A stretch of DNA of 62,543 nt from the NCBI GenBank assembly GCA_036012755.1, contig DASCPX010000228.1, positions 1 to 62,543 on the forward strand, in the 5' to 3' direction. Shown here piece by piece: positions 1-62,543 of this stretch (its first letter is position 1; each line of letters starts with the position of its first letter). The notes beneath the pieces were generated by a model that saw nothing but the letters and a program-made list of their open reading frames with translations, had not been told where the DNA came from and made no database searches. Made by a program: the position numbers and the translations under genes. The stretch comes from Myxococcota bacterium (GTDB lineage: Bacteria > Myxococcota_A > UBA796 > CAJQPC01).

Positions 1-223
1 CGCTTGTTCTCACGGCGGAGGCGACGGAACTCGTCACGCTCAGCGGTCGTCAGACCGTCCGTGCGCCTGCCCTCGTCCAGGTCGGCCTGGCGCACCCAGT
101 TTCGGATCGCCTCGCCGGAGGGCTCGAACTCCCGAGAGAGCTCCTGGGGCGTCCGGCGCGTACGAGCGCCACCATCTGCTCCTTGAATTCAGCGGGGTAG
201 GGTCGTCGATGTCTGCGGGACAC
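1..223 (-). pseudogene. IS3-family transposase OrfA, frameshifted near 145-150, partial
   Basis: GTG at 223 gives MSRRHRRPYPAEFKEQMVALVRAGR, then after a 1-nt shift ELSREFEPSGEAIRNWVRQADLDEGRRTDGLTTAERDEFRRLRRENK, a typical IS3 OrfA HTH plus coiled coil. Confidence 0.8.
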
Positions 224-286
224 GTCTTCTCCTTGACGGAGTTGGGATCCAACTCCTCACGTGTCCACGAAAGCGGGTCAACTCCA
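1..286 (-). mobile_element. IS3-family insertion sequence, left end (truncated by window edge)
   Basis: Minus strand begins TGGAGTTGACCCGCTTTCGTGGACAC (286-261), a TG-initiated IS3-type terminal repeat. It is followed by RBS AAGGAG and an OrfA-like reading frame. Confidence 0.85.
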
Positions 287-300
287 GATTCTGAGCCCCT

Positions 301-1416
301 ATGCGACGCTACACTCTCCTCACCGCCACCCTCTGCGCGCTCCTGTCCGCCTGCGCCGACAAGACCACCACCAGCGACACCGCTCCCTCCGAAGCCGACG
401 CGGACTCAGGCACCGACACCGCGCCACCCCAGGGCTCGGCGGGCTGCGGCGCGGAGACCTACACCAGCGGCACCTACGAGCTGGAGCACGGGGGCCTGAC
501 GCGCACCTTCCGCGTCCTGGTGCCTGCGTCCCACGACCCCGACAAGCCGGCTCCCCTGGTGCTGGCCTTCCACGGCTGGGGAGGCGATGAAGACGCGTTC
601 CTGGGCAGCGCTGCCGTCCGCGACGAAGCCGAGGCGCGCGGCTACCTCGTCGCGGCGCCGCTGGGCCTCGGAGCGGGCCCGCCGGACCAGTCCTGGGCCT
701 CCTGGGCCTTCTCCGGCTCCACCACCGGCCTGGACGGCGACGGCGTGAACGCCGACGTGCCGGGCGACACGCCAGACATCTGCGATGACGACAGGACCAC
801 AGACTACGACTACCCCTCCTGCGAGGGCGTGGCCGACAACGGCTGCTCCTGGACCCACTGTCAGGCGGACGACCTGGACTTCGTCCTCGAGCTGATCGAC
901 GCGCTCGGATCCGGCCTCTGCGTCGACCCCCAAGCCGTCTTCGCGACGGGCGGCTCGAACGGAGGCATGTTCACCTGGGAGCTGGGGCAGGACCCGAGGA
1001 CGGCGTCCAGCTTTCGCGCCCTCGCCCCGCTGATCGGTCTGCCGCACCGCGGCTACCTGGCGCCCCAGGGGACCGAGGCGGCGCTGCCTGTCCTGTCTCT
1101 CACGGGCACCCGGGACCCCACCGTTCCCCCCGGCGCGTGGGAGGACCCCTCGTTCACCACCACCACGGACGGCGATCACTACTTCTACACGGGCGCCACG
1201 GCGATCACGCGGGTCTGGGCCGAGGCCCATGGTTGTGACATCACTCAGCCCGCCGCGGATTTCGACGGGGGCACCGCGGCGATGGACTGCCGCAGCTACT
1301 GCGCCTCGGACGGAGGCTGGCCCGAGGTGCTCGACTGCCGGGCGGACATGCGCCACACCTACGAGTTCGGTACGACCTGGCCCCTGATCCTGGACTTCTT
1401 CGACGCGCACCGCTGA
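301..1416 (+). CDS. PHB depolymerase/LpqC-like alpha/beta-hydrolase lipoprotein
   Basis: Lipoprotein signal (LLSAC), PLVLAFHGWGG, nucleophile motif GGSNGG, GTRDPTVP, C-terminal His. Confidence 0.8.
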   Translation: MRRYTLLTATLCALLSACADKTTTSDTAPSEADADSGTDTAPPQGSAGCGAETYTSGTYELEHGGLTRTFRVLVPASHDPDKPAPLVLAFHGWGGDEDAFLGSAAVRDEAEARGYLVAAPLGLGAGPPDQSWASWAFSGSTTGLDGDGVNADVPGDTPDICDDDRTTDYDYPSCEGVADNGCSWTHCQADDLDFVLELIDALGSGLCVDPQAVFATGGSNGGMFTWELGQDPRTASSFRALAPLIGLPHRGYLAPQGTEAALPVLSLTGTRDPTVPPGAWEDPSFTTTTDGDHYFYTGATAITRVWAEAHGCDITQPAADFDGGTAAMDCRSYCASDGGWPEVLDCRADMRHTYEFGTTWPLILDFFDAHR

Positions 1417-1511
1417 TCCGCGGACCTGGCCCAGGTTCGAACGTCGTCCGATATGGCCCACCATCAATGCTCCACTTCGGTGGGGCCTTTCCACTGCAGG
1501 AAGCCCTGCGC

Positions 1512-1533
1512 GTCCAAATCCAGTGTCGCCCAC
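1512..1533 (+). other. Possible tRNA-Val 3' fragment (att-site remnant)
   Basis: GTCCAAATCCAGTGTCGCCCAC resembles the T-loop, 3' T-stem and acceptor strand of tRNA-Val; no 5' half is present. Confidence 0.4.
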
Positions 1534-1535
1534 TC

Positions 1536-1561
1536 GAAAGGCCCCAGACACGGGGCCTTTC
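1536..1561. terminator. Perfect 10-bp hairpin, terminator-like
   Basis: GAAAGGCCCC-agacac-GGGGCCTTTC. Confidence 0.55.
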
Positions 1562-1657
1562 CTGCTCTGGCCACTGCAGGAAGTCCTTCACCAGCAGGGC
1601 CCCGCTCAGGTGCGGCACGGCTGACGGCCAGGGGCTCGAACGTGCGAGTCTCATCGG

Positions 1658-4108
1658 ATGACGATGCTTGGACTGGTTTTGGGTGTGGCTTCGGGCACGA
1701 CGCTGCAAGCGGCCTACGAAGACGCTTACGACAACGTCGAAGACGGCGACTGGCTTCGGGACTACAACGACGACAACGGCCCCTACGTCGCAAATCAACA
1801 GGCCTACGTCCTGCGGTCCCTGGCCACGATGTTCCGCGCCACCGAGGACGTCGTGTACCTCGACCGGCTCGCCTACCACGTCGACGGCCTGTTGGAGCAA
1901 CGCAACGATCGCCGCGGCGTCACCGACTACCGCGACGAGGAGAGCCCCTGCTGGAGGGAGACCTGGTACTCCAACGGCGGCTGGTACTGCTGGACGCTCC
2001 ACAGCGGCGTCACGATCGAGGGCCAGCTGCAGTTCGCTGTCCTCGTTCGGGAAGCCGGGCTGGAGGGCACGCTGGCCTACGACGGGGTCCCCTTCGGAGA
2101 CAAGGCCGACGCCTACGTCATCGCCGCCGAGGAGACCGTGGCCTTCCACAACCGGGACTGGGACCCCGCCGGCTGGTACATCCTCGCCGAGGACACCCGC
2201 CCCTTCCTGGGCGCAGAAGCCGGCACCGTCCTGCCGATGAACATGTCCAACGCGATGGGCATCCCCTTGCTGCTGCTCTACGACCTCACGGGGGACGAGG
2301 CCTATCTGGAGCAGGCCACTGCGCTGGCCGCGCGCTTCTACGACAGCCTCTCGCTGATGACCTGGGGCGGCTACGCCTGGACCTACTACCTGGACGACGC
2401 GCTCGATTACGGAGAGGACCTCGGCCACGCCTCGCTGAGCGTTCGCTTCGCGGTCGCGTGCTGGCAGCGCGGACTGCTCTTCGACGACACGGACATGGAA
2501 CGCCTCGCCCGGGTCGTCGAGGCCGTCACGATCGACGACCGGACCTTCTGGCACGCCCTGAACGGCCGAGAGTTGACGAACTATCTGGACTATCAGGCGT
2601 CGCTCTACGAGTGGTTGCCCCTGCGTGGGTTCGACCCCGCGGTCTACACCACCGTCCGCAACCTCTACGAGCTCTCCTACCCCACCGCCGAGTTGACGAG
2701 CGCCGGTCAGCTCGACGCCTGGGCGCACCTCGCCGAGAGCGAGCTTCCGGAGTGCGGGGCCACGCTCGTCGACCGCGACTGGGACGACGAGGGGACCGCG
2801 CTCACCGAGCGACCCCGACTGGAGCTCTGGAGCGCAGAGGACTGCATGGTCCCGCTGGTCGTCGACGCCGAGTCCGAGGTGCGCATCACCTCCTCCGACA
2901 TGGAGATCGCGGTCTGGCAGGCGACGGGCGGCCCGCTGCTGCGTTTCCTCCCGGCGACGGCGGGACAGCGGACCTTCGTCCTCGAGCACTCCGGGGCACT
3001 CCGGGTGCTGGAGCCGGAGCCCTCGGACCAGCCCCCGGACACCGGCGGGCCGCCAGTCCCCACAGCCCCGGAGGGGAGGCCGTGCCCGGAGGACACCGGA
3101 TGCGGCTCCGCCTCGGGGGTGGGTTCGGCCGCGTGGATCCTCGCCGGGGTGCTGCTCGTCTCGAGGCGCCGTCGGGGCCTCGCAGCGGGAGCCCTTCTGC
3201 TCTGCCTGAGCTGCACCCCCCCCGACGAGGAGTGCCTCGAGCCGGCATACGAGACCGCGAACGACACCGAGCCGGACACCGAAGCCCCGACCGACTCGGA
3301 GCCGGTCGAGGACCCGCTGCTCGCAACGCAGCTCTCCGCCGGAAGCGCCCACACCTGTGCCTTGCGCGTGGACGAGACCGTCGAGTGCTGGGGCTCGAAC
3401 GCCTCGGGACAGCTCGACGCCCCGGAGGGGACCTTCGTCCAGATCGAAGCCGGGCTCCACCACACCTGCGGGGTGACCACCGGGGGCGAGGTCCAGTGCT
3501 GGGGCTGGTCCGCGCCCACCGACCTGAGCCTGCCCGAGGGGGCGTTCAGCGAGGCGGCCGGGGCCTACATCCACAGCGCCGCCATCGGCACGGACGGCGC
3601 CGTCCAGGTCTGGGGCACCGACGAGAGCGAGCAGATCTACCGGGACGAACCCCAAGGGAGCGGATTCCACGACCTCAGCTGCGGAAAGCTCCACTGCGGG
3701 GTGATCGACCAAGCCGGTCGAAACCGCACCTGGGGCGGCCCGTACTACACCCTCGGCGACCAGACCGGCGTGGTCTTCACCGACCTCGACGCCGGCTACT
3801 ACGGCACCTGCGGCGTGACCGACGCCGGCTCGCTGCACTGCTGGGGCCTCGACACTCACGGCCAGCTGTCGCCCCCGGACTCGGGCACCTACACCCAGGT
3901 GTCCTGCGGATCGACGCACTGTTGCGCCCTGGATGTCGATGGCTCTGCGCTCTGCTTCGGGGCCAACCACGCGGGCCAGTCGGACGCGCCGACGACGGCC
4001 TTCGTCGAGATCAGCGCCGGCGATCAGCACACCTGTGGCCGCAGGTCGTCGGGAGAGGTGGAGTGCTGGGGGAACAACGCGCAGGGGCAGTGCGATCCGG
4101 GGACCTGA
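1658..4108 (+). CDS. Exported protein: N-terminal alpha/alpha-barrel-like domain, internal MYXO-CTERM-like anchor, second lipoprotein signal, RCC1 repeats
   Basis: N-terminal hydrophobic signal; GCGSASG...WILAGVLLVSRRRR at 3098-3175; GLAAGALLLCLSC; then multiple RCC1-like repeats (SAGSAHTCAL...CWGSNASGQL). Confidence 0.8.
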   Translation: MTMLGLVLGVASGTTLQAAYEDAYDNVEDGDWLRDYNDDNGPYVANQQAYVLRSLATMFRATEDVVYLDRLAYHVDGLLEQRNDRRGVTDYRDEESPCWRETWYSNGGWYCWTLHSGVTIEGQLQFAVLVREAGLEGTLAYDGVPFGDKADAYVIAAEETVAFHNRDWDPAGWYILAEDTRPFLGAEAGTVLPMNMSNAMGIPLLLLYDLTGDEAYLEQATALAARFYDSLSLMTWGGYAWTYYLDDALDYGEDLGHASLSVRFAVACWQRGLLFDDTDMERLARVVEAVTIDDRTFWHALNGRELTNYLDYQASLYEWLPLRGFDPAVYTTVRNLYELSYPTAELTSAGQLDAWAHLAESELPECGATLVDRDWDDEGTALTERPRLELWSAEDCMVPLVVDAESEVRITSSDMEIAVWQATGGPLLRFLPATAGQRTFVLEHSGALRVLEPEPSDQPPDTGGPPVPTAPEGRPCPEDTGCGSASGVGSAAWILAGVLLVSRRRRGLAAGALLLCLSCTPPDEECLEPAYETANDTEPDTEAPTDSEPVEDPLLATQLSAGSAHTCALRVDETVECWGSNASGQLDAPEGTFVQIEAGLHHTCGVTTGGEVQCWGWSAPTDLSLPEGAFSEAAGAYIHSAAIGTDGAVQVWGTDESEQIYRDEPQGSGFHDLSCGKLHCGVIDQAGRNRTWGGPYYTLGDQTGVVFTDLDAGYYGTCGVTDAGSLHCWGLDTHGQLSPPDSGTYTQVSCGSTHCCALDVDGSALCFGANHAGQSDAPTTAFVEISAGDQHTCGRRSSGEVECWGNNAQGQCDPGT

Positions 4109-4124
4109 GCGGACGCCAACCGGC

Positions 4125-4209
4125 TCCGGATCGTCGCCGCGTACCAGCGGACGCGTGGGGGAGGATCCTGAGGGGTCCTCCCCCACCTTTGCTGGTTCGG
4201 ACGACCGGA
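4125..4209. repeat. Long imperfect intergenic stem-loop
   Basis: Core GTGGGGGAGGATCC/GGGGTCCTCCCCCAC (4155-4186) with outer pairs ACCAGC/GCTGGT, TCGTC/GACGA and TCCGG/CCGGA. Confidence 0.6.
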
Positions 4210-4289
4210 CAAGTGCTCTGGACGGGCGGACATGGGCACCCGTGAGGTCCCACCGTAGCTTGACGGGGAACCCCAACCGGAAGTCCACG

Positions 4290-4455
4290 ATGACCCTTCT
4301 CACTGCCCTGACCGTCGCCACCGTTCGCGGTTCACGCGGGCCTCTACGGGCTGGTCTGCAACGTCGTGGTGCTGGCTGGGCTCTCGCGCCTGAGGTCGAG
4401 CCGCTGGACCTCGCTGCGAGAGTTCTACGGCCACCGCGACCCCACCGCGAGATAG
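4290..4455 (+). pseudogene. Probable gene remnant (signal-peptide start joined out of frame to a membrane-transporter-like C-terminal helix)
   Basis: MTLLTALTVATV, then in another frame VHAGLYGLVCNVVVLAGLSRLR...TAG, which resembles the last TM helix of sodium:solute symporters. Confidence 0.3.
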
Positions 4456-4479
4456 GGTCGCGCCTCGGAGGGAAGACCC

Positions 4480-6351
4480 GTGACTTTTGCCGCTCTATTG
4501 CCGCTGATGGCCTGCAAGCCCTCAGGGCCGCCCCTCGGCATGCCCCTGCACCTCGACGGCGTGACCTACGCCGGCGCCTCCGTCGTGGACATCACGCCGG
4601 AGATCGTCGAGACCTTCAGCGACCTCGACGGCGACAACCTCTTCGACGGCTGCTTCGACGACCCCAACGGCCAGGGAACCGGCTGCGAGGAGCCCTTCGA
4701 CGACGTCAACGGAAACGGCTGGTTCGACGGGGTCTGGATCGGCGGCTTCGCTCCGCTTCGAGCCGCCCTGGACGTGCACGACCCCGTCTATGCCCGGGCG
4801 CTCGTGCTGGCTCAGGACAAGCGCTACGTGGCCATCGTGGCGCTGGACCTCGTGGGCCTGGGCAGCCCTCGCATCCACGCAGCTCGGGACCGGCTGGTGG
4901 CCGACGGCTTCGAGAAGGACTGCCTCCTGGTGGCCTCCTCTCACAACCACCAGGGACCCGACACCATGGGGTTGTGGGGCAACCCCTACTACCTGAGTGA
5001 CCCCATCTCGGGCCTCGATCCGGACTACCAGGAGCGCGTCACGGACGCCATCGAGGAGGCGGTGCGGACCGCCGCGGGCAACATGGAGCCCGTGCAGCTT
5101 CGAGTCGGCGCACAGCAGATGCGGGAGCGCAGCCCCTACTTCAACGGGGCCAACTTCGGCGGGCGCAACCCCAGCGACAAGATGCACGGAATGATCTACG
5201 ACGGTCGGGACCCGGTGCTCGTCTCGGATCAGCTCCTGGTGCTGCAAGGCCAGGGCGATGACGGCACCGTCTTCACGCTGACGAACTGGTCCGGCCATCC
5301 CGAGGTCCGCGGCTCCGACAACAACAGCATCTCCAGCGACTGGGTCGGCGTGACGCGAGAGGTGCTGGAGGACCACTACGGCGGAATCGCCCTCCACATG
5401 CCGGCTTCGCTGGGCGGCATGCAGTCCGCGCTCAGCGGTGACGTCCCCCTCGTCGCCGAGGACGGCACCCACGCCTCCCAGACCTGCGACGCGTCAGAGG
5501 TGGCCGATCCAGACGACGAGGGCTGCTACCAGCGCTCTGATGGCGACGTGCGCATCGACGAGGACGGCCTGCCCGTGCCCCAGTGGGCCGAGCACGACTC
5601 CTGGGACTTCGTGACCAGCCACGGCTGGCACATCGCAGAGGCCGCCATCGACATCCTGGAGGACGGCGAGGACGTCGAGGCCTCCCCCATCCGTGTCGAG
5701 GCCGAGTCCTTCTACGTCCCCATCGAGAACGTCGCCTACCAGCTCCTCGGCCCCTTCGGCATCTTCGACCTGGGCTTCGACGACGCCGTGACCGACCCGG
5801 CCCTCTGCCCGCGGGCCGCCGACTCGGACCTCGGCTGCATCGAGATGCGCACCTTCCGCGCTCGCGTTGGACCCATCGGGCTGGTGGCCGTCCCAGGTGA
5901 ACTCCTGCCAGAGCTGGCCTGGGGGTTTCCGACGGATGATCCGCAGTGGGTCCTGGAAGAGACCGACCCGACCGCTCGAGGCCCGGGCGCCCGCTACTTC
6001 ATCCAACACGACCACGACTGCGACACCCTCGACTACAGCGACTGCGCGGTCACCGACGATGCGATCGGCGACTGCGAGTGTCTCGATGTGCACGCGTGGC
6101 CCTACACGCTCAACGACGATCCCTCGGTGCCCCCGCTGTTGGATCTGCTCGACTCACCCTACCGAGCGGTCTTCGGCGCGACCGACAACTACATGAGCTA
6201 CATCATCCCGGAGCCGGACTTCAACACGGAGGTCAGCCTGCTCTCCCTCGACGGTGACGGGGACCACTACGAGGACACCGTGTCGCCCTCGCCGGTCTTC
6301 GCCACCGAGATCCAGGCAGCCCAGCTGCGCATCGACGAGCGTTGGGACTGA
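4480..6351 (+). CDS. Neutral/alkaline ceramidase-like lipoprotein
   Basis: LMAC lipobox; VHDPVYARALV, SSHNHQGPD, NWSGHPE, VPGELLPE motifs. Confidence 0.7.
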   Translation: MTFAALLPLMACKPSGPPLGMPLHLDGVTYAGASVVDITPEIVETFSDLDGDNLFDGCFDDPNGQGTGCEEPFDDVNGNGWFDGVWIGGFAPLRAALDVHDPVYARALVLAQDKRYVAIVALDLVGLGSPRIHAARDRLVADGFEKDCLLVASSHNHQGPDTMGLWGNPYYLSDPISGLDPDYQERVTDAIEEAVRTAAGNMEPVQLRVGAQQMRERSPYFNGANFGGRNPSDKMHGMIYDGRDPVLVSDQLLVLQGQGDDGTVFTLTNWSGHPEVRGSDNNSISSDWVGVTREVLEDHYGGIALHMPASLGGMQSALSGDVPLVAEDGTHASQTCDASEVADPDDEGCYQRSDGDVRIDEDGLPVPQWAEHDSWDFVTSHGWHIAEAAIDILEDGEDVEASPIRVEAESFYVPIENVAYQLLGPFGIFDLGFDDAVTDPALCPRAADSDLGCIEMRTFRARVGPIGLVAVPGELLPELAWGFPTDDPQWVLEETDPTARGPGARYFIQHDHDCDTLDYSDCAVTDDAIGDCECLDVHAWPYTLNDDPSVPPLLDLLDSPYRAVFGATDNYMSYIIPEPDFNTEVSLLSLDGDGDHYEDTVSPSPVFATEIQAAQLRIDERWD

Positions 6352-6462
6352 GCATCGCGGCTACTTCGATCATCTGCGTGACCCCGCCGCCGAGGTTGCC
6401 CCAGTCAGCATCTGGGGCGCAGGGTCAGAGTCGCCCCGTTAGGCCACTGCCCGGAGGCTCCC

Positions 6463-8343
6463 ATGTTCCTGCTGTTCGCCTGCACCGGAGGCTCCGAGCC
6501 GACGCTCCCGGACCCGGGCGCGCTCGAGGCTGGACTGGCACACGCGCGCATACCGGCGCCCGTGGGCATCGGCACCGCGGGCTATGGCGGCTTCGGGGCT
6601 GACCTGCCCGACTCGGACTCGCCCTTTGCCGAGATCTACCCGGCCACGAAGAACCTCCATGGCCACCCCGAGATCCAGGTGGTCGTGATCTCCCGCGGAG
6701 CCCCCTACGAGGCGGTCTTCGTCCGCGTCGACGCCGTCGGCGTCTTCCAGCAGCTCCGCCGCGCCATCGTCCTGCAGGTCGAAGAACAGAGCGGCAGGGA
6801 CATCGACGACAGCTTGCTGATCGGCGCCACCCACACCCACTCGGGACCGGGCCGTGTCATCGACGGCGGTGGGCTCTTCGACCTGATCGCCGACCGCTTC
6901 TTCCCCGAGTACTACGAGCGCCTCCTCGACACCATCGTCGACACGATCCTGGGCGCTTACGACGACCTCGCCCCGGCGCGAATCGGGACCGGCGTCGTGG
7001 AGTGCGCGACCGCTCACTCGGACCGCCGCTGCGAGGACGGCCTCGACTACACCAATGACGCCATTCCCCTGGTCGCCGTCGAGCGCGAGGGCGCGATCGA
7101 CGCCCTGGTGATGGCCTACGCCGTGCACGGCACCGGCCTCGACATCGACCAGCTCACCCTGTCGCAGGACGTCAGCGGTGCGATCGAGGAGGCTGTCGAG
7201 GACGGCTTCGAGGACCCGGTCGAGGTCCTGATGTTCAACTCCTGGGGCGCCGACATGGCCCCGGCGAACCCCGCCGAGGTCGCCACGCAGACCGGCGCCT
7301 CGATGCCCGAGGGCTTCGAGAAGATGGACCGGGCGGGCGCCGCCGTCGCCAGCGCCGTCCACGCAGGACTCGCCGAGCTCGACTGGGAAGAGGAGCCCGA
7401 CATCCGGCTCTCCACCCACAGGCTGCGGATCGACCGCGAGAGCATCGGCTACGAGACCGAGGAGTTCCCCTTCGACTACGGCGGCGTCTACTGCGGCGGT
7501 GAAGAGGACTGCGACCCGGCGACAGAGGTCGATGGCCTCGACCAGGCCTGCATCCCCTTCCCCGAGGAGTTCCCCGCGCCCGACCAGACGGTCATGACGG
7601 TCGGGGTGCTCGGAGGCCACCACGTCGTGACCTTCCCGGGCGAGCCGGGCACCCTGTTGGCCGAGGACGTGATGGACGCCATCGAGGCGGAGACAGAGGC
7701 CGTAGGCAGCCTGATGTTCCTTGGCTACACCCAGGACTACCTCGGCTACTCGGTCCTCGAGGACGACTGGTGGCAGGGTGGCTACGAAGCCAGCGGAGCC
7801 CTGTGGGGACCGCGCCAGGGTGAGTACCTGGCTGACTGCGCCGTCGACATCTTCGCTGCCTGGGCGGCAGGGGCCCCTGCGGGCTTCCGTGAGCCCGACC
7901 CGGTCGAGCCCTTCACCGATCCGCAGTACACCGCCTATGAAGTGGAGTCCGCGCTGGAGATCGGCAGCGTCGTGACCGAGGTGGATGGGAGCTACGGCGT
8001 CGAGGAGATCGTCGTCTTCGCGGTCAACGGGAGCGACCCCTGGCTCGGAGCCCCGCTGGCGACGGTGATCGACGAGGGCGGAGCGCCGGTTTCGCGCAGC
8101 AACAGCGCGGTCCTCGACAGCGATGGCTACGGCGCCTGGGTCGAGCTCTCCGTGGACCCGACCTACGAAGATGAAGACGAGGCCTCCGCGCGCGCCTTCA
8201 CGTGGACCTTCAACTTCCCCGTCCAGCGCCCGACGCCGGGCACCGCCGCCCTCGAGGCTGGGCGCTACAGGGTGTCGGTGGTCATCCCGACCGCAGACGG
8301 AGAGAGCACCGTCCAGAGCGCCGAGTTCGTGGTCTCTCGGTAG
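6463..8343 (+). CDS. Neutral/alkaline ceramidase-like lipoprotein
   Basis: RBS GGAGG; MFLLFAC; ATHTHSGPG, YAVHGT, FPGEP, GYTQDYLGY, GGYEAS motifs. Confidence 0.8.
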   Translation: MFLLFACTGGSEPTLPDPGALEAGLAHARIPAPVGIGTAGYGGFGADLPDSDSPFAEIYPATKNLHGHPEIQVVVISRGAPYEAVFVRVDAVGVFQQLRRAIVLQVEEQSGRDIDDSLLIGATHTHSGPGRVIDGGGLFDLIADRFFPEYYERLLDTIVDTILGAYDDLAPARIGTGVVECATAHSDRRCEDGLDYTNDAIPLVAVEREGAIDALVMAYAVHGTGLDIDQLTLSQDVSGAIEEAVEDGFEDPVEVLMFNSWGADMAPANPAEVATQTGASMPEGFEKMDRAGAAVASAVHAGLAELDWEEEPDIRLSTHRLRIDRESIGYETEEFPFDYGGVYCGGEEDCDPATEVDGLDQACIPFPEEFPAPDQTVMTVGVLGGHHVVTFPGEPGTLLAEDVMDAIEAETEAVGSLMFLGYTQDYLGYSVLEDDWWQGGYEASGALWGPRQGEYLADCAVDIFAAWAAGAPAGFREPDPVEPFTDPQYTAYEVESALEIGSVVTEVDGSYGVEEIVVFAVNGSDPWLGAPLATVIDEGGAPVSRSNSAVLDSDGYGAWVELSVDPTYEDEDEASARAFTWTFNFPVQRPTPGTAALEAGRYRVSVVIPTADGESTVQSAEFVVSR

Positions 8344-8370
8344 ACCCCTCGGCGAAGTCTCGCCGTCCTC

Positions 8371-9777
8371 TCACGGTGGTGGAGGCAGCGCCTCGATGTG
8401 GATGGTGAGGCCCTCGACGACGCCGTCGACTTCTACGGGGTTCTGCTTCGCGGGGCCCATTCCTCCGCTGCCCGAGGCGGTCTCGTACTGGTCCTTACCG
8501 CCCCCGCTCCCGTCGTCGAGGGCGGCGAAGACGAGGTAGCTCCCGCCAGCGGGCAGCTGGATCGTGAAGGTCTGCTCGGCGGTCCCAGAGGGCTCGAAGC
8601 GAATGTCAGCAACCGGTGACATGCCGGGGGAAGGCATGCCGCCCTTCGCGTCGCGCACGTCGAAAGCGGAGACATAGAGCGCCCGCCCGGCGATGACCCC
8701 CGCGGCGTGGGTGATCGTGCCGGAGACATCGACCGTCTGGATGGGAAGGATGTCCTCGACCACGGGGTCGCTGGTAGCGCTCACGCAGCGCATGCCGACA
8801 GCCGAGCCGATGACGAGGTCGTTGAAGCGGTTCGCCGTGCGCATGTTGGTGGAGAAGGTGTTCCACCCACCGCCGCGCATGACGTGGAGCTCGCCGCTTG
8901 CAGGCCCGCCAGGATCGTCGGGCCGTCCCTCCCTGTAGATGGCGGGGTGGTAGGCGTCCCCGACCCACTCCCACACGTTCCCGGCCTGGTGGACGAGGCC
9001 ATAGGGCCCCTCCGTGCCCTCCGCGACCGGGAGCGTGTCCGAGACGCAGAGCCGCGGTGCCCCCGCTCCGATCATCGCGTGGTTGGCGAGCTCACAAGAG
9101 GGAGCATCCCGGCCCCACGGATAGGGGCGGAGGTCGCCAGGATCACACCTGAGAGGGTCGTCGCCGAGCTCGCAGCCGCCACGGGCCGACTTCTCCCACT
9201 CGGCCTCGGTCGGGAGGCGCATGTCTCGGGCGAGGCAGTAGTCGCGAGCCTCCTCCCAGGTGACGCCCTCGGCGGGGTGGCCGGCTCGACCGGCTTCGAC
9301 CTCGCCGGTGGGGCTCATCGATCGCAGATCGCTGCTGCCTGCGCTGCGACCGGTCGAGCGAAGCCAGGATGCGAAGTCTTCGACGGCGATCTCGTGCAGG
9401 TCGATGCAGAACGACGCCGTCTCGACGACGTGGACCGGACCCTCGTCGGCGCCGGCCTGAGACGACACGGAGCCCATCACGAAGGGGCCGGCCGGGACCA
9501 GCGCCATGCCACCGGGACAAGGCGCTGCGGAGGCCACCTGGGGCACCTCCACCGCCAGATCGGCCGACCAGGAGCTCGAGAGATCCTCGGCACCCATAGA
9601 CATTCCTGGCGGCCCCGGGTGTCCTCCGGGTCCAGGCTGTCCAGGCTGTCCAGGCTGTCCAGGCTGTCCAGGCTGTCCAGGACCAGGCTGTCCAGGCGCC
9701 GTGTTGGCTGGCGCCGGCTCCGGCGGCCGAGCTGGGAGCTCGGGCTCGCCGCAGCTCGCGGCAAACAGCAGGATCAC
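8371..9777 (-). CDS. SUMF1/FGE-sulfatase domain lipoprotein with (GQP)n linker
   Basis: FVMGS, RLPTEAEWEKSARG, YPWG, AGNVWEWVGD, RGGGW; GTG start overlaps the upstream stop. Confidence 0.9.
   Translation of the reverse strand: MILLFAASCGEPELPARPPEPAPANTAPGQPGPGQPGQPGQPGQPGQPGPGGHPGPPGMSMGAEDLSSSWSADLAVEVPQVASAAPCPGGMALVPAGPFVMGSVSSQAGADEGPVHVVETASFCIDLHEIAVEDFASWLRSTGRSAGSSDLRSMSPTGEVEAGRAGHPAEGVTWEEARDYCLARDMRLPTEAEWEKSARGGCELGDDPLRCDPGDLRPYPWGRDAPSCELANHAMIGAGAPRLCVSDTLPVAEGTEGPYGLVHQAGNVWEWVGDAYHPAIYREGRPDDPGGPASGELHVMRGGGWNTFSTNMRTANRFNDLVIGSAVGMRCVSATSDPVVEDILPIQTVDVSGTITHAAGVIAGRALYVSAFDVRDAKGGMPSPGMSPVADIRFEPSGTAEQTFTIQLPAGGSYLVFAALDDGSGGGKDQYETASGSGGMGPAKQNPVEVDGVVEGLTIHIEALPPPP
9631..9696. 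repeat. 9-bp tandem repeat encoding (Gly-Gln-Pro)n
   Basis: TCCAGGCTG x5 plus degenerate copies. Confidence 0.9.
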
Positions 9778-10463
9778 TCGGTGGGCGGGGCCTCCCCTGA
9801 CCCTTCTTCGGGCAGGGCGGGGCCCTCACCGCCTCCCTCCATGTCTCCCTCTGCTCCGGGCGGAGGGCCGGATCCGGGCGGCGGCGGAATGTCGTCGGGC
9901 TGCATGACCCACTTCGGCTGGTCCCCCGCCTTGACGGTCACGGCCACGTCGGAGCCCGCGAGGTCGAAGGGACCACCCCCGCCCACCTGGGCGTCGCCTT
10001 CCCCTGGGATGCCGGCGACAGCCACGACGTACACGGGCTTGTCGAGCTTGGCCGGGGCCAGGACCGCGAGGGACCCGGTCTCGTCTGCCTCCGTGATGTG
10101 GAGGAGCTCGACCGCACCTTCATCCACGTGTTGGAACTCGACGCGAGCGCCAGCGGCGTAGCCTTCCAGCGTCAGGTTGATCGTCACGGTGTCCCCGGAG
10201 GTGTCGAACTTCTTCGAGCCCGGGTCTCCTGACGGACCGCCCGGGTTGCCTTCGCCGGGCTCCCCGCCCTCCGCGACGCCGTCACCGGGGGGAGGAGCGT
10301 CACCCGGAGCTCCGGCACCGGGCTCGCCGGGCTGTCCAGGCTGTCCAGGCTGTCCGGGCTGTCCGGGCTGATCCGCTCCTGGGCCGCCCTGGGCGTTGGT
10401 TTCGGGGGGGGACGGACAGGCCGTGAGCAAGGCCGTGACAGCAATGATGAGCGTCAGACGCAT
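9774..10463 (-). CDS. Pro/Gly-rich lipoprotein of unknown function
   Basis: RBS GGAG; MRLTLIIAVTALLTAC; GQP repeats; small beta-rich domain. Confidence 0.75.
   Translation of the reverse strand: MRLTLIIAVTALLTACPSPPETNAQGGPGADQPGQPGQPGQPGQPGEPGAGAPGDAPPPGDGVAEGGEPGEGNPGGPSGDPGSKKFDTSGDTVTINLTLEGYAAGARVEFQHVDEGAVELLHITEADETGSLAVLAPAKLDKPVYVVAVAGIPGEGDAQVGGGGPFDLAGSDVAVTVKAGDQPKWVMQPDDIPPPPGSGPPPGAEGDMEGGGEGPALPEEGSGEAPPTE
10331..10370. repeat. 9-bp tandem repeat encoding (Gly-Gln-Pro)n
   Basis: GGCTGTCCA/G x4, same unit as at 9631. Confidence 0.85.
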
Positions 10464-10540
10464 CGTTTCTCCAATGTGGCTGGGGGGGGTCCGCAGCCGA
10501 ACCGCGCAAGTTCTACCACGGATGCGGTTAGTGGCGTTTC

Positions 10541-11554
10541 GTGACGCCGCTACTCCTCCAGCTGCTCGGGTGTGGGGGCGAACCTCTCGAGACGGTCTCC
10601 GTGGTCGGTGAAGGTCGCCTACATCACGAGATCAGTGGTCCTACCTGGGAAGTCCCCAATCAAGCGGTTGGGGATGCCGTCCCCGTCGACGGGGGCGCGG
10701 TGGCTGCGATCGCGGGTTCGACGCTGCGCATCGAGGGCGACCGGATGCCGAAATCGGGCCACGGCACGCCCCGCTTCGGGGGCCCCGAGTTCGAGCTCGT
10801 CGAGGGCGCCCTGGAGCTGCCCGCCGTCGTTGGTGTCTGGGACCTCGAGCTGGTCTATAACCACGAGGTCGTGAGCTTCCCCGTGGTCACCACCTGGGCC
10901 GCTCCCATCGAGGGGACCCCGCTCTACCAGCCGATGCTGCTCTGGACCGGGGAGTGGCTCGCTGGCCTACCGAGCAAAGCGGTCACGCCCGAGGCCGAGC
11001 TCGCCGAGGTCGAGAACCTCCTCGCGCTCAAGGTCCTGCGTGGAATGACGGCGCTCGACGGGCGGAGCTACGGTGCCTTCCCGCGTCCGAAGGACAAGGA
11101 CAACCAGGCCCACGTCTGGCTCGACTTCGAGCGCTCCGCCTGCGGTGAACACCGGGCTGGCCTGATGGACATGGTGGAGACCCACGGGGTCGACGCCCAG
11201 TGGGTCATGATGAGCTTCCGGGAGCCGAGCCCGGAGAAGCTGTCGATGTACGAGACCCGCGTCATCGCTGCCGTCGGGCGAGAGGAGAAGGTCTGGCAGC
11301 ACTGGAACCACGTCGCGGTCGAGGTCAACGGCCAGGTCTACGACCCCAGCTACGACCTCCACGCAGAGAGCTGGGGCGCCTACGAAGACGACATCTTCGG
11401 TCGCTACTGCTTCGGCGAGGAGGAGGCATGCAAGACCCCCGGCGGGTGGTGCCAGCAGCCCAGACCCGAAGGAACCTGCATCGACAACCCTCCCGGCTTC
11501 GACACAGAAGACCCGCTCATGGCGATGACGGTGTGGCGGGGAGACGACTACTAG
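10541..11554 (+). CDS. Lipoprotein with putative Cys-His-Asp (transglutaminase/protein-glutaminase-like) core
   Basis: LLGC lipobox; ACGEH...HGV...WNHVAVEVNGQVYDPSY. Confidence 0.6.
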   Translation: MTPLLLQLLGCGGEPLETVSVVGEGRLHHEISGPTWEVPNQAVGDAVPVDGGAVAAIAGSTLRIEGDRMPKSGHGTPRFGGPEFELVEGALELPAVVGVWDLELVYNHEVVSFPVVTTWAAPIEGTPLYQPMLLWTGEWLAGLPSKAVTPEAELAEVENLLALKVLRGMTALDGRSYGAFPRPKDKDNQAHVWLDFERSACGEHRAGLMDMVETHGVDAQWVMMSFREPSPEKLSMYETRVIAAVGREEKVWQHWNHVAVEVNGQVYDPSYDLHAESWGAYEDDIFGRYCFGEEEACKTPGGWCQQPRPEGTCIDNPPGFDTEDPLMAMTVWRGDDY

Positions 11555-11572
11555 GCTGGTAGAATCGCAGCG

Positions 11573-12124
11573 GTGAAGAAGAAGCTCGCGCTCGGCCTCG
11601 TCGCGGTGCTGGCCTTGCTGGGCGCGCTGACGCTGGACCTCGCGGTGGCACCGGACCCCGAGATGGCCCCTTCGATCCTGGAGGGCGACACCGTCCTGAT
11701 CGGCCCTCCGGGCGAGCTCCGACCTGGGACCGTCGTGGTCGTCGACGACCCCGCGGAGCCAGGGCGAAAGGTCCTTCGACGGGTCATCGCCGTCTCCGGC
11801 GCCGAGGGGCGCTACGACGTGCGACGCCGAGAGATGTTCCGCGGCGGAGACATCGCGATCCTCAACGAGGTCGACCGCTGGCTGGTCCAGGAGCGCACGA
11901 CGGCGCGCCTGGAGCCCAGCATCCGCCTCGACACTCCGGAGGGTCACGTCTACCTCCTGGCCGACAACCGCGACCTCGGCCTGGACTCGCGCTGGTGGGG
12001 TCCGGTCCCCCTCGAGCGCATCGAGGGGCGCGTGCTGCTGCGCTGGGGCTCCTCCGACGCCTGGCGTGGCCCGGTCTCCATTGGAGCCGAGGACGGCCCC
12101 TGGATACCGCCGAGCAAGCAATGA
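11573..12124 (+). CDS. Signal peptidase I (S26)-like protein lacking the catalytic Ser/Lys
   Basis: N-terminal TM; DPEMAPSILEGD (box B), LRRVIAVSG (box D), YLLADNRDLGLDSRWWGPVP (box E). Confidence 0.8.
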   Translation: MKKKLALGLVAVLALLGALTLDLAVAPDPEMAPSILEGDTVLIGPPGELRPGTVVVVDDPAEPGRKVLRRVIAVSGAEGRYDVRRREMFRGGDIAILNEVDRWLVQERTTARLEPSIRLDTPEGHVYLLADNRDLGLDSRWWGPVPLERIEGRVLLRWGSSDAWRGPVSIGAEDGPWIPPSKQ

Positions 12125-13632
12125 CGCGGATGTACCTGCTCCTTGCCTGCACTCCATCCGAGGACACCCTCGATCCCGAGCGTGGCGACACGTCAGGGGA
12201 AGCCCCTCCAGACGCAGTCCTCGCCGCCTTCGAGGACCAGTTGGACGAGCTCGGCGCTCCCGGAGTCGCCGTGGGCATCTGGCAGGACGGTCGCATCGTG
12301 CACGCCTTTGGACTCGGCCGGCGCGGGCCGGAGACCGACGAGGAGGTCGGGCCCGACACGCTCTTCCGCATCGGCTCGGTCACGAAGATGCTCACCGCAG
12401 CGGCGCTGCTCGAACAGGTGGACGCCGGAGCCCTGGACCTGGAGACGCCGCTGTCCGACCTCGTCGACGTCGAGACGATGAGCCCGGAGGAGTACCAGCA
12501 GGTCACGGTCCACCACCTGCTGTCGCACCAGGGGGGGTTCTGGGACCACACGCCCATCGAGGGGACCTCGAACGACGAGCGCCTCGAGAAGTACACCGAG
12601 GGAACCTGGGCTAGCTCGTACTCCCTGCAAATGGTCGAGCCAGGGGCCTTCTGGAACTACAGCAACCCCAACTTCGCCCTCGCCGGACTGGTCATCGAGC
12701 GAGCCGACGGCCAGCGCTACTACCGGGAGGCCCTGCGTGAGGACGTGCTGACCCCCCTGGGCATGGACCGCACGCTGTTCTTGGGCGAGGACGTCATCGC
12801 CGACGGGGACTACGCCACCGGCAAGGCCTACGACTGGACTGGCGGGGGCGCGGACTGGCTCCCGAGCGAGCCCGACAGCTATGACCATGCCTGGTCCCGA
12901 CCAGCGGGCTTCGCCTTCTCCAGCGTCTCGGATCTGCTGCGCTTCGCGAGCTTCCTGATGGAGGAGGAGCGCCTCGTCCAGCCTCATGTGGACCTGCAGG
13001 TCGGCTACCCGGGCTGGTTCAGCTACGGCTACGGCGTGATGGTGTACCGGGGTTTTGGCGGGGTCTCCGGCTTCATCGAAGAGCCGCTGTGGACCCACGG
13101 AGGCGCCATCCCCGGCTTCTCAGCGGAGCTCTTCGTGCTGCCGGAGCGGGACTTCGCCGTCGCTGTCCTCTCCAACGGCGACGGGGCCTACTTCGGAGAC
13201 GCGGTCGCGGTCACCTTCGACGAGCTGGTCGAGGACCTACCCGCTGGGGGAGCCTGGCCCGATGCCGGTACGCGGGACGACATGAGCCGCTACGCCGGGA
13301 CCTACTACGACGCCTGGAACATCGGCGAGGTCATCATCAAGGAGCTCGATGGTTCCTTGCAGATCCTGTGTCCCACGCTCGCGGACTACGGCTACGAGGT
13401 CGACGGAGAGCTGGTCCCGCTCGGGCAGGACAACTTCGTGATGACCTTGGACGGCACCGGCATCACGATCGCGCTGCTGCAGGGACCCGACTTCGACAGC
13501 CAGTACCTGCGACACCGGGCCTTCGTCGCCCACCGCCAGGACGGGGCGAGGTCCCGACCGAGCCCGGAACCGGACGTCGCCGCGATCCTCCGCGCGGAGG
13601 CGTCAGTCCCTCAGAGCCAGCTCCCCGAATAG
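12121..13632 (+). CDS. Serine hydrolase (class C beta-lactamase/AmpC-like) lipoprotein
   Basis: ATGA overlap with the upstream gene; LLLAC; FRIGSVTK (SxxK), YSN, HGGAIPGF. Confidence 0.9.
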   Translation: MTRMYLLLACTPSEDTLDPERGDTSGEAPPDAVLAAFEDQLDELGAPGVAVGIWQDGRIVHAFGLGRRGPETDEEVGPDTLFRIGSVTKMLTAAALLEQVDAGALDLETPLSDLVDVETMSPEEYQQVTVHHLLSHQGGFWDHTPIEGTSNDERLEKYTEGTWASSYSLQMVEPGAFWNYSNPNFALAGLVIERADGQRYYREALREDVLTPLGMDRTLFLGEDVIADGDYATGKAYDWTGGGADWLPSEPDSYDHAWSRPAGFAFSSVSDLLRFASFLMEEERLVQPHVDLQVGYPGWFSYGYGVMVYRGFGGVSGFIEEPLWTHGGAIPGFSAELFVLPERDFAVAVLSNGDGAYFGDAVAVTFDELVEDLPAGGAWPDAGTRDDMSRYAGTYYDAWNIGEVIIKELDGSLQILCPTLADYGYEVDGELVPLGQDNFVMTLDGTGITIALLQGPDFDSQYLRHRAFVAHRQDGARSRPSPEPDVAAILRAEASVPQSQLPE

Positions 13633-15165
13633 ACTGCGTTGGCGCCGTCGATCTCGAGGTCGGCGGAGGGCGTGCCGCTGAGCGGACCCAGGAAGAGGTA
13701 GCTGGCCCCTGCCTGGGAGCCGCCGTCGTCGTTGGTGCTGGCGCCGATGAAGAGGTCGTCGTGGCTGTCCCCGTCGACGTCTCCGATGCCGAGCGCGGAG
13801 ATGCCGAAGCTGTCGCTGGCCGCCTCTCCCTCGAGGAAGGCGTCGGAGTCGTCCTCGAGGATGAAGACGTCCGAGGTCTTCGGGCCGCTGACGAGGTCGG
13901 CGTGACCCTCGTTGTTCGTGTAGCCGCCGTAGCGGGCTCCGATGAGCAGATCCTCTGTCCCGTCGCCGTCGACGTCCCCCGCGCCGTCCACGAAGTGCCC
14001 CGCCCAAGCTCCCTGGCTGGCGCCACCGGAGCCGGCGAAGAGGATATGTCTGCGTCGCCGATGTCGCCGTCGGAGACCGCCGAGAGCCACACATAGGCGG
14101 CCCCGGCCTGGCCTCCCCCCGTGGAGTCCTGGTAGCAGCCGAGCACCAGCTGGTCCGCGCCGTCGCCGGTCCAGTCGTCGAGCACGGCGACCATGCGCCC
14201 GCAGTATTGGTTCTTGTCGTCGCCGGTCACAGCGACGTCTGCGGAGCTGGCGTCGACGGAGCTCACCGGCCCGTAGAAGACCCAGGCGCCGCCTGCGTTC
14301 TTGTCGGGGGTCACGCCATGACGGTTGTCGCCGACGACGATGTCGGTGGTGCCATCACCGTCCAGATCCCCCGTCCGCGCGATGCCACCGAAGCGCTGGA
14401 AGGCGGTGTCGCTGGAGTCGTGCTCCAGCGTGATGTCCGCGTCGCCGTCGTCGCAGTCCTCGCATGCCGGGTGGCCGTCTGCGTCCGCATAGCCGACGGA
14501 GCCATCGCAGTTGTAGTCGTTGGGATCCGTGCAGTCGTCCTCGGCCGCGCCAGGATTGAAGGCCCCGTCCTCGTCGTCGCAGTCCCCGGCTGCGCCCACG
14601 TAGCCCTCTGGGACGAAGCACTGCACGACGCTGTCGGACCCTTCTCCCCAGCCGTCGCCGTCCTCGTCGACGTACCAGGTGGCCTGTCCGCTGACGCTGT
14701 CGTCGTCGTCATCGACGGCCCCGTCGCAGTCGTCATCGATCTCGTTGCAGACCTCTGAGGCGTCGGGGTTCACCTCGGAGTCGGCGTCGTCGCAGTCCCC
14801 GGAGGTGAGCACGTGGCCCTCGACGTTGGGACACGACCAGACGATGTCCTCGCTCCCACCGAAGCCGTCGCAGTCGTCGTTCAGCTGGTTGCAGTGCTCG
14901 ACGGCCCCCGGAAGGCCTCGGCCCGTTCGTCATCGCAGTCCCGGGCGGACTCAACGTAGCTCTCGTCGGGGGCCTGGCACTGGTCGACGGGGGCGCCAGC
15001 GCCATGTCCATCGCCGTCGCCGTCGCGGTACCAGGAGCGCCGCTGCACATCCGGATCGTCGTCGTCGCAGTCGTTCGGGCGGGGCAGGTCGTCCCCGTCG
15101 AGGTCCCAGCGCCCATCGTAGTCCTCTGACGTGATCAGCGAGCATCCGAGCAACAAAGCGAACAT
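13611..15165 (-). pseudogene. Degraded lipoprotein with Cys/Asp metal-binding repeats and FG-GAP repeats
   Basis: MFALLLGC start; DCDD..E.CN..DDDCDG repeats and GDLDGDG..D..VG repeats spread over three frames (shifts near 14907 and 14045) with fused half-repeats; no natural C-terminus. Confidence 0.8.
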
Positions 15166-15213
15166 GGGCGAGAAGCTATCCGAGGTCGCGGATAGGATCC
15201 GCTCGGAGGACCC

Positions 15214-15729
15214 ATGTCTCTGCGCGACGCACTCTTGAAGGCCGGAGCGGTCTCGAAGAAGCGCGTGAAGAAGACCGAGCGCGGCCTCAAGGAGAAGCGC
15301 AGGGCCGAGCAAGGGCAGCGGGACAAGAAGAAGCAGATCAGGGCGCGGGAGCGACAGGAGGCGGAGGCGGCGCGAGCCCAGCGCGAGGCGTCCATGCGCT
15401 CCGCCCGAGCCCAGCGGCGGGACCGCACCGAGAAGGAGGCCAGGGCGCTGCGGACGAGGCACCTGCTGGAGGCCCACCGCATCCAGGTCCGGACCGGCAA
15501 GGGCACGCGCTTCTTCTTCGCCCACGAGGGCGTGGTGAAGCGCCTGATCGTGCCGTGGACCATCGCCCGCGGCCTGCGCGCCGGGGTCTACGCCATCGCA
15601 CTGCTGGAGCGTCCCTACGTCGACGACGAGTACGTCGTGATCCCTGCGGCGACCGCCGAGTACGTCGAGGACGAGGTCCTGTTTCGAAACCTGGAACCCG
15701 GGGACGAAGGATTCACGGACGACTACTGA
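15214..15729 (+). CDS. DUF2058/YaiL-like protein
   Basis: RBS GGAGG; MSLRDALLKAG N-terminus, basic coiled coil, FFF..G.VKRL.V...GLRAG.YAI. Confidence 0.75.
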   Translation: MSLRDALLKAGAVSKKRVKKTERGLKEKRRAEQGQRDKKKQIRARERQEAEAARAQREASMRSARAQRRDRTEKEARALRTRHLLEAHRIQVRTGKGTRFFFAHEGVVKRLIVPWTIARGLRAGVYAIALLERPYVDDEYVVIPAATAEYVEDEVLFRNLEPGDEGFTDDY

Positions 15730-16253
15730 TCCTGCTGGCCTGCGGCGCCGAGCCGCGCACCGGCCCCTGCGCCGACTACGCAGGTCCGGCCTACGAGTTC
15801 TGCATGTCGGAGGAGGTGGGCGAGGACCCCGCCCTGTGTGTGGACGCCGGCGCCTTCGAGGCGGACTGCCGCCTCAGGTGGGTGCGGCGTCACGCCGAGT
15901 CGGACCTCGAGGTGCTCCTGGAGGTCTGCGCGAGCCAGGAGTGCCGCTTCGATGCCCTCGAACACAAGGCCACGGGCGAGCTGCTCACCGACCTCGCGCG
16001 CTGCGACGAGCACCTGGAGATGATGGCCAGCTACTGCCGCGAGCACGCCGCGATCCGCTGGCTCGCCGAGCCGACCGGCGTGGACAGGGTCGTCGTCGCA
16101 GAGGGCTGGCCAGAGGACATCGGGCGAGCCCTCGGCCACCTGCACGCCTGCGCCGGAGGCCCGGCCTGCTCGGAGCTCCCGGAAGGAAAACAGGCGGGCT
16201 GCCGCTCGCTCGTCGCCGAGGTGGAGGCCGACCCGACGATCTGCTCGAGGTAG
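15726..16253 (+). CDS. Cys-rich lipoprotein, hypothetical (probable CTG start)
   Basis: CTG overlapping the upstream TGA gives (M)ILLACGAEP; coding-like frame continues to TAG at 16253. Confidence 0.6.
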   Translation: MILLACGAEPRTGPCADYAGPAYEFCMSEEVGEDPALCVDAGAFEADCRLRWVRRHAESDLEVLLEVCASQECRFDALEHKATGELLTDLARCDEHLEMMASYCREHAAIRWLAEPTGVDRVVVAEGWPEDIGRALGHLHACAGGPACSELPEGKQAGCRSLVAEVEADPTICSR

Positions 16254-16270
16254 CGGGATAGCCTCTGACC

Positions 16271-16816
16271 ATGAGTGACAAGAAGAGGCAGAAGACCCGC
16301 GAGAAGAAGAAGGCCAAGCGCGCGACGAAGCAGAAGACGCGACGGGTGCGAAACCTGAACGCTGCCACGTCCACCCAGGCCACGAGCCTGCGCACGATCC
16401 TGGGCTGGCCGCTGGGCGAGGCATGGATCGGGCAGGACTGGCACGAGCAGGGCGCCCGCGTCCCCGCGCTCATCACCAGGGCCCATCCTTCGGGCGGCAT
16501 CGCCGCCGCTGTCTTCGACCTCGATCTCGAGTCCGATGGAGTCGTGCGAGCCGCCTTGCTCGTGGGCCTCGACGACAACGAGCTCCACCACCGCCTCGCG
16601 GAGCTCTCCGAGACCTCGCCGATGGTGGAGACCACAGCGGGGGTCGTGCTCGCCTGCGTCGAGGCCGCGGCAGGGCTGGACGAGCTGCCAGCTGGCTTCG
16701 CCGACGCTCGGGCGATGTTCGGCGAGCTCGAGCTGGACGGCTCGGTCGAGATCCTGACCGGAACGCCTCCGGAGCCAAAACGCAAGAAGGGGCTCTTCGC
16801 GAGGCTGTTCGGCTAA
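16271..16816 (+). CDS. Hypothetical protein
   Basis: Open frame with typical codon usage; TAGCCT 6 nt before ATG. Confidence 0.75.
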   Translation: MSDKKRQKTREKKKAKRATKQKTRRVRNLNAATSTQATSLRTILGWPLGEAWIGQDWHEQGARVPALITRAHPSGGIAAAVFDLDLESDGVVRAALLVGLDDNELHHRLAELSETSPMVETTAGVVLACVEAAAGLDELPAGFADARAMFGELELDGSVEILTGTPPEPKRKKGLFARLFG

Positions 16817-16855
16817 AGCCCGCCGTCCTGTGTCCGCGCGTGTGTCGGAGGCAGG

Positions 16856-17927
16856 ATGTCAACCCATCCGGACAGCCCCGAAATGGAAGAGGAGCTTCAG
16901 GAGCTCATCGCGGAGTTCCGCGCCGAGGCGGACGAGAGCCTGGCAGAGCTCGACGAGCTCCTGCTGGCCGCCACGCCAGCCTCCGTCCCCGGCCTCTTCC
17001 GGATCTTCCACAGCCTCAAGGGTGTCGCCGGGATGCTGGGCTTCGACCGGAAAGCCCGTCGTGCTCGAGACCGCCGGCGAGCACGTCGAGCTCGACCGGG
17101 GCGTGGTCGAGCGCCTGGCGGATCCCCTCCTCCACATGGTCCGCAACGCCGTCGACCACGGCATCGAGGCCGATCGCTCTGGAAAGTCGCCGACAGGCAC
17201 GATCCGGTTGAGTGCCCGCTCGGAGCCTGGCTGTGTCGTGGTCGAGCTGGAGGACGACGGAAAGGGGCTCGACCCCCAACGGCTCCGGGAGCGGGCGATT
17301 CAGAGGGGTGTCATCACCGCCAGCGAGGAGCTCAGCGACGACCAGTGCCTGGAGCTCATCTTCGCTCCGGGCTTCTCCACCGCAGCCGAGGTCACGGACC
17401 TCTCGGGGCGAGGGGTGGGCATGGACGTCGTGCGCTCCAGCGTCGAGGCGCTGCGGGGACGCGTCCGCATCGACAGCACCCTCGGCGCCGGCACCCGCTT
17501 CTGTCTCGTGCTCCCGCTGACGCTCTCCATCGTGGACGGGCTGTTGCTGCGAAGTGGCGAAGATCGTTACGTTCTCCCCTGCCCCGTGGTGCGCGAGACG
17601 GTCGGGCTGTCCGGCCTGCGAGTTCGCGAGTTCGCGGATCGAGGTCCACTGCTCGATGTGCGCGGCGAGCTCTTGCCGCTGATTCGTCTCGACGGCCTCC
17701 TCGGGCGTCCGGCCGGAGACCCACAGCTGGTCGTGATCGTCGATGGGTCCGAGGGTGCCGTGGCGCTGGAGGTCGAGGAGATCCTCGGCCAGCAGCAGGT
17801 GGTGGTCAAGCCCCTGTCGGACCCGCTCTCGAACAGCCGGCTGTTCTCGGGGGCCGCCGTCCTCGGCGACGGTCGTGTCGGTCTCATCCTCGACGGTGAG
17901 GCGCTCTGCGTCTCGACCGCAGCCTAG
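16856..17927 (+). pseudogene. cheA: Chemotaxis kinase CheA with internal deletion and frameshift
   Basis: Hpt fragment LFRIFHSLKGVAGMLGF joined out of frame near 17045 to the HATPase (DPLLHMVRNAVDHGIE, DDGKG, SGRGVGMDVV) and CheW-like domains; rest of P1, P2 and most of P3 are absent. Confidence 0.9.
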
Positions 17928-17939
17928 GAGACCGCCCCG

Positions 17940-18374
17940 ATGGAGTCACTCGCCGGTCGCTATCTCATCTTCGAGCTCGGAGGCCAGGACTGGGCGGTGG
18001 ACATCCGCGCCGTCCGCGAGCTCGTCGCGCCGCTGCCCGTCACCTGCGTCCCGCAGTCGCCCGAGCACGTGCTCGGCGCCTTCAACCTGCGCGGACGCGT
18101 GCTCCCCCTCCTCGACCCGCGCCAGCCCCTCGGTCTTCCGCCCGGTCGTCCGGAACAGGGTGTCTTCGTTGTCCTCTCGCGTGAGCGCGAGGAGGGCGAG
18201 ACGCTCTTCGCGGTCCTCGTGGACCAAGTCCACGAGGTCCTCTCCCTGCCCCCGGAGCAGTGCTCCCCTCCCCCCGAGCTTCCGGGCGGTCCTTCGGAAC
18301 TGCTCGAAGGCGTGGGGCGCGAGGAGGAGCGGCTCCTGTTCATCGTCGATCTCGGGCGGCTGCTCGCCGCCTGA
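17940..18374 (+). CDS. cheW: Chemotaxis protein CheW
   Basis: [45 protein letters not shown]. Confidence 0.9.
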
Positions 18375-18388
18375 GCCCGGAGGAAACC

Positions 18389-20134
18389 GTGCGCTGGCCC
18401 AAAGACGGCAAGCCCCACAAGACCAAGGACGGTCTGTCGGAGACCCAGATGCCCAATTCGATGCAGATGCGTGCGCGCCTCGCGCTGGGGGCGGTCCTCA
18501 TCGGGATCATCCCCACTGCTAGCGTGACCGCCCTGGCGATCGCGCTGTCGGACGGCTCGCTGACCGCCACGCTGGTCGGAGTCACTGTTGCCTGGTGCGC
18601 CGTGCTCACCGCCATCGCCTATGCGGCCAGCGGCCGCATCACGGCCCCACTACGCAAGGTGACCGTCGCGGCGCAGCACATCGCCAACGGCGACCTCGAC
18701 CACTCGATCGAGCACCACGGCGACGACGAGGTCGGGGAGCTCACGGACTCCGTGCGCTCGATCCAGGCCTCTGTCCGGCGCCTCAACGACACCGTCGACG
18801 CCATCGTCGAGCCCATGCGCGAGGCCGGCGAGGTGCTCGAGGCCGTCGCCAGGTACGACCTCCGGGTCAAGGTCGAAGGCGCCTACTCCGGCGACCACGC
18901 CCGGATGAAGGAGGCCGTCAACAGCTCCCAGCAGGCCCTGCACGACGTCATCAGCCAGATGACCATCTCCAGCGAGTTCGTCGCCCACGCGGCCGGAGAG
19001 ATCTCCAGCGGAAGCCAGGCCATCGCCGAGGGCGCAACCGTCCAGGCAGCCTCCCTCGAAGAGACGGCGGCCTCCCTCGAGGAGATCAGCGGCATGACCC
19101 GCCAGAACGCCGACTCCACGATGAAGGCCCGAGCGCTGGCCCTGTCGACCAAGGACACGGCCGAGAGCGGCGAAGAGGCCGTCGCAGAGATGGTCGAAGC
19201 GATGGGCAAGATCCGCGCCTCGGCCTCGAACACCTCTCAGATCCTCAAGGACATCAACCAGATCGCCTTCCAGACGAACCTCCTGGCCCTGAACGCGGCG
19301 GTCGAAGCCGCCCGGGCGGGAGACGCCGGGCGGGGCTTCGCCGTGGTCGCCGAAGAGGTCCGCGCCCTGGCGCTGCGCAGCAAGGAAGCGGCGGAGAAGA
19401 CCGAGCTCCTCGTCAGCGAGAGCGTGGGCCTCGCCCAGGAAGGAGAGCAGCTCTCCAAGCGTGTCAACGAGCAGCTCTCCGACATCACCTCGTCGGTCGG
19501 CGAGGTCGCTGGCATCGTCGCCGAGATCGCCTCGGCTTCGGACGAGCAGGCCCGCGGGATCGAGCAGGTCGCCCGGGCGGTCCACCACATGGACCAGGTC
19601 GTCCAGAACGCCGCCGGGGCCTCTGAGGAGAGCTCCAGCGCCGCCGAGGAGGTGCACGCTCGCGCCGCTGAGATGGCCGATGTCGTCCGGCGTTTCAAGC
19701 TCGACAGCGACAACGTAGTGTCCCTGCCGTCGCGAGCGGCCCGCCGTCCGGTGGCGAGGGAGCCCAAGACCCGCGTGGGTGGGCTGCTCCACTACATGTT
19801 GCCCCTGTCGTCGATCAACCCGGCCCGAGCCCGTGAGGCGCCCGGGACCTTCGCCGACACGGGCGTGCCGATGCTCTTCCGAGAGCTCTTCGCCCTTGGG
19901 GCGGTTCGCACGGACCTCGTCATCAAGATCGCAGGCGGCGCCTCGCTCTGCGGCCACATGGAGATGTTCGCCGTCGGCAAGCGGAACCTGCAGGTATTGA
20001 AGAAGATGTTCGAGCAGAACGGCTACCGCGTCAGCGCCCACGACATCGGAGGCTCGCGGTCCCGCACGCTGCGGCTCGGAGTCGGGGACGGCCGCGTCGT
20101 CGTCTCCTCACCGGGAATGGAGGTGGAGCTGTGA
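18389..20134 (+). pseudogene. Methyl-accepting chemotaxis protein fused in frame to N-truncated CheD (alternative start 18449)
   Basis: Two adjacent TMs with no sensor domain, [24 protein letters not shown]; then from about 19760 a CheD body ([29 protein letters not shown]) without the LGSC catalytic segment. Confidence 0.8.
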
Positions 20135-20628
20135 TCCCCAAGGAACGACTCGCCCGGGACCTCCAGTCCGTCCCGATGCTCTCTCAGGCCGTCGTGAAGC
20201 TGATCCCGCTGGTCATCGGCCACTACCTCCACGAGCACCTCCCAGAGGTCCTCGCCGGACTCCAGGACGGGGACCAGCCCCTGATCGGGATCGAGCGACA
20301 GATCCTGGGCTGCGACCACAGCGAGGTCGGCGCCAGCGTGGCCCGGATGTGGAACCTGCCAGAGGAGCTCGTCGAGGGCATCCGCCACCACCACGACCCG
20401 AGCCAGGCCCCGAGCGGCCCGATGCAGACGATGGCCGACCTCGTGCACGTCGCCGACGCCTTGGCCCACATGTTCGGATTCGGTTGCGATGTCGGTGGCT
20501 TGCGCCGCGCGGTCCAGGAGGACTCGGCTATGCGCCTGGGTCTCTCCGCCGAGCACGTGGACGAGGTGGTCACTACCTCTGTGCCAGACATCGAAGAGCG
20601 CGTCAGCTCTTTCTTCCAGGCCGCCTGA
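20131..20628 (+). pseudogene. HDOD-domain protein with large in-frame internal deletion
   Basis: VPMLSQAVVKL (HDOD start) joined directly to LVI...ERQILGCDHSEVG...WNLPEELVEGIRHHHDP; the central part including HDIGK is missing. Confidence 0.75.
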
Positions 20629-20631
20629 GGC

Positions 20632-21507
20632 TCATGCACCAGAGGACCAGGGCCCTCCTGGCTCCGGGGAGAAGCCCTCGCCGTCGTAGGCGAAGCGCTC
20701 GATGTTCTTGATGTCACCATCCTCGATCGTGTAGATGCAGAAGTGGGCTCGCCGACCGGCATCGGGCAGGTCGGCGTAGCCGCTGGAGCCCGGATTGAAG
20801 ATCGGCACCGGTGGGTCGCTGGGCAGCTCCGTGCGGAAGCCGTGGTGCTCGTGGCCGTGCAGGATGGCGCCGATGCCGGAGGCGTGCCTGCCGAGGACGG
20901 ACTCGAGTTCGCTGGCGTTCTCGATGTTGCGCGTCCAGGGCCCATAGGGCTCACCCCCGCGCCCACGGAGGGGGTAGTGCACCATCAGGAAGACGAAGCC
21001 GGCGTCGAGCTCCCCCAGCATGTCGTCGAGGCGGTCCAGCTGTGGCGGGGGCGCCACCCCGGAGCTCAACAGGGCCATCGCACGGCACACGTCGACGCAG
21101 ACGAACGCGATCTCGCCGATGCGGTGCAGACGGGGCCAGTCCCCCTCGCCGGTCCACTCGCCGAAGCGACGCTCGATCCAGCGCTCTGTCGCCGCGGCGC
21201 CGGTGTAGGTGTCGTGATTCCCGGGAATGAGCACGGTGGGGACGCTGGAGAACAGCGGCGCCAGCAGCGCGTGCGCCTCCTCGAACTCCTCCTCGGTGGC
21301 GAGCGCGGTCAGGTCCCCGGTGCAGGCGATGATGTCCGGCGCCTGGTTCCGCACGTCCTCGACCAGGCGCTGTTGCACTACGCGGCTGAAGTGGCTCTTC
21401 CGCCCCGCGACGTAGAGGTTCGCCGCCCCGAGAAAGCGCTTGTTGAAGCACTCGCCCAAGGAGGGCCGAACGTTGACGTGGATGTCCGTCACATGGGCCA
21501 CTCGCAT
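20632..21507 (-). CDS. Metallophosphoesterase (CpdA/Icc-like)
   Basis: DIH, TGDL, PGNHD, HYP, HGHEH motifs. Confidence 0.9.
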   Translation of the reverse strand: MRVAHVTDIHVNVRPSLGECFNKRFLGAANLYVAGRKSHFSRVVQQRLVEDVRNQAPDIIACTGDLTALATEEEFEEAHALLAPLFSSVPTVLIPGNHDTYTGAAATERWIERRFGEWTGEGDWPRLHRIGEIAFVCVDVCRAMALLSSGVAPPPQLDRLDDMLGELDAGFVFLMVHYPLRGRGGEPYGPWTRNIENASELESVLGRHASGIGAILHGHEHHGFRTELPSDPPVPIFNPGSSGYADLPDAGRRAHFCIYTIEDGDIKNIERFAYDGEGFSPEPGGPWSSGA

Positions 21508-21534
21508 GCCCCTACATCACGTTAGACCTTCGGC

Positions 21535-22176
21535 GTGTCCAGCGGCTCTCCAAAAGCGATCCTAGATGAAGCCGCCCGCCGCCGAACGGCATGCCAGCTG
21601 CGCGCACGTCAGGGCGCCTGGTGCGCCGGCTCGTTCGTGCGCGTCGAGAGCGTCGGCGTGGTCCTGGTCTGCCCCGACCACGGCTGCTCCAGCGGCGAGG
21701 ACCTGCGCGTCTGGTTCCGGCACGAGGCGCACACCTACACCTTCGACGCCAGCATCCTGCGCACCGGCGTCCCAGTTCCAGACCGCAGCGGTCACGGGCT
21801 GCTCCTGGGCTTCATCGACGGCTTCTCGGAGGAAGCGCCAACGACCGCCGGCGAGCTCTCCCTGGAGGTCCTTCCGCCCCAGGGCCGTGGGGTCGATCTG
21901 CTCGGTGGCGACGCGCACATCGTCGAGATCTCGGTCGACGAGCTGAGCTTCGTCGTCGACGAAGGGGTCGCGCTCAAGTTCGTCGCCGGCGGAAGGGTCC
22001 GTCTGCGCTTCACGGGGGCGGGCGAGCCGGTCATGGCGACCGCCCGGGTGGACACCCTCAGCCGAGGGGACCACCACTACCTCTACGGCCTCTCCTACCA
22101 GGAGGTGGACTCGCAAGAGGAGCACGTCCGCGTGGTGGACGCCTTCAGGTCCGCGCTTCAGCGAACCGCGGAGTAG
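21535..22176 (+). CDS. PilZ/YcgR-like beta-barrel protein
   Basis: Two beta-rich domains; IVEISVDELSF and YGLSY resemble PilZ motifs, but the RxxxR motif is not evident. Confidence 0.45.
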   Translation: MSSGSPKAILDEAARRRTACQLRARQGAWCAGSFVRVESVGVVLVCPDHGCSSGEDLRVWFRHEAHTYTFDASILRTGVPVPDRSGHGLLLGFIDGFSEEAPTTAGELSLEVLPPQGRGVDLLGGDAHIVEISVDELSFVVDEGVALKFVAGGRVRLRFTGAGEPVMATARVDTLSRGDHHYLYGLSYQEVDSQEEHVRVVDAFRSALQRTAE

Positions 22177-22838
22177 TAGCGGTCCAGGCGCTCGGCCGAC
22201 ACACCAGCCGCGTAGAGGGAAGGGAACAGGTACCAGGCAAACAACGTCCGCAGCGGGTTCGCGAGGAAGCGCCGACCGGAGACCCGCACCTCCGACCGCA
22301 GCGTGCGGATGCGGCCGCGTCTCTTCAGCCGCCGGGCCAGCTCGATGTCCTCCATCAGGGGCTGGTCCGGATAGCCGCCGACCGCCTCGAAGACCGAGCG
22401 GCGCACGAACAGCGCCTGATCTCCGTAAGGTAGTGATCTAGTTCGACTTCTCAGGTTGGCGAAGGGCAACAGCGGCGCCAGGCGGCTGCCGTCTTCGTCT
22501 ATGGTTCGGACTCGGAAGGCCCCGGCGACGACCTCTGGATCCTGGAAGGCGAGTCGAATCCAGCCCGGCGCATCCCCCGGAAGCGAGACGTCCGCGTGCT
22601 GGAAGAGCAGCACCTCTCCCCGAGCCGCCGCGGCACCTGCGTTGAGCTGGGGGCCCCTCCCACGCCGCCCCTCGATCACCCGAACACCGTGCCGCAGGGC
22701 GCGCTCGACCGTGCGGTCGGTGCTGCCGCCGTCGACGACCAGGACCTCTTCGAGCTCCGGCATGCGAGCGAGCTCCTCGAGACGCTCGCCGATGCGACGC
22801 TCCTCGTTCAGCGTCGGAATGACGACCGAGATCCTCAC
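22158..22838 (-). CDS. GT2 glycosyltransferase (TIGR04283-like)
   Basis: ISVVIPTLNEE, VVDGGSTD, GRGPQLNAGA, LFQHAD, LPYGDQALF, LMED; GTGA overlap. Confidence 0.9.
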   Translation of the reverse strand: MRISVVIPTLNEERRIGERLEELARMPELEEVLVVDGGSTDRTVERALRHGVRVIEGRRGRGPQLNAGAAAARGEVLLFQHADVSLPGDAPGWIRLAFQDPEVVAGAFRVRTIDEDGSRLAPLLPFANLRSRTRSLPYGDQALFVRRSVFEAVGGYPDQPLMEDIELARRLKRRGRIRTLRSEVRVSGRRFLANPLRTLFAWYLFPSLYAAGVSAERLDRYYSAVR

Positions 22839-23908
22839 GATGGCCGGTCGATGACCTCGCGCCAGAGGTCCTCGGCGCGGGACGCCGCGCGGTTGACCCC
22901 CCCGACGAACCACTGCCAGCGCCCGGACCGATCCACTGGGGCCTCGCTGGTCCCCAGCCGGATCGGATGCTCTTCCCCCTCGACGAAGCGGCCGCCGAGG
23001 AACTGGAACACCTCGAGCAAGGCGCGAGAGGCGTCGTGCTCCCCCCGGTGCGCACCGAGGGCTCGGCCGAGGCCCATCGCGACGGCATCGGCAGCGGCGG
23101 TAGGAAGCGGCAACATCCCCTGAGCCGGCAGCAGTGCGACGTGAGAGGCCAGCTCGGCGAGGCCACCCACGAGGTCCATGTTGCGTCCTCCGTCACCCGC
23201 CCCCAGCGCCACCATGCCCTCCAGCCAGTCCTCGACCCTGTCGCGCCCTCGGACGGTGGTCCTGGCGAGGAGGCTCTCGAGCGCACCGGACCGGTAGCGC
23301 TCCACGACGACCTCGCCCGGAACATCCTGTGGCAACGGATCCGGAAACTCGCTCGCCTCCGACGCCAGCCAGCCGTGGACGGGCATGCCGGCGTCACCGG
23401 TGATGGTCCGGCCCGCCCTCAGCGTCAGGGCCAGGCGATCGAGCGGAGGCGCCGGGGCGGCGAACAACAGGTCGAGCAGCGCCGGCTCGGCCGGAATGCC
23501 GAGGAGCGCGAGGAAACGGCGAAGCTGCTTGCCGAGCTTCCGAGCGCGGGGCCGAGAGTCCCGGCAGAGGCGCACGAAGGCGGCGGTCGCCGGATGTGAG
23601 CCCACCCCCGTGGTGTCGAGTTCGAACCAGGGCCCGAGACCGTCCTTGGCGAGGGAGACCAACAGCGGCTCACCGGGGGCCCCGGGCACGACGACGAGCG
23701 GCCCCTGCCCGAGATCGCGTCCGACACCGCAGCTGGCCAGCACCGTCGAGTGCAACAGGGCCGGTCCAAGGATGGGCGTGATGGCGTCCGGGTCGCCTTC
23801 GATGCGCACTCGAAGATGGACCAGCCCGAAGCTGCGAGCCCGTGACAACAGCAGGATGCCAGCGGTGAGCGCGGAGGGGCTGTCTCCGTGGAGCACGACG
23901 TCCATCAT
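22835..23908 (-). CDS. Hypothetical protein (degenerate Rossmann-like N-terminus)
   Basis: ATGA overlap with the upstream gene; MMDVVLHGDSPSALTAGILL. Confidence 0.65.
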   Translation of the reverse strand: MMDVVLHGDSPSALTAGILLLSRARSFGLVHLRVRIEGDPDAITPILGPALLHSTVLASCGVGRDLGQGPLVVVPGAPGEPLLVSLAKDGLGPWFELDTTGVGSHPATAAFVRLCRDSRPRARKLGKQLRRFLALLGIPAEPALLDLLFAAPAPPLDRLALTLRAGRTITGDAGMPVHGWLASEASEFPDPLPQDVPGEVVVERYRSGALESLLARTTVRGRDRVEDWLEGMVALGAGDGGRNMDLVGGLAELASHVALLPAQGMLPLPTAAADAVAMGLGRALGAHRGEHDASRALLEVFQFLGGRFVEGEEHPIRLGTSEAPVDRSGRWQWFVGGVNRAASRAEDLWREVIDRPS

Positions 23909-24762
23909 CCCCGCCCCTCCTCCGCCGACTCGACGGTGAACACGCGTGTCATGTTGAGCGGCCACAAGAGCCAGGTGAAGGTCGCGACGAAGGTCACGCC
24001 GACGACATCCCCACCCCACGGGGACAAGCCCACGAGCAACAACACCATGATGCAGGTGTAGACGAGGCCCGCCAGGCTCACCCTGCTCGGAGCCAGCAGG
24101 CCGTCGGCCAGCATCCCAGCGCCCTCGTGGCGGCTGTTCTTGCGCCAGACGTGGAAGGCCTGGGCCCGGTAGAAGGCCTGGGCACCACCGACACCAAAGG
24201 CGACAGCTGCTGCGGCCAGCACGAAAGCGACCGGGCGGAACATGAGCTCCGGGCCCTTGAAGATGAGGTAGGCCCACACCGAGAGCTCACCGAGGATGAG
24301 CGCCCAGGCGGCGCCAGACCAGGCCGCCCAGGCCCATCGACTGGGCCGCGAAGGCACCTTCGCGGCCTCCGTCTTGCCGTGGAAGCGCTCGTGGCCACGA
24401 GTATACTCGACCTCTTCGGCCCAGAACGGAATCACGTGCCATAATGGCAACTTGGACCCCTCCGGCACCCAAGGAGTGAGCTCCGAGGAGCGCCCCCACC
24501 GGTGACCGGGCCGACCGGCGACCGCCCTGCCCTTCAGGTGGACGCTGTAGGTTCGTTCGGCGTCTGCTGCCCGGATCTCCGCGCGGTTGTCGCCGAGCAG
24601 AGCGATCTCCGCTTGGTGACCCGGCCGTACGAAGAGGAAGATCGTCTCTTCGAAGGGGGCGACGTGGCAGCGGATGCCGACGCCGCCGAGCACAGCGTTG
24701 AGCTCCCCGTGCGTCGAGAGCACGCGAAGGACCTCGCTGGGGACCAGCTCGTGCTTTGCCAT
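23905..24762 (-). CDS. Hypothetical membrane protein (soluble N-domain plus about 4 TM helices)
   Basis: Coupled to the ileS stop; hydrophobic C-terminal half. Confidence 0.7.
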   Translation of the reverse strand: MAKHELVPSEVLRVLSTHGELNAVLGGVGIRCHVAPFEETIFLFVRPGHQAEIALLGDNRAEIRAADAERTYSVHLKGRAVAGRPGHRWGRSSELTPWVPEGSKLPLWHVIPFWAEEVEYTRGHERFHGKTEAAKVPSRPSRWAWAAWSGAAWALILGELSVWAYLIFKGPELMFRPVAFVLAAAAVAFGVGGAQAFYRAQAFHVWRKNSRHEGAGMLADGLLAPSRVSLAGLVYTCIMVLLLVGLSPWGGDVVGVTFVATFTWLLWPLNMTRVFTVESAEEGRG

Positions 24763-27700
24763 CAGGCCTTTTCGACGCCTAGGATCAGCTCTAGCCCGTC
24801 AACATCCAGATCATTGAGATCGTTGGATGAATCCAACCACTCGACCACTAGGGTCTCTGCGGCGACGTGGTCCCGGAAGCGATCGACGGCCTCGACCAGG
24901 GAGGGGTCTCCTCCGACGTGCAGGCGGATTCGATCGGTGTAGCCGAAGCGATTCTGCTTGCGGAGCCCCTGGATGCGACTGATGACCTCGCGGGCGAGGC
25001 CCTCCTGTCGCAGGTCGTCGTCGAGCTCGGCGTGAAGGACGGTGACGGCTGCGGCGCTGCCAGCCGCCTGGAAGCCCTCCTTCGGCTCGACCTCCACGAC
25101 GACCTCAGCGGGGCCGAGGACCACGGCGCCACCTGGTAGCTCGAGGTCGAGCCCGCCCGAGAGGACCCGCCTTCGGACCTCTCCCCCGGGCATCTGGCTC
25201 AGGGCAGCTGCGCAGGCCTTCATGTCCTTTCCGAGGCGCTTCCCGAGGGCCTTGTAGTTGGGCTTGACGCGGAAGCTCACGAAGCGCTCGGCGTCCTGGG
25301 TGAAGTGGATCTCACGGACATTGAGCTCCTCGCAGAGCAACGGCAACAGCGGCTCCAGCGCCTCCGCGCGATCCGGGTCGGCCAGGACGACCTCCAGCGC
25401 TCGGAGCGGCTGGCGAACCCGGACGCCGACCTTCTTCCTCGCGGCGAGGCCGAGGCTCGCCAGATCCCGCACCAGCGACATCGCGGAATCCAGCTCGCTG
25501 TCCTCGCGAGCCGGATCCTGCGTGGGGTAGTCACAGAGGTGGACGCTGATGGGATCATGATCCGAGCGCAGGTCCCGGTAGAGCGCTTCTGCCATGAACG
25601 GCACGAACGGCGCGACGAGCCGCGACGTCTCCTCGAGGACCTCGTAGAGCGTCCAGAGGGCGGCGAGCTGCTCCGCCCCGTCGCCCCAGAAGCGCCGGCG
25701 GGAGCGCCGCACGTACCAGTTGGACAGGCTCTCCACGAAGGTCTGGATGGTCCGCGCTGCTTCGTAGAGCCGGTAGTCGTCCATCAGGCGTGTGACCGCG
25801 CCGACCGTCGAGTCCAGCTCGGCGTGGACCCACCGGTCCAGCCGATCCCGCTCTGAGAGCGGCGGTGGCGTCTCCGTCGCCGGATCGAAGCCCGCGATGT
25901 TCGCGTAGATGGCGAAGAAGGAGTGCACGTTCTTCAGGCGCATCAAGAACTCGCGCTGGCCCTCTCGGATGTTCTTGAGAGACAGCCGCGTGTTGGACTG
26001 GGGCGGGGAGTTCGCGTAGAAGAGCCAGCGGAAGGCGTCTGCCCCCGGAGCCTGGAACGGGGCCTCGAGCTCGATTCGGCCGTTCGGCGCCAAGGTGGCC
26101 ATATCGTTCGGGTTCAGATGGACCGTGTCCTTCACCTTCACGTCGGCTTCGACGAGCCGGAGCCGGATCTCACCGCAGCCGAAGGTGTCCTGCGGCCCGA
26201 GGCCGATCGACCTGAGCTGAGCGGCCATGAAGCCCACGGCGCCGGCCGGGACCGCAGGGTCGGCCTCCACGCGCAGGCTCAGCCGACCCTTGATGACGAG
26301 GTCCGGGCTCGTGTAGTTGCCCTTCGACTTCGACTCCTTCCTTCCGTCCATGTCGCAGACGTGGCCGAGCACGATGCAGGTCTTGTAGGGCCTCGGGAAG
26401 CCGACGGGCTCCAACCCCAGCTCGGCGCAGGTGTCGTCGTCGAAGAGCAGCGTCGAGATCATCAGCAGGCTGTAGAACCAGCCGCGGGTCTGATCGACCG
26501 CCTCGCTGATGAAGTCGGCTGGGAAGCGGGCCGCCAGGGCCTCGCGGCTGCCTTCGCGGTGGGGGAAGCCCCACTGGGCGAAGGGCATGGAGCCGCTGTC
26601 GAACCAGCAGTCGATGACCTCTGGGACGCGCACCATCGTTCCGCCGCAGGCACAGGGCAACTCGACGCGATCGATCCAGGGACGGTGGACCTGGAGGTGC
26701 TCGTCGACGTCCGGGTCGAAGACATCGTCGCCAGCTGCAGCCTTGATCTCGGCGACGCTGGCCGGAGCCCGCCGGGCCTCGCAGTCCGGACACTCCCAGA
26801 TGTTGAGCGGGGTCCCCCAGAAGCGCTCCCGGGACAGGGCCCAGTCCACGTTGTTTCGCAGGAAGTCGCCCATCCGTCCCTCGCGGATGTGGTCGGGCAG
26901 CCAGTTGATCGACTGGTTGTTGGCCAGTGCCTCTGCGTTGAGCGCAGTGGTCTTCACGAACCAGGCCGGGCGGGCGTACTGGATGAGCGGGTCGTCGTCC
27001 GCGCGCCAGCAGAAGGGGTACTCGTGGCGGACCGTCGAGCGCGCGAAGAGGACGCCGCGAGCCTTGAGATCCTGGATGATGGGCTTGTCGGCGTCCTTGC
27101 AGAAGAGCCCCTCCAGGAAGCCCGTGCCCTCGACGAAGCAGCCGTTGGGGGCCACCAGCTGCAGCATGCCGACGCCGTGCTTCTGGGCGGAGGCGAAGTC
27201 ATCCTCGCCGAAGGCGGGAGCGGTGTGGACCAGCCCCGTTCCAGCCTCGAGCGTGACGTGATCCCCCGGGATGACTCGCCAGCCGTCACCGCCTTCTGGC
27301 TCCGCGAAGCGGTAGAGAGGCTCGTAGCGCAGCCCGACGAGCTCGCTGCCCGATAGGGTCTTGTCGACCTCGCCCGGGACCTGGTCACGCAGGGCCTCGG
27401 CGACGACCAGTCGCTTTCCGGACTCGTGCCGGACGATGACGTAGTCGAGCTTGGGGTTCACCGCGATGGCGGTGTTGTTCGGCAGCGTCCACGGGGTCGT
27501 GGTCCACGCCAACAGGGAGAGGTTCTCCTCGCCGATGACAGCGAACTCGACGGTGACGCTGGGGTCGTCGACGGTCTTGTAGCCGAGCCCGACCTCCGCG
27601 GCCGAGAGCGTCGTGCCACCCTGAGGCCACCACCACACGACCTTGTGGCCCTTGTAGAGCAAGCCCTTGTCGAAGAGTCGCGAGAGCGCCCACCAGACGG

Positions 27701-28163
27701 ACTCCACGTAGGAGCGGTGGTAGGTCACATACGCCGTCGACGTGTCGATCCAGAAGCCGAGCCGATCGGTGAGGTCCTCCCACACCTCTGTGTAGGTGAA
27801 GACGCTGTCGATGCACTTGTTGTTGAAGCCCTCGATTCCATAGGCCTCGATGGCCTCGCGTCCGTGGATGCCAAGGGACTTCTCGACCTCGACCTCGACC
27901 GGCAGGCCGTGGGTGTCCCAGCCCGCCATGCGGTGGACGTAGTAGCCCTGCATCGTGCGGTAGCGCGGAAAGAGGTCCTTGATCACGCGGGTGAGCACGT
28001 GGCCGTTGTGGGGAGAGCCGTTGGCGGTCGGTGGCCCCTCGTAGAAGACGTACTCACCCTTGGGCGCCGGCTTCTGCAGGCTCTTCTGAAAGACGTCCTC
28101 GCGCTTCCAGAAAGCGAGCACCTCGGCCTCCAGCTCGACTGGGGACTTGAGCTCCAAGAACAT
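24762..28163 (-). CDS. ileS: Isoleucine--tRNA ligase (type 2)
   Basis: FYEGPPTANG.PHNGH, GWDTHGLPVE, WTTTPWTLP, GTGLVHTAP, DWALSRERFWGTP, DQTRGWFY, KESKS, SNWYVRRSRRRFW. Confidence 0.97.
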   Translation of the reverse strand: MFLELKSPVELEAEVLAFWKREDVFQKSLQKPAPKGEYVFYEGPPTANGSPHNGHVLTRVIKDLFPRYRTMQGYYVHRMAGWDTHGLPVEVEVEKSLGIHGREAIEAYGIEGFNNKCIDSVFTYTEVWEDLTDRLGFWIDTSTAYVTYHRSYVESVWWALSRLFDKGLLYKGHKVVWWWPQGGTTLSAAEVGLGYKTVDDPSVTVEFAVIGEENLSLLAWTTTPWTLPNNTAIAVNPKLDYVIVRHESGKRLVVAEALRDQVPGEVDKTLSGSELVGLRYEPLYRFAEPEGGDGWRVIPGDHVTLEAGTGLVHTAPAFGEDDFASAQKHGVGMLQLVAPNGCFVEGTGFLEGLFCKDADKPIIQDLKARGVLFARSTVRHEYPFCWRADDDPLIQYARPAWFVKTTALNAEALANNQSINWLPDHIREGRMGDFLRNNVDWALSRERFWGTPLNIWECPDCEARRAPASVAEIKAAAGDDVFDPDVDEHLQVHRPWIDRVELPCACGGTMVRVPEVIDCWFDSGSMPFAQWGFPHREGSREALAARFPADFISEAVDQTRGWFYSLLMISTLLFDDDTCAELGLEPVGFPRPYKTCIVLGHVCDMDGRKESKSKGNYTSPDLVIKGRLSLRVEADPAVPAGAVGFMAAQLRSIGLGPQDTFGCGEIRLRLVEADVKVKDTVHLNPNDMATLAPNGRIELEAPFQAPGADAFRWLFYANSPPQSNTRLSLKNIREGQREFLMRLKNVHSFFAIYANIAGFDPATETPPPLSERDRLDRWVHAELDSTVGAVTRLMDDYRLYEAARTIQTFVESLSNWYVRRSRRRFWGDGAEQLAALWTLYEVLEETSRLVAPFVPFMAEALYRDLRSDHDPISVHLCDYPTQDPAREDSELDSAMSLVRDLASLGLAARKKVGVRVRQPLRALEVVLADPDRAEALEPLLPLLCEELNVREIHFTQDAERFVSFRVKPNYKALGKRLGKDMKACAAALSQMPGGEVRRRVLSGGLDLELPGGAVVLGPAEVVVEVEPKEGFQAAGSAAAVTVLHAELDDDLRQEGLAREVISRIQGLRKQNRFGYTDRIRLHVGGDPSLVEAVDRFRDHVAAETLVVEWLDSSNDLNDLDVDGLELILGVEKA

Positions 28164-28227
28164 GCTGCCTCGCAGGGATTCGACCGGGTGCATCTAAGCC
28201 CCATCAGGACAGGGCACAATGCCAGCG

Positions 28228-29061
28228 ATGTCCTGGCTGATCGCAATGTCACTGAGGAACGCGCCGCCGGTCGCGGTACCGGACGCGCGACGCCACCTGG
28301 CCGTGTGGTGCGAGCCGACCTGCGAGGACGTCGGGGATCTTCGCGAGGCCCTCGGCGCAGCCAGGCGCCTGCCACGGCGGGCGACCACCAGCGTCGTGAC
28401 GGTCGAGGTCCTCCCCGCCGGCTTCCTCGGTGAGACCGAGGACGTCGGCGCCGGGTCGGACGAGGTCGTCGTGGTCCGCTTCGCTGGACCTGTTCCCGGT
28501 GCCTCCAGCCGCGTCTCCAGGGTCGAGCAGAGAGTCTTCGACTGGGCCTCTGGCCGCATGGTCGAGGACCTCGACGTCGGCGTGATCCTCGAGGAGCCCC
28601 CAGCCTCGCTGGAGTCCCGGGTCCACCTCCAGTGGAGCGAGGACGGCACCCGTGTCGTCACCCGGGGCCTGCGCGGGATCGGCCTGCATGACTACACGGT
28701 CGCGAACGTGCCTCCGGAGCTGGCGCCAGAGGTGGGGACCGTGCTCGTCTGGCTCGCGGCGCACGAACTGGACGACCCGCGCCCTTACGACGAGAGGACG
28801 CTCCGGGTGGAGGAGATCGGCAGCACGGAGTTGCGGGACTGGCTGGCCGCAGCCGTGTGGAAGTCGAACGATCTCGGTGTGATCCAGGCCGGAACCGGCG
28901 AAGGACGCGTCTCGCTCCGCAACTTCGTGCCGCTGGAAGGCGACCCGGTGGGGCCGCTCCTGGAGGTCGGCTTCGAGGGAGAGTACGCGGATCCGGCCAC
29001 GCTGGCGAGCTGGCTGGACCGGGTCTACGGCACTGGCTCGGGGTGGTCGGGCTCCCAGTGA
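28228..29061 (+). CDS. Hypothetical exported protein
   Basis: Long open frame divergent from ileS; TRGLRGIGL motif. Confidence 0.6.
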   Translation: MSWLIAMSLRNAPPVAVPDARRHLAVWCEPTCEDVGDLREALGAARRLPRRATTSVVTVEVLPAGFLGETEDVGAGSDEVVVVRFAGPVPGASSRVSRVEQRVFDWASGRMVEDLDVGVILEEPPASLESRVHLQWSEDGTRVVTRGLRGIGLHDYTVANVPPELAPEVGTVLVWLAAHELDDPRPYDERTLRVEEIGSTELRDWLAAAVWKSNDLGVIQAGTGEGRVSLRNFVPLEGDPVGPLLEVGFEGEYADPATLASWLDRVYGTGSGWSGSQ

Positions 29062-29068
29062 TCCGGGC

Positions 29069-29425
29069 TCACCGCCCCTTCAGCCGCCTCAACCGCCGAC
29101 GGTCCCGCCCGGTCGGCCGACCCAGGCCCCGTTCGCGGTCGTCCAGGGGGCTCTTTCGGGGCTCCGGTGGCGGGGTGTGGTCGACGTAGAGGGTCTGGGC
29201 GACGGCCGCTGGCCCGCGCTTGTCCGCGATGGCCACCACCTCCAGCGTGCGGCGCCCACTGGGCGCGAGGGCCTCGACGAAGTGACCCGAAACGACCTTC
29301 GCCGAGGCCTTCGCCGTCTTGCCGTCGATGCACACGTGCCCGGCATCGCAGGCCTTTTTCGCCTGGGTGCGAGTCTTGAACATGCGCGCGGCCCAGAGCC
29401 ACAAATCGACGCGGGTGGTGTCCAT
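29069..29425 (-). CDS. hslR: Ribosome-associated heat shock protein Hsp15 (S4 domain)
   Basis: RVDLWLWAARMFKTRTQA, RGPA..AQTLY, GRPTGRDRRRL. Confidence 0.92.
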   Translation of the reverse strand: MDTTRVDLWLWAARMFKTRTQAKKACDAGHVCIDGKTAKASAKVVSGHFVEALAPSGRRTLEVVAIADKRGPAAVAQTLYVDHTPPPEPRKSPLDDRERGLGRPTGRDRRRLRRLKGR

Positions 29426-29470
29426 CGTGCCAACCTGTCCACGGATCACGGCCAGGGTACCCTCGCCGCT

Positions 29471-30337
29471 GTGAACAGGACCATCACCGGCGTTCCGGGC
29501 GTCCTCGCCGGACACTGGACCCACGGCTCCGGGACCACCGGCTGCACAGTGCTCGTCTTCCCACGTGGTGCGACCGCGGGGGGCTGCGTACCCGGCAGCG
29601 CGCCGGGCAGCCGGGAGCTCGGGGTCCTCGACCCGACCCATGTCGCTGGCGAGGTCCACGCCTTCTGCCTCTCCGGGGGATCCGCCTTCGGCCTCGCCAC
29701 TGCAGACGGCGTGATGGCCCACCTCGCCGCGGCAGGCATCGGGTTCGACGCCATGGGCCACGTCGTGCCGATCGTGCCGACCGCCGTGCTCTTCGATCTC
29801 GCCGTCGGCCGGGCGCGACCGGATGCACGCGCTGGGCGCTCCGCGGCGGAGGGGGCGTCAGGTGAGCCCCTTCCGGAAGGACGGGTGGGCGCCGGAGCGG
29901 GGGCGACGGTCGCCAAGGCCACCGGAACACCCCTGCCCGGCGGCCTCGGCAGCTCCCTTCGCCAGTGCCTGGGCTTCCGCCTCGGCGCGATCGCAGCCGT
30001 CAACGCCTTCGGCAGCGTGCGCGATCCCGACAGCGGAGCCTGGCTCGCTGGCGGACCTCCTGGTGAGCCTGCGCTCGGCGGAGACTGGCGAGGAAACACC
30101 TCGCTCGTCGCGGTCGCGACCGACGCGCCGCTGAGCCGACCCCAGGCGACCATCGTCGCCCGCATGAGCCAGGCTGGACTGGCCCGCTGCCTCTACCCGG
30201 CCTTCGCGGCGGTCGACGGCGACACGGTGTTTGTCGCCTCGACCGGGAAGACCGGCGCCGTCGATGCCCTCGCCCTCACCCGCATCGGGCACGAGGCGGC
30301 CCTCGCCGTGGCCGAGGCCATCGTTCGCGCGTTCTAG
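29471..30337 (+). CDS. P1 (DmpA/S58) family peptidase
   Basis: ITGVPGVLAGH, TGCTV, GSAPGSRE, LSGGSAFGL, VGAGAGA, GNTS, DGDTVF. Confidence 0.9.
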   Translation: MNRTITGVPGVLAGHWTHGSGTTGCTVLVFPRGATAGGCVPGSAPGSRELGVLDPTHVAGEVHAFCLSGGSAFGLATADGVMAHLAAAGIGFDAMGHVVPIVPTAVLFDLAVGRARPDARAGRSAAEGASGEPLPEGRVGAGAGATVAKATGTPLPGGLGSSLRQCLGFRLGAIAAVNAFGSVRDPDSGAWLAGGPPGEPALGGDWRGNTSLVAVATDAPLSRPQATIVARMSQAGLARCLYPAFAAVDGDTVFVASTGKTGAVDALALTRIGHEAALAVAEAIVRAF

Positions 30338-30343
30338 CTACGA

Positions 30344-31171
30344 TCAGCCCCCCAGCTGGGCGGCTGCCTTGGCGAACTCCTCGGCGCGCTTCTCCTCGGT
30401 CACCTGGCTCGACTTCTCCCGAAGCATCGGCCCCACGGAGGTGTCGCCGAGCTTCGCCAGCGCCCTCGCGGAGAGCACGGCGACGTCGACGTCGGGGTCG
30501 TCGAGGCGGGCGATGAGCGGGTCACGGTCGACCGCCAGCGGGGACTCACCGAGGCCGCGAGCGATCTCCTCTCTGAGCTTCTCGTCATCCATGTTCTCCA
30601 GGCCCGCGTGGACCAGGGCCCGGGTCGACTCGTCGCCCAGCCGGATGAGCGCCCGGTAGCTCGCGTAGCGAGTCTTGTCGTCGGTGTCCTCTGCCCCGGC
30701 GAGCAGGGCGTCCTGCTGGTCGGCCCAGCCACGCTTGCCGATGATGATCGCGGCCTTGCGCCGGACGCCGATGTCCTCGTCGTTGGCGAGCGCGTACCCC
30801 ACGGTCGCGCTGAAGCTCGAGGGCCCGGTCTTCTCGAGGATCACGAGGGCCTTGCTCCGCTGCCCCTTGTCGCTGTCGTTCCGAACGACGTAGTCGCAGA
30901 CCGTGTACAGCTCGTCAGGGCGGATCGCTTCGAGGGCCACCAGCGCCTTCTTGCGCACGGCGACCTCCGGATCGCTCTTGACCAGCTCGATGAGCTTGGG
31001 CGCTGCGTCGACGACTACGCGTCGCTGGATCTCGACCGCGGCATCCACCCGGATGTCACGCTCCGAGCTGTCGAGCGCCTCGACCAGCTCGGCGTTGCTG
31101 GCCGACTTGGCCTTGAACGCGAGCGCCGGGCCGGATGCCAGGGCGAGGAACAGGAACCAGTGCATGTTCAC
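30344..31171 (-). CDS. Exported HEAT-repeat protein
   Basis: RBS GGAGG; Sec signal (ALA-F); repeated D....VR..A..AL units. Confidence 0.85.
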   Translation of the reverse strand: MNMHWFLFLALASGPALAFKAKSASNAELVEALDSSERDIRVDAAVEIQRRVVVDAAPKLIELVKSDPEVAVRKKALVALEAIRPDELYTVCDYVVRNDSDKGQRSKALVILEKTGPSSFSATVGYALANDEDIGVRRKAAIIIGKRGWADQQDALLAGAEDTDDKTRYASYRALIRLGDESTRALVHAGLENMDDEKLREEIARGLGESPLAVDRDPLIARLDDPDVDVAVLSARALAKLGDTSVGPMLREKSSQVTEEKRAEEFAKAAAQLGG

Positions 31172-31220
31172 CTCCGCCGCTCATCTACCACGCCCGGCGG
31201 CACTTGCGTTAGAGGCCGCA

Positions 31221-31958
31221 ATGCTCCTGCTCATCGCCTGTACGGCCAAGACCCCACCCGAGCCCGCGCCCCAGACCGCGCCCGAACCCGAGGCCGAAGC
31301 GGTCGCCGCGGGTCCGACGACGACCGAGCGGTGGCCATCGGTGGTCGACCTCGACGGCGAGCCCGTCCTCGCCAGTTGGGACGACGGGGACACGTTCTCG
31401 AGCCCGCGAGAGGACCAGGACCCCATGAGAGCACGCCTCTCCGGCTACAACACCCTGGAGTCCTACGGGCCGGTGCACCGGTGGGGCGACTGGGACGCGG
31501 CGGAGCTCTACCTCCTGAGCAAAGAGGCTGGACAGCTCGCGGGCTCCAAGGTGTGGGAGTGCTACGACACCGGCCACGGCGGCGGCTACGGGCGCTCCCA
31601 GGTGGACTGCCCGGAGCTACGCCAGGAGCTGCTCCGACGTGGCCTCGCCCACAGCTTCGTGATGGATGGCGAGGCCCTCCCTGACGACCTGGCTGCGCAG
31701 CAGGAGGCGATACGCTCCGGGGCCGGGATGTGGGCGCGAGGCACGCCCGAGTGGCTGACGACCAGCATCCACTCAAAGGGCGAAGGCAAGGACCGGACCT
31801 ACAACCGGGTCGTGAGCACCGCCGACGGCCACTCCGAGGAGCGCACGCACGAGGAGACCTACGAGCCCTGCAGCGAGGTCTGCCCGGTGGATTCCTGCAT
31901 GATCTACGTGCCCTACGCCCAGCGCTATGGGGACGACCGAGCCGTGTGCCTTCGCTGA
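31221..31958 (+). CDS. Thermonuclease (SNase-like) lipoprotein
   Basis: MLLLIAC; DGDT, RLSGYNTLE, YGR, ELLRRGLA, QQEA....AGMW. Confidence 0.75.
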   Translation: MLLLIACTAKTPPEPAPQTAPEPEAEAVAAGPTTTERWPSVVDLDGEPVLASWDDGDTFSSPREDQDPMRARLSGYNTLESYGPVHRWGDWDAAELYLLSKEAGQLAGSKVWECYDTGHGGGYGRSQVDCPELRQELLRRGLAHSFVMDGEALPDDLAAQQEAIRSGAGMWARGTPEWLTTSIHSKGEGKDRTYNRVVSTADGHSEERTHEETYEPCSEVCPVDSCMIYVPYAQRYGDDRAVCLR

Positions 31959-31959
31959 C

Positions 31960-32514
31960 TCAGTGAACGAGCCCCGCGCCCGCCTGGCCTCCGGAGCGCG
32001 AGATCCTGAGGCTGAGGCCCTGGAAACGGGACCTCGACCACCAACCGCCGAGACCGCCAGGACGCGGATAGCCCTCGTCAGCGGTGCGGATCATCACCGG
32101 CATCTCCTCGTGGAGGCTGGCATCGCGCACGATGCGCAGAGCGTTCCACCAGCGGCCGTCGGGCCACTCGACGAAGACGCAGAGGCCCGGGAGTCGCTCT
32201 CGATCCCGGCCGCGGGCGACGCCGAGGACACCAACGATCGCCACGACCTCTACGCCCGCCTGGCCCGCGACCGCAGCGGTGAAGGCGTGCACGTCTCCGC
32301 CGCTTTGGACGATGCCAGGCAGATCGTAGCGCTCGACGAGCTCGTCCCGGATGCCCAGGATGCAGGGTCGCGGCAGCTTGCCCTGCTCCCTGACCACGCC
32401 CTCGATGAGCTGATAGAGCGACCGCCCGAGCGCGTCCATCTCGCTCGGGAAGCGTTCCGGATCGCGGGGTCCGTACGCGACGCGCGTGCGGACAGTGACG
32501 CTCTTGGGAGGCAT
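31960..32514 (-). CDS. Hypothetical protein
   Basis: Open frame downstream of tsaC; alternative start 32535. Confidence 0.65.
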   Translation of the reverse strand: MPPKSVTVRTRVAYGPRDPERFPSEMDALGRSLYQLIEGVVREQGKLPRPCILGIRDELVERYDLPGIVQSGGDVHAFTAAVAGQAGVEVVAIVGVLGVARGRDRERLPGLCVFVEWPDGRWWNALRIVRDASLHEEMPVMIRTADEGYPRPGGLGGWWSRSRFQGLSLRISRSGGQAGAGLVH

Positions 32515-32534
32515 TGCGGGCGAAGCTAAAAGCA

Positions 32535-33080
32535 TCAGTCGAGGTCTGCAAGAAGGCGCTCGACCCTATGGGCGAGAGCTCCGCGACGCAAGATCCGCCG
32601 AGCGGCCACGTGGACGATGGTGGACTGCTCGGCGAAAGACAGGGCCCCGACGTCGACCACGGCGTCCACATCGAAGCTCGGGGCCTCCCTCGGTGGAGGC
32701 TCTCCGTGCAGGTTCGCCGATGTCGAGGTGATCGGTCCCACGGCCTCGACCAGCGAGGCACAGACCGGGTGGCCGGACCAGCGCACGCCGACGGTTCCGT
32801 CGGGAGCGAGGACCTCGTCCGCGACGCCTGGCCACCCCGGGACCACCAGCGTGACGGGCCCCGGCCATAGCTCGGACGCCAGCTGGCGCGCCTCCCCGTC
32901 CAGCCACTCGATGCCCTCCACGAGGACGATCAGCGGCTGCAGCGGGCGCCCCTTCAGGACGGCGATGCGGTCGGCGGAGGCCCCATCCGAGGCTCGCCCG
33001 CCCAGGCCGTAGACGGTCTCGGTCGGGTAGCAGACGACTCCCCCGGGACGTCGAAGCGCGTCGACCGCAGCCGCGATCAA
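32535..33080 (-). CDS. tsaC: L-threonylcarbamoyladenylate synthase (Sua5/YrdC)
   Basis: YPTETVYGLG, KGRP..PL, WPGPVT, TSTSANLHG; TTG start overlapping the purE stop. Confidence 0.92.
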   Translation of the reverse strand: MIAAAVDALRRPGGVVCYPTETVYGLGGRASDGASADRIAVLKGRPLQPLIVLVEGIEWLDGEARQLASELWPGPVTLVVPGWPGVADEVLAPDGTVGVRWSGHPVCASLVEAVGPITSTSANLHGEPPPREAPSFDVDAVVDVGALSFAEQSTIVHVAARRILRRGALAHRVERLLADLD

Positions 33081-33562
33081 CCCTGGATCTCCGCGTCCGC
33101 CGCGAGGACGGCCTGGGTCATCGCCTCCCGAGCTCGCAGATGCCGGGCGCGAACGTCCGGGTCGGACACTGCCAGGATTCGGACGGCCAGCCAGGCCGCG
33201 TTCTTCGCGCCGGCCTTGCCGACGGCGACGGTCGCCACGGGCACGCCAGGGGGCATCTGGACCGTCGCGAGCAGGCTGTCGAAGCCCCCCAGCGATGCCC
33301 CCAGCGGGACCCCGATCACCGGCAGCGGTGACACGCCTGCCATGACACCGGCGAGGTGGGCCGCCATGCCAGCGCCCGCGATGATGACAGCGAGCCCACG
33401 CTGCTCCGCGGTCGCCGCGTAGTCGTGGGCCTGCTCTGGAGTCCGATGGGCGGACAGGATGCGCATCTCCCACCCGATGGCCATCTGGTCGAGCACCGCG
33501 GCCGCCGCCTCCATCACCGGGAGGTCCGACTTGCTGCCCATGACGATGCCGACGCGGATCAT
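33077..33562 (-). CDS. purE: N5-carboxyaminoimidazole ribonucleotide mutase
   Basis: GIVMGSKSD, SAHRTP, AGAGMAAHL, QMPPGVPVATV. Confidence 0.97.
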   Translation of the reverse strand: MIRVGIVMGSKSDLPVMEAAAAVLDQMAIGWEMRILSAHRTPEQAHDYAATAEQRGLAVIIAGAGMAAHLAGVMAGVSPLPVIGVPLGASLGGFDSLLATVQMPPGVPVATVAVGKAGAKNAAWLAVRILAVSDPDVRARHLRAREAMTQAVLAADAEIQG

Positions 33563-34803
33563 GCCTTCTCCCTGGCGAGCGCCTTGCTCGCGATGTCCCG
33601 GCGCCAGCTCGCGCCTTCGAAGTGGATGCGCTCGACAGCCGCGTAGGCCCTCTCGCGCGCCTCGCGGACGCTCGCGCCACGAGCGGTGACTCCTAGCACG
33701 CGGCCCCCGCTCGTGACGATGCGGCCGCCGAGACGGCGAGTCCCGGCTTGGAAGACGACGACGTCCTCGCTGTCCTCCAGCCCGGAGATGGAGTGTCCCT
33801 TCTCGTAGTTGCCCGGGTACCCGCCGCTGACCATGACGACACAGCAGGTCGCGCCCGGACGGAGACGCAGCGGGCGCTCCTCCAGCTCGCCGCGGGCGCA
33901 TGCGAGGAGCAGGGGCACCAGGTCCTCGTCGAGCAGCATGAGGACCGGCTGACACTCGGGATCGCCAAAGCGGACGTTGAACTCGAGGACCTTCGGGCCC
34001 TCCGCCGTGACCATCAGACCCGCGTAGAGCACGCCGCGGAAGGGCATGCCCTCGGCCTTCATCCCAGCCAGCGTCGGTCGGATGACCTGCTCTGCCGCCG
34101 TCGCGAGGAGCTCGGCCGTGCCGACCGGGGCGGGAGCGTAGGCCCCCATGCCGCCAGTGTTCGGGCCCTCGTCCCCGTCGAAGCGGCGCTTGTGGTCCTG
34201 GGCAGGAGGCAGCAGCAGGAAGCGCTCGCCGTCGCAGAGGGCGAGCACGCTGAGTTCCTCGCCGACCAGGAGCTCCTCCAGCAGGACCCGACCACCGCCG
34301 ATGCCCCCCTCGAACACCCGGTTGACGGCGGCATGGGCCGCGGCCTCGTTCGAGCAGACGAAGACGCCCTTTCCGGCGGCGAGACCATCGGCCTTGACGA
34401 CGCAGGGGCCGTCGATTGCTGCGTGGGCGCTGGCGGCGTCCTCGTAGCAGCTCCAGGCTGCGGTCGGGATGCCGTGCCGGTCCATGAAGTCCTTCGCGAA
34501 GCGCTTGCTGGCCTCCAACCGAGCCGCGGCCGCGGAGGGACCGAAGGCGAGCACGCCCAACTCGGCGCAGCGGTCGACGAGGCCCTCTGCCAGGGGTGCC
34601 TCCGGTCCGACGATCACGAGATCCGCGCCGAGTGCGGCTGCCTCCACGGCGACGTCGCCACGCGGAAGGGTGGAGCTGCCCGCAGGGAAGCCCGGACCGG
34701 GGTTCGTCAGCCACAGGCGCCCGACCAGCGGACTCTGGCGGATCTTCCAAGCGAGAGCAGCCTCTCGGCCACCGCCTCCGACGATGACGACCGTGATATT
34801 CAC
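33559..34803 (-). CDS. purD: Phosphoribosylamine--glycine ligase
   Basis: GGGGRE, VGPEAPL, KADGLAAGKGV, QDHKR, GPNTGGMGAY, EFNVRFGDPE, GGRVL. Confidence 0.97.
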   Translation of the reverse strand: MNITVVIVGGGGREAALAWKIRQSPLVGRLWLTNPGPGFPAGSSTLPRGDVAVEAAALGADLVIVGPEAPLAEGLVDRCAELGVLAFGPSAAAARLEASKRFAKDFMDRHGIPTAAWSCYEDAASAHAAIDGPCVVKADGLAAGKGVFVCSNEAAAHAAVNRVFEGGIGGGRVLLEELLVGEELSVLALCDGERFLLLPPAQDHKRRFDGDEGPNTGGMGAYAPAPVGTAELLATAAEQVIRPTLAGMKAEGMPFRGVLYAGLMVTAEGPKVLEFNVRFGDPECQPVLMLLDEDLVPLLLACARGELEERPLRLRPGATCCVVMVSGGYPGNYEKGHSISGLEDSEDVVVFQAGTRRLGGRIVTSGGRVLGVTARGASVREARERAYAAVERIHFEGASWRRDIASKALAREKA

Positions 34804-34822
34804 AGCTCCTCCGACAGCGCAG

Positions 34823-37222
34823 CTACTCGGGGCTCTCCTGGAGCGCAAGGAGCTGGGCCCGACTGACGACATCGCGCTCGTCGGCCTGGACGGCCTCCAT
34901 GGCCATTGCAACGGCTTCGTCACGTTTGCCGAGGGCCACCAGCGCTGTTGCGTTGCGGCGGTGGATGCCGTCGAGCCCGACGCCGTGCTTGTGGGCGTTC
35001 TTGAAGTCCCGCTCAGAGTCGGTCTCATTGCCGAGCTGGGCGTGGGCGAGCCCGCGCAGGCTCAACAGGACGGGCTGGACCGAGTCGTTCGCCAGCGCGC
35101 GGTCCAGGTTCTCCATAGCCTCGCTGGGGCGTCCCCTGTGCATGCCCAGCCAGGCCATGTAGCTCTGGGCGGCCGTGTTGCTGGAGTCATTCCGGAGTCC
35201 GTCCCCGACCAGCGTGAGGGCCTTGTCGCAGGATCGACCCTCGGTGACACAGGCTTGGGTGAGCAGCGACCCGCGAGCCAGGGGGAGCTGGGTGGAGAGT
35301 GCGTCCCCAGGGGAGATGGCCCGAGTCAGGGTGCGCTCGAAGGCGAGCAGGTCGAAGGGTTCGATGGGGATGAGCTCGACGGGGTCGCAGCTGTTGTCCA
35401 GCTCGAGGTCCATCGTCCAGGTCGACTGCACTGCGTCTACGGCGCTGTTGGGGTTCTCGAGCACCAGGAAGGAGCGAGCCAGCTCGAAGCAGGCGATCGG
35501 CCACTCCGGATCCGCGTTCCGCGCCGCCTCGAGCTCGTAGTGTGCGGGACGCGTCCGCCCCATCGAGGTGTAGAAGCGGGCAGCTTCGACGTGGTACCGG
35601 GCCAGGTCTCGGCCCTCGATCGAGGTGATGTCCGCGAGCTTCAGCGCGTCTTCGGCGGACGACTCGTCGCCCGATGCCTGGTAGGCGAGGGCCAGCGCCA
35701 GCTGCCCCGGAGGCCACCCCGCCTCGAGCTCGGCGAGTTCCCTGGCCCAGGTCAAGGCGTCCTCGTTGTGGCCGGACTCCCGCGCTGCGATGCTGGCAGG
35801 AAGGAGGACTCGGACGCGGTCGGTGCGCGAACCCGCCACGCCAGCTTCGGTGGCGGGCTTCAGCACGTCGTATGCACCTTTGGCGTCGTGCTTGTGGTGG
35901 AGGAGCAGCTCGCCCACCAGCAACCGGGCCGAGTAGGCTCCCTCGCTGTCGAGGCGGATGCTGGTCCGTCCGGCCCCGATGGCTTCGTCGTATGCGCCGA
36001 TCTCGCGGTGGTAGCGCCCCAACAGCGCGTGGATGTCGGGGTCCTCGGGGTAGCGGCTGGCGAAGGCCTCCAGCGGCGCCCGGGCCTTGTGGTACTGGAA
36101 GGTCTCCAGCGCGGACCAACCAAGGGACAGGTCGACCACGGGGGCATCGCCCATCGTCTCCTTCGACTTCGACAGCGCCTTCTCCGCTGCGTCGTAGCGG
36201 TGGAGCTCGGTGAGCGCCTTGCCGAGGTACCAGAGGCAGACCCCGTCGTCCGGAACTGCCTCCAGGCATAGCCTCGAGCGGCTCTCGGCGTCGGTCCACG
36301 CCTCGGTCATGATCGACATGCCAGCCTGGGCCTGCATCACGGCGGGGTGGGAGGCGTCGATCTTGTTGGCCCGCTCGTAGAGGGCCAGAGAGCGGGTGTT
36401 GTAGCGGGAGTCCTCGTCGCGCAGCTGGGCGTAGACCACCGCCAGACCGGCGAGGGCCTCGACGCTCTGGTCGTCTGCTGCGACCGCGTACTCGAACTCG
36501 CGCTGGGCCTGCGCCCAGCCGGCTCGCGTACCTTGGAGCAGGCCCAGGCGCCCCAGGGCGATGCGCTCCTCGACGCCGCCGCTGGCATCGGGCCACTCGG
36601 CCTTGATCTCGGCGATGACCTCCTTCCCGGGGAGCCCGATGTTCCTCTGGAACTCCTCCTCGGCGACGTCGGGATCGAAGGCCTTGCGGATCTTCAGGAT
36701 CCAGTCGTCGACGACCTCGCCCCCCTCCGACTGGACGGCCTCGACCGCCTCGTCGCTGACAAGCTCGATGCCGCTGGTGTAGAGCGCGACGGGAATGGCC
36801 ACGACGGCGAGCACGACACCGACCTTCATCAGGGTGCGGGCGGTCTCACGCCGTTCGCGACTGGCGCGAGCCCCCTTGGTGCGCTTTCGATCTGCCAGGA
36901 CCTCCTCGAACCTCGGGTCTCCAGGGATGAAATAGCCACTGAAGTCGGGGTCCTGGTCGACCCGGGTCCACTCGCGCCCAGAGGTGATCCGGTCCTCGCC
37001 ACGCAAGAGCCCCTTCTTGATCTGTTCGATGACCTGATCCGGGGTCAACGGGCCCTCGGAACGTCCGCCCCGCTTGATGCGATAGCTGGTGGAGAGGGGG
37101 CCGCCGCCGCCGTGCTCGTCCCAGCAGGCACCACAGACGGGGATCTGCTGGCCGGGGATCTCCTCCATGTCTGCGCCACAGCTGAAGCAAAAGGTTCGGG
37201 CCATCTGGCCGGCCTCCAGCAA
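34823..37222 (-). CDS. Membrane-anchored TPR protein with N-terminal zinc ribbon and GYF_2-like domain
   Basis: CFSC..CGAC, GPLT...I..G.L...D.I...W, one TM, many TPR-like helices. Confidence 0.8.
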   Translation of the reverse strand: MLEAGQMARTFCFSCGADMEEIPGQQIPVCGACWDEHGGGGPLSTSYRIKRGGRSEGPLTPDQVIEQIKKGLLRGEDRITSGREWTRVDQDPDFSGYFIPGDPRFEEVLADRKRTKGARASRERRETARTLMKVGVVLAVVAIPVALYTSGIELVSDEAVEAVQSEGGEVVDDWILKIRKAFDPDVAEEEFQRNIGLPGKEVIAEIKAEWPDASGGVEERIALGRLGLLQGTRAGWAQAQREFEYAVAADDQSVEALAGLAVVYAQLRDEDSRYNTRSLALYERANKIDASHPAVMQAQAGMSIMTEAWTDAESRSRLCLEAVPDDGVCLWYLGKALTELHRYDAAEKALSKSKETMGDAPVVDLSLGWSALETFQYHKARAPLEAFASRYPEDPDIHALLGRYHREIGAYDEAIGAGRTSIRLDSEGAYSARLLVGELLLHHKHDAKGAYDVLKPATEAGVAGSRTDRVRVLLPASIAARESGHNEDALTWARELAELEAGWPPGQLALALAYQASGDESSAEDALKLADITSIEGRDLARYHVEAARFYTSMGRTRPAHYELEAARNADPEWPIACFELARSFLVLENPNSAVDAVQSTWTMDLELDNSCDPVELIPIEPFDLLAFERTLTRAISPGDALSTQLPLARGSLLTQACVTEGRSCDKALTLVGDGLRNDSSNTAAQSYMAWLGMHRGRPSEAMENLDRALANDSVQPVLLSLRGLAHAQLGNETDSERDFKNAHKHGVGLDGIHRRNATALVALGKRDEAVAMAMEAVQADERDVVSRAQLLALQESPE

Positions 37223-37296
37223 GGCGCCACTCTACACGCGTTCGCATTTCCGAATGCTTTACGGCCCGTCTCCCGAGGCGGTGATACAGGGCGCGC

Positions 37297-37728
37297 ATGC
37301 GCACTTTCACGTTCTCTACCGTCCTCCTCTGTGGCCTCGTCGCTTGCGGCGGCGGTGACCCAGCTCCAACCCCTCCGCTCGCGAAGGAAGAGCCCGCGCC
37401 GGCGCCGGCGACGAACATCAGGATCGAGCCGGTGGCAGCTGCCTTCGACGCGAAGGTCACCTTCGAGACCGTCTGCGGCGCCTGCCACGGCCTGACCGGC
37501 GCCGGTGACGGCCCTGCAGGAGAGGTGCTCGATCCGAAGCCGTCGAGCTTCGCCGACGCCGCCTTCTGGACGGACGAGCGCGACGACGCCTACCTGGCAA
37601 AGGTCATCACGGAGGGAGGCGCTTCGGTAGGCAAGAGCCCGCTGATGGCGCCCTTCGGCGGCCAGTTCGACGAGGCCCAGGTCGCGGCCTTGGTCGAGCA
37701 CGTGAAGAGCTTCAAGCCCGCAGAATAG
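37297..37728 (+). CDS. Monoheme cytochrome c lipoprotein
   Basis: LVAC lipobox; CGACH; GDGPA; distal Met in SPLMAPF. Confidence 0.9.
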   Translation: MRTFTFSTVLLCGLVACGGGDPAPTPPLAKEEPAPAPATNIRIEPVAAAFDAKVTFETVCGACHGLTGAGDGPAGEVLDPKPSSFADAAFWTDERDDAYLAKVITEGGASVGKSPLMAPFGGQFDEAQVAALVEHVKSFKPAE

Positions 37729-37748
37729 CGGCGGCCGACGGCCGGAAC

Positions 37749-38279
37749 TCAGTCGGGACGGCAGGCCTCGGCCCGGCGGCGGCGTGCCCTGACGGCTGTC
37801 ACCGCGAGCGTCGTGTCGACGAGCTCCTCGGCCTCCTCCAGGGGGGCCTGCTCGTCCCGGAGCAGCCGCGCGACCTCACGACGATCCACGAGCTGGCGAG
37901 CGCGGAGCTCGACCTCCATCCAGTCCGCCGCCGAACCCGCTTCGTACTCCGACGCCTCCCGGACCCGCGCCGAGGCCGCAGCGGCCCGCCGGCGGTTGCT
38001 CGCGTTCGCGTCGGCGTCGCGGTGGACCTCGCCAGTGCGCATGTCCTCGAGCCCCCCGACGCTGCGTCGGCTGTAGGCGTTCCGACTCGCCACGGCGGCC
38101 TCGCGCCGACCATATGCCTCCTGGAGCTCCGCCCGCGCCGCGGAGAGCTTGGAAGACTCCACGTCCGCAACGCGCTCGTAGTAGGCGACGGTCTCGTACC
38201 AGGCAGCGTCCGCCTCCTGCTCGGCCTGGCTGCACAGGCTCTTCCGGCTCGGCCCACAGGCCAACAGGAGCCAGATCAT
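37749..38279 (-). CDS. Hypothetical helical lipoprotein
   Basis: MIWLLLAC start, ATGA overlap. Confidence 0.65.
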   Translation of the reverse strand: MIWLLLACGPSRKSLCSQAEQEADAAWYETVAYYERVADVESSKLSAARAELQEAYGRREAAVASRNAYSRRSVGGLEDMRTGEVHRDADANASNRRRAAAASARVREASEYEAGSAADWMEVELRARQLVDRREVARLLRDEQAPLEEAEELVDTTLAVTAVRARRRRAEACRPD

Positions 38280-38797
38280 GCCAGCCGCTCGAAGCTCCCC
38301 TTGGAGGCACCGTCCACTCCACACACCCGCACGAGCGCGGCCTCCACGTCGAGGCTCTGTCCGGAGGCGACCCGGTCGGCCAGCTGACCGTCCAGCGCGA
38401 CGTCCAGGACCCCCGCGCGCACGTGGATGCGGTAGCACCGCGGCGTGTCCGCGCGCACGATGGTCTGCCAGCCGCCGCCCTCCACATCTATGCGCCCATC
38501 CCCACCCCGCCGGACTCGGTCCCGCGCACGAACGCGGACGACGCGAACCTGGCGAGTCCGCCCTTCGCCGTCTTCGGCGATGCGGAGATGGCTGCGGTCG
38601 GTGGGCAGGGCGCTGTCCTCGCCGCCCCCATCGAGGAGCTGCATCTTCTGGTCGATCGCGTCGGCCACAGCGTCGTCGACCTCGTCCCGGACCTGGTCCC
38701 AGAAGCCGGGGTCCTCGATGTCCACGCCCGCGCCCGCGAGGGCCTCCTCCAAGCCGCGGAGGAGCAGGTCGATGTCGTCGGGAGGGCGCTCCGTCAT
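38276..38797 (-). CDS. Hypothetical protein (C-terminal cupin-like strands)
   Basis: TAAGCT 7 nt before ATG; acidic N-terminus, beta-rich C-terminus. Confidence 0.65.
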   Translation of the reverse strand: MTERPPDDIDLLLRGLEEALAGAGVDIEDPGFWDQVRDEVDDAVADAIDQKMQLLDGGGEDSALPTDRSHLRIAEDGEGRTRQVRVVRVRARDRVRRGGDGRIDVEGGGWQTIVRADTPRCYRIHVRAGVLDVALDGQLADRVASGQSLDVEAALVRVCGVDGASKGSFERLA

Positions 38798-38835
38798 GTC
38801 GGAGAGCTTAGTCAGTCCGGCATATGCTCGCCGCG

Positions 38836-40326
38836 ATGAAGGCCTTCTTCGAAACGCTGCACGCAGCCTTCCACCAACCGGACACCACAATCTACCGGTG
38901 GACGCAGGGCTTCGTCTGGCTGCTGATCCTGCTGTCCATCGCGCTGTTTGCGTGGGATATCGCCGCGGGGGGGCTGCCCGAGACCAATCTGTTGGTCTGG
39001 GTCGACAACATCATCCTCACGATCTTCGCGATCGAGATCGCCCTCCGGGTCCTGACCCACCGGCCCCCCAGCCTGGAGGTCTTCGGGGACACGCGCGCGC
39101 TCCGCCTGAGGACCCACGTCTACGCGCGGTTCGTGTACCTCTTGAGTCCACTGAACCTCGTCGACCTGCTCACCGTCATCGCCGTGTTTCCGGCCCTGCG
39201 GGGCCTGCGCGCCTTGCGGCTCTTGCGGCTCCTGCGCGCCAAGGGTCTCGCCCGTGGACCGATCCGCTCCTTCCTCCGCGCCTTCGAGGACAACGCCACC
39301 CTCTACCTCACGGCGTTCTCGACCCTGGGAGTGTTCGTGCTGGTCGGTGGGACCAGCATGTGGCTCGTGGAGCGCCTCGAGAACGAGAACGTCCAGTCAC
39401 TGGCAGACGGCCTGTGGTGGGCGCTGGTGACGATCACTACGGTCGGGTTCGGAGACATCGCGCCCGTCACGGGTCTCGGACGTGCGATCGCCGGGGTCCT
39501 GATGGTCTCTGGCATGTTCATGCTCGCGCTCTTCGCGGGGATCGTCGGCCACAGCCTCCTCAACGCAGTCCTGAGCATCCGGGAGGACCAGTTCCGCATG
39601 TCCACCAACGTCAACCACATCGTCATCTGCGGCTACGACGAGGGCTCGAGGATGCTCCTCGACACGCTGCTGGAGGAGGTCGACACCGACAAGCACGATG
39701 TCGTCATCTTCGACAACGAGCCCCGACCGAACGACCTCCCCGGCGCCTTCACCTGGGTGCACGGCGACCCGACCAAGGAGTCGGAGCTCTACAAGGTCCG
39801 CATGACCCACGCTCGCGCCGTCATCGTCGTCGGCGCCCGTGACCGGGCCCCGCCAGAGGCCGACGCGACCACGATCCTCACACTGTTCACCATCCGTCGC
39901 TGGCTCAAGGCGAACCTCACCACCAAGCGCGTCCGACCGCTCAACATCGTCGCGGAGATCCTCGACGCGGAGAACGTCGAGCACGCCAGGACCGCCGGCG
40001 CGGACGAGGTCATCGAGACCACCCGAATGGGCTTCTCCCTCCTCGCCCACGCCGTGTCTCAGCCGGGCACGGCCCAGGTCCTCGGCGAGGTGGTCCGGAC
40101 GGGTGCGCACAGCCTCTACGTGGGGGGCGTGCCTCCCGAGTACGAGCTGCCTCAGCGATATGGAGAGCTCGTCAGTGGCCTGCGCCGGCAGCACGGCATC
40201 CTCGTGCTCGGCCTGCGGGACGGGGTCGGCCTCGATGTCCTGAACCCGGACGACGAGATGCGCGTCGAGCCTGGCTACCAGCTCATCTACCTCGGCGAAC
40301 GTGAAGCCCTCAGTCCTTCCACGTGA
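38836..40326 (+). CDS. Potassium channel (6TM) with TrkA-N/RCK domains
   Basis: S4 LRGLRALRLLRLLR, pore WWALVTITTVGFGD, HIVICGY, HGDPT, AGADEVI. Confidence 0.93.
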   Translation: MKAFFETLHAAFHQPDTTIYRWTQGFVWLLILLSIALFAWDIAAGGLPETNLLVWVDNIILTIFAIEIALRVLTHRPPSLEVFGDTRALRLRTHVYARFVYLLSPLNLVDLLTVIAVFPALRGLRALRLLRLLRAKGLARGPIRSFLRAFEDNATLYLTAFSTLGVFVLVGGTSMWLVERLENENVQSLADGLWWALVTITTVGFGDIAPVTGLGRAIAGVLMVSGMFMLALFAGIVGHSLLNAVLSIREDQFRMSTNVNHIVICGYDEGSRMLLDTLLEEVDTDKHDVVIFDNEPRPNDLPGAFTWVHGDPTKESELYKVRMTHARAVIVVGARDRAPPEADATTILTLFTIRRWLKANLTTKRVRPLNIVAEILDAENVEHARTAGADEVIETTRMGFSLLAHAVSQPGTAQVLGEVVRTGAHSLYVGGVPPEYELPQRYGELVSGLRRQHGILVLGLRDGVGLDVLNPDDEMRVEPGYQLIYLGEREALSPST

Positions 40327-40762
40327 GCTCGAACTCGTCGCTCTCGTGGCCGTCGAGGTCGACCATGACGGCGTAGTACTCGAAGTCCGTCGCCGTCGCG
40401 CAGGTGATGGAGCCACCGTAGTCGCCGGAGCGCCAGCTGCCCTCGCACCGGCCCGAGTCCTGGCAGAAGAGCATGGACTCGTCGAAGATCTCGATGCTAC
40501 CGCTGCGCGCGATGATCCTGCTGTCCTGGGAGGAGACGGTGTCCTCTCCCTGGACATCGCGTACGTCGACGCGGACGAAGAAGAGATCGCCCGAGCTGTT
40601 GCTGCCCTCGGAGCACCAGACCTCGCCGTCGAGGACCTCGGGCGGCTCCTCGCCCGGGTTGCCGCTCCAGGGATCGGAGCTGTCGAGGCTGGAGTCGAGG
40701 CCGTCGTTGCCCTTGTCGGGGTCGCAGCCGACGAGCAGCAGCAGCGCGATGAGGGGGCCCAT
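40310..40762 (-). CDS. Hypothetical lipoprotein
   Basis: RBS GGAGG; MGPLIALLLLVGC; beta-rich mature region. Confidence 0.7.
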   Translation of the reverse strand: MGPLIALLLLVGCDPDKGNDGLDSSLDSSDPWSGNPGEEPPEVLDGEVWCSEGSNSSGDLFFVRVDVRDVQGEDTVSSQDSRIIARSGSIEIFDESMLFCQDSGRCEGSWRSGDYGGSITCATATDFEYYAVMVDLDGHESDEFELTWKD

Positions 40763-40861
40763 GGGAAATCCTCCAGAGAACCACAGGTTAGCCCATGGCC
40801 GCGGGCCCTGGCCCGTCAAGCGGACCATGCGGTCATCCGCCGCGCGCCATAACCTGCGCTC

Positions 40862-42532
40862 ATGTCTCAAGACCTCGACGGACTGCTCGGCAACCACACC
40901 GACACCTCGCCGCCCTACCAGGTGCTCGACGCGCTGCTGAAGGCGGCGCCCGGAAGCTCGGGTGTCACCGTCTGGAGCACGATCGCGGAGGCCGCTGACG
41001 CGCTGGGTATCGACCCCTCGAACGCGGATCGCGCGAAGGAGATCACCCGCAGCGGCGAAGCGCAGAGCGCCCTGTGGATGCTCCAGGGGCTCGACGAGGG
41101 CGACGACGTCTTCTCCATCATCTCGGGGCTCTCCAGCGCGGTCCGGATCTACCTCGCCGACCACGCCGATCCGAGCGTCGATCTCACGCGCCAGAAGCAG
41201 GCGGAAGACGCCGTGAAGAAGGCCTTGGGCATCGCATGGGCCACCGACAGGCTCTTTGGCGGGACCCCCCAGCAGAAGGTCGACGCGCTGATGAGCCTGG
41301 AGGCCGGGCGCGCGCTGGTCGCGTTCTATGCCGTGACCGAGATCGCCCTGCCCTTCCTCACCGACACGAGCGAATCCGGCCCCGGGATCGTCGACCAGCT
41401 GCTCGAGAGCCACCGGGACGCCGAGCTCGAGAAGCTGGGCGGCACCGTGGGCGCCGACCGCACAGGCGGGGCGACCACGCTGGTTCCCCTGCTCACCCCC
41501 CACCTCAAGGACGCGGTCGAAGCCAACGAGAAGCGACTCGACAAGCTGGTCGAGCAGATGCAGAAGCGGCTCCCGGCGCTGCTCTCGGTCACAGGTCAGC
41601 TCGGCGAGGCCGCGGCCCACGGGGTCGACGCGCTGCCGATGTACCACCTGCTGTCCGCCCGCCTGCTGGCAGAGGCCGCGCTCCGGCAAGCCGCAGATCC
41701 CGAGAGCTACCCGCTGCCGCTCGACGAGGACAAGGAGCGCATCGTCGCGGAGGCGAGGGCGAGGGCAGAGGAGCAAGCGCGCGCCTCGCTGGAAGCAGAG
41801 AAGGCGCGCCTGGCAGAAGAGACAGAGAGGGAACGTGCCGAGGCGGAGCGGGAGCGCGAGACGGCGGAGAGACACGCAGAGCAGGAACGCGCGACGGCGG
41901 AGAGACACGCAGAGCAGGAGCGCGCGGAGGCCGAGCGCCAGCGCGCGGAGGCCGAGCGCCAGCTCGCGGCGGCGCTGGCGGCAGCCGCTGCCGCCGAAGC
42001 CGCGGCCGAGGCTGCGCGCGGCCAGGCGGAGGCGGCCCAGTCCGCGGCGGAGGCAGAGATGGCTCGCCAGCGCGCCGCGACCGCCGAAGCGGAGCGCGAG
42101 GACGCCCTGAAGGAGGCTCGCACGATCAGCGGGGAGCTACCCCCGCCTCCGGAGTCCGACCCGGAGCCGGTCAGGGCTCCCGAGCCGGTCAGGGCTCCCG
42201 AGCCGGTCAAGGCTCCCGAACCGGTCAAGGCTCCCGAACCGGTCAAGGCTCCCGAACCGGTCAAGGCTCCCGAGCCGGTCAAGGCTCCCGAGCCGGCCAT
42301 TCCCCCGCCTCCGCCGATGAAGCAGGAGCCGCCAGAGCCAACGAAGGCCCGGCCGGTCACGGAGACCCCCAAGAGCAACTCCAAGCTCAAGTGGGCCGTC
42401 GGCTGCTTCGTCGCTATCTGCCTGGTCGCCTGCTGCGGCACGATCGGCGCAGGGGCCCTCTCTGGTGTCATCTACTCGACGACAGGCATCGAGATCCCCC
42501 AGATCACGCCTCCGAAGAAGCGTCGCCGCTAG
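40862..42532 (+). CDS. Hypothetical protein: helical domain, coiled coil, Pro-rich repeat linker, C-terminal Cys-rich TM
   Basis: TAACCT 6 nt before ATG; E/R/A coiled coil; PEPVKA repeats; TM segment GCFVAICLVACCG. Confidence 0.8.
   Translation: MSQDLDGLLGNHTDTSPPYQVLDALLKAAPGSSGVTVWSTIAEAADALGIDPSNADRAKEITRSGEAQSALWMLQGLDEGDDVFSIISGLSSAVRIYLADHADPSVDLTRQKQAEDAVKKALGIAWATDRLFGGTPQQKVDALMSLEAGRALVAFYAVTEIALPFLTDTSESGPGIVDQLLESHRDAELEKLGGTVGADRTGGATTLVPLLTPHLKDAVEANEKRLDKLVEQMQKRLPALLSVTGQLGEAAAHGVDALPMYHLLSARLLAEAALRQAADPESYPLPLDEDKERIVAEARARAEEQARASLEAEKARLAEETERERAEAERERETAERHAEQERATAERHAEQERAEAERQRAEAERQLAAALAAAAAAEAAAEAARGQAEAAQSAAEAEMARQRAATAEAEREDALKEARTISGELPPPPESDPEPVRAPEPVRAPEPVKAPEPVKAPEPVKAPEPVKAPEPVKAPEPAIPPPPPMKQEPPEPTKARPVTETPKSNSKLKWAVGCFVAICLVACCGTIGAGALSGVIYSTTGIEIPQITPPKKRRR
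42161..42295 (+). repeat. 18-bp tandem repeat x7 (PEPV[R/K]A)
   Basis: CCCGAR-CCGGTCARGGCT units. Confidence 0.95.
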
Positions 42533-42644
42533 GCCCGATCCCAGGGCGCGACCGGAGAGCAACACGCGGCCGCGTGGTCCACGAAGGCCCTCATGCCGCC
42601 CAGTACATCCATGCCTGTCCCTCGGGGTGGTAAGCCTGCTCTTC

Positions 42645-43304
42645 GTGTTGGTCGCGCTCGCCATGCTGCTCGCACCTGCGACGGCGCGCAAGCCCGCGCC
42701 GGATGATGCGGTCGCAGAGAGCTTCCTCTGGTACCTCCACAACATGGAGCGCACCGTCGCCGAGAGCCGGACGATCCGATGGGTCCTGCATCGGCGCGAC
42801 GGCGCGACCGAGGGGTGGGACGAGCTGCACAACCAGTGGCGCGAGGGGGCTCAGCACGCCCGCTGGAAGGCCCCCTATGCCGGTCGAGAGGCCCTCTGGC
42901 TCGGCGACAAGGTCCACGTGTTGCCGGAGCCGGGGCTCCCGCTGTTGGAGGTCGAAGAGGGCAGCGCCATCCTCGGCGGTCCCTTCCTCGAGCACGGCGA
43001 GCCGGGCCTGATCACCCGGCTCGCCCAGGACGCGGCGCGGGTGGTCGCAGACCCGGACTACCCGACTCATGTCGTCGACCTCGGCGGCAAGGAGGTTCGG
43101 GGCGAGGCCGCCCGGTGCTTCCGAGTCACCTGGCCAGAGGGCTACCCCGACCACCCGCGCTCGGAGCTCTGCGTCAACCTGCGAACCAACCTGGTCGCCC
43201 GCCACGCGAGCTCCTCGTGGGAGCTCGAGTTCTCGGACATTCGCGTCGACGCGACCCTCGACGACGCTCTCTTCGAGCTGAGCTCGCTCACGAGCGAGCA
43301 ATAG
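42645..43304 (+). CDS. Exported protein, LolA-fold/DUF1571-like
   Basis: Signal peptide; GREALW, V.G....F, LEFSDIRVDATLDDALF C-terminus. Confidence 0.55.
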   Translation: MLVALAMLLAPATARKPAPDDAVAESFLWYLHNMERTVAESRTIRWVLHRRDGATEGWDELHNQWREGAQHARWKAPYAGREALWLGDKVHVLPEPGLPLLEVEEGSAILGGPFLEHGEPGLITRLAQDAARVVADPDYPTHVVDLGGKEVRGEAARCFRVTWPEGYPDHPRSELCVNLRTNLVARHASSSWELEFSDIRVDATLDDALFELSSLTSEQ

Positions 43305-43341
43305 TGTGTCTCGGGCCCCGTTGTGAGGCTCAGGAGGTTCC

Positions 43342-45045
43342 ATGATCCTGCTCCTGGGGTGCACGAGCACCACCGCCGTCACGACAGCACACGACGAAAC
43401 CGCGAACCCCGACGACACCGGCGTGCTCGGAGAGCCGGCGGACGCGCTGTCGCCGCTCGGCACGCTCCCTGGACTGAAGCACATCCAGGACCTCGGGCTC
43501 CTGGACGGGGACCGCGTGGTGATGGCCACCTACAGCGGCATCGCTGTCGCCCTCGCCGAGGACCCGGCGAACCCGACCCTCGCCGAGGCCGGCGGTCCGC
43601 CACTGTACTGGGTCGAGGAGGGCAGCGACGCGCTGGCCTCGGGCCGGGAAGCTGGTCTCTACCGCGTCGAGATCAGCGACGAGGGCTTCGAGATCGAAGC
43701 CCGCCTGGACGTCGAGGACGACCTGAATCCCGAGGAGGCCTCGCCCCTCGGAGACGGCGTCCTGTTGGCGGCCCAAGCCTCCGGACTGCTCAGCCTGGAC
43801 TCGAACCTGGTGGAGCTCGACCGCCTCGAAGAATCGGACAACGCCATCGCGGTCGCAGTCGACGGGGACGTGGCCTGGCTGGGTGACAGGGGCCAGGGCC
43901 TGATGGCCGTGGACGTGAGCGACCCGAGCGCGCTGGAGTTGCTGAGCGTGACGCCCCTGTCGGGTTCGATCCAGGACGTGGACATCGACGGAGGCGTCGT
44001 CGTTGTCGGGTCCTCTGGAGAGATCCACGTGCTCGACGGCAGCGATCCCACGGCCCCGGTCCTCCTCTCGTCCATAGACGGCCAGGGCGTCGCCACACGG
44101 GTGGACCTGGAGGGCAGCCGCCTTGCGGTGGCGAACTGGCTGGACCTCAGGCTCTACTCCATGGAGGATCCCGAGCTTCCAGTGCTCATCGCCATCGAGG
44201 ACGCCGCCGAGGCCATCGGCGCAGTGGAGCTCGACGGCGACACGCTGTGGGCGGGCGACTGGAACACCCTGCGGAGCTTCGCGATCGACGTGGAGGCGCG
44301 GAGCCCGGAGATCACGCTGCCGTCGAGCCTGCTGCTCTTCGGCGACGCCCCCGACTCGGAGCTGGTCCAGGTCGGGAACGAGGGCAACATGCGGCTCGTC
44401 GTCGACGACATCGTGTGCGGCGAGGGTCTGCAGGCGAGTCCCACGACTTTCCAGCTGGCGCCTGGCGGCTCGCAGCTCGTGGAGATCCTCGCAGAGATGG
44501 ACGGCAGCGAATGGGAGGGGAGCTGCATCGTCACGAGCAACGACGCGGACGAGGCCAGCGCGAGCATCGCCGTGAGCGTGAACCCAGCCGGACTCGCGCT
44601 GGGTGACCAGGCCCCGGACTGGGAGTTCCCCGATCTCGAAGGCAACGTCCACCGGCTGTCGGACACCGACGGCCAGGTACGCCTCATCACGCTGTTCTCA
44701 TCCTTGTGACCTTCCTGCGCCTCGGAGTTGCCGAGCCTCGAAACGGACGTCTGGCAGGTCTGGCAGGACAAGGGCCTCGTGGCCTACGCGATCAGCAGCA
44801 GCACCATCGGGCCGGAGAACCCGCAGGATCTCGCTGAGTACGTCGAGGGCATGAAGCTGACGATGACCGTGCTCGCCGACTACGACGTCACCGTCTACTA
44901 CGACTACCGGATCAACGACCCCGACGCCTACGCCCCCTACCCACGCGAGTACGTCGTCGACCGGGACGGGACCATCGTCTACATGGACTCCAACATCGAC
45001 GTGGTCGCCCTGAACGCGCTCCTCGAGGAGCTGCTGGGCGACTGA
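43342..45045 (+). CDS. Probable selenoprotein lipoprotein: LVIVD repeats, Ig-like domain, redoxin domain with UxxC (TGA 44707-44709 = Sec)
   Basis: RBS AGGAGG, MILLLGC; GDQAPDWEFPDLEG..RLSD..GQVRLITLFSSL-TGA-PSCASELPSL continues in frame into ORF 44728..45045 (PYPREYVVDRDGTIVY), completing a TlpA/AhpC-TSA fold. Confidence 0.85.
44719..44737 (+). promoter_or_regulatory. Candidate bacterial SECIS hairpin
   Basis: CTCGG-AGTTG-CCGAG stem-loop; the loop starts 16 nt after the UGA and has G at its second position. Confidence 0.55.
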
Positions 45046-45090
45046 CGTCTCACCCATGACACATTCATGACGACCGAGGGGTACACCTGG

Positions 45091-45107
45091 GTAGACAGGC
45101 TGTCTAC
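45091..45107. promoter_or_regulatory. Perfect palindrome, candidate repressor operator
   Basis: GTAGACAG-G-CTGTCTAC overlapping a TACAGT hexamer upstream of the redoxin gene. Confidence 0.55.
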
Positions 45108-45134
45108 AGTGCCCGCGGCACCCTCGGACGACCC

Positions 45135-45938
45135 ATGCTGCGCCTCTGTCTGTCCCTGGTCGGTATTCTCGTGCTCGCAGGCTGCACCGCTGTCGACGAT
45201 GGCCAGATCGGACCGACCGACCGACCGCGTCCCGACCGCGGCGGGCAGGACGAGGGTGACGACGGCGACGACACCGGCGACGGGAACGAAGGCGGCAATG
45301 ACGACGCCGATGACGACGGCGACGGGCTCACCAACGGGGAGGAGCATGACCTCGGCACCGACCCGAACGACGCCGACACCGACGGCGACGGTTGGGACGA
45401 CGGTGACGAGCTCGACGAGAACACCGATCCTACGGACGGCAACGACAAGCCCTACGCCGGCGGCTACCCAATCGACGCCTGCCGCTGGGACGTCGAGTCC
45501 ACGGGCATGAACGTCGGCGACATCGCGGAGAACTTCAAGCTCGAGGACCAGCACGGTGAGCAGGTCCGCCTGCACGACTTCTGCGACCACGCGATCGTGG
45601 TGGTCGGCAGCGCTGGCTGGTGTGGCCCGTGCGTGTCGGAGGCGAAGGTGCTCGCGCGGCTCCAGGACAAGTACGAGGACCAGGGCCTGATCATCATCAC
45701 CCTGTTGGCCGAGAACTCCTACGGCGGCACGCCGAGCCAGGCCGACCTCGAGGACTGGGAGGCCGAAGCCGGGTACTCCGGCGCTCCGGTGCTGGCTGAT
45801 CCTGGCTGGGGAACGGAGAGCAAGTACGAGCAGGACGGCTACATCCCGACCGTCTCCCTGCTCGGTCCAGGGGCCGAGATGCTCATCAAGGACGGCAACG
45901 TGAGCGAGAGCCAGATCAAGCAGGTCCTGCCTTGGTGA
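45135..45938 (+). CDS. TlpA-like redoxin lipoprotein with Asp-rich Ca-binding repeats
   Basis: LAGC lipobox; DDDGDGLTNGEE..GTDP..DTDGDG; SAGWCGPC; YIPT. Confidence 0.9.
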   Translation: MLRLCLSLVGILVLAGCTAVDDGQIGPTDRPRPDRGGQDEGDDGDDTGDGNEGGNDDADDDGDGLTNGEEHDLGTDPNDADTDGDGWDDGDELDENTDPTDGNDKPYAGGYPIDACRWDVESTGMNVGDIAENFKLEDQHGEQVRLHDFCDHAIVVVGSAGWCGPCVSEAKVLARLQDKYEDQGLIIITLLAENSYGGTPSQADLEDWEAEAGYSGAPVLADPGWGTESKYEQDGYIPTVSLLGPGAEMLIKDGNVSESQIKQVLPW

Positions 45939-45947
45939 GCGGCTTGC

Positions 45948-46958
45948 TCAGCTCCGGCCCAGCGCCTGCGCGATGAACTCTGGCGAGCGGCTGCGGGCGA
46001 CGCGCTCGCGGACCACGAACACAAGCTCCCCGGTGGACTCGCCGTGGCGGTCCTGCAGCGTGCCGGGGGTGCACCTCAGCAGCTCGTAGGCGCGCAGGTC
46101 GAGGTGGTAGCCGACGACGAGCACCTCGCGTGGGCTCGTTCGGCAAGCGAGCACGATGGGGTGGGACAGGCATGCGCTCAGCGCCGCGTTCCAGGCGCCG
46201 AGGTCGAAGCGGGGGTTCGGCATGACACGCGTGACCACGCCGCGGGCGTTGGCGGCGACCTCGGCTCGGGCCAGCGCTGCCCGGAGCCGGCGATCGGGGA
46301 GGTCGTATGCGGCCAGCTGCTCGATCGGACGCCAGCGCCGGCTCTCCGGCTCCCACCACTCCAGCTGAGGAACCCTGAGCTTGTAGTCCATGGCCGGCTC
46401 ACCAGGGAGGACGTAGCCCGCGTAGTGGTACCTCAGCCCGAGCTCCTGGGCGTGGAGGACCTCCAGCAGCATCGTCGCGATGCCCAGGCTGTGCTTCGCG
46501 AAGCGGGGGTCGAAGATGCCAGCGACGGACTGGATGGCATGGCGCCCTCGATCGAAGAGCGAGAACGCCGCCAGCTCTCCCCCATGACGCAGCTCCAACA
46601 GCCGCGTGTCGAAGATACCGGGCTGCGAACCCAGGAGCTGGTCGAGGTCTTCTGGCCGGTCCCCGCCGACGTGCTCGCGGTAGCGCCGGTAGATCTCCTC
46701 GTGCTCTGCGCTGAAGATCACGTCGCCGATGCGCCTCTCGAAGAGAGCCCGGATGCGCTTCATGCGCTTGTTCTGGTTTCGCGTGAGCTGCAGGTCCTCC
46801 AGCCGCGACCGGGTCCAGATCGCCGGGACGAGCCGACCGGAGTGCGTCACGAACCGGCACGTGAACAGGGCCTGGCGCATGCGGTACCAGCCGCGAGCCA
46901 GGTAGTCGTCGAGCTCGTCGGAGCTGAGCTCGTCGGGTCGCGCGACCTCGGTGTACAC
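45948..46958 (-). CDS. Arginyl/leucyl-tRNA--protein transferase (Ate/Bpt-like)
   Basis: YLARGWYR, YRRY, FDP...KHSLG, YHYAGY.....MDYK. Confidence 0.8.
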   Translation of the reverse strand: MYTEVARPDELSSDELDDYLARGWYRMRQALFTCRFVTHSGRLVPAIWTRSRLEDLQLTRNQNKRMKRIRALFERRIGDVIFSAEHEEIYRRYREHVGGDRPEDLDQLLGSQPGIFDTRLLELRHGGELAAFSLFDRGRHAIQSVAGIFDPRFAKHSLGIATMLLEVLHAQELGLRYHYAGYVLPGEPAMDYKLRVPQLEWWEPESRRWRPIEQLAAYDLPDRRLRAALARAEVAANARGVVTRVMPNPRFDLGAWNAALSACLSHPIVLACRTSPREVLVVGYHLDLRAYELLRCTPGTLQDRHGESTGELVFVVRERVARSRSPEFIAQALGRS

Positions 46959-47035
46959 CCAGGACGACTATCCCGGGTGATCGTTCTGGCGAATCCTCTT
47001 GACTCGTCAAGATCACCAAACGTACCTTTCGAGCA

Positions 47036-47694
47036 TGTTGCTGGGACCAGCCACCTCGCCGATCGCGCTGTTCCACTCGACAGAGGTGGAGCTGGAGTCA
47101 CGCCTCGCCGACCACCGGCGCCTGGGCCACGTCACGGTGGTCGCCCACTGCGAACCCCTGGGACCGCGCCGTCGCCAGGGTCTGCCTCGCTTGCGGGCAG
47201 ACGCCGTGCTGCGCCTCCCGGCCCAGGCCGCTGAGTCGGCGAGGGCGCGACTCGACCGGCTCGAGCTGGCTCTGTCGGAGCTCTGCTGGTCGGAGGTCGG
47301 CCTGGAGACCCGGCTGGCCCTCATCGAGGCCGGGGCCGGGTTGGCCGCATACGGGCTCGGAGAGGACGCCTGCGACGCCCTCGAGATCGCCCTGAACGAG
47401 GTCGACGTCCTGGTCAGCCGGCTCCTGGTCTTCGTGCGAGCCCCGAGGCCTCAGAGCAGCGCATACGAGGGGCGGTGGCGGCGGCTGGTCGCCAGCCTCC
47501 CGCGCACTGCCCGCGTCGCGACGGCCTGGCTGGTCGATCCCGGAGCGCTCGAGACCGAGGTCGTCGTCGTGGCCGCCGGCTTCCTCTGGTCCCAGCCCCA
47601 CGACCCGACGCGCATGGTGGCCTGCGGCGGCGGCGCCCCCTTTCCGGCGCGTCGCGTCCCGGCCCCTCGAAACGGACTCCGTCTGTTGACTTGA
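47036..47694 (+). CDS. Hypothetical protein (start uncertain; 46999 possible)
   Basis: Open frame filling the gap between the Ate-like gene and dinB. Confidence 0.5.
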
Positions 47695-47709
47695 CGAGGC
47701 AGCGCCGAC

Positions 47710-47725
47710 CTGTACATATGTACAG
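47710..47725. promoter_or_regulatory. LexA/SOS-box-like perfect palindrome upstream of dinB
   Basis: CTGTACATATGTACAG (CTGT-N8-ACAG), 1 nt before the ATG; TTGACG at 47691-47696. Confidence 0.8.
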
Positions 47726-47726
47726 T

Positions 47727-48935
47727 ATGGCAAGGCTCTGCTGTCTGGACCTCGACACCTTCTTCGTGTCGGTGGAGCGCCTCCTGGACCCCTCCTTGAT
47801 CGGCAAACCCGTGGTCGTGGGCGCTGTCGGCACCCGCGGGGTCGTCACGGCCTGCAGCTACGAGGTGCGGCGCCTCGGCGTGAGGAGCGGCATGGCCATC
47901 TCAGAGGCCCGGCGCCTCGCTCCCCGAGCGGTCTACCTCCCGCCCAGGCACAACACCTACACCCCATACGCCAAGCGGGTCCGAGAGGTGCTCGAGGGCT
48001 TCACCCCGGTCGTTCAGACCGCCAGCATCGACGAGTTCTTCCTCGACTTCCGCGGCTGCGAGCGTCTCTATCGACGGGACGGGGACCTCGACGACGACGC
48101 TACGATCGAGCGCATCGCCTGGGAGATGCGAGAGGCTGTCATGGCCGAGACCGGGCTCCCAGCCAGCTGCGGACTGGGTGTGACCCGCAGCGTCGCCAAG
48201 ATGGCGAGCGGCATGGCAAAGCCCGCGGGCGTGCGCATGGTGCGGCCCGGCACCGAGCTCGAGGTCTTCCGGGACGCGCCGGTTCGCAAGTTCCCGGGGA
48301 TCGGCCCGGTGATGGAGGCGAAGCTGGCAGAGGCGGGCTTGTTCACCCTCGGCCAGCTCGTCGAGCTCGGCGCCGGGCGACAGCGCGGTCGGTTTCGCCG
48401 TGTGTCCGAGGGGGTGCAGCGGGCGTTGTCCGGCCACCGCCGCGAGCTCGGCAGGGACCGACCGGCCTTTCGGGAGCACGATCCCGACGGTCTCACGCTG
48501 GGCTCGATCAGCAACGAGCGCACCTTCCTCGCTGACGTCGGGGACCAGCGACGCATCCTCGACCAGCTGCGCGTCCTCTGCGAGAGGGTCTGCTGGCGAG
48601 CCCGCAAACGCTCGATCAGGGCTCGGACCGTCACGCTCAAGCTGCGCTACTCCGACTTCCACACGATCACCCGGGGGCGCACGCTGCACCCGACGAACCG
48701 GGAGAGCACCGTCCTCGCCTGCGTGAGCCAGCTCTACCGCGAGGGGCGCACGAGGGACCTGCGGATTCGCCTCCTGGGAGTCCAGCTGTCGAACCTGGTC
48801 GGACGGGACATGCAGCTCTCCCTCCCCTTCGGCGGGCCCACAGAGCGGCCGCAGGTAGGCGGGGCGATCGACGCGGTCAGGGAGCGCTTCGGCTACGACG
48901 CCATCCGCTTCGGCACGCCCAGGAAGTCGTCGTGA
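47727..48935 (+). CDS. dinB: DNA polymerase IV
   Basis: LDLDTFFVSVE, CSYEVR..GVRSGM, SIDE, AKMASGMAKPAG, SISNERTF, TVTLKLRYSDF. Confidence 0.95.
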   Translation: MARLCCLDLDTFFVSVERLLDPSLIGKPVVVGAVGTRGVVTACSYEVRRLGVRSGMAISEARRLAPRAVYLPPRHNTYTPYAKRVREVLEGFTPVVQTASIDEFFLDFRGCERLYRRDGDLDDDATIERIAWEMREAVMAETGLPASCGLGVTRSVAKMASGMAKPAGVRMVRPGTELEVFRDAPVRKFPGIGPVMEAKLAEAGLFTLGQLVELGAGRQRGRFRRVSEGVQRALSGHRRELGRDRPAFREHDPDGLTLGSISNERTFLADVGDQRRILDQLRVLCERVCWRARKRSIRARTVTLKLRYSDFHTITRGRTLHPTNRESTVLACVSQLYREGRTRDLRIRLLGVQLSNLVGRDMQLSLPFGGPTERPQVGGAIDAVRERFGYDAIRFGTPRKSS

Positions 48936-49039
48936 ATCGCCTGAGCCGTCGACGCGACAGGCAACAGGCAAAGAGGACGAGCGCAACCAGAGAGAGCATT
49001 CCCCGATGCCAACGGCGTAGGCTTCGGCTTGGAGGCGCG

Positions 49040-50374
49040 GTGTTGTCGGTGCTACCCGGTCTGATCTGGTCACTCGGATGCGAGGCGACCGTCGGTAGCA
49101 TCGACGTCAGCGACGACAGCAGCGACTCGGCCAACACGCCCGATGACACCGGCAGGGAAGACGTCCCGGGGGTGGCAGAGGTCCTCCCGGTGCTGGTCAT
49201 CGCGACCTCCGACGACATCGGCAGCGAGAAGGTCGCGGGAACGCTGGAGGTCGTCGAGGTCCACGAAGGAGATCCAGAGGACATCGACGATGCGCCGCGC
49301 AGCCTCGTCACGGACATCGGCATCGAGGTCCACGGTTCATCTTCCCAGGGCTACCCGAAGCTCGGCTACCGCATGGAGACCCGCGACGAAGACGGGGACG
49401 ACGAGAACCACTCGCTCCTTGGGCTGTCCTCTGGCAGCGACTGGGTCCTGCACGCGCCCTACTCGGACAAGACGCTCGTGCGGAACGCGCTCAGCTACGG
49501 CCTGGGCTCGCTCATCTCAGAGGCCTACCAGCCCGGGACGCGCTTCGTCGAGCTGATCCTCAACGACCGCTACCGGGGGGTCTACGTCGTGGTGGAGCGC
49601 ATCCGACGCGGCCGGATCGAGCTCACGGACCCGGAAGAGGACGTCACCGGCGCCTACATCGTGCGCATCGACCAGCACCGCAACGAGGGCTGGAACACGA
49701 CCGTCGGCACACCCATCGACTGGTACCAGCCGCGCTACGAGGACATCACGTCGGCCCAGGACACCTACCTGCGGGGGTGGTTCAACGACTTCGAAGCGGC
49801 GATGTCGAAGGACGACTTCGCCGACACCTACGAAGACTGGATCGTGACCGACGAGTGGATCGACCACTTCCTGGTCAACGAGCTCTCCCACAACATCGAC
49901 GCCTACCGCCTGTCGGCCTACCTCTACAAGGACGCCGAGGCCGACGGCGGCAAGCTCCACGCTGGCCCCCTGTGGGACTTCGACAGGGCCTACGGCAACG
50001 TGAACTACTGCGACTGCTGGTACGCGGAGGGCTGGATCATCGACAGCCTCATCGACTGCGGCGAGGGCTGGCAGTTCCCCTTCTGGTGGAGACGGTTGGA
50101 GCAGGATCCTGCCTACCAGGAGGCAGTGGACTGCCGCTGGGAGGCCCTCCGCGCCGAGCACTTCTCTGATGCCGCCCTCGAAGAACACATCCGAGGCCTC
50201 GTGGTCGAGATCGGCGAGGCCGAAGAGCGCGATCACGACCGGTGGGACGTGATCGGCCAGTACATCGATCCCAACTACTACGTCGGCGACACCTACGAAG
50301 ACGAGATCGACTGGCTCATCGAGTGGACCCACCAGCGGGCAGAGTGGATGGACTCAGAGCTCGTCTGCGACTGA
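49040..50374 (+). CDS. CotH kinase family exported protein
   Basis: RBS GGAGG before GTG; HGSSS..YPK, WVL.APYSDKTLVRN, YRGVY, GPLWDFDRAYG. Confidence 0.88.
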   Translation: MLSVLPGLIWSLGCEATVGSIDVSDDSSDSANTPDDTGREDVPGVAEVLPVLVIATSDDIGSEKVAGTLEVVEVHEGDPEDIDDAPRSLVTDIGIEVHGSSSQGYPKLGYRMETRDEDGDDENHSLLGLSSGSDWVLHAPYSDKTLVRNALSYGLGSLISEAYQPGTRFVELILNDRYRGVYVVVERIRRGRIELTDPEEDVTGAYIVRIDQHRNEGWNTTVGTPIDWYQPRYEDITSAQDTYLRGWFNDFEAAMSKDDFADTYEDWIVTDEWIDHFLVNELSHNIDAYRLSAYLYKDAEADGGKLHAGPLWDFDRAYGNVNYCDCWYAEGWIIDSLIDCGEGWQFPFWWRRLEQDPAYQEAVDCRWEALRAEHFSDAALEEHIRGLVVEIGEAEERDHDRWDVIGQYIDPNYYVGDTYEDEIDWLIEWTHQRAEWMDSELVCD

Positions 50375-50399
50375 GTTCCTCGCTCCGCCTCGCTCAGCG

Positions 50400-50717
50400 T
50401 CAGGACACGCCGAGGAGCTCGACCTCGAAGACGAGGGTCGCGTTCGGGGGGATCAGACCGGGATAGCCGCGGTCGCCGTAGGCCATGTTGCCGGGGATCG
50501 TGAGCTTGCGCTTGCCGCCGACGCGCATGCCCGAGACACCAACGTCCCAGCCCTTGATCACCATCCCGTCGCCGAGCCGAAACTGGAAGGGCTGACCGCG
50601 GTCGACGGAGCTGTCGAACTTCGTGCCGTCCGTGAGCCAGCCCGTGTAGTGCACGCTCACCTGGTTGCCGTGGGCCGCGACTGCGCCGTCGCCGTCTTCG
50701 ATGTCTTCGATGTTCAT
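50400..50717 (-). CDS. FKBP-type peptidyl-prolyl isomerase
   Basis: [42 protein letters not shown]. Confidence 0.96.
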
Positions 50718-50753
50718 GCGTCGCCTCGTAGCACGTCAGCGTTTGGAATGACC

Positions 50754-52319
50754 TCAGTCCCGATACCCGAGCGCCTTCAGCCGAAGATCCTCTTCGTCCT
50801 CTGCCCAGGGTTCGATGGCATCCCCGGCGCCCTTGACGAGGCCCTCGTAGACGAGCCCACCCTGGGCATCGACCAGCCGTATCTCGGGAACGCTGGTCCC
50901 GATCACGCCCAACCGCAGGGTGCAGCCAGGCACGTCGACGTCCATGCGGAAGAGGCGCTCCTCGACCTGCTCCATCCAGCCGCAGGTCCAAGGGGGCTGG
51001 ACGGGGTCGGCGACGACGTGGCCGTCGATCTCCAGCGAGGCGACACCCGTGAGATCAACCGCGCGAGCCCAGGTCGGCGGGGCGGTGCTCGGGCCCGGGT
51101 GGAGATCGCTGGCCGGCAGGGCATCCGCGGCCCTGGCCAGTCGGCGGCGGTCGGCCTCCCGCGCTAGCGGCGTGAGCTCGTCCGGCAGCTCGAACAGGAA
51201 GGCGCCACCTGGCGTGTCGAGGAGCTTGAGGCCACCGAGGACCAGCGCCGAGCGGTGCTCGCTCTCGTAGAGGAGCTGCCCGGCGACGGCCACCCCCGGG
51301 TCCTCGGTGGCGAGGCTCACTCCGACCCAGGCTTCGGGGGCCGGGACGCCGAGGAGCGTGGCGAGGGTGGGCGGGATGTCCACGAGCCTGGCGGGCCGCG
51401 CGTCCTGCCGCGGCTCGATGCCGGGCCCCCCTATCAACAGCGGGACCTCCAGGACCTCCTCCCACAGGGCGTGGCCGTGCTCGAAGCCATCGTGCTCCCA
51501 GAGCTCCTCGCCGTGATCGCTGAAGACGACGACGACGTCCGCGGCCTCCAGCAGCGGCGCCAGCATCTCGAGGCGGAGCGCGACCGTCTCCCGGTAGTGG
51601 CCGCGCAGCGTGTCCGCGTCGTACAGCCCGGCGCGACCCCCGGCGAGATCGTCGAAGCCCTCGTAGGGGAGGTGCGGCCCCATCACGTGCGCGAAGACGA
51701 GGTCCGGACCGTCCTCTGCGAGCCAGCCGAGCGCCTGCTCCACGACGGCGTCGTCCCCGCCGACCACTCGGAAGTGCCGAAAACCGGCGGCGATGCCCCG
51801 ATTGGGCCGCAGGTGGGGGTTGGAGACGACCGCGCGAGGCCTCCACGCCCCCAGGGTCTCGGCGAGGCCCTGGCGCGGCGGCTGGATCGACTGCTCCGGA
51901 CCCAGGGGCCGCTGGAGCCAGCGTCCGGTGAGGACGGCGACCAGCGAGGGGAAGGTCCAGGGGCTCGGGGCCCGCGCGTGGGCGAAGGTCCAGGCCTCCT
52001 CGGCGAAGGCCGACAGCGCCGGCGAGTACTGGAGGTGATCCGCTCGCAGGGTGTCGATCGACAGCAGGAGCACGTCCGGGCCCGCCCCACTGGAGCGCTC
52101 GTCGAGGGCCACGACACGGCAGTCCGGGTCGTCGTACCGGGTGTAGCGGTCGGTGACGGTGAGTCGAGCGCAGCCAGGCGGATCCTGGACGAGCGTGGCG
52201 TCGCCCACCGGAACCCGCTCTCCGGGCTGCACGAGGAAGCCCTCCCCACCGAGGGCTCCCTGGGCGACTCGCGCGGGCACGCTCGGCGGCTCGGCGAGGC
52301 AGGCGAGCATCAGGATCAT
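50754..52319 (-). CDS. Sulfatase-like lipoprotein
   Basis: MILMLAC; LSIDTLRADHL, SPWTFPS, PHLPY, SDHGEE, HGHALWEE, LKALGY. Confidence 0.85.
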   Translation of the reverse strand: MILMLACLAEPPSVPARVAQGALGGEGFLVQPGERVPVGDATLVQDPPGCARLTVTDRYTRYDDPDCRVVALDERSSGAGPDVLLLSIDTLRADHLQYSPALSAFAEEAWTFAHARAPSPWTFPSLVAVLTGRWLQRPLGPEQSIQPPRQGLAETLGAWRPRAVVSNPHLRPNRGIAAGFRHFRVVGGDDAVVEQALGWLAEDGPDLVFAHVMGPHLPYEGFDDLAGGRAGLYDADTLRGHYRETVALRLEMLAPLLEAADVVVVFSDHGEELWEHDGFEHGHALWEEVLEVPLLIGGPGIEPRQDARPARLVDIPPTLATLLGVPAPEAWVGVSLATEDPGVAVAGQLLYESEHRSALVLGGLKLLDTPGGAFLFELPDELTPLAREADRRRLARAADALPASDLHPGPSTAPPTWARAVDLTGVASLEIDGHVVADPVQPPWTCGWMEQVEERLFRMDVDVPGCTLRLGVIGTSVPEIRLVDAQGGLVYEGLVKGAGDAIEPWAEDEEDLRLKALGYRD

Positions 52320-52323
52320 CGCG

Positions 52324-52764
52324 CTAGCGACCGTAGAGCTTGCCGCCGGCCTCGCCGTCGCAGCTGTGACAGCCATTGCAGGAGCCGCTCTGGGCAGCGT
52401 CCATCATCATCATCGTGCCCTCGGCGCTCTCCACCTCCACCCGGAGCGGCGGGACGAGCTCCACGCTGCTGGCGAAGTTGCCGGCGGCGTTGCTGCTCAA
52501 CTCCAGCTGCTCGCCAGCCGCGTCCTCGACCCGCACGGTCGCGCCGGGTAGCGGGGCGCCCCCGTCGAGGTCGGTCCAGACGGTGCCGGAGACCGACAGC
52601 GAGAGCTCGCCCTCGCTGTGACAGGACTCGCAGACGGAGCCAGGCAGGGACAGTCCTCCCTCGCACTCGCAGTCGCCGTCTTCGCAGGCCTCGTTGGCGC
52701 TGTTGCAGCCCGGATCCGAGTCGGGTGCCGGATCGCCACAGGCCAGGAGCATGGGCAGGATCAC
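52324..52764 (-). CDS. Small diheme c-type cytochrome lipoprotein with carboxypeptidase-regulatory-like beta domain
   Basis: GTGA overlap; MLLAC; CESCH and CNGCH; SGTVW...GATVRV.D..G...SNAAGNF. Confidence 0.75.
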   Translation of the reverse strand: MILPMLLACGDPAPDSDPGCNSANEACEDGDCECEGGLSLPGSVCESCHSEGELSLSVSGTVWTDLDGGAPLPGATVRVEDAAGEQLELSSNAAGNFASSVELVPPLRVEVESAEGTMMMMDAAQSGSCNGCHSCDGEAGGKLYGR

Positions 52765-53948
52765 GCGGGAGAGACCTCGTCGATCTGTACGCCGCGCAGG
52801 TACCAGCCGGACTCCAGCCGGGGGGCAGCGACGGCCGGGTCGGGCTCCTCGAGGGTGATGTCGTACTCCCCGGTGCTGCTCGGCTCCCAGATGTGGGTCC
52901 ACATGATCCAGGAGCGGTTCGTCGTGTGGGGAGTGCAGAGCTTCACGGTCTCGAGTTTGGAGTCGCCTCCGAGCCTGATCTTCAGGCCCTCGATCGGCGC
53001 CTCGCCGCCCCAGAGGATCCCAGCGAGGAGGTAGATGACCCGGTCACCGAGCCGCCACTTCTCGACGCGCACGACAACGGCCGAGAGCCCCAAGCCCGCC
53101 GGCTTGCAGTCGGCAGCTACCTCGATGCCGGCGTCCTGTTGGGTGCGAGTGGCGAACTCCAGCATCTGGTCGGTCACCGGCTCCTGGTCGTCGACGAGGA
53201 CAAGGTCGGTGATCCACTTGATGGCGGTGCAGCCGTACCAGCCGGGCACGATCAACCGCGCCGGAGCTCCGTGGCTCTCGCTCAGCGGTTCGCCGTTGAT
53301 CCCCGTCGCGATGAAGGCCCCACGCTCCTCGAGATCCGAGAGAGGGAAGATCCAGCTCGCCCCGGGGATGGAGCGCGCGCTCTCGTTGTCGTGCTCGTCG
53401 AAGCCCACGACGAGCAGGCAGGTGGCCGCGGAGTCGATCTCCACCCTGGCCAGGACCTCGGAGAGCAGGACCCCGGACCAGGCCACCGCACCGATCAGAC
53501 CGAAGCCGGCGTAGGCGGTGTTGCCGGAGCACTCCATGAGGTGGACACCCTGCTCGAGGGCCTCGGCTGGGAGGTCCGCGGTGGCGAGCTCCACCTCGGC
53601 CGAGACCAGGCCGCGGATCCGGATCGTCTCGGGCTCGCCGGGCGACAGCGACTGGGGCTTGTCGGTGCGCACGAAGAAGGACTCGGCGGGCAGCACGAGA
53701 CCCTCCTCCGTCAGCGGGCTCAGATCGAAGGACCGCGCCGCGTCCAGGCCTTCGCCACAGAGGACACCGAAGCTGTGATCGCGCTCGTTGACGAAGGAGA
53801 CCAGGCCCTCGAAGGCGGCCTCCGCCAGCGGGTCATCGCAGAGCGGACCGAGGGCCTCCTCTCGGCAGCCGGCACCCAACGCCGCTGCGACGAGACCCCC
53901 GAGGGAACGGTGCAGCACCCAGCGGCGTGATCTCGTCGTCCCAGGCAT
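52761..53948 (-). CDS. Molybdopterin-dependent oxidoreductase (sulfite oxidase family), Tat signal
   Basis: SRRWVL, then LGAGC; FFVR, MECSGN, WSGVLL, NGEPL..SHGAPARLIVPGWYG...KW. Confidence 0.88.
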   Translation of the reverse strand: MPGTTRSRRWVLHRSLGGLVAAALGAGCREEALGPLCDDPLAEAAFEGLVSFVNERDHSFGVLCGEGLDAARSFDLSPLTEEGLVLPAESFFVRTDKPQSLSPGEPETIRIRGLVSAEVELATADLPAEALEQGVHLMECSGNTAYAGFGLIGAVAWSGVLLSEVLARVEIDSAATCLLVVGFDEHDNESARSIPGASWIFPLSDLEERGAFIATGINGEPLSESHGAPARLIVPGWYGCTAIKWITDLVLVDDQEPVTDQMLEFATRTQQDAGIEVAADCKPAGLGLSAVVVRVEKWRLGDRVIYLLAGILWGGEAPIEGLKIRLGGDSKLETVKLCTPHTTNRSWIMWTHIWEPSSTGEYDITLEEPDPAVAAPRLESGWYLRGVQIDEVSPA

Positions 53949-53967
53949 CGACACAGTCTATCCAGGA

Positions 53968-54579
53968 TCAGGAGGTCGCGACGCCCTGGTAGTGGAAGCC
54001 CAGGATCCGCGGCCCCGGGTCGAAGCTCCGCTCGATCTCCTGGACCTCGAAGCCGGCCGAGCGGATCAACGACTCGATCGGCCGGTTCAGGTGGCAGTTC
54101 GAGGTGAGGCGACTCCAGGCAGGGTCCAGGCGGTCCTGGCGGCGAGCGGTGTCCCGATCGTCCGCTCGTCCGTGCTCGATGAACAACAGCCGGCCGCCAG
54201 GAACGAGGGCTCGGCGGAGCGCGGCCAGGGCCGCATGGGGATCTCGGATGGAGCACAGCGTCCAGGTCATCACGACCGTGTCGATGCTGTGCTCCGGCAG
54301 CGCCAGCTTCTCGCAGGGCTGGACCAGGAACTCCACCTCCCTGCCCAGCGCCCGGGCGCGCTCGATCGCCTTGGGCTGGAGGTTCCAGGCCGGATCGACG
54401 GCCAACAGCGACTGCACTCCGGGCCCGTACCAGGGCAGGTTCTGGCCCGTTCCGATGCCGACCTCGAGCACCCGTCCGCTGGCGCGCGGGACCAGGCGCT
54501 CACGCCGCGCCGTGGAGACGGCTCGCCCCATCAGGTGGTCGACGAGCACCGGGGCGATGCGGTCGCGGAACAAAGCCAT
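53968..54579 (-). CDS. Class I SAM-dependent methyltransferase
   Basis: VLEVGIGTGQNL, DTVV..WTLCSI, LVPGGRLLFIEHG, CHLNR. Confidence 0.93.
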   Translation of the reverse strand: MALFRDRIAPVLVDHLMGRAVSTARRERLVPRASGRVLEVGIGTGQNLPWYGPGVQSLLAVDPAWNLQPKAIERARALGREVEFLVQPCEKLALPEHSIDTVVMTWTLCSIRDPHAALAALRRALVPGGRLLFIEHGRADDRDTARRQDRLDPAWSRLTSNCHLNRPIESLIRSAGFEVQEIERSFDPGPRILGFHYQGVATS

Positions 54580-54587
54580 CCCGGACG

Positions 54588-56303
54588 TCAGTCGAGCCTG
54601 CAGATGAAGGGGAGCTCGTATGAGCAGGTGCCGTCCTCCCAGTACCAGGAGTTCGGGGTGATCGCCGCGCAGTTCTCGGCGGTGCCGCCGTTGGGAGCCC
54701 CTCCACCCCAGGCCGGCGCCACCGCTTCCCCCTGCGGATCCACCCAGGTGCCCTCGGATGCGGCGTCGGTGGCGCCCACCCACCACCAGTAGATGCCGTC
54801 GAAGTAGGTGGTGTGCCAGTAGGTGTAGATGAAGATCACGTACCAGTCCTCGCCCGTCCGCGGGTAGCCGAGGTTGGCGTCGTGGGCCTCGCACTCGGCC
54901 TGCGCCTCGTCCCAGCTGCGGGGGTACCAGCACAGGAGCATGCGCGAGTCTCCGAAGGCGTGCTCCTCGCAGGTGTCGCACTCCTCTGCGTCGTCGATGT
55001 GGCTGTTGCAGTCGTCGTCCCGCTGGTTGCAGCGCTCCTCGGCCCCCGGGTTGATGAGCGGGTCGCCGTCGTCGCAGTCCTCGCACGAGCTGTAGCCGTC
55101 ACCGTCGGAGTCGGTCTCCGACCCTCTCTTGCAGTCCACGCGCGCGTCGAGGAAGGCGTGGCGGCCGTGACCGTAGGCCGCCAGGCGCTCGAGGGCCGAG
55201 TCGTGCTCCGCGACGGAGAAGTTGGTCATCGGATCGCTGGCGAAGGCCTCTGCAATCTGCTCTCCCCAGTCCCCGACGCGCTGAGCCATGAGGTCGGGGT
55301 CGTAGGACTCCACCGCCTCGTCGAGGGCGGTGATCAGGCGGGGGCCCCACTCGGCGTCGCCGGCGACGTTGTCGAAGTGGTACTGGTTGTTCGAGCCTCG
55401 GTACCAGCTGTAGGGGTCCGCCCAGAACGGCGTGGCGTCGAAGGAGTAGTCGAGGTCCCAGGGGATGAACATCAGCCCGCGCTCGGGATGCTCGTAGATG
55501 TAGAAGTTGTGGGAGCAGCACCAGTAGCCGTCGTTGTGCGGGATGACGGCCTCTGTCGCCCACTCGGTGATGTTGTACTCGAGGTCGGTGTGAGCCTCCT
55601 GCCACGCCACGCTCGTGTTGCTCCAGAACTCGGACAACAGCGCCGGGTCAGAGGCCTCCGCGTTGGAGGTGACCTGGGTGCCGTACTTCCAGAGCCCGCC
55701 GGTGGCGTTGTCGCCGAAGTTCCGCTCCAGGAACTCGTGGTCCACGAACTCGATGTTCTTGTAGAGCCCGTAGACCTCGCCGTTGATGTACAGCAGCGCG
55801 TTGTTTGCGCAGGGAGCCGGGATGCCGTGGTCCCGCATGTAGGCATACGCGAGCCGGTCCCGGATCAACGTCGGGTCGTACCACGACGAGTCCAGGGTGA
55901 GCTTGCGCAGACCCATGAAGCGAGCGTCCTCGTCGTACTCGTTGAAGGAGATGACGAACTGCATCTTGTCGCCGAGCCACGAGAACCCGGGGTTGCCGCG
56001 CAGACGCACGGCTGCGTTGTCCACCTCGATGTCCTCTCCAGAGGCGTAGACGAACCTGGCCGGGTGGTACTGCTTCACTCCCGAGGCGTAGTCCGAGATG
56101 ATCCCTGCCCACTCGGCCTCGTCGATCTCCAGGTGGAAGACAGGCAGGATCCGCTGGTCGTAGAGGGCTGGACAGCCGTCCTCGCCGGCAGCGGTGACGG
56201 TCTCCACGGCCGAGTCGGAGACCTCGCCGCCCTCGCCCGGGAGGGCAGGCAGGGTCGCGCTGCAGCCCGACGACAGCAGGCCCGGGAGCAGCACAAGAGG
56301 CAT
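54588..56303 (-). CDS. CotH kinase family lipoprotein with metal-binding repeat and C-type lectin domain
   Basis: VRLRGN, GLRKL, YGLY, HNFYIY, IPWDLDYSF; DCDD...ERCN..DDDC; WVGATD..SEGTW..PNGG..ENC...W.D..C...FIC. Confidence 0.88.
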   Translation of the reverse strand: MPLVLLPGLLSSGCSATLPALPGEGGEVSDSAVETVTAAGEDGCPALYDQRILPVFHLEIDEAEWAGIISDYASGVKQYHPARFVYASGEDIEVDNAAVRLRGNPGFSWLGDKMQFVISFNEYDEDARFMGLRKLTLDSSWYDPTLIRDRLAYAYMRDHGIPAPCANNALLYINGEVYGLYKNIEFVDHEFLERNFGDNATGGLWKYGTQVTSNAEASDPALLSEFWSNTSVAWQEAHTDLEYNITEWATEAVIPHNDGYWCCSHNFYIYEHPERGLMFIPWDLDYSFDATPFWADPYSWYRGSNNQYHFDNVAGDAEWGPRLITALDEAVESYDPDLMAQRVGDWGEQIAEAFASDPMTNFSVAEHDSALERLAAYGHGRHAFLDARVDCKRGSETDSDGDGYSSCEDCDDGDPLINPGAEERCNQRDDDCNSHIDDAEECDTCEEHAFGDSRMLLCWYPRSWDEAQAECEAHDANLGYPRTGEDWYVIFIYTYWHTTYFDGIYWWWVGATDAASEGTWVDPQGEAVAPAWGGGAPNGGTAENCAAITPNSWYWEDGTCSYELPFICRLD

Positions 56304-56345
56304 GCCCCACGGTAGCACCGGGCAGCCGGCGACGAGCCGCGCGAA

Positions 56346-56373
56346 GCTCCCACCGCGAAGGCGCAGTGGGAGC
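56346..56373 (-). terminator. Stable hairpin after the small ORF
   Basis: GCTCCCACTGCG-cctt-CGCGGTGGGAGC on the minus strand. Confidence 0.5.
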
Positions 56374-56381
56374 CGGGATAC

Positions 56382-56519
56382 TCAGCCTCCGCAGACCGCG
56401 TTGTCGCCGTCCTGGGTGGCCACGCCAGTGTTGCCGCAGGTCACGGCGCAGGCACCTCCGAGCAGGTCGCAAGCGACCAGGCCAAGCGAGAACGCAGCCA
56501 GGACCATGAGCGTTTTTAT
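56382..56519 (-). pseudogene. Short lipoprotein remnant or mini-lipoprotein
   Basis: RBS AAGGAG then ATA-AAA-ACG-CTC-ATG...: (I)KTLMVLAAFSLGLVAC followed by only 28 residues. Confidence 0.4.
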
Positions 56520-56620
56520 CTCTTCTCCTTGGGACCTCGTCTCGACCACTTGACACCGCCGGGGCCCCTGAACGCGACCCCGATCACCGCCGAGGCGTCG
56601 CGGGGGCCTACTATCTCCGC

Positions 56621-57598
56621 ATGTTGCTGCTCTTGGCTTGTGGACAGGCGGACGATCCGGTCCCCGCCGTGGCACGCTTGGTGGATCGGGTCGGAGAGGA
56701 CGGCTGCGCGGACGACAGCGTGCGCATGGGCTCGCTCTGCGTCGACGCCTGGGAGGCCGAGGTCGTCGGGGAGCTGGGGTCGCCCGACCAGTTCATCGCC
56801 CCCCAACGGAAGACCACCGCGACCGCCCTGAGCAAGGCTGGCGTCGCGCCCTCGATGATCACCTACAGCCAGGCTTGGCGTGCGTGCGAGAACGTCGGCA
56901 AGCGCCTGATCACGACCTCCGAGTGGGAGGACGCCGCCGATGGCGTGGTCGGGCCCGGCGGCAGCGCCTTCCCGTACGGCAGCGAGTTCGATCCGACGGC
57001 CTGCGCCACAACCGACGAGCAGAGCTTCCAACAGTACACGGAGGTCCAGCTCACAGGCTCGAAGCCGGGCTGCGTGAGCGAGTTCGGGGCCTACGATCTC
57101 ATCGGCAACGCCTGGGAGTGGACAGCCTCAGAGGACCGCCTGGACATCGAGGGGTGGCTCGCTGCCAACCCGAGCTACAGCGTCGTCGATGGCCTCCTGG
57201 TCGGGCCGCCGGCCATCGCGCTGGCGGCTGACATCGAGCCCGCGCAGCTCGACCAGGACGAGCAGGGGCGGCTCTACGCCGCGCCCTCGCAGCTCAACAA
57301 GCGACAGGCATTCGGCCGCCGGGGCTACCTGGCCGTCAACCAGCGTGACAAGGTCCACCAGCTGCTGCCCTTCGTGCTGGAGCAGCCAGATGTGGAGGGA
57401 CCCGCCTACATCCGGATCCTGGCAGAAGCCGACGGACTGCCCGTCCCGATCAAGCGCGGCTGCGGCTACTACTCGGGCCAGCCATCGACCTGCACGACGA
57501 GCCGGTCGAACCTCGCCGGACACTTCCACGACTTCCGAGGCACCATCGGCTTCCGCTGCGTCCTGGACCTCTCCGATCAGGCCGCTCAGCGTCCCTGA
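56621..57598 (+). CDS. SUMF1/FGE-sulfatase domain lipoprotein
   Basis: MLLLLAC; CVDAWEA, GKRL.T.SEWE.A, FPYG, YDLIGNAWEW, GFRC. Confidence 0.85.
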   Translation: MLLLLACGQADDPVPAVARLVDRVGEDGCADDSVRMGSLCVDAWEAEVVGELGSPDQFIAPQRKTTATALSKAGVAPSMITYSQAWRACENVGKRLITTSEWEDAADGVVGPGGSAFPYGSEFDPTACATTDEQSFQQYTEVQLTGSKPGCVSEFGAYDLIGNAWEWTASEDRLDIEGWLAANPSYSVVDGLLVGPPAIALAADIEPAQLDQDEQGRLYAAPSQLNKRQAFGRRGYLAVNQRDKVHQLLPFVLEQPDVEGPAYIRILAEADGLPVPIKRGCGYYSGQPSTCTTSRSNLAGHFHDFRGTIGFRCVLDLSDQAAQRP

Positions 57599-58908
57599 TC
57601 GAGGGCGTAGAGGTCGCCGACGAGCTGGCTGTGACCGAGGGTCCTCTCGTCGCCCCACTGCAGCGACCAGACCGTCTCTCCGTCGCCGTCGATCTCCCGG
57701 ATCTCGCCGCCGGTGCCGTAGTTGAGCAGGGTGTTGCCGTTGTGCAGGCGCACGGCCTCGCCAGAGTATTCGGCGTAGCCCTCGACGCCCTCGCCGTAGG
57801 CCCAGATCTCGCTCAGGGTCCCCGCCGCCGCGTCGACGACGAACTCCCGCGCTCGCTGCTGGCCCTCCTCGCCAAGGACGTGGGTGGAGACGATCAGCGT
57901 GCCGTCAGGCGTGTAGTTCGGGTAGTGCTGCAGATCGAGGGCCGCCTCCGCCGGCTGGATCTCGAGACCCTCCGGCAGGACCCCGGCGTGCCAGAGGACC
58001 GCGCCGGTCTGCCGGTCGATCTCGGCGATGTAGTCCCCCCAGTACGTAGACCACATGATCGAGTCGGTCTCGGCCACCCAGTTCACCGTGTTGCTCTGGC
58101 AGTGCTCCGGGTCGTCGTCCCAGGCAGCCATCCACGCCGCGCAGTCCCAGACTTCGCTCCTGGTCCCATCAGCGGCGATCTCCTGGATCGTCACGTCAGG
58201 CACCCCGACGTGCTGGTCGTAGAGCAGCGTGCCCTCGTCGGTCTCGTCCCAGGCCCAGCCCAGGCCGGGGGCCTCGAAGTCCTCGGAGTAGTCGCCGGAG
58301 AGGCTCATGCGACGGATCAGCGCCCCCTCGCCGCCCGCGTCCCAGAAGCTGTGATCGTCGAAGGCGATGTGCGTTCCGTCCCGGGCGACCCGCGGGAACA
58401 TGCTCATGTTCCAGCGCAGCAGCTCGTGGTACCAGACCACCCTCCCCTCGCGGTTGGCGATGAAGAGCCAGAAGGGCCCGGTGTAGGCCTCGCCTCCGTC
58501 GGTGTCGACGCTGCCGAGGACCCAGCGCTCCGGGCTGGCCCCGTCGGCCTCCCAGATCTCGACCACCGGCTCCGGGAGCGTCTCGGGGAGGGGCCCGGTG
58601 ACAGCGGAGGACTCCTCGCTCTCGGACCGCTTGCCGTCGCGCTCTGCGACCACCTTGAAGGTCACCTCGGTGTCCGCCGGAACCCCCAGGATGAGCTCCT
58701 CGTTGCGCCCGGCCTCGGTGAGGCGGGCCGGAGAGCTCCAGCTCTCGCCGTCGGCCTCGAACTCCAGCCAGGTCTCGGCCTCGACGTCCTGGGTCCACCG
58801 CACGCGAACGAGGGTGGCCACGTCACCGTCGAGGTCGGCCGAGACGGGGGAGAGCTCGACCGAGCCGACGCAGCCGATGAGGAGGATGTGGGCGAGGAGC
58901 ATGGCCAT
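57586..58908 (-). CDS. Aryl-sulfate sulfotransferase-like beta-propeller lipoprotein (alternative start 58902)
   Basis: LLIGC; G.VVWY, SNTV, EIDR.TG.VLW, QHYP, G.A.RL.NGNTL. Confidence 0.7.
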   Translation of the reverse strand: MAMLLAHILLIGCVGSVELSPVSADLDGDVATLVRVRWTQDVEAETWLEFEADGESWSSPARLTEAGRNEELILGVPADTEVTFKVVAERDGKRSESEESSAVTGPLPETLPEPVVEIWEADGASPERWVLGSVDTDGGEAYTGPFWLFIANREGRVVWYHELLRWNMSMFPRVARDGTHIAFDDHSFWDAGGEGALIRRMSLSGDYSEDFEAPGLGWAWDETDEGTLLYDQHVGVPDVTIQEIAADGTRSEVWDCAAWMAAWDDDPEHCQSNTVNWVAETDSIMWSTYWGDYIAEIDRQTGAVLWHAGVLPEGLEIQPAEAALDLQHYPNYTPDGTLIVSTHVLGEEGQQRAREFVVDAAAGTLSEIWAYGEGVEGYAEYSGEAVRLHNGNTLLNYGTGGEIREIDGDGETVWSLQWGDERTLGHSQLVGDLYALDQGR

Positions 58909-59006
58909 GCCTATCCCACGGCGGAGCGGTTGTATGGTCCCTGGCGAGCGAAACCACCACCGCGTCAGACCATCCCACACGAGCCGCCGCACAACAGCGA
59001 GTCCTC

Positions 59007-61160
59007 TTGATCGACGCCTTCCACAGCCTCTTCGCGAAGCGCAGAGCCGAGCCCTCGTACCCCGTGCTGCCGATGGTGGACGAAGACGGGCAGACCAACG
59101 TGCCAGGGGTCTTCGCCGTGGGCGAGCTCGCGGGGACGCCGCTGGTCCGGCTGGGCTTGAACGCCGGCCACGACCTGGTGGAGCGGATCGGTCCGGAGCT
59201 GGCGCGCACCCAGGGGCCGGATCCCGAGCTGCTCGACGTGGTCATCGTGGGCAGCGGGAGCTCGGGGCTGGCTGCGACGGTCACCGCCGCCGACCTGGGC
59301 CTGCGCTACGTGACGCTGGAGGCCGCGGCGCTCGCCAACACCTTCGTCACCATGACCAAGGGCAAGCTGCTGCTCGCCGAGCCAGGGGGCGTGCCCCTGC
59401 GCAGCCGGGTGTGGTTCGAGGAGTGCACCCGCGAGGAGCTGCTCGCGAAGTGGCGAGCCCTGGTCGCCGAAGAGGGCCTGGAGATCCACGAACACGAGAA
59501 GGTGACCCGTGTCGGCGGCTCGGAGGGGGCCTTCGAGGTGGAGACCGCGCTGGCCACCTACCGGACCCGGCGGGTGGTGCTGGCGCTCGGCAAGGCAGGA
59601 AACCCCCGCCGCCTCGGCGTCCCCGGCGAGCGCGAGCACGGGGATCGCGTCCACCACCGGCTCCTGGACCCGGACGACTTCCGCGACCGCGACGTGGTCA
59701 TCGTCGGCGCCGGGGACGTGGCCTGCGAAGCGGCGATCGCGCTGGCTCGGGACGGCAGCAACAGGGTGACGCTGAGCGCCATCGACGAGGCCTTCACCTA
59801 TCCGAAGCAGCGCAACGTCGACGCGGTGCGGGCCCTGGAGGAGCAGGGGCGCCTGCGCATCCTCCTGTCCTCCGAGGTGACGCGCTTCGAGGACGAGGTG
59901 GTCGAGGTCCGCACCGCGGACGGAGTCCAGAGCGTGCCCTACGACGTGGTCTTCGAGATGATCGGAGCCGAGCTGCCCGTGGGCTTCCTGCGCAGCGTCG
60001 GCGTGCGACTCGACACCGACTGGCCACCGGGGCGCTGGCTCGGGCTGGGGGCGGCCTTCGTCGGGGCCTACTCGCTCTATGCCCTCAAGAGCTTCGGCAA
60101 GGGCAGCTCGACGGCCTTCCCCTTCGAGCACCTGGTCACCCCCGAAGCCTACGACGCCGTGATCGGCCCCTTGTTCGGAGCTGCCTTCGCGCCCTTCTCC
60201 TGGCTCTTTTCGGCCGAGGCGCTGTCCCAGATCCAGGCAGACCGAGGCTTCCAGCAGGGCTACCTCTACAGCCTCGTCTACACCCTGGTGATGCTGGTCT
60301 TCGGGTACCAGGCGATGATCCGCTGGAGGCGGAGGGCCCGCGACCCGAGCTACCAGACCTGGCGCTTCGCGTCGCTGGTGGGCTTCCAGGTCGCCTTCTT
60401 CCTGGTGGTGAACGTCGTCGGCGTGCAGGCGCTGACCGTGAAGTACGCCTGGCGAAGCTGGGGCCTCTACCAACCCTTCCCGCTCTTCTTCAACACCTTC
60501 TTCTGGTGGTACCCAGAGGATCCGGGGTGGATCAAGTGGTCCTTCATCGTCGCTGGAGTCCTGGGGACCTTCGTCGCGATCCCGCTGGCAGCGCGGAACC
60601 ACGGCAAGCGCTTCTGCACCTGGGTGTGCGGCTGCGGGGGCCTGGCGGAGACGCTGGGCGACCGCTGGCGACACCTGGCGCCGAAGGGGCAGCGCTCACG
60701 AGCCTGGGAGTTCCAGGGGGCCGTCGTGCTGGCGGCGGCGACCCTCGTCGGGGTCGTCGTGGTCGGGGCCTACCAGAGCTCCGGCAGCAACAACTGGTGG
60801 TACGCCTACAACTACCTGGTGGACTTCTGGCTGGTCGCGGTGATCCCCATCGCGCTGTACCCCTTCTTCGGGGGCAAGATCTGGTGCCGCTACTGGTGCC
60901 CGCTGGCGGCCTACAACGGCCTGCTCGCGAGGTGGTACGGCCGCCTGAAGATCGTCTCCGACGACCACTGCATCACCTGCACCGAGTGCTCGAGGTACTG
61001 CCAGGTGGGGGTGGACGTGATGGCCTTCGCCAAGGACCAGCGGGCCTTCGACAACAGCAACTCCGCGTGCATCCAGTGCGGCATCTGCATCGACGTCTGC
61101 CCGATGAGCGTGCTGTCCTTCGAGACCAGCGACGGGAGCGCCGAGATGCGCTCGGGGTGA
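59007..61160 (+). CDS. FAD/NAD(P)-dependent oxidoreductase fused to a membrane polyferredoxin domain
   Basis: IVGSGSSG and IVGAGDVA Rossmann motifs; multiple TMs; FCTWVCGCG, WCRYWCP; CITCTECSRYC and CIQCGICIDVCP. Confidence 0.88.
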   Translation: MIDAFHSLFAKRRAEPSYPVLPMVDEDGQTNVPGVFAVGELAGTPLVRLGLNAGHDLVERIGPELARTQGPDPELLDVVIVGSGSSGLAATVTAADLGLRYVTLEAAALANTFVTMTKGKLLLAEPGGVPLRSRVWFEECTREELLAKWRALVAEEGLEIHEHEKVTRVGGSEGAFEVETALATYRTRRVVLALGKAGNPRRLGVPGEREHGDRVHHRLLDPDDFRDRDVVIVGAGDVACEAAIALARDGSNRVTLSAIDEAFTYPKQRNVDAVRALEEQGRLRILLSSEVTRFEDEVVEVRTADGVQSVPYDVVFEMIGAELPVGFLRSVGVRLDTDWPPGRWLGLGAAFVGAYSLYALKSFGKGSSTAFPFEHLVTPEAYDAVIGPLFGAAFAPFSWLFSAEALSQIQADRGFQQGYLYSLVYTLVMLVFGYQAMIRWRRRARDPSYQTWRFASLVGFQVAFFLVVNVVGVQALTVKYAWRSWGLYQPFPLFFNTFFWWYPEDPGWIKWSFIVAGVLGTFVAIPLAARNHGKRFCTWVCGCGGLAETLGDRWRHLAPKGQRSRAWEFQGAVVLAAATLVGVVVVGAYQSSGSNNWWYAYNYLVDFWLVAVIPIALYPFFGGKIWCRYWCPLAAYNGLLARWYGRLKIVSDDHCITCTECSRYCQVGVDVMAFAKDQRAFDNSNSACIQCGICIDVCPMSVLSFETSDGSAEMRSG

Positions 61161-61185
61161 GCGGGCTGCACGCCAGGCTGGTCCC

Positions 61186-61902
61186 CTACTCCAGGAACAT
61201 CTCCACGGGGGTCCCGGCGGGTGGGTCCCCTTCGGCCTCGCCGTTGTAGTAGACGACCGTGGCCCGCATGTCCTCGCAGTCCTTTCCGGTCTGAGACGTG
61301 AACAGCGACCCATATGGATAGCCGGAGCAGCCGTCGCTCCCGAAGAGGTTCTGCTGCAGCACGTCCCAGGTGTGGGGGTGGTCCGCGCAGCCCGGGACAC
61401 CGCTGCCTCCCGAGGACCCGCTGCCGAAGTAGCAGGGCTCGGCAGGCGAGCCGACCTGGTAGCGCTCCAGGTTCACCAGGCTGCAGCGGTAGGCGTACTG
61501 GCCGGTGAAGCCGGTGATCACCTCGTTGGCTCCGCAGGAGGTCCCACGCTCCAGCCCCGTGACCTCGCTCAAGATGTCCGTCGCGGGCAGCGGGCAGCAG
61601 ATGAAGTTGGGTCCGGTGCCGTCGTCCATCATGAACGCCGCGTGGTCCGCGGGACAGTCGACCGGTCCGCCGCCGGCCATGTGGACCATCGTGTCGACCG
61701 AGCAGGCCGCCGGCTCGTGCTCGGGGGTCCCCGCTTCGCCGGTCTCCCCGGTGTCAGCTACCCCGTCGGAGTCGCCCTCGTTGTCGTCACGGTCGGGGCG
61801 AGCGGGACGTGCGACCTCCCCGCCGTTGTTGTCCTCGATGCTGTGGAGGCTCGTCTCCGAACAGCCGCCGAGAGCCAGGCACCAGAGCCACGCAAGCTGC
61901 AT
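61186..61902 (-). CDS. Cys-rich hypothetical lipoprotein
   Basis: MQLAWLWCLALGGC; acidic linker; about ten Cys in the mature domain. Confidence 0.7.
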   Translation of the reverse strand: MQLAWLWCLALGGCSETSLHSIEDNNGGEVARPARPDRDDNEGDSDGVADTGETGEAGTPEHEPAACSVDTMVHMAGGGPVDCPADHAAFMMDDGTGPNFICCPLPATDILSEVTGLERGTSCGANEVITGFTGQYAYRCSLVNLERYQVGSPAEPCYFGSGSSGGSGVPGCADHPHTWDVLQQNLFGSDGCSGYPYGSLFTSQTGKDCEDMRATVVYYNGEAEGDPPAGTPVEMFLE

Positions 61903-62027
61903 GTCGCGATCCGTCGGCGCCGGGACCCACGCGGGATCCTCTGGGATCAAGCCACAGCGGACAGCGCGAGATGGAAAGAACCGTGTGAAGTCAGGGCTCG
62001 CCGATGCCATGAGAACATCGGAACGCA

Positions 62028-62447
62028 ATGCCAGAGGAAGCCCTGTCCCTCCCTGCTCGGCTGGCGCTGATCGCAGGGATCATCCTCGTCCTCGTCGTCG
62101 CGCCCCTCTACCTCTCGGGGACCTTCGACGAGACGGTCGAGGTGACCGTGGGTGAGCTCGCCGCGATGGGAGACGACGACTCGGGCACGAAGTTCGGCGT
62201 GACCGCGGAGGTCGAGCCGAAGACCGAGCTCGACATGGGGATCTACCGCAAGCAGAGCGTCGCCTTCGACGGGACGCCCCACAGCGCGCTGCGCCGCCAC
62301 GACGACGAGTCGCGGGCGACGGTCTGGTTCGATCCAGACGAGGTCTCCGCTCCCAGCGCGGGCGAGGAGGTCACCCTGGCGCTGGACCCGGGACGCTTCT
62401 CTGAGGGTAGCGTCCCAGGAAGTGGTGTAGCAGCACCGCAGTGTTGA
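62028..62447 (+). pseudogene. Membrane-anchored hypothetical protein, C-terminus truncated by IS insertion
   Basis: N-terminal TM; the last ~14 codons lie inside the IS end. Confidence 0.55.
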
Positions 62448-62543
62448 AGAAGCCGTGGAGCTCTCCTAGGTTGTTGACAAGTCAACAGCCACAACAAAGG
62501 AGACCCCACGGTCATGACTGACGTAGAAGACATCCAGGCACTC
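62406..62543 (+). mobile_element. IS256-family insertion sequence, left end (transposase ATG at 62514, partial)
   Basis: GGTAGCGTCCCAGGAAGTGGTGTAG resembles IS256-family terminal repeats; lower GC; AAAGGAG RBS then MTDVEDIQAL. Confidence 0.7.

Follow-up and report, generated by a model that had tools for sequence, protein, structure and literature searches.

Short, uncharged lipoprotein-type leaders in a Myxococcota genome and their probable use of the ordinary Sec route

Ten short leaders on one contig

The window analysed here is one whole contig (C228), 62,543 nucleotides long, from the myxobacterium-like genome of an uncultured organism, with a size of 6.73 Mb, with a G+C content of 68% and a completeness of 96%. 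Ten of its proteins begin with Met, a few hydrophobic residues and a Cys at residue 6 to 9, and no D, E, K or R precedes the Cys in any of them, as the preliminary description had it. On the forward strand, a ceramidase-like protein starts with MFLLFAC (Cys7; 6463..8343; sequence, Pfam, start support and orthologues with longer lipoprotein signals), a Cys-rich protein with (M)ILLAC (Cys6; 15726..16253; a CTG start inferred from the overlap with an upstream TGA), an SNase-like nuclease with MLLLIAC (Cys7; 31221..31958; domain call and start support), an LVIVD-repeat protein with MILLLGC (Cys7; 43342..44709) and an FGE-sulfatase-domain protein with MLLLLAC (Cys7; 56621..57598). The reverse strand encodes another FGE-sulfatase-domain protein with (M)ILLFAASC (Cys9; 8371..9777; GTG start), an acidic protein of 94 aa with MFALLLGC (Cys8; 14881..15165), a protein without assigned function with MIWLLLAC (Cys8; 37749..38279), a sulfatase with MILMLAC (Cys7; 50754..52319; Pfam and start support) and a CxxCH-bearing protein with (M)ILPMLLAC (Cys9; 52324..52764; GTG start). 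A Pfam match was absent for four of the ten. The sulfatase and the CotH neighbours named earlier were recovered by Pfam and the protein at 31221 is nuclease-like; for the cytochrome c, the sequence of the protein at 52764 shows a CxxCH motif.

Each of the ten starts has a ribosome-binding site, a promoter-type hexamer, a 4-nt stop/start overlap or an adjacent upstream stop, which bears out what had been claimed for several of them. GGAG or GAGG lies 4–14 nt 5′ of the starts at 6463, 31221, 43342 and 52764; the starts at 9777, 15726, 38279 and 52764 overlap the preceding stop by 4 nt; TAnnnT is found at −13 of 15165 and at −12 of 56621; and the preceding gene ends 4 nt from 52319. There is no in-frame ATG, GTG, TTG or CTG upstream of 9777, 43342 (in-frame stop five codons upstream) and 56621. 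An upstream in-frame start that would place the Cys at residue 14–40 is available for five of the ten: a CTG 17 codons upstream of 6463, an ATG 19 codons upstream of 31221, a GTG 15 codons upstream of 38279, an ATG 19 and a CTG 26 codons upstream of 52319, and a CTG 14 codons upstream of 52764. Those of 38279, 52319 and 52764 fall within the preceding gene, and the ATG upstream of 31221 coincides with the start of a divergent gene and would place Glu directly before the hydrophobic run. A look-up of RNA support for positions 56400–58900 had no entry, which counts neither way.

Several neighbours have leaders of related type. A serine beta-lactamase-fold hydrolase (12130..13632, forward) is a further member, starting with MYLLLAC; an ATG three codons upstream would give Cys10 and one Arg. 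A ceramidase-like paralogue (4480..6351, forward) has an intermediate uncharged leader, (M)TFAALLPLMAC (Cys12), and a CotH protein (49049..50374, forward) has an uncharged leader with its Cys at 11–14, depending on an uncertain start. A HEAT-repeat protein (30344..31165, reverse) carries an uncharged leader predicted to be of the SPase I type, MHWFLFLALASGPALA. One of the genome's three signal peptidase I paralogues is also encoded here (11573..12124, forward). For one window protein the nearest Atlas clusters were mostly Myxococcota; the assembly of this genome does not contain a 16S rRNA.

A genome-wide class of short leaders

Genes were called with a dicodon caller built for this analysis, whose choice of start is blind to Cys. 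It returned 6,066 genes, and all counts rest on 5,612 of these, which are closed at the 5′ end and at least 80 aa long. A histogram of Cys position showed that the trait extends far beyond the window: at residues 7, 8, 9 and 10 the counts were 199, 312, 239 and 178, compared with about 60–105 at residues 11–44. No comparable peak at residues 7–10 was seen for W, H, Y, N or M. The Cys peak persisted in the 1,927 genes that have no possible start ahead of the called one (59, 121, 86 and 68 compared with about 20–35).

A short-lipobox rule (first Cys at 5–12, A, G or S before it, hydrophobic, no D or E) was met by 760 of the 5,612 starts (13.5%, about one gene in seven) and by 54 of 21,952 internal Met (0.25%), so that about 14 members are expected by chance. 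The Cys lies at residue 6–12 in this class, with a mode of 8. K or R precedes it in 18 of the 760 members, compared with 131 of 185 normal-length lipobox leaders. Among 1,014 unfiltered genes with a first Cys at 6–11, 78% have a small residue at −1 (A 54%, G 13%, S 11%) and Leu is the commonest residue at −3. A strict lipobox ([LV][ASTVI][GAS]C, with I allowed at −3) is present in just 156 of the 760, because −2 is mostly Leu. The hydrophobic region is strongly hydrophobic but spans only about 4–9 residues. No twin-arginine motif was found within the first 45 residues of any of the 760. The rule undercounts, as 27 of the 185 normal-length leaders conceal a pinned short start.

Distribution among relatives

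The exact motif M-h5-A-C occurs 42 times in this genome, 34 of them at called starts. Among 120 genomes of the order, 40 have it at least 10 times, with up to 103 copies, and none of 215 genomes outside has it more than 4 times. The motif is thus abundant only within one order, and there it is patchy: rich genomes make up 21 of 24 in family f7, 9 of 21 in f1, 6 of 16 in f6, 2 of 2 in f4, 1 of 25 in f3, 1 of 22 in f5 and none of 10 in f2. In a quick SecY tree the motif-rich genomes fall in several clades, although close kin among them are not independent. Samples of 40–80 kb from 16 relatives gave 12 short and 5 normal leaders in G005 and 5 and 2 in G119, and 0–3 short ones in most low-count genomes. 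A scan of all genomes listed at least 121 loci in which true starts are mixed with internal helices, and so yields no distribution. The trait is real, genome-wide and restricted to this lineage.

Cargo, paralogues and orthologues

The proteins of the short class carry a soluble domain of extracytoplasmic type behind a polar acidic tether. Their mature parts have the composition of normal-length lipoproteins (D 11.2 and 11.7%, K 1.2 and 1.5%, R 4.1 and 3.8%, respectively) and differ, as those do, from other soluble proteins (D 6.8%, K 2.5%, R 8.4%); net charge after the Cys is −2.3 in both classes. A transmembrane helix is predicted in 11 of the 760, and a P-loop occurs in 3, compared with 207 of 3,765. 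Pfam was run on the first 380 aa of 100 of the 136 members in the 20 densest 20-kb stretches, a biased sample, and assigned a family to 43. These include SBP_bac_5, L,D-transpeptidase, amidase, cytochrome c7, subtilase, sulfatases, CotH, MopE repeats and FG-GAP; by their family, three of the 43 are false positives of the rule, namely RpiB, a carbamoyltransferase and a penicillin-binding protein with a Cys-rich N-terminus.

A colinear paralogue exists for 202 proteins of the short class; the best one is short in 127 cases and a normal lipoprotein in 20. For 25 of 45 normal lipoproteins the best paralogue belongs to the short class. Judged by these alignments, short and normal lipoprotein signals interchange on the same mature domains. 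Of 60 relatives, 19 have an orthologue of the protein at 6463, with a readable N-terminus in about 13. In these the lipobox Cys is at the same place, behind leaders that run from Cys10–12 up to normal ones with K or R, for example MIPFFTLLSC, MLLVLAFLAAC and MRIAPLTFFFLIASAC.

Shortening is also seen in leaders of other kinds. Outside the lipobox rule, 425 soluble proteins have an uncharged hydrophobic start, some of them lipoproteins that the rule missed. In this set A-x-A peaks at residues 10–11 (13.9 and 17.4%, compared with less than 2% in other genes), and a 10-residue A-x-A pattern tracks the same lineages, being present in 15 of 35 genomes inside the order and 1 of 40 outside. The leaders of the periplasmic proteins BamD and LolA (both copies) are uncharged and 12–18 residues long. 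BamD was dropped as a test lipoprotein, as its leader is of the SPase I type in most of 30 genomes. In the same 30, Pal has a normal K/R signal wherever its N-terminus could be read.

Export and lipidation genes

The genome encodes one SecY, one SecA, Ffh, three SPase I, five Lgt, two LspA, Lnt and two LolA, with four of the Lgt and LspA genes in one lspA-lspA-lgt-lgt run. The preliminary description had argued that leaders so short and free of charge do not fit a canonical SPase II signal, and had taken this to point to a non-canonical route of export or acylation. The first part agrees with the starts and with the exported type of the cargo; the second goes beyond the findings, and the genome encodes the complete ordinary route. 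SecA is single-copy in all five genomes tested, with no extra SecA in any of them, and two profiles found no second SecY-like gene among the 5,612 called proteins. Loss of SRP was rejected as a cause, the SRP M-domain being present in five of five genomes including this one, and so was Lgt copy number, which is mostly 2–6 across the order (4 Lgt go with 103 motifs in G112, and 6 Lgt with no motif in G020 and G027). A membrane protein of 479 aa with a SecD P1 head is encoded on contig C43 of this genome. A second SecD P1 head was present in two of five genomes, one of them outside the order, which suggests, for the genomes tested, that the trait can do without such a protein.

SecY differs from its relatives in the pore ring. 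In alignment with E. coli SecY, all 29 copies from the order have Ala or Ser at the position of Ile187, a non-conservative change, while elsewhere in the class and phylum this residue is Ile or Met in 28 of 28; Phe192 is replaced by Thr in 26 of the 29. Left out of the 29 was one of two SecY copies in G063 (8% contamination), which has Ile and groups with another family. In this genome the other five positions of the ring (82, 86, 191, 278 and 408) show no change. The quick SecY tree places the replacement at the base of the order as a single event. Ala or Ser also occupies this column in 19 of 138 broad representatives (138 read out of 150), some of which probably belong to this order.

Reading of the short leaders

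We consider the short leaders likely to be true lipoprotein signal peptides, for which export, lipidation and cleavage would fall to the ordinary Sec, Lgt, LspA and Lnt, and give this reading a probability of roughly 70%. Counting against it are the normal signal of Pal, the low share of strict lipoboxes and the finding that longer myxobacterial type II signals were not lipidated in E. coli (PMC13616975). The exchange with normal signals, and the fact that non-lipoprotein signals have shrunk in the same manner, speak for a general Sec route that is relaxed and not for a separate lipoprotein pathway. Such a separate path, in which an Lgt or LspA paralogue, SRP/YidC or an accessory part of the translocon is dedicated to these leaders, is unlikely. 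It would account for the five Lgt and two LspA with their clustered genes and for the three SPase I, for the short and normal classes standing side by side while Pal stays normal, and for the greater hydrophobicity per residue of the short leaders (KD 2.7 at Cys7–8 compared with 2.15). Yet Lgt number is an order-wide feature that does not follow the motif count, the two richest genomes tested gave no match to the second SecD-P1-head protein, and leader lengths form a continuum from short to normal.

The proteins might also be exported and keep the leader as a short membrane anchor, acylated or not, that LspA does not cleave. The Cys would sit deeper in the membrane than usual, and the idea is raised in PMC13616975, in the part available to us, for myxobacterial type II signals longer than the present ones that were unlipidated in E. 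coli. We regard it as quite improbable here, as the small residue before the Cys is kept, the parallel non-lipoprotein class retains A-x-A, and six or seven residues would make a poor permanent anchor.

Very improbable is a position of the true starts further upstream, where rare start codons, mis-calls or assembly errors would have hidden normal signals. The purpose-built caller can favour late starts, and an upstream start giving Cys14–40 exists for 175 of the 760 members with ATG, GTG or TTG and for 376 when CTG, ATT, ATC and ATA are allowed. Against this, 422 have no in-frame upstream ATG, GTG or TTG, 295 have none when CTG is added and 240 none even with ATT, ATC and ATA; in 206 an in-frame stop lies no more than 8 codons away. 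A canonical-looking extended leader is possible for 13–23 members, and the upstream codons are no more hydrophobic than those of other genes. Promoter, ribosome-binding and overlap signals peak at the short start: TAnnnT peaks at −12 (10.4% of ATG members and 18.8% of GTG members, compared with 0.1% at internal ATG), GGAG peaks at −9/−10, and 185 members overlap the preceding stop. At least one such pin is present in 630 of the 760 and none in 130. The same caller, applied to 103 genes of two genomes outside the order, returned no short and 16 normal leaders.

That the proteins stay in the cytoplasm and are acylated there, as in eukaryotic palmitoylation, is hardly credible, since peptidoglycan enzymes, c-type cytochromes and a solute-binding protein are among the cargo and homologues have normal signals, even though in formal terms a leader of this length cannot form a membrane-spanning helix.

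Export by the ordinary Sec and lipidation route could proceed as follows. The leader, in hundreds of genes, is Met, four to nine uncharged Leu-rich residues and [A/G/S]-Cys. This short and very hydrophobic stretch would enter the lateral gate of SecY without an n-region, with the acidic tether behind the Cys helping orientation. The peptide would cross the bilayer only in part and bring the Cys to Lgt and LspA, which act inside the membrane. In the weakest step, Ile187 to Ala/Ser, mostly with Phe192 to Thr, would be a natural prlA-like allele that permits such signals, and several lineages would then have lost their n-regions gene by gene through use of a later ATG or GTG. SRP binding can block deformylation (PMC5454389, as far as that source was available), so that a retained N-formyl group on the initiator Met might, speculatively, keep the N-terminus neutral.

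Ile187 belongs to the pore ring, and the prlA sites given in the accessible part of PMC2171872 are 191, 278, 282, 408 and 69, with 187 not among them. According to the part of PMC3164448 consulted, prl alleles map to this ring and let shortened signals through, and we therefore propose the change at 187 as a permissive background and not as a sufficient cause. The likeness to the alleles of SecY/Sec61 in these two sources, as far as they go, is the replacement of a pore-ring Ile by a smaller or polar residue beside signals that are defective elsewhere; the difference is that the change here is natural, order-wide and at 187, and that its prl effect is putative. Order members with few short signals have the same SecY change, as do other SecYs, which argues against a causal role, and that the change matters even as background is a tentative suggestion to which we give somewhat less than even odds. 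In a fuller picture, SecY would have become permissive by nature in this order, and in several lineages a fifth of the proteome would depend on formyl-Met-capped, charge-free signals of 6–10 residues that span the membrane in part and suffice for Sec targeting, lipidation by Lgt and cleavage by both signal peptidases; this picture is doubtful.

Relation to known signals

Canonical lipoprotein signals have 16–26 residues and a positively charged N-terminal part (PMC8689077, in the portion consulted). The short leaders share with the Sec/SPase II signal of the E. coli Lpp type the hydrophobic stretch, the small residue and Cys, the tether and the exported cargo, in a genome that encodes Lgt, LspA, Lnt and LolA. 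They differ from it in having 5–11 residues before the Cys (mode 7), no K or R in 742 of 760, and mostly Leu at −2. By these features they appear to work like a Sec signal but fail two defining properties of the canonical form, length and a charged n-region; they are likely lipoprotein export signals of under half the textbook length. The canonical Sec/SPase I signal is tripartite, with n-, h- and c-regions; the non-lipoprotein leaders have its hydrophobic run followed by A-x-A, but with A-x-A peaking at residue 10–11 and without the charged n-region.

The nearest remark in print concerns shortened Myxococcota lipoprotein signals, those of myxobacterial metallo-beta-lactamases, described as considerably shorter than that of NDM-1 (PMC13616975); in the part of that paper available it is confined to a single enzyme family of the Cystobacterineae, states no length and mentions neither loss of the n-region nor a genome-wide class. 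A 2026 Myxococcota preprint mentions UBA796, the GTDB class of the present lineage, and its main text, as far as accessible, does not contain 'signal peptide' or 'lipoprotein' (10.64898/2026.07.10.737566). PMC8082313 served, in part, as background only. A literature search, with subscription journals and bioRxiv supplements outside its range, found no published description of the trait.

The minimal needs of a Sec signal are an old question, explored mostly with engineered mutants. This one genome offers more than 1,000 natural leaders of about half the usual length and without charge, for which the longer forms in relatives are controls, and a single candidate SecY residue would make the oddity testable. 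If a permissive SecY does act with signals of 6–10 residues, the accepted minimum for a bacterial export signal would be roughly halved and the n-region would be dispensable. PROSITE-type rules require a basic n-region and a Cys at 15 or later, and such rules would miss most envelope proteins of this lineage, hydrolases included.

The promoter-type hexamer TAnnnT is unevenly spread among the genes: it was found in 20.4% of the short class, 5.4% of the normal lipoproteins and 7.5% of other genes. The hexamer suggests that the mRNAs concerned are leaderless.

Leader sequences and start sites

The BamD loci of 30 genomes (L138-L167) were compared. In most of them BamD carries a leader of the signal peptidase I type that has no lipobox; a lipobox was found on the BamD of two genomes, G008 and G026. 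In two genera the lipobox of Pal has an unusual A-T-C end, with Thr at position -1 (L169, L170, L172, L177, L181 and L182).

Throughout the source genome (G000), 20% of the short-class genes, those with predicted short, uncharged lipoprotein leaders, have a TAnnnT hexamer at -12/-13 relative to their start codon, compared with approximately 7-8% of ordinary genes. The frequency of this motif suggests that leaderless mRNAs are numerous in the genome.

Lipoprotein processing and export genes

G000 has five Lgt genes, and most members of the order have 2-6. Its contig C59 contains a tandem lspA-lspA-lgt-lgt run (L016, 100000-102600).

Near the TM4/TM5 hairpin of SecY, further changes typical of the order were seen at L202: Thr168 to Ser, Met169 to Cys and Phe192 to Thr (E. 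coli numbering). Genome G063 contains two SecY copies (L296 and L315), one of which clusters with another family of the class; contamination of the bin is the likely source of this out-grouping copy.

A membrane protein of 479 aa with a SecD P1 head and about five N-terminal helices is encoded on contig C43 of G000 (68496-69935, L400). No second SecD P1 head was found in G005, G112 or G047.

Other genes in the window

A short signal peptidase I paralogue (11573-12124) lies directly 5′ of a short-leader hydrolase gene. The tandem pair of predicted ceramidase-like lipoproteins (4480-8343) have leaders that are both uncharged but differ in length (Cys12 versus Cys7). In a methyl-accepting chemotaxis protein (18389-20134) encoded within a cheA-like/cheW-like cluster, the C-terminus carries a fused CheD domain. 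The contig begins with an ORF tail (3-95) that resembles an IS3-type transposase.

Follow-up and report, generated by a model that had tools for sequence, protein, structure and literature searches.

In the window (the whole stretch of DNA analysed here, 62,543 nucleotides from a Myxococcota bacterium), an open reading frame that begins at ATG 43342 on the forward strand reaches its first stop, TGA 44707–44709, just past the residues ITLFSSL, and the same frame then stays open until 45043–45045. Is this TGA the end of a gene, or is it decoded as selenocysteine (Sec) within a longer one, and what might the longer product do? The initial annotation had proposed a single exported selenoprotein, composed of a propeller, an Ig-like and a redoxin domain, that gene callers would split in two.

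The in-frame TGA and its hairpin

The start codon is fixed by a Shine-Dalgarno-like AGGAGG (43332–43337) 4 nt upstream of the ATG and by an in-frame stop (43324–43326) 18 nt upstream, which makes an earlier start impossible. The whole gene (43342–45045, forward strand, like all features below) counts 567 codons including the one in-frame TGA, with TGA 45043–45045 as terminal stop. Reading the internal TGA as Sec yields a 567-residue product with the motif U456-P-S-C459, in which the TGA would supply the first position (as judged by read-through translation, the homologue column and conservation), Cys459 (44716–44718) the second motif cysteine and Glu462 (44725–44727) the glutamate at +3. The proposed read-through frame is borne out by a codon model trained on the organism's own genome, which scores the 111 codons past the TGA at 0.48 and the upstream frame at 0.29, whereas the scores of the other five frames range from −0.08 to −0.95. 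Between 42300 and 46100, no match to a sigma-70 promoter or a terminator and no informative repeats were found, and a plasmid search gave no match; no RNA dataset was listed as containing the sequence.

The TGA is no assembly slip. Contigs of four sequencing runs (X1, X2, X3 and X5, from two studies) bridge it without difference, although all four runs are flagged as possible sources of this assembly and the confirmation is therefore not fully independent; two metagenome contigs (identical copies) likewise show TGA at 44707–44709. The Cys codons TGC or TGT, by which a sequencing error would betray itself, were thus encountered in none of these contigs. Runs X7, X8 and X9 do not cover the position, while X6 covers it at 25 letters from a contig end.

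Homologues tell the same story at the protein level. The codon at the Sec column was read at 64 distinct homologous sites, the query included (61 loci, part of the matches listed, were fetched and gave 65 aligned sites, which come to 64 when one duplicate is removed and the query gene is counted in), and proved to be TGA at 61, TGC at two, TGT at one and TAA or TAG at none, so that the expected alternation between TGA and Cys holds at every site. The aligned members (n=25) are only 21–39 % identical to the query protein. Conservation after and before the TGA amounts to 55 % and 42 % with respect to the nearest relative and to 35 % and 42 % between members, and the post-TGA part is thus conserved to the same degree as the part that precedes it.

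Immediately downstream lies a hairpin of the bacterial SECIS type, CTCGG-AGTTG-CCGAG (44721–44735), with a 5-bp stem (44721–44725 paired with 44731–44735) and a 5-nt loop (44726–44730) that has G at its second position and begins 16 nt past the TGA, exactly as first described. Published bSECIS geometry comprises a loop of 3–9 nt, a stem of 4–16 bp, G in one of the first two loop positions and a spacing of 16–37 nt (PMC13188914), and this copy conforms on all four counts. The consensus bSECIS model furthermore sets an energy of −7.5 kcal/mol or below (PMC13188914), and the values here are borderline, with −6.5 for the hairpin alone, −7.2 over 31 nt and −9.4 kcal/mol over 44 nt. What lifts the hairpin above chance is not its folding energy, which is no better than that of dinucleotide shuffles (z 0.02 and 0.70), with a different minimum-energy fold in windows of 64 and 94 nt, but a protein-preserving control and covariation. 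Although this copy, with five pairs, is among the weakest of the family, a 5-pair stem arises at this place in only 5 of 500 synonymous-codon shuffles. All 61 TGA members form 5–8 pairs at the SECIS position (mean 6.3 versus 2.4 in synonymous shuffles, the members being kin and not independent), whereas all three Cys members examined form two. The family hairpin uses two registers offset by one base; in the register of this copy (12 members), 91.7 % of cells pair, eight cells are changed on both sides and three of six pairs change on both sides, a covariation matched by none of 500 shuffles, while slid registers give 12–50 %.

The machinery for Sec insertion, which the initial annotation had suggested looking for, is present as well: the genome (95.95 % complete, 68 % GC) contains tRNA-Sec (selC), selA, selB and selD, each above its family cut-off, and selD itself has an in-frame TGA. 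Of the 41 genomes examined for it (the relatives and this one), 40 contain selA, and all five distant carriers checked have both selA and tRNA-Sec. Many of the 34 candidates that a crude genome scan for selenoprotein genes returned are clearly spurious; the plausible candidates include this gene, the C137 paralogue, another redoxin and three more, each with a similarly spaced hairpin. By their motifs, we take the last three to be formate dehydrogenase-like, AhpD-like and UshA-like genes.

Might the TGA nevertheless be a true stop, be it as a nonsense allele or as the boundary between two genes of 455 and 105 residues? Genes of this genome commonly stop at TGA: 3190 coding-like frames end in it, and 183 of these have a 5-pair hairpin by chance; moreover, a TTG at 44728 could start the 105-residue frame, and the 455-residue form is present in databases. 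Such a stop, however, would sever a thioredoxin fold at its active site, and it would have been kept at 61 of 64 sites in strongly diverged proteins with Cys as the sole alternative. In addition, the hairpin accompanies the TGA and is missing in the Cys forms, and 41 of the 61 TGA members have no start codon within the next 15 codons from which a second protein might begin. We thus regard genuine termination as extremely improbable. In-frame TGA, SECIS-type hairpin and full Sec machinery together argue that TGA 44707–44709 almost certainly encodes selenocysteine in one selenoprotein of 567 residues, with partial termination at the UGA conceivable under selenium scarcity. A genome-wide reassignment of TGA to Trp or Gly was also considered and rejected, because thousands of coding-like frames terminate in TGA and the residue found in its place at the column is Cys.

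Domain architecture and predicted export

The proposed succession of propeller, Ig-like and redoxin domains is reproduced by an AlphaFold2 model built on 26 sequences (whole chain, pLDDT 89.5, pTM 0.86). A Thr/Asp-rich tether (residues 8–30, 43363–43431), predicted to be flexible (pLDDT below 50 for residues 6–28), leads into a seven-bladed beta-propeller of LVIVD-type repeats (residues 36–315, 43447–44286), the blade count being taken from the strand list of the model. Pfam recognises one LVIVD repeat in this copy (residues 168–200), and the modelled propeller overlays the WD40 propeller 3ow8 with a Z score of 33.8 and an rmsd of 1.9 over 266 aligned residues at 11 % identity. Trp307 (44260–44262), present in 100 % of 127 members, is placed by the model in the loop between the two blade-7 strands. 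The following Ig-like all-beta domain (residues 320–415, 44299–44586; 330–413 in the model) is suggested by the model and by conservation (N346, G348, L352 and D401 at 97–100 % of members); ASH/HYDIN-type Ig matches occur in homologues, and Pfam gives no Ig match in this copy.

The C-terminal domain (residues 421–565, 44602–45036, with the modelled thioredoxin fold at 428–565) is assigned to the ResA/TlpA-type thioredoxin fold (redoxin) by Pfam, profile and structure search. Pfam AhpC-TSA (PF00578) matches residues 421–548 with E 6e-18 and 65.4 bits against a cut-off of 26, PF08534 matches with 37.1 bits against a cut-off of 26.6, Foldseek overlays the domain on ResA 1su9 (rmsd 2.5, TM 0.87 by target), and the top solved-structure relatives of the family profile are mostly ResA-type. 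Since AhpC-TSA spans the TGA and homologues have TGA or Cys at its column, the original placement of the TGA at the first cysteine of the redoxin motif stands. Ten positions are conserved at 97–100 % across 127 members, 118 of which carry Sec: W307, N346, G348, D401, G421, U/C456, P457, C459, E462 and P534. Within the redoxin domain, this corresponds to 99 % for the proline inside the motif, 97 % for the glutamate at +3 of the second cysteine and 99 % for Pro534 (44941–44943), the predicted cis-proline of the thioredoxin fold, which is preceded here by Tyr and in the family by Tyr (59 %) or Phe (35 %; 94 % together). The family profile for positions 450–462 reads A/Y/F/A/T/W-U-P-V-C-x-x-E, and the residue directly before Sec is Leu in this copy and Trp or Phe in most relatives. 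Outside UxxC, no column contains Cys in more than 38 % of members. Interdomain covariation on the 127 sequences, a shallow set, gave only noise.

The claim that the protein is a lipoprotein fares less uniformly. At the N-terminus of this copy, a hydrophobic stretch ends in an [AGS]-C lipobox, forming an ultrashort lipoprotein-type leader of residues 1–6 with Cys7 as predicted lipidation site (43342–43362), an assignment based on sequence, conservation and a genome-wide pattern. An N-terminal Cys occurs in at least 90 % of 26 aligned members, and a hydrophobic stretch plus Cys stands at the start of most fetched full-length members. Such a leader lies near the start of 341 of 4208 coding-like frames of this genome, as compared to 4–32 when another residue replaces Cys and 43 in internal windows, and 49 frames have Cys at position 7. 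The genome furthermore contains five Lgt and two LspA matches above cut-off. While lipobox, Lgt/LspA and the genome-wide leader pattern thus speak for lipidation, the leader itself (MILLLG-C) consists of six uncharged residues, five of them hydrophobic, lacks a charged N-region and stays far below the textbook length, as lipoprotein leaders usually have about 15–25 residues and a charged N-region. Several members have no N-terminal Cys leader and instead an added C-terminal Por_Secre_tail, FlgD-Ig or dockerin; among 10 distant members whose C-terminal tails were scanned, two have Por_Secre_tail above cut-off, one FlgD-Ig and one dockerin. Export of the present protein is predicted on plausible grounds.

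A putative envelope reductase and its competitors

What would such a protein do? Proline in the active-site dipeptide, glutamate at +3 and the cis-proline are marks of the extracytoplasmic reductases CcmG, ResA and StoA, which are recharged by DsbD or CcdA (PMC5909903), and Etrx lipoproteins recharge surface Msr in like manner (PMC3914529). Given these marks and a DsbD_TM gene in its own genome, the protein is read as an envelope thiol-disulfide reductase with inserted Sec, lipid-anchored and recharged by DsbD/CcdA, a composite reading that we consider somewhat better than evenly balanced. SelB with Sec-tRNA would bind the hairpin, and UGA 456 would very probably be read as Sec; the leader would then, with good but lesser probability, be lipidated at Cys7 and tether the protein outside the cytoplasm. 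There, as fold and motifs suggest, the Sec456 selenolate may attack a client disulfide or other oxidised sulfur, and Cys459 may resolve to a Se–S bond in the manner of ResA, CcmG, TlpA and Etrx, whereupon a DsbD/CcdA-type membrane protein, a putative partner whose gene is present, would re-reduce the selenoprotein. A cell-envelope protein in oxidised form is the likely substrate. The propeller might select or hold the client with the Ig domain as spacer, as domain type and joint inheritance suggest. Forms with a secretion-type tail may be out of DsbD's reach.

The direction of redox chemistry, however, is not fixed by the motif, since the residue before the cis-proline is Ala, Leu or Val in CcmG-type reductases, Val in oxidases and Thr in isomerases (PMC5909903), whereas Tyr or Phe stands here, an aromatic choice that fits no textbook class. 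The same selenoprotein could, for example, be an isomerase or oxidase that catalyses the folding of the numerous Cys-bearing surface proteins made by these bacteria, bound as clients by the propeller. Apart from the aromatic residue, which is unlike CcmG-type reductases, the many paralogues per genome and the absence of a fixed neighbour would suit such a catalyst. Yet U-P-x-C, the glutamate at +3 and the resemblance of the fold to ResA speak for a reductase, and the aromatic residue is no more typical of isomerases (Thr) or oxidases (Val), which makes a folding catalyst unlikely.

Likewise unlikely is a seleno-peroxidase at the cell surface, with hydrogen peroxide or lipid peroxides as its direct substrates. 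Selenols react fast with peroxides, AhpC-TSA is the best Pfam domain match in 26 of 26 members, and relatives are named "peroxiredoxin" and "alkyl hydroperoxide reductase" in databases. On the other hand, peroxiredoxin NCBIfam models match weakly, position 535 is Arg in only 28 % of members, and the peroxiredoxin motif PxxxTxxU/C (PMC13188914) is missing, Sec being instead the first position of UxxC.

A propeller next to a thioredoxin fold also brings to mind SOQ1 and NHLRC2; if the present protein worked like these, the two would form one cleft for a single dedicated client, for example in the repair of oxidised Met or Cys. Conserved residues of NHLRC2 line the cleft between thioredoxin domain and propeller, and conserved neighbours are missing beside its bacterial homologues, too (PMC6107167); here, Trp307 is invariant, the whole-chain pTM is as high as 0.86, and the SOQ1 structure 7djl appears at rank 5 in Foldseek. 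That match, however, has an rmsd of 19.7 and a TM of 0.31, and domain order, blade number and repeat type differ. Moreover, the Msr activity of SOQ1 needs cysteines of its C-terminal domain (bioRxiv 2024.11.01.621559), whereas here no cysteine outside UxxC is conserved in more than 38 % of members. We consider a function of this type quite improbable. Human NHLRC2 (thioredoxin domain plus propeller) also counts against the envelope-reductase reading, as it showed no activity in an insulin reduction assay (PMC6107167).

The Pfam and NCBIfam searches bear on one further candidate, a deiodinase-like reductive dehalogenase for marine organohalogens. Sec is followed by Pro as in deiodinases, and NF038285 ("deiodinase family protein") matches 7 of 26 members with a best E of 2e-6. 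These matches are far weaker than those of the ResA model (E 8e-26, 22 of 26 members), Pfam PF00837 matches none of the 26 members at E 0.001, and the His or Glu-x-His that deiodinases have after the second strand is not conserved, so that dehalogenation seems very remote. The envelope reductase thus remains our preferred reading.

Known relatives and distribution of the family

Recoding and catalytic domain are of known kinds; what appears new, by the sources consulted, is their fusion to propeller and Ig-like domains in an exported-type, multi-copy protein. The catalogued UxxC redoxin selenoproteins (PF00578, PF08534) share with the present protein the same domains above cut-off, Sec as first residue of UxxC, a 3'-adjacent bSECIS, Cys homologues and marine occurrence, while here the redoxin follows a seven-bladed LVIVD propeller and an Ig-like domain in one chain, export signals are present and paralogues are numerous. 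ResA, CcmG, TlpA, StoA and Etrx have in common with it the fold, a proline within the CxxC motif, the +3 glutamate and the predicted cis-proline (PMC5909903), and Etrx1/2 also the lipoprotein anchoring predicted here (PMC3914529), with a DsbD/CcdA-type gene in this genome. In contrast to these reductases, the present protein has Sec for the first Cys, Tyr/Phe before the cis-proline and two extra domains, and the query stays far from the NCBIfam cut-offs (42.8 of 170 bits for the ResA model, 25.7 of 230 for TlpA). NHLRC2 and SOQ1 likewise unite a TlpA-like domain, a propeller and an all-beta domain in one chain without operon context, but in reverse domain order, with six NHL blades versus seven of LVIVD type, CCINC versus UPxC and the poor overlay (rmsd 19.7); they are a parallel design and another family. 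LVIVD-repeat cell-surface proteins (PF08309; PMC2447325) finally show the same repeat type and propeller fold, and a cluster-representative database holds many large multi-propeller LVIVD proteins, the best-scoring of which match the propeller or Ig part only; here, by comparison, the propeller is joined to a Sec redoxin.

That this domain combination is uncharacterised, as had been surmised, agrees with all sources consulted. No propeller fusion appears among the 119 families of Table 1 in PMC13188914, and the words "propeller", "lipoprotein" and "Myxococc" are absent from the accessible part of that article, as is "propeller" from those of PMC9312934 and PMC2398784; the fusions named in the accessible text of PMC2398784 include no such propeller-redoxin. 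The query passes no NCBIfam cut-off, and the 26 members match only general redoxin-type models and two weak Ig-type ones. A literature search of main texts, with subscription journals mostly outside its reach, found no paper that joins a selenoprotein with LVIVD or describes the family, although supplements, for example of the GOS sets, could hold members.

The anticipated splitting by gene callers is indeed what databases contain, that is, the 455-residue form and relatives that end at the UGA. Among the best 150 matches in the cluster-representative protein database, 19 match the family profile from its start and end just before the Sec column, seven are full length (six with Cys at the column, one with the motif lost) and the remaining 124 are confined to propeller or Ig parts; of the 26 matches of family length, 19 hence stop at UGA. 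A word-indexed protein search returned only the truncated self and distant propeller proteins, being blind to the family because relatives are less than 40 % identical. As databases mostly store the family cut at UGA, the selenoproteomes and the selenium demand of these marine lineages are undercounted, and the family adds a predicted exported, multi-domain and multi-copy member to the bacterial selenoprotein catalogue.

In a six-frame search of 40 relatives, propeller-to-redoxin matches were found, among the matches listed (73 weaker ones being left out), in 20 of the 21 same-family genomes and in 8 of 19 from other families of the order; one genome (G008) alone has 15 listed matches with one TGA each, nine of which were checked. 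Two other genomes of the genus contain no close orthologue (best redoxin matches 32–33 %), and a metagenome scan returned only the two identical copies. An exact DNA pattern of codon plus hairpin, applied to one genome per species, hit at least 123 stretches; among the matches listed, 123 of 126 lie in a family-type redoxin, and 74 of 83 with wide flanks hold propeller, Ig and redoxin in one frame. Because the pattern was built from the family, it shows reach and is no independent proof of the hairpin. The record titles name Myxococcota, Neomarinimicrobiota, Calditrichia, Zixiibacteriota, Krumholzibacteriota, Gemmatimonadota, Vicinamibacteria and Anaerolineales, some of them looking unreliable.

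Three trees were built, one from the whole span, one from the redoxin and one from propeller plus Ig (rooted at the midpoint, with no clade test and restricted to members with at least 440 residues before Sec). Each pairs the query with L022 (support 1.0) inside the same 17-member clade (0.82–0.98), to which the paralogue from this genome does not belong, and the Cys forms are scattered over several places. The protein is no isolated case but belongs to a large family, present in multiple copies, of an already known kind of selenoprotein. A more far-reaching reading, speculative and on the unlikely side, is that of an overlooked multi-phylum family of surface or fully secreted selenoenzymes, amplified in one genome to about 15 copies. 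A variable seven-bladed propeller would aim its constant Sec redoxin at different outside targets such as prey or particle proteins and organic sulfur, and the anchor would be either the ultrashort leader of a lipoprotein or a tail of the type IX secretion type. If true, selenium would have a major and hitherto hidden use in marine bacteria that live as predators or on particles.

The same architecture is carried by the cultured Paraliomyxa miuraensis, where it is stored in RefSeq as the 542-residue "alkyl hydroperoxide reductase" WP_266214752.1 that ends at the UGA; strain SMH-27-4 has selA and tRNA-Sec. Together with the natural Cys forms, this cultured carrier makes Sec insertion, location and activity directly testable. 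Around the related loci, 119 of 182 flanking frames were scanned (suspected antisense shadows left out), with no conserved client or donor partner; genes for cytochrome c maturation and msr were likewise absent from the frames scanned. Counted with no background comparison, ArsR with CbiQ or an ABC ATPase lies upstream in three related loci, and FG-GAP proteins are found beside five and sulfatases beside three.

Ultrashort leaders and lipoprotein-processing genes

The leader at the start of the main selenoprotein gene (window 43342–43362) exemplifies a type that is common in its genome, where an ultrashort, uncharged lipoprotein-type leader, defined by a Cys at position 6–12 (most commonly position 8), opens 341 of the 4208 coding-like ORFs, as compared to only 4–32 ORFs when control residues take the place of Cys. 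An SD-like motif was found in 177 of these ultrashort-leader ORFs, and 70 carry a −10-like hexamer 5–7 nt upstream of the ATG, which suggests leaderless mRNAs. A literature search found no paper describing such leaders on a genome-wide scale. The same genome encodes five Lgt and two LspA genes, including an lspA-lspA-lgt-lgt tandem array (contig C59:100000–102591) and further genes on contigs C203, C40, and C127; this multiplicity is possibly linked to the ultrashort leaders.

Genomic surroundings and further candidate Sec sites

Directly following the main gene on the same strand (window 45135–45938, +) is a redoxin lipoprotein of the Cys type (WCGPC) that also carries bacterial TSP3 repeats; it shares only 25 % identity over 63 residues with the Sec redoxin and was not seen adjoining the family loci of the relatives scanned. 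The product of the upstream gene (42465–43304, +) has no match in Pfam or NCBIfam. Farther downstream, the domain scan identified a CotH kinase-family protein (48932–50374, +), and a second ORF (54588–56318, −) resembles it by appearance.

Scanning of the whole genome revealed six more sites at which an in-frame TGA is flanked on either side by coding-like sequence and accompanied by a SECIS-type hairpin, namely C240:55121 (+), C59:151038 (+), C9:99274 (+), C135:2965 (−), C70:137246 (+), and C59:125829 (+). The first of these, preceded by a 639-codon open frame and set in the context IAHN-U-WG, matches no family known to us.

Paralogues, tandem copies, and variant forms

The genome also harbors a paralogue of the propeller-Ig-redoxin family (C137:128812–129951, −; FATW-U-PVC), with ~26 % identity to the main gene, placement in a different clade of the tree, and a six-pair SECIS hairpin in the other register. 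Elsewhere, full-length family genes occur as tandem or near-tandem pairs (loci L027/L057, L061, L138/L139, L146/L147, and L160/L161), each member with its own TGA and hairpin. At loci L092 and L176, the codon-plus-hairpin pattern lies inside redoxins (W-U-PHC), for which domain scans of both loci gave no propeller or Ig match. The full-length library protein P0091 has lost both active-site residues (SPNDPRA), and its propeller, Ig-like domain, and inactive redoxin may thus have a binding role. Among the pattern matches listed, L088, L090, L093, L102, L110, and others are genes similar to the Myxococcota-type family members; the records that contain them name ‘uncultured Enterobacterales’, ‘Klebsiella sp.’, or ‘Rickettsiales’ in their titles, which are probably wrong.
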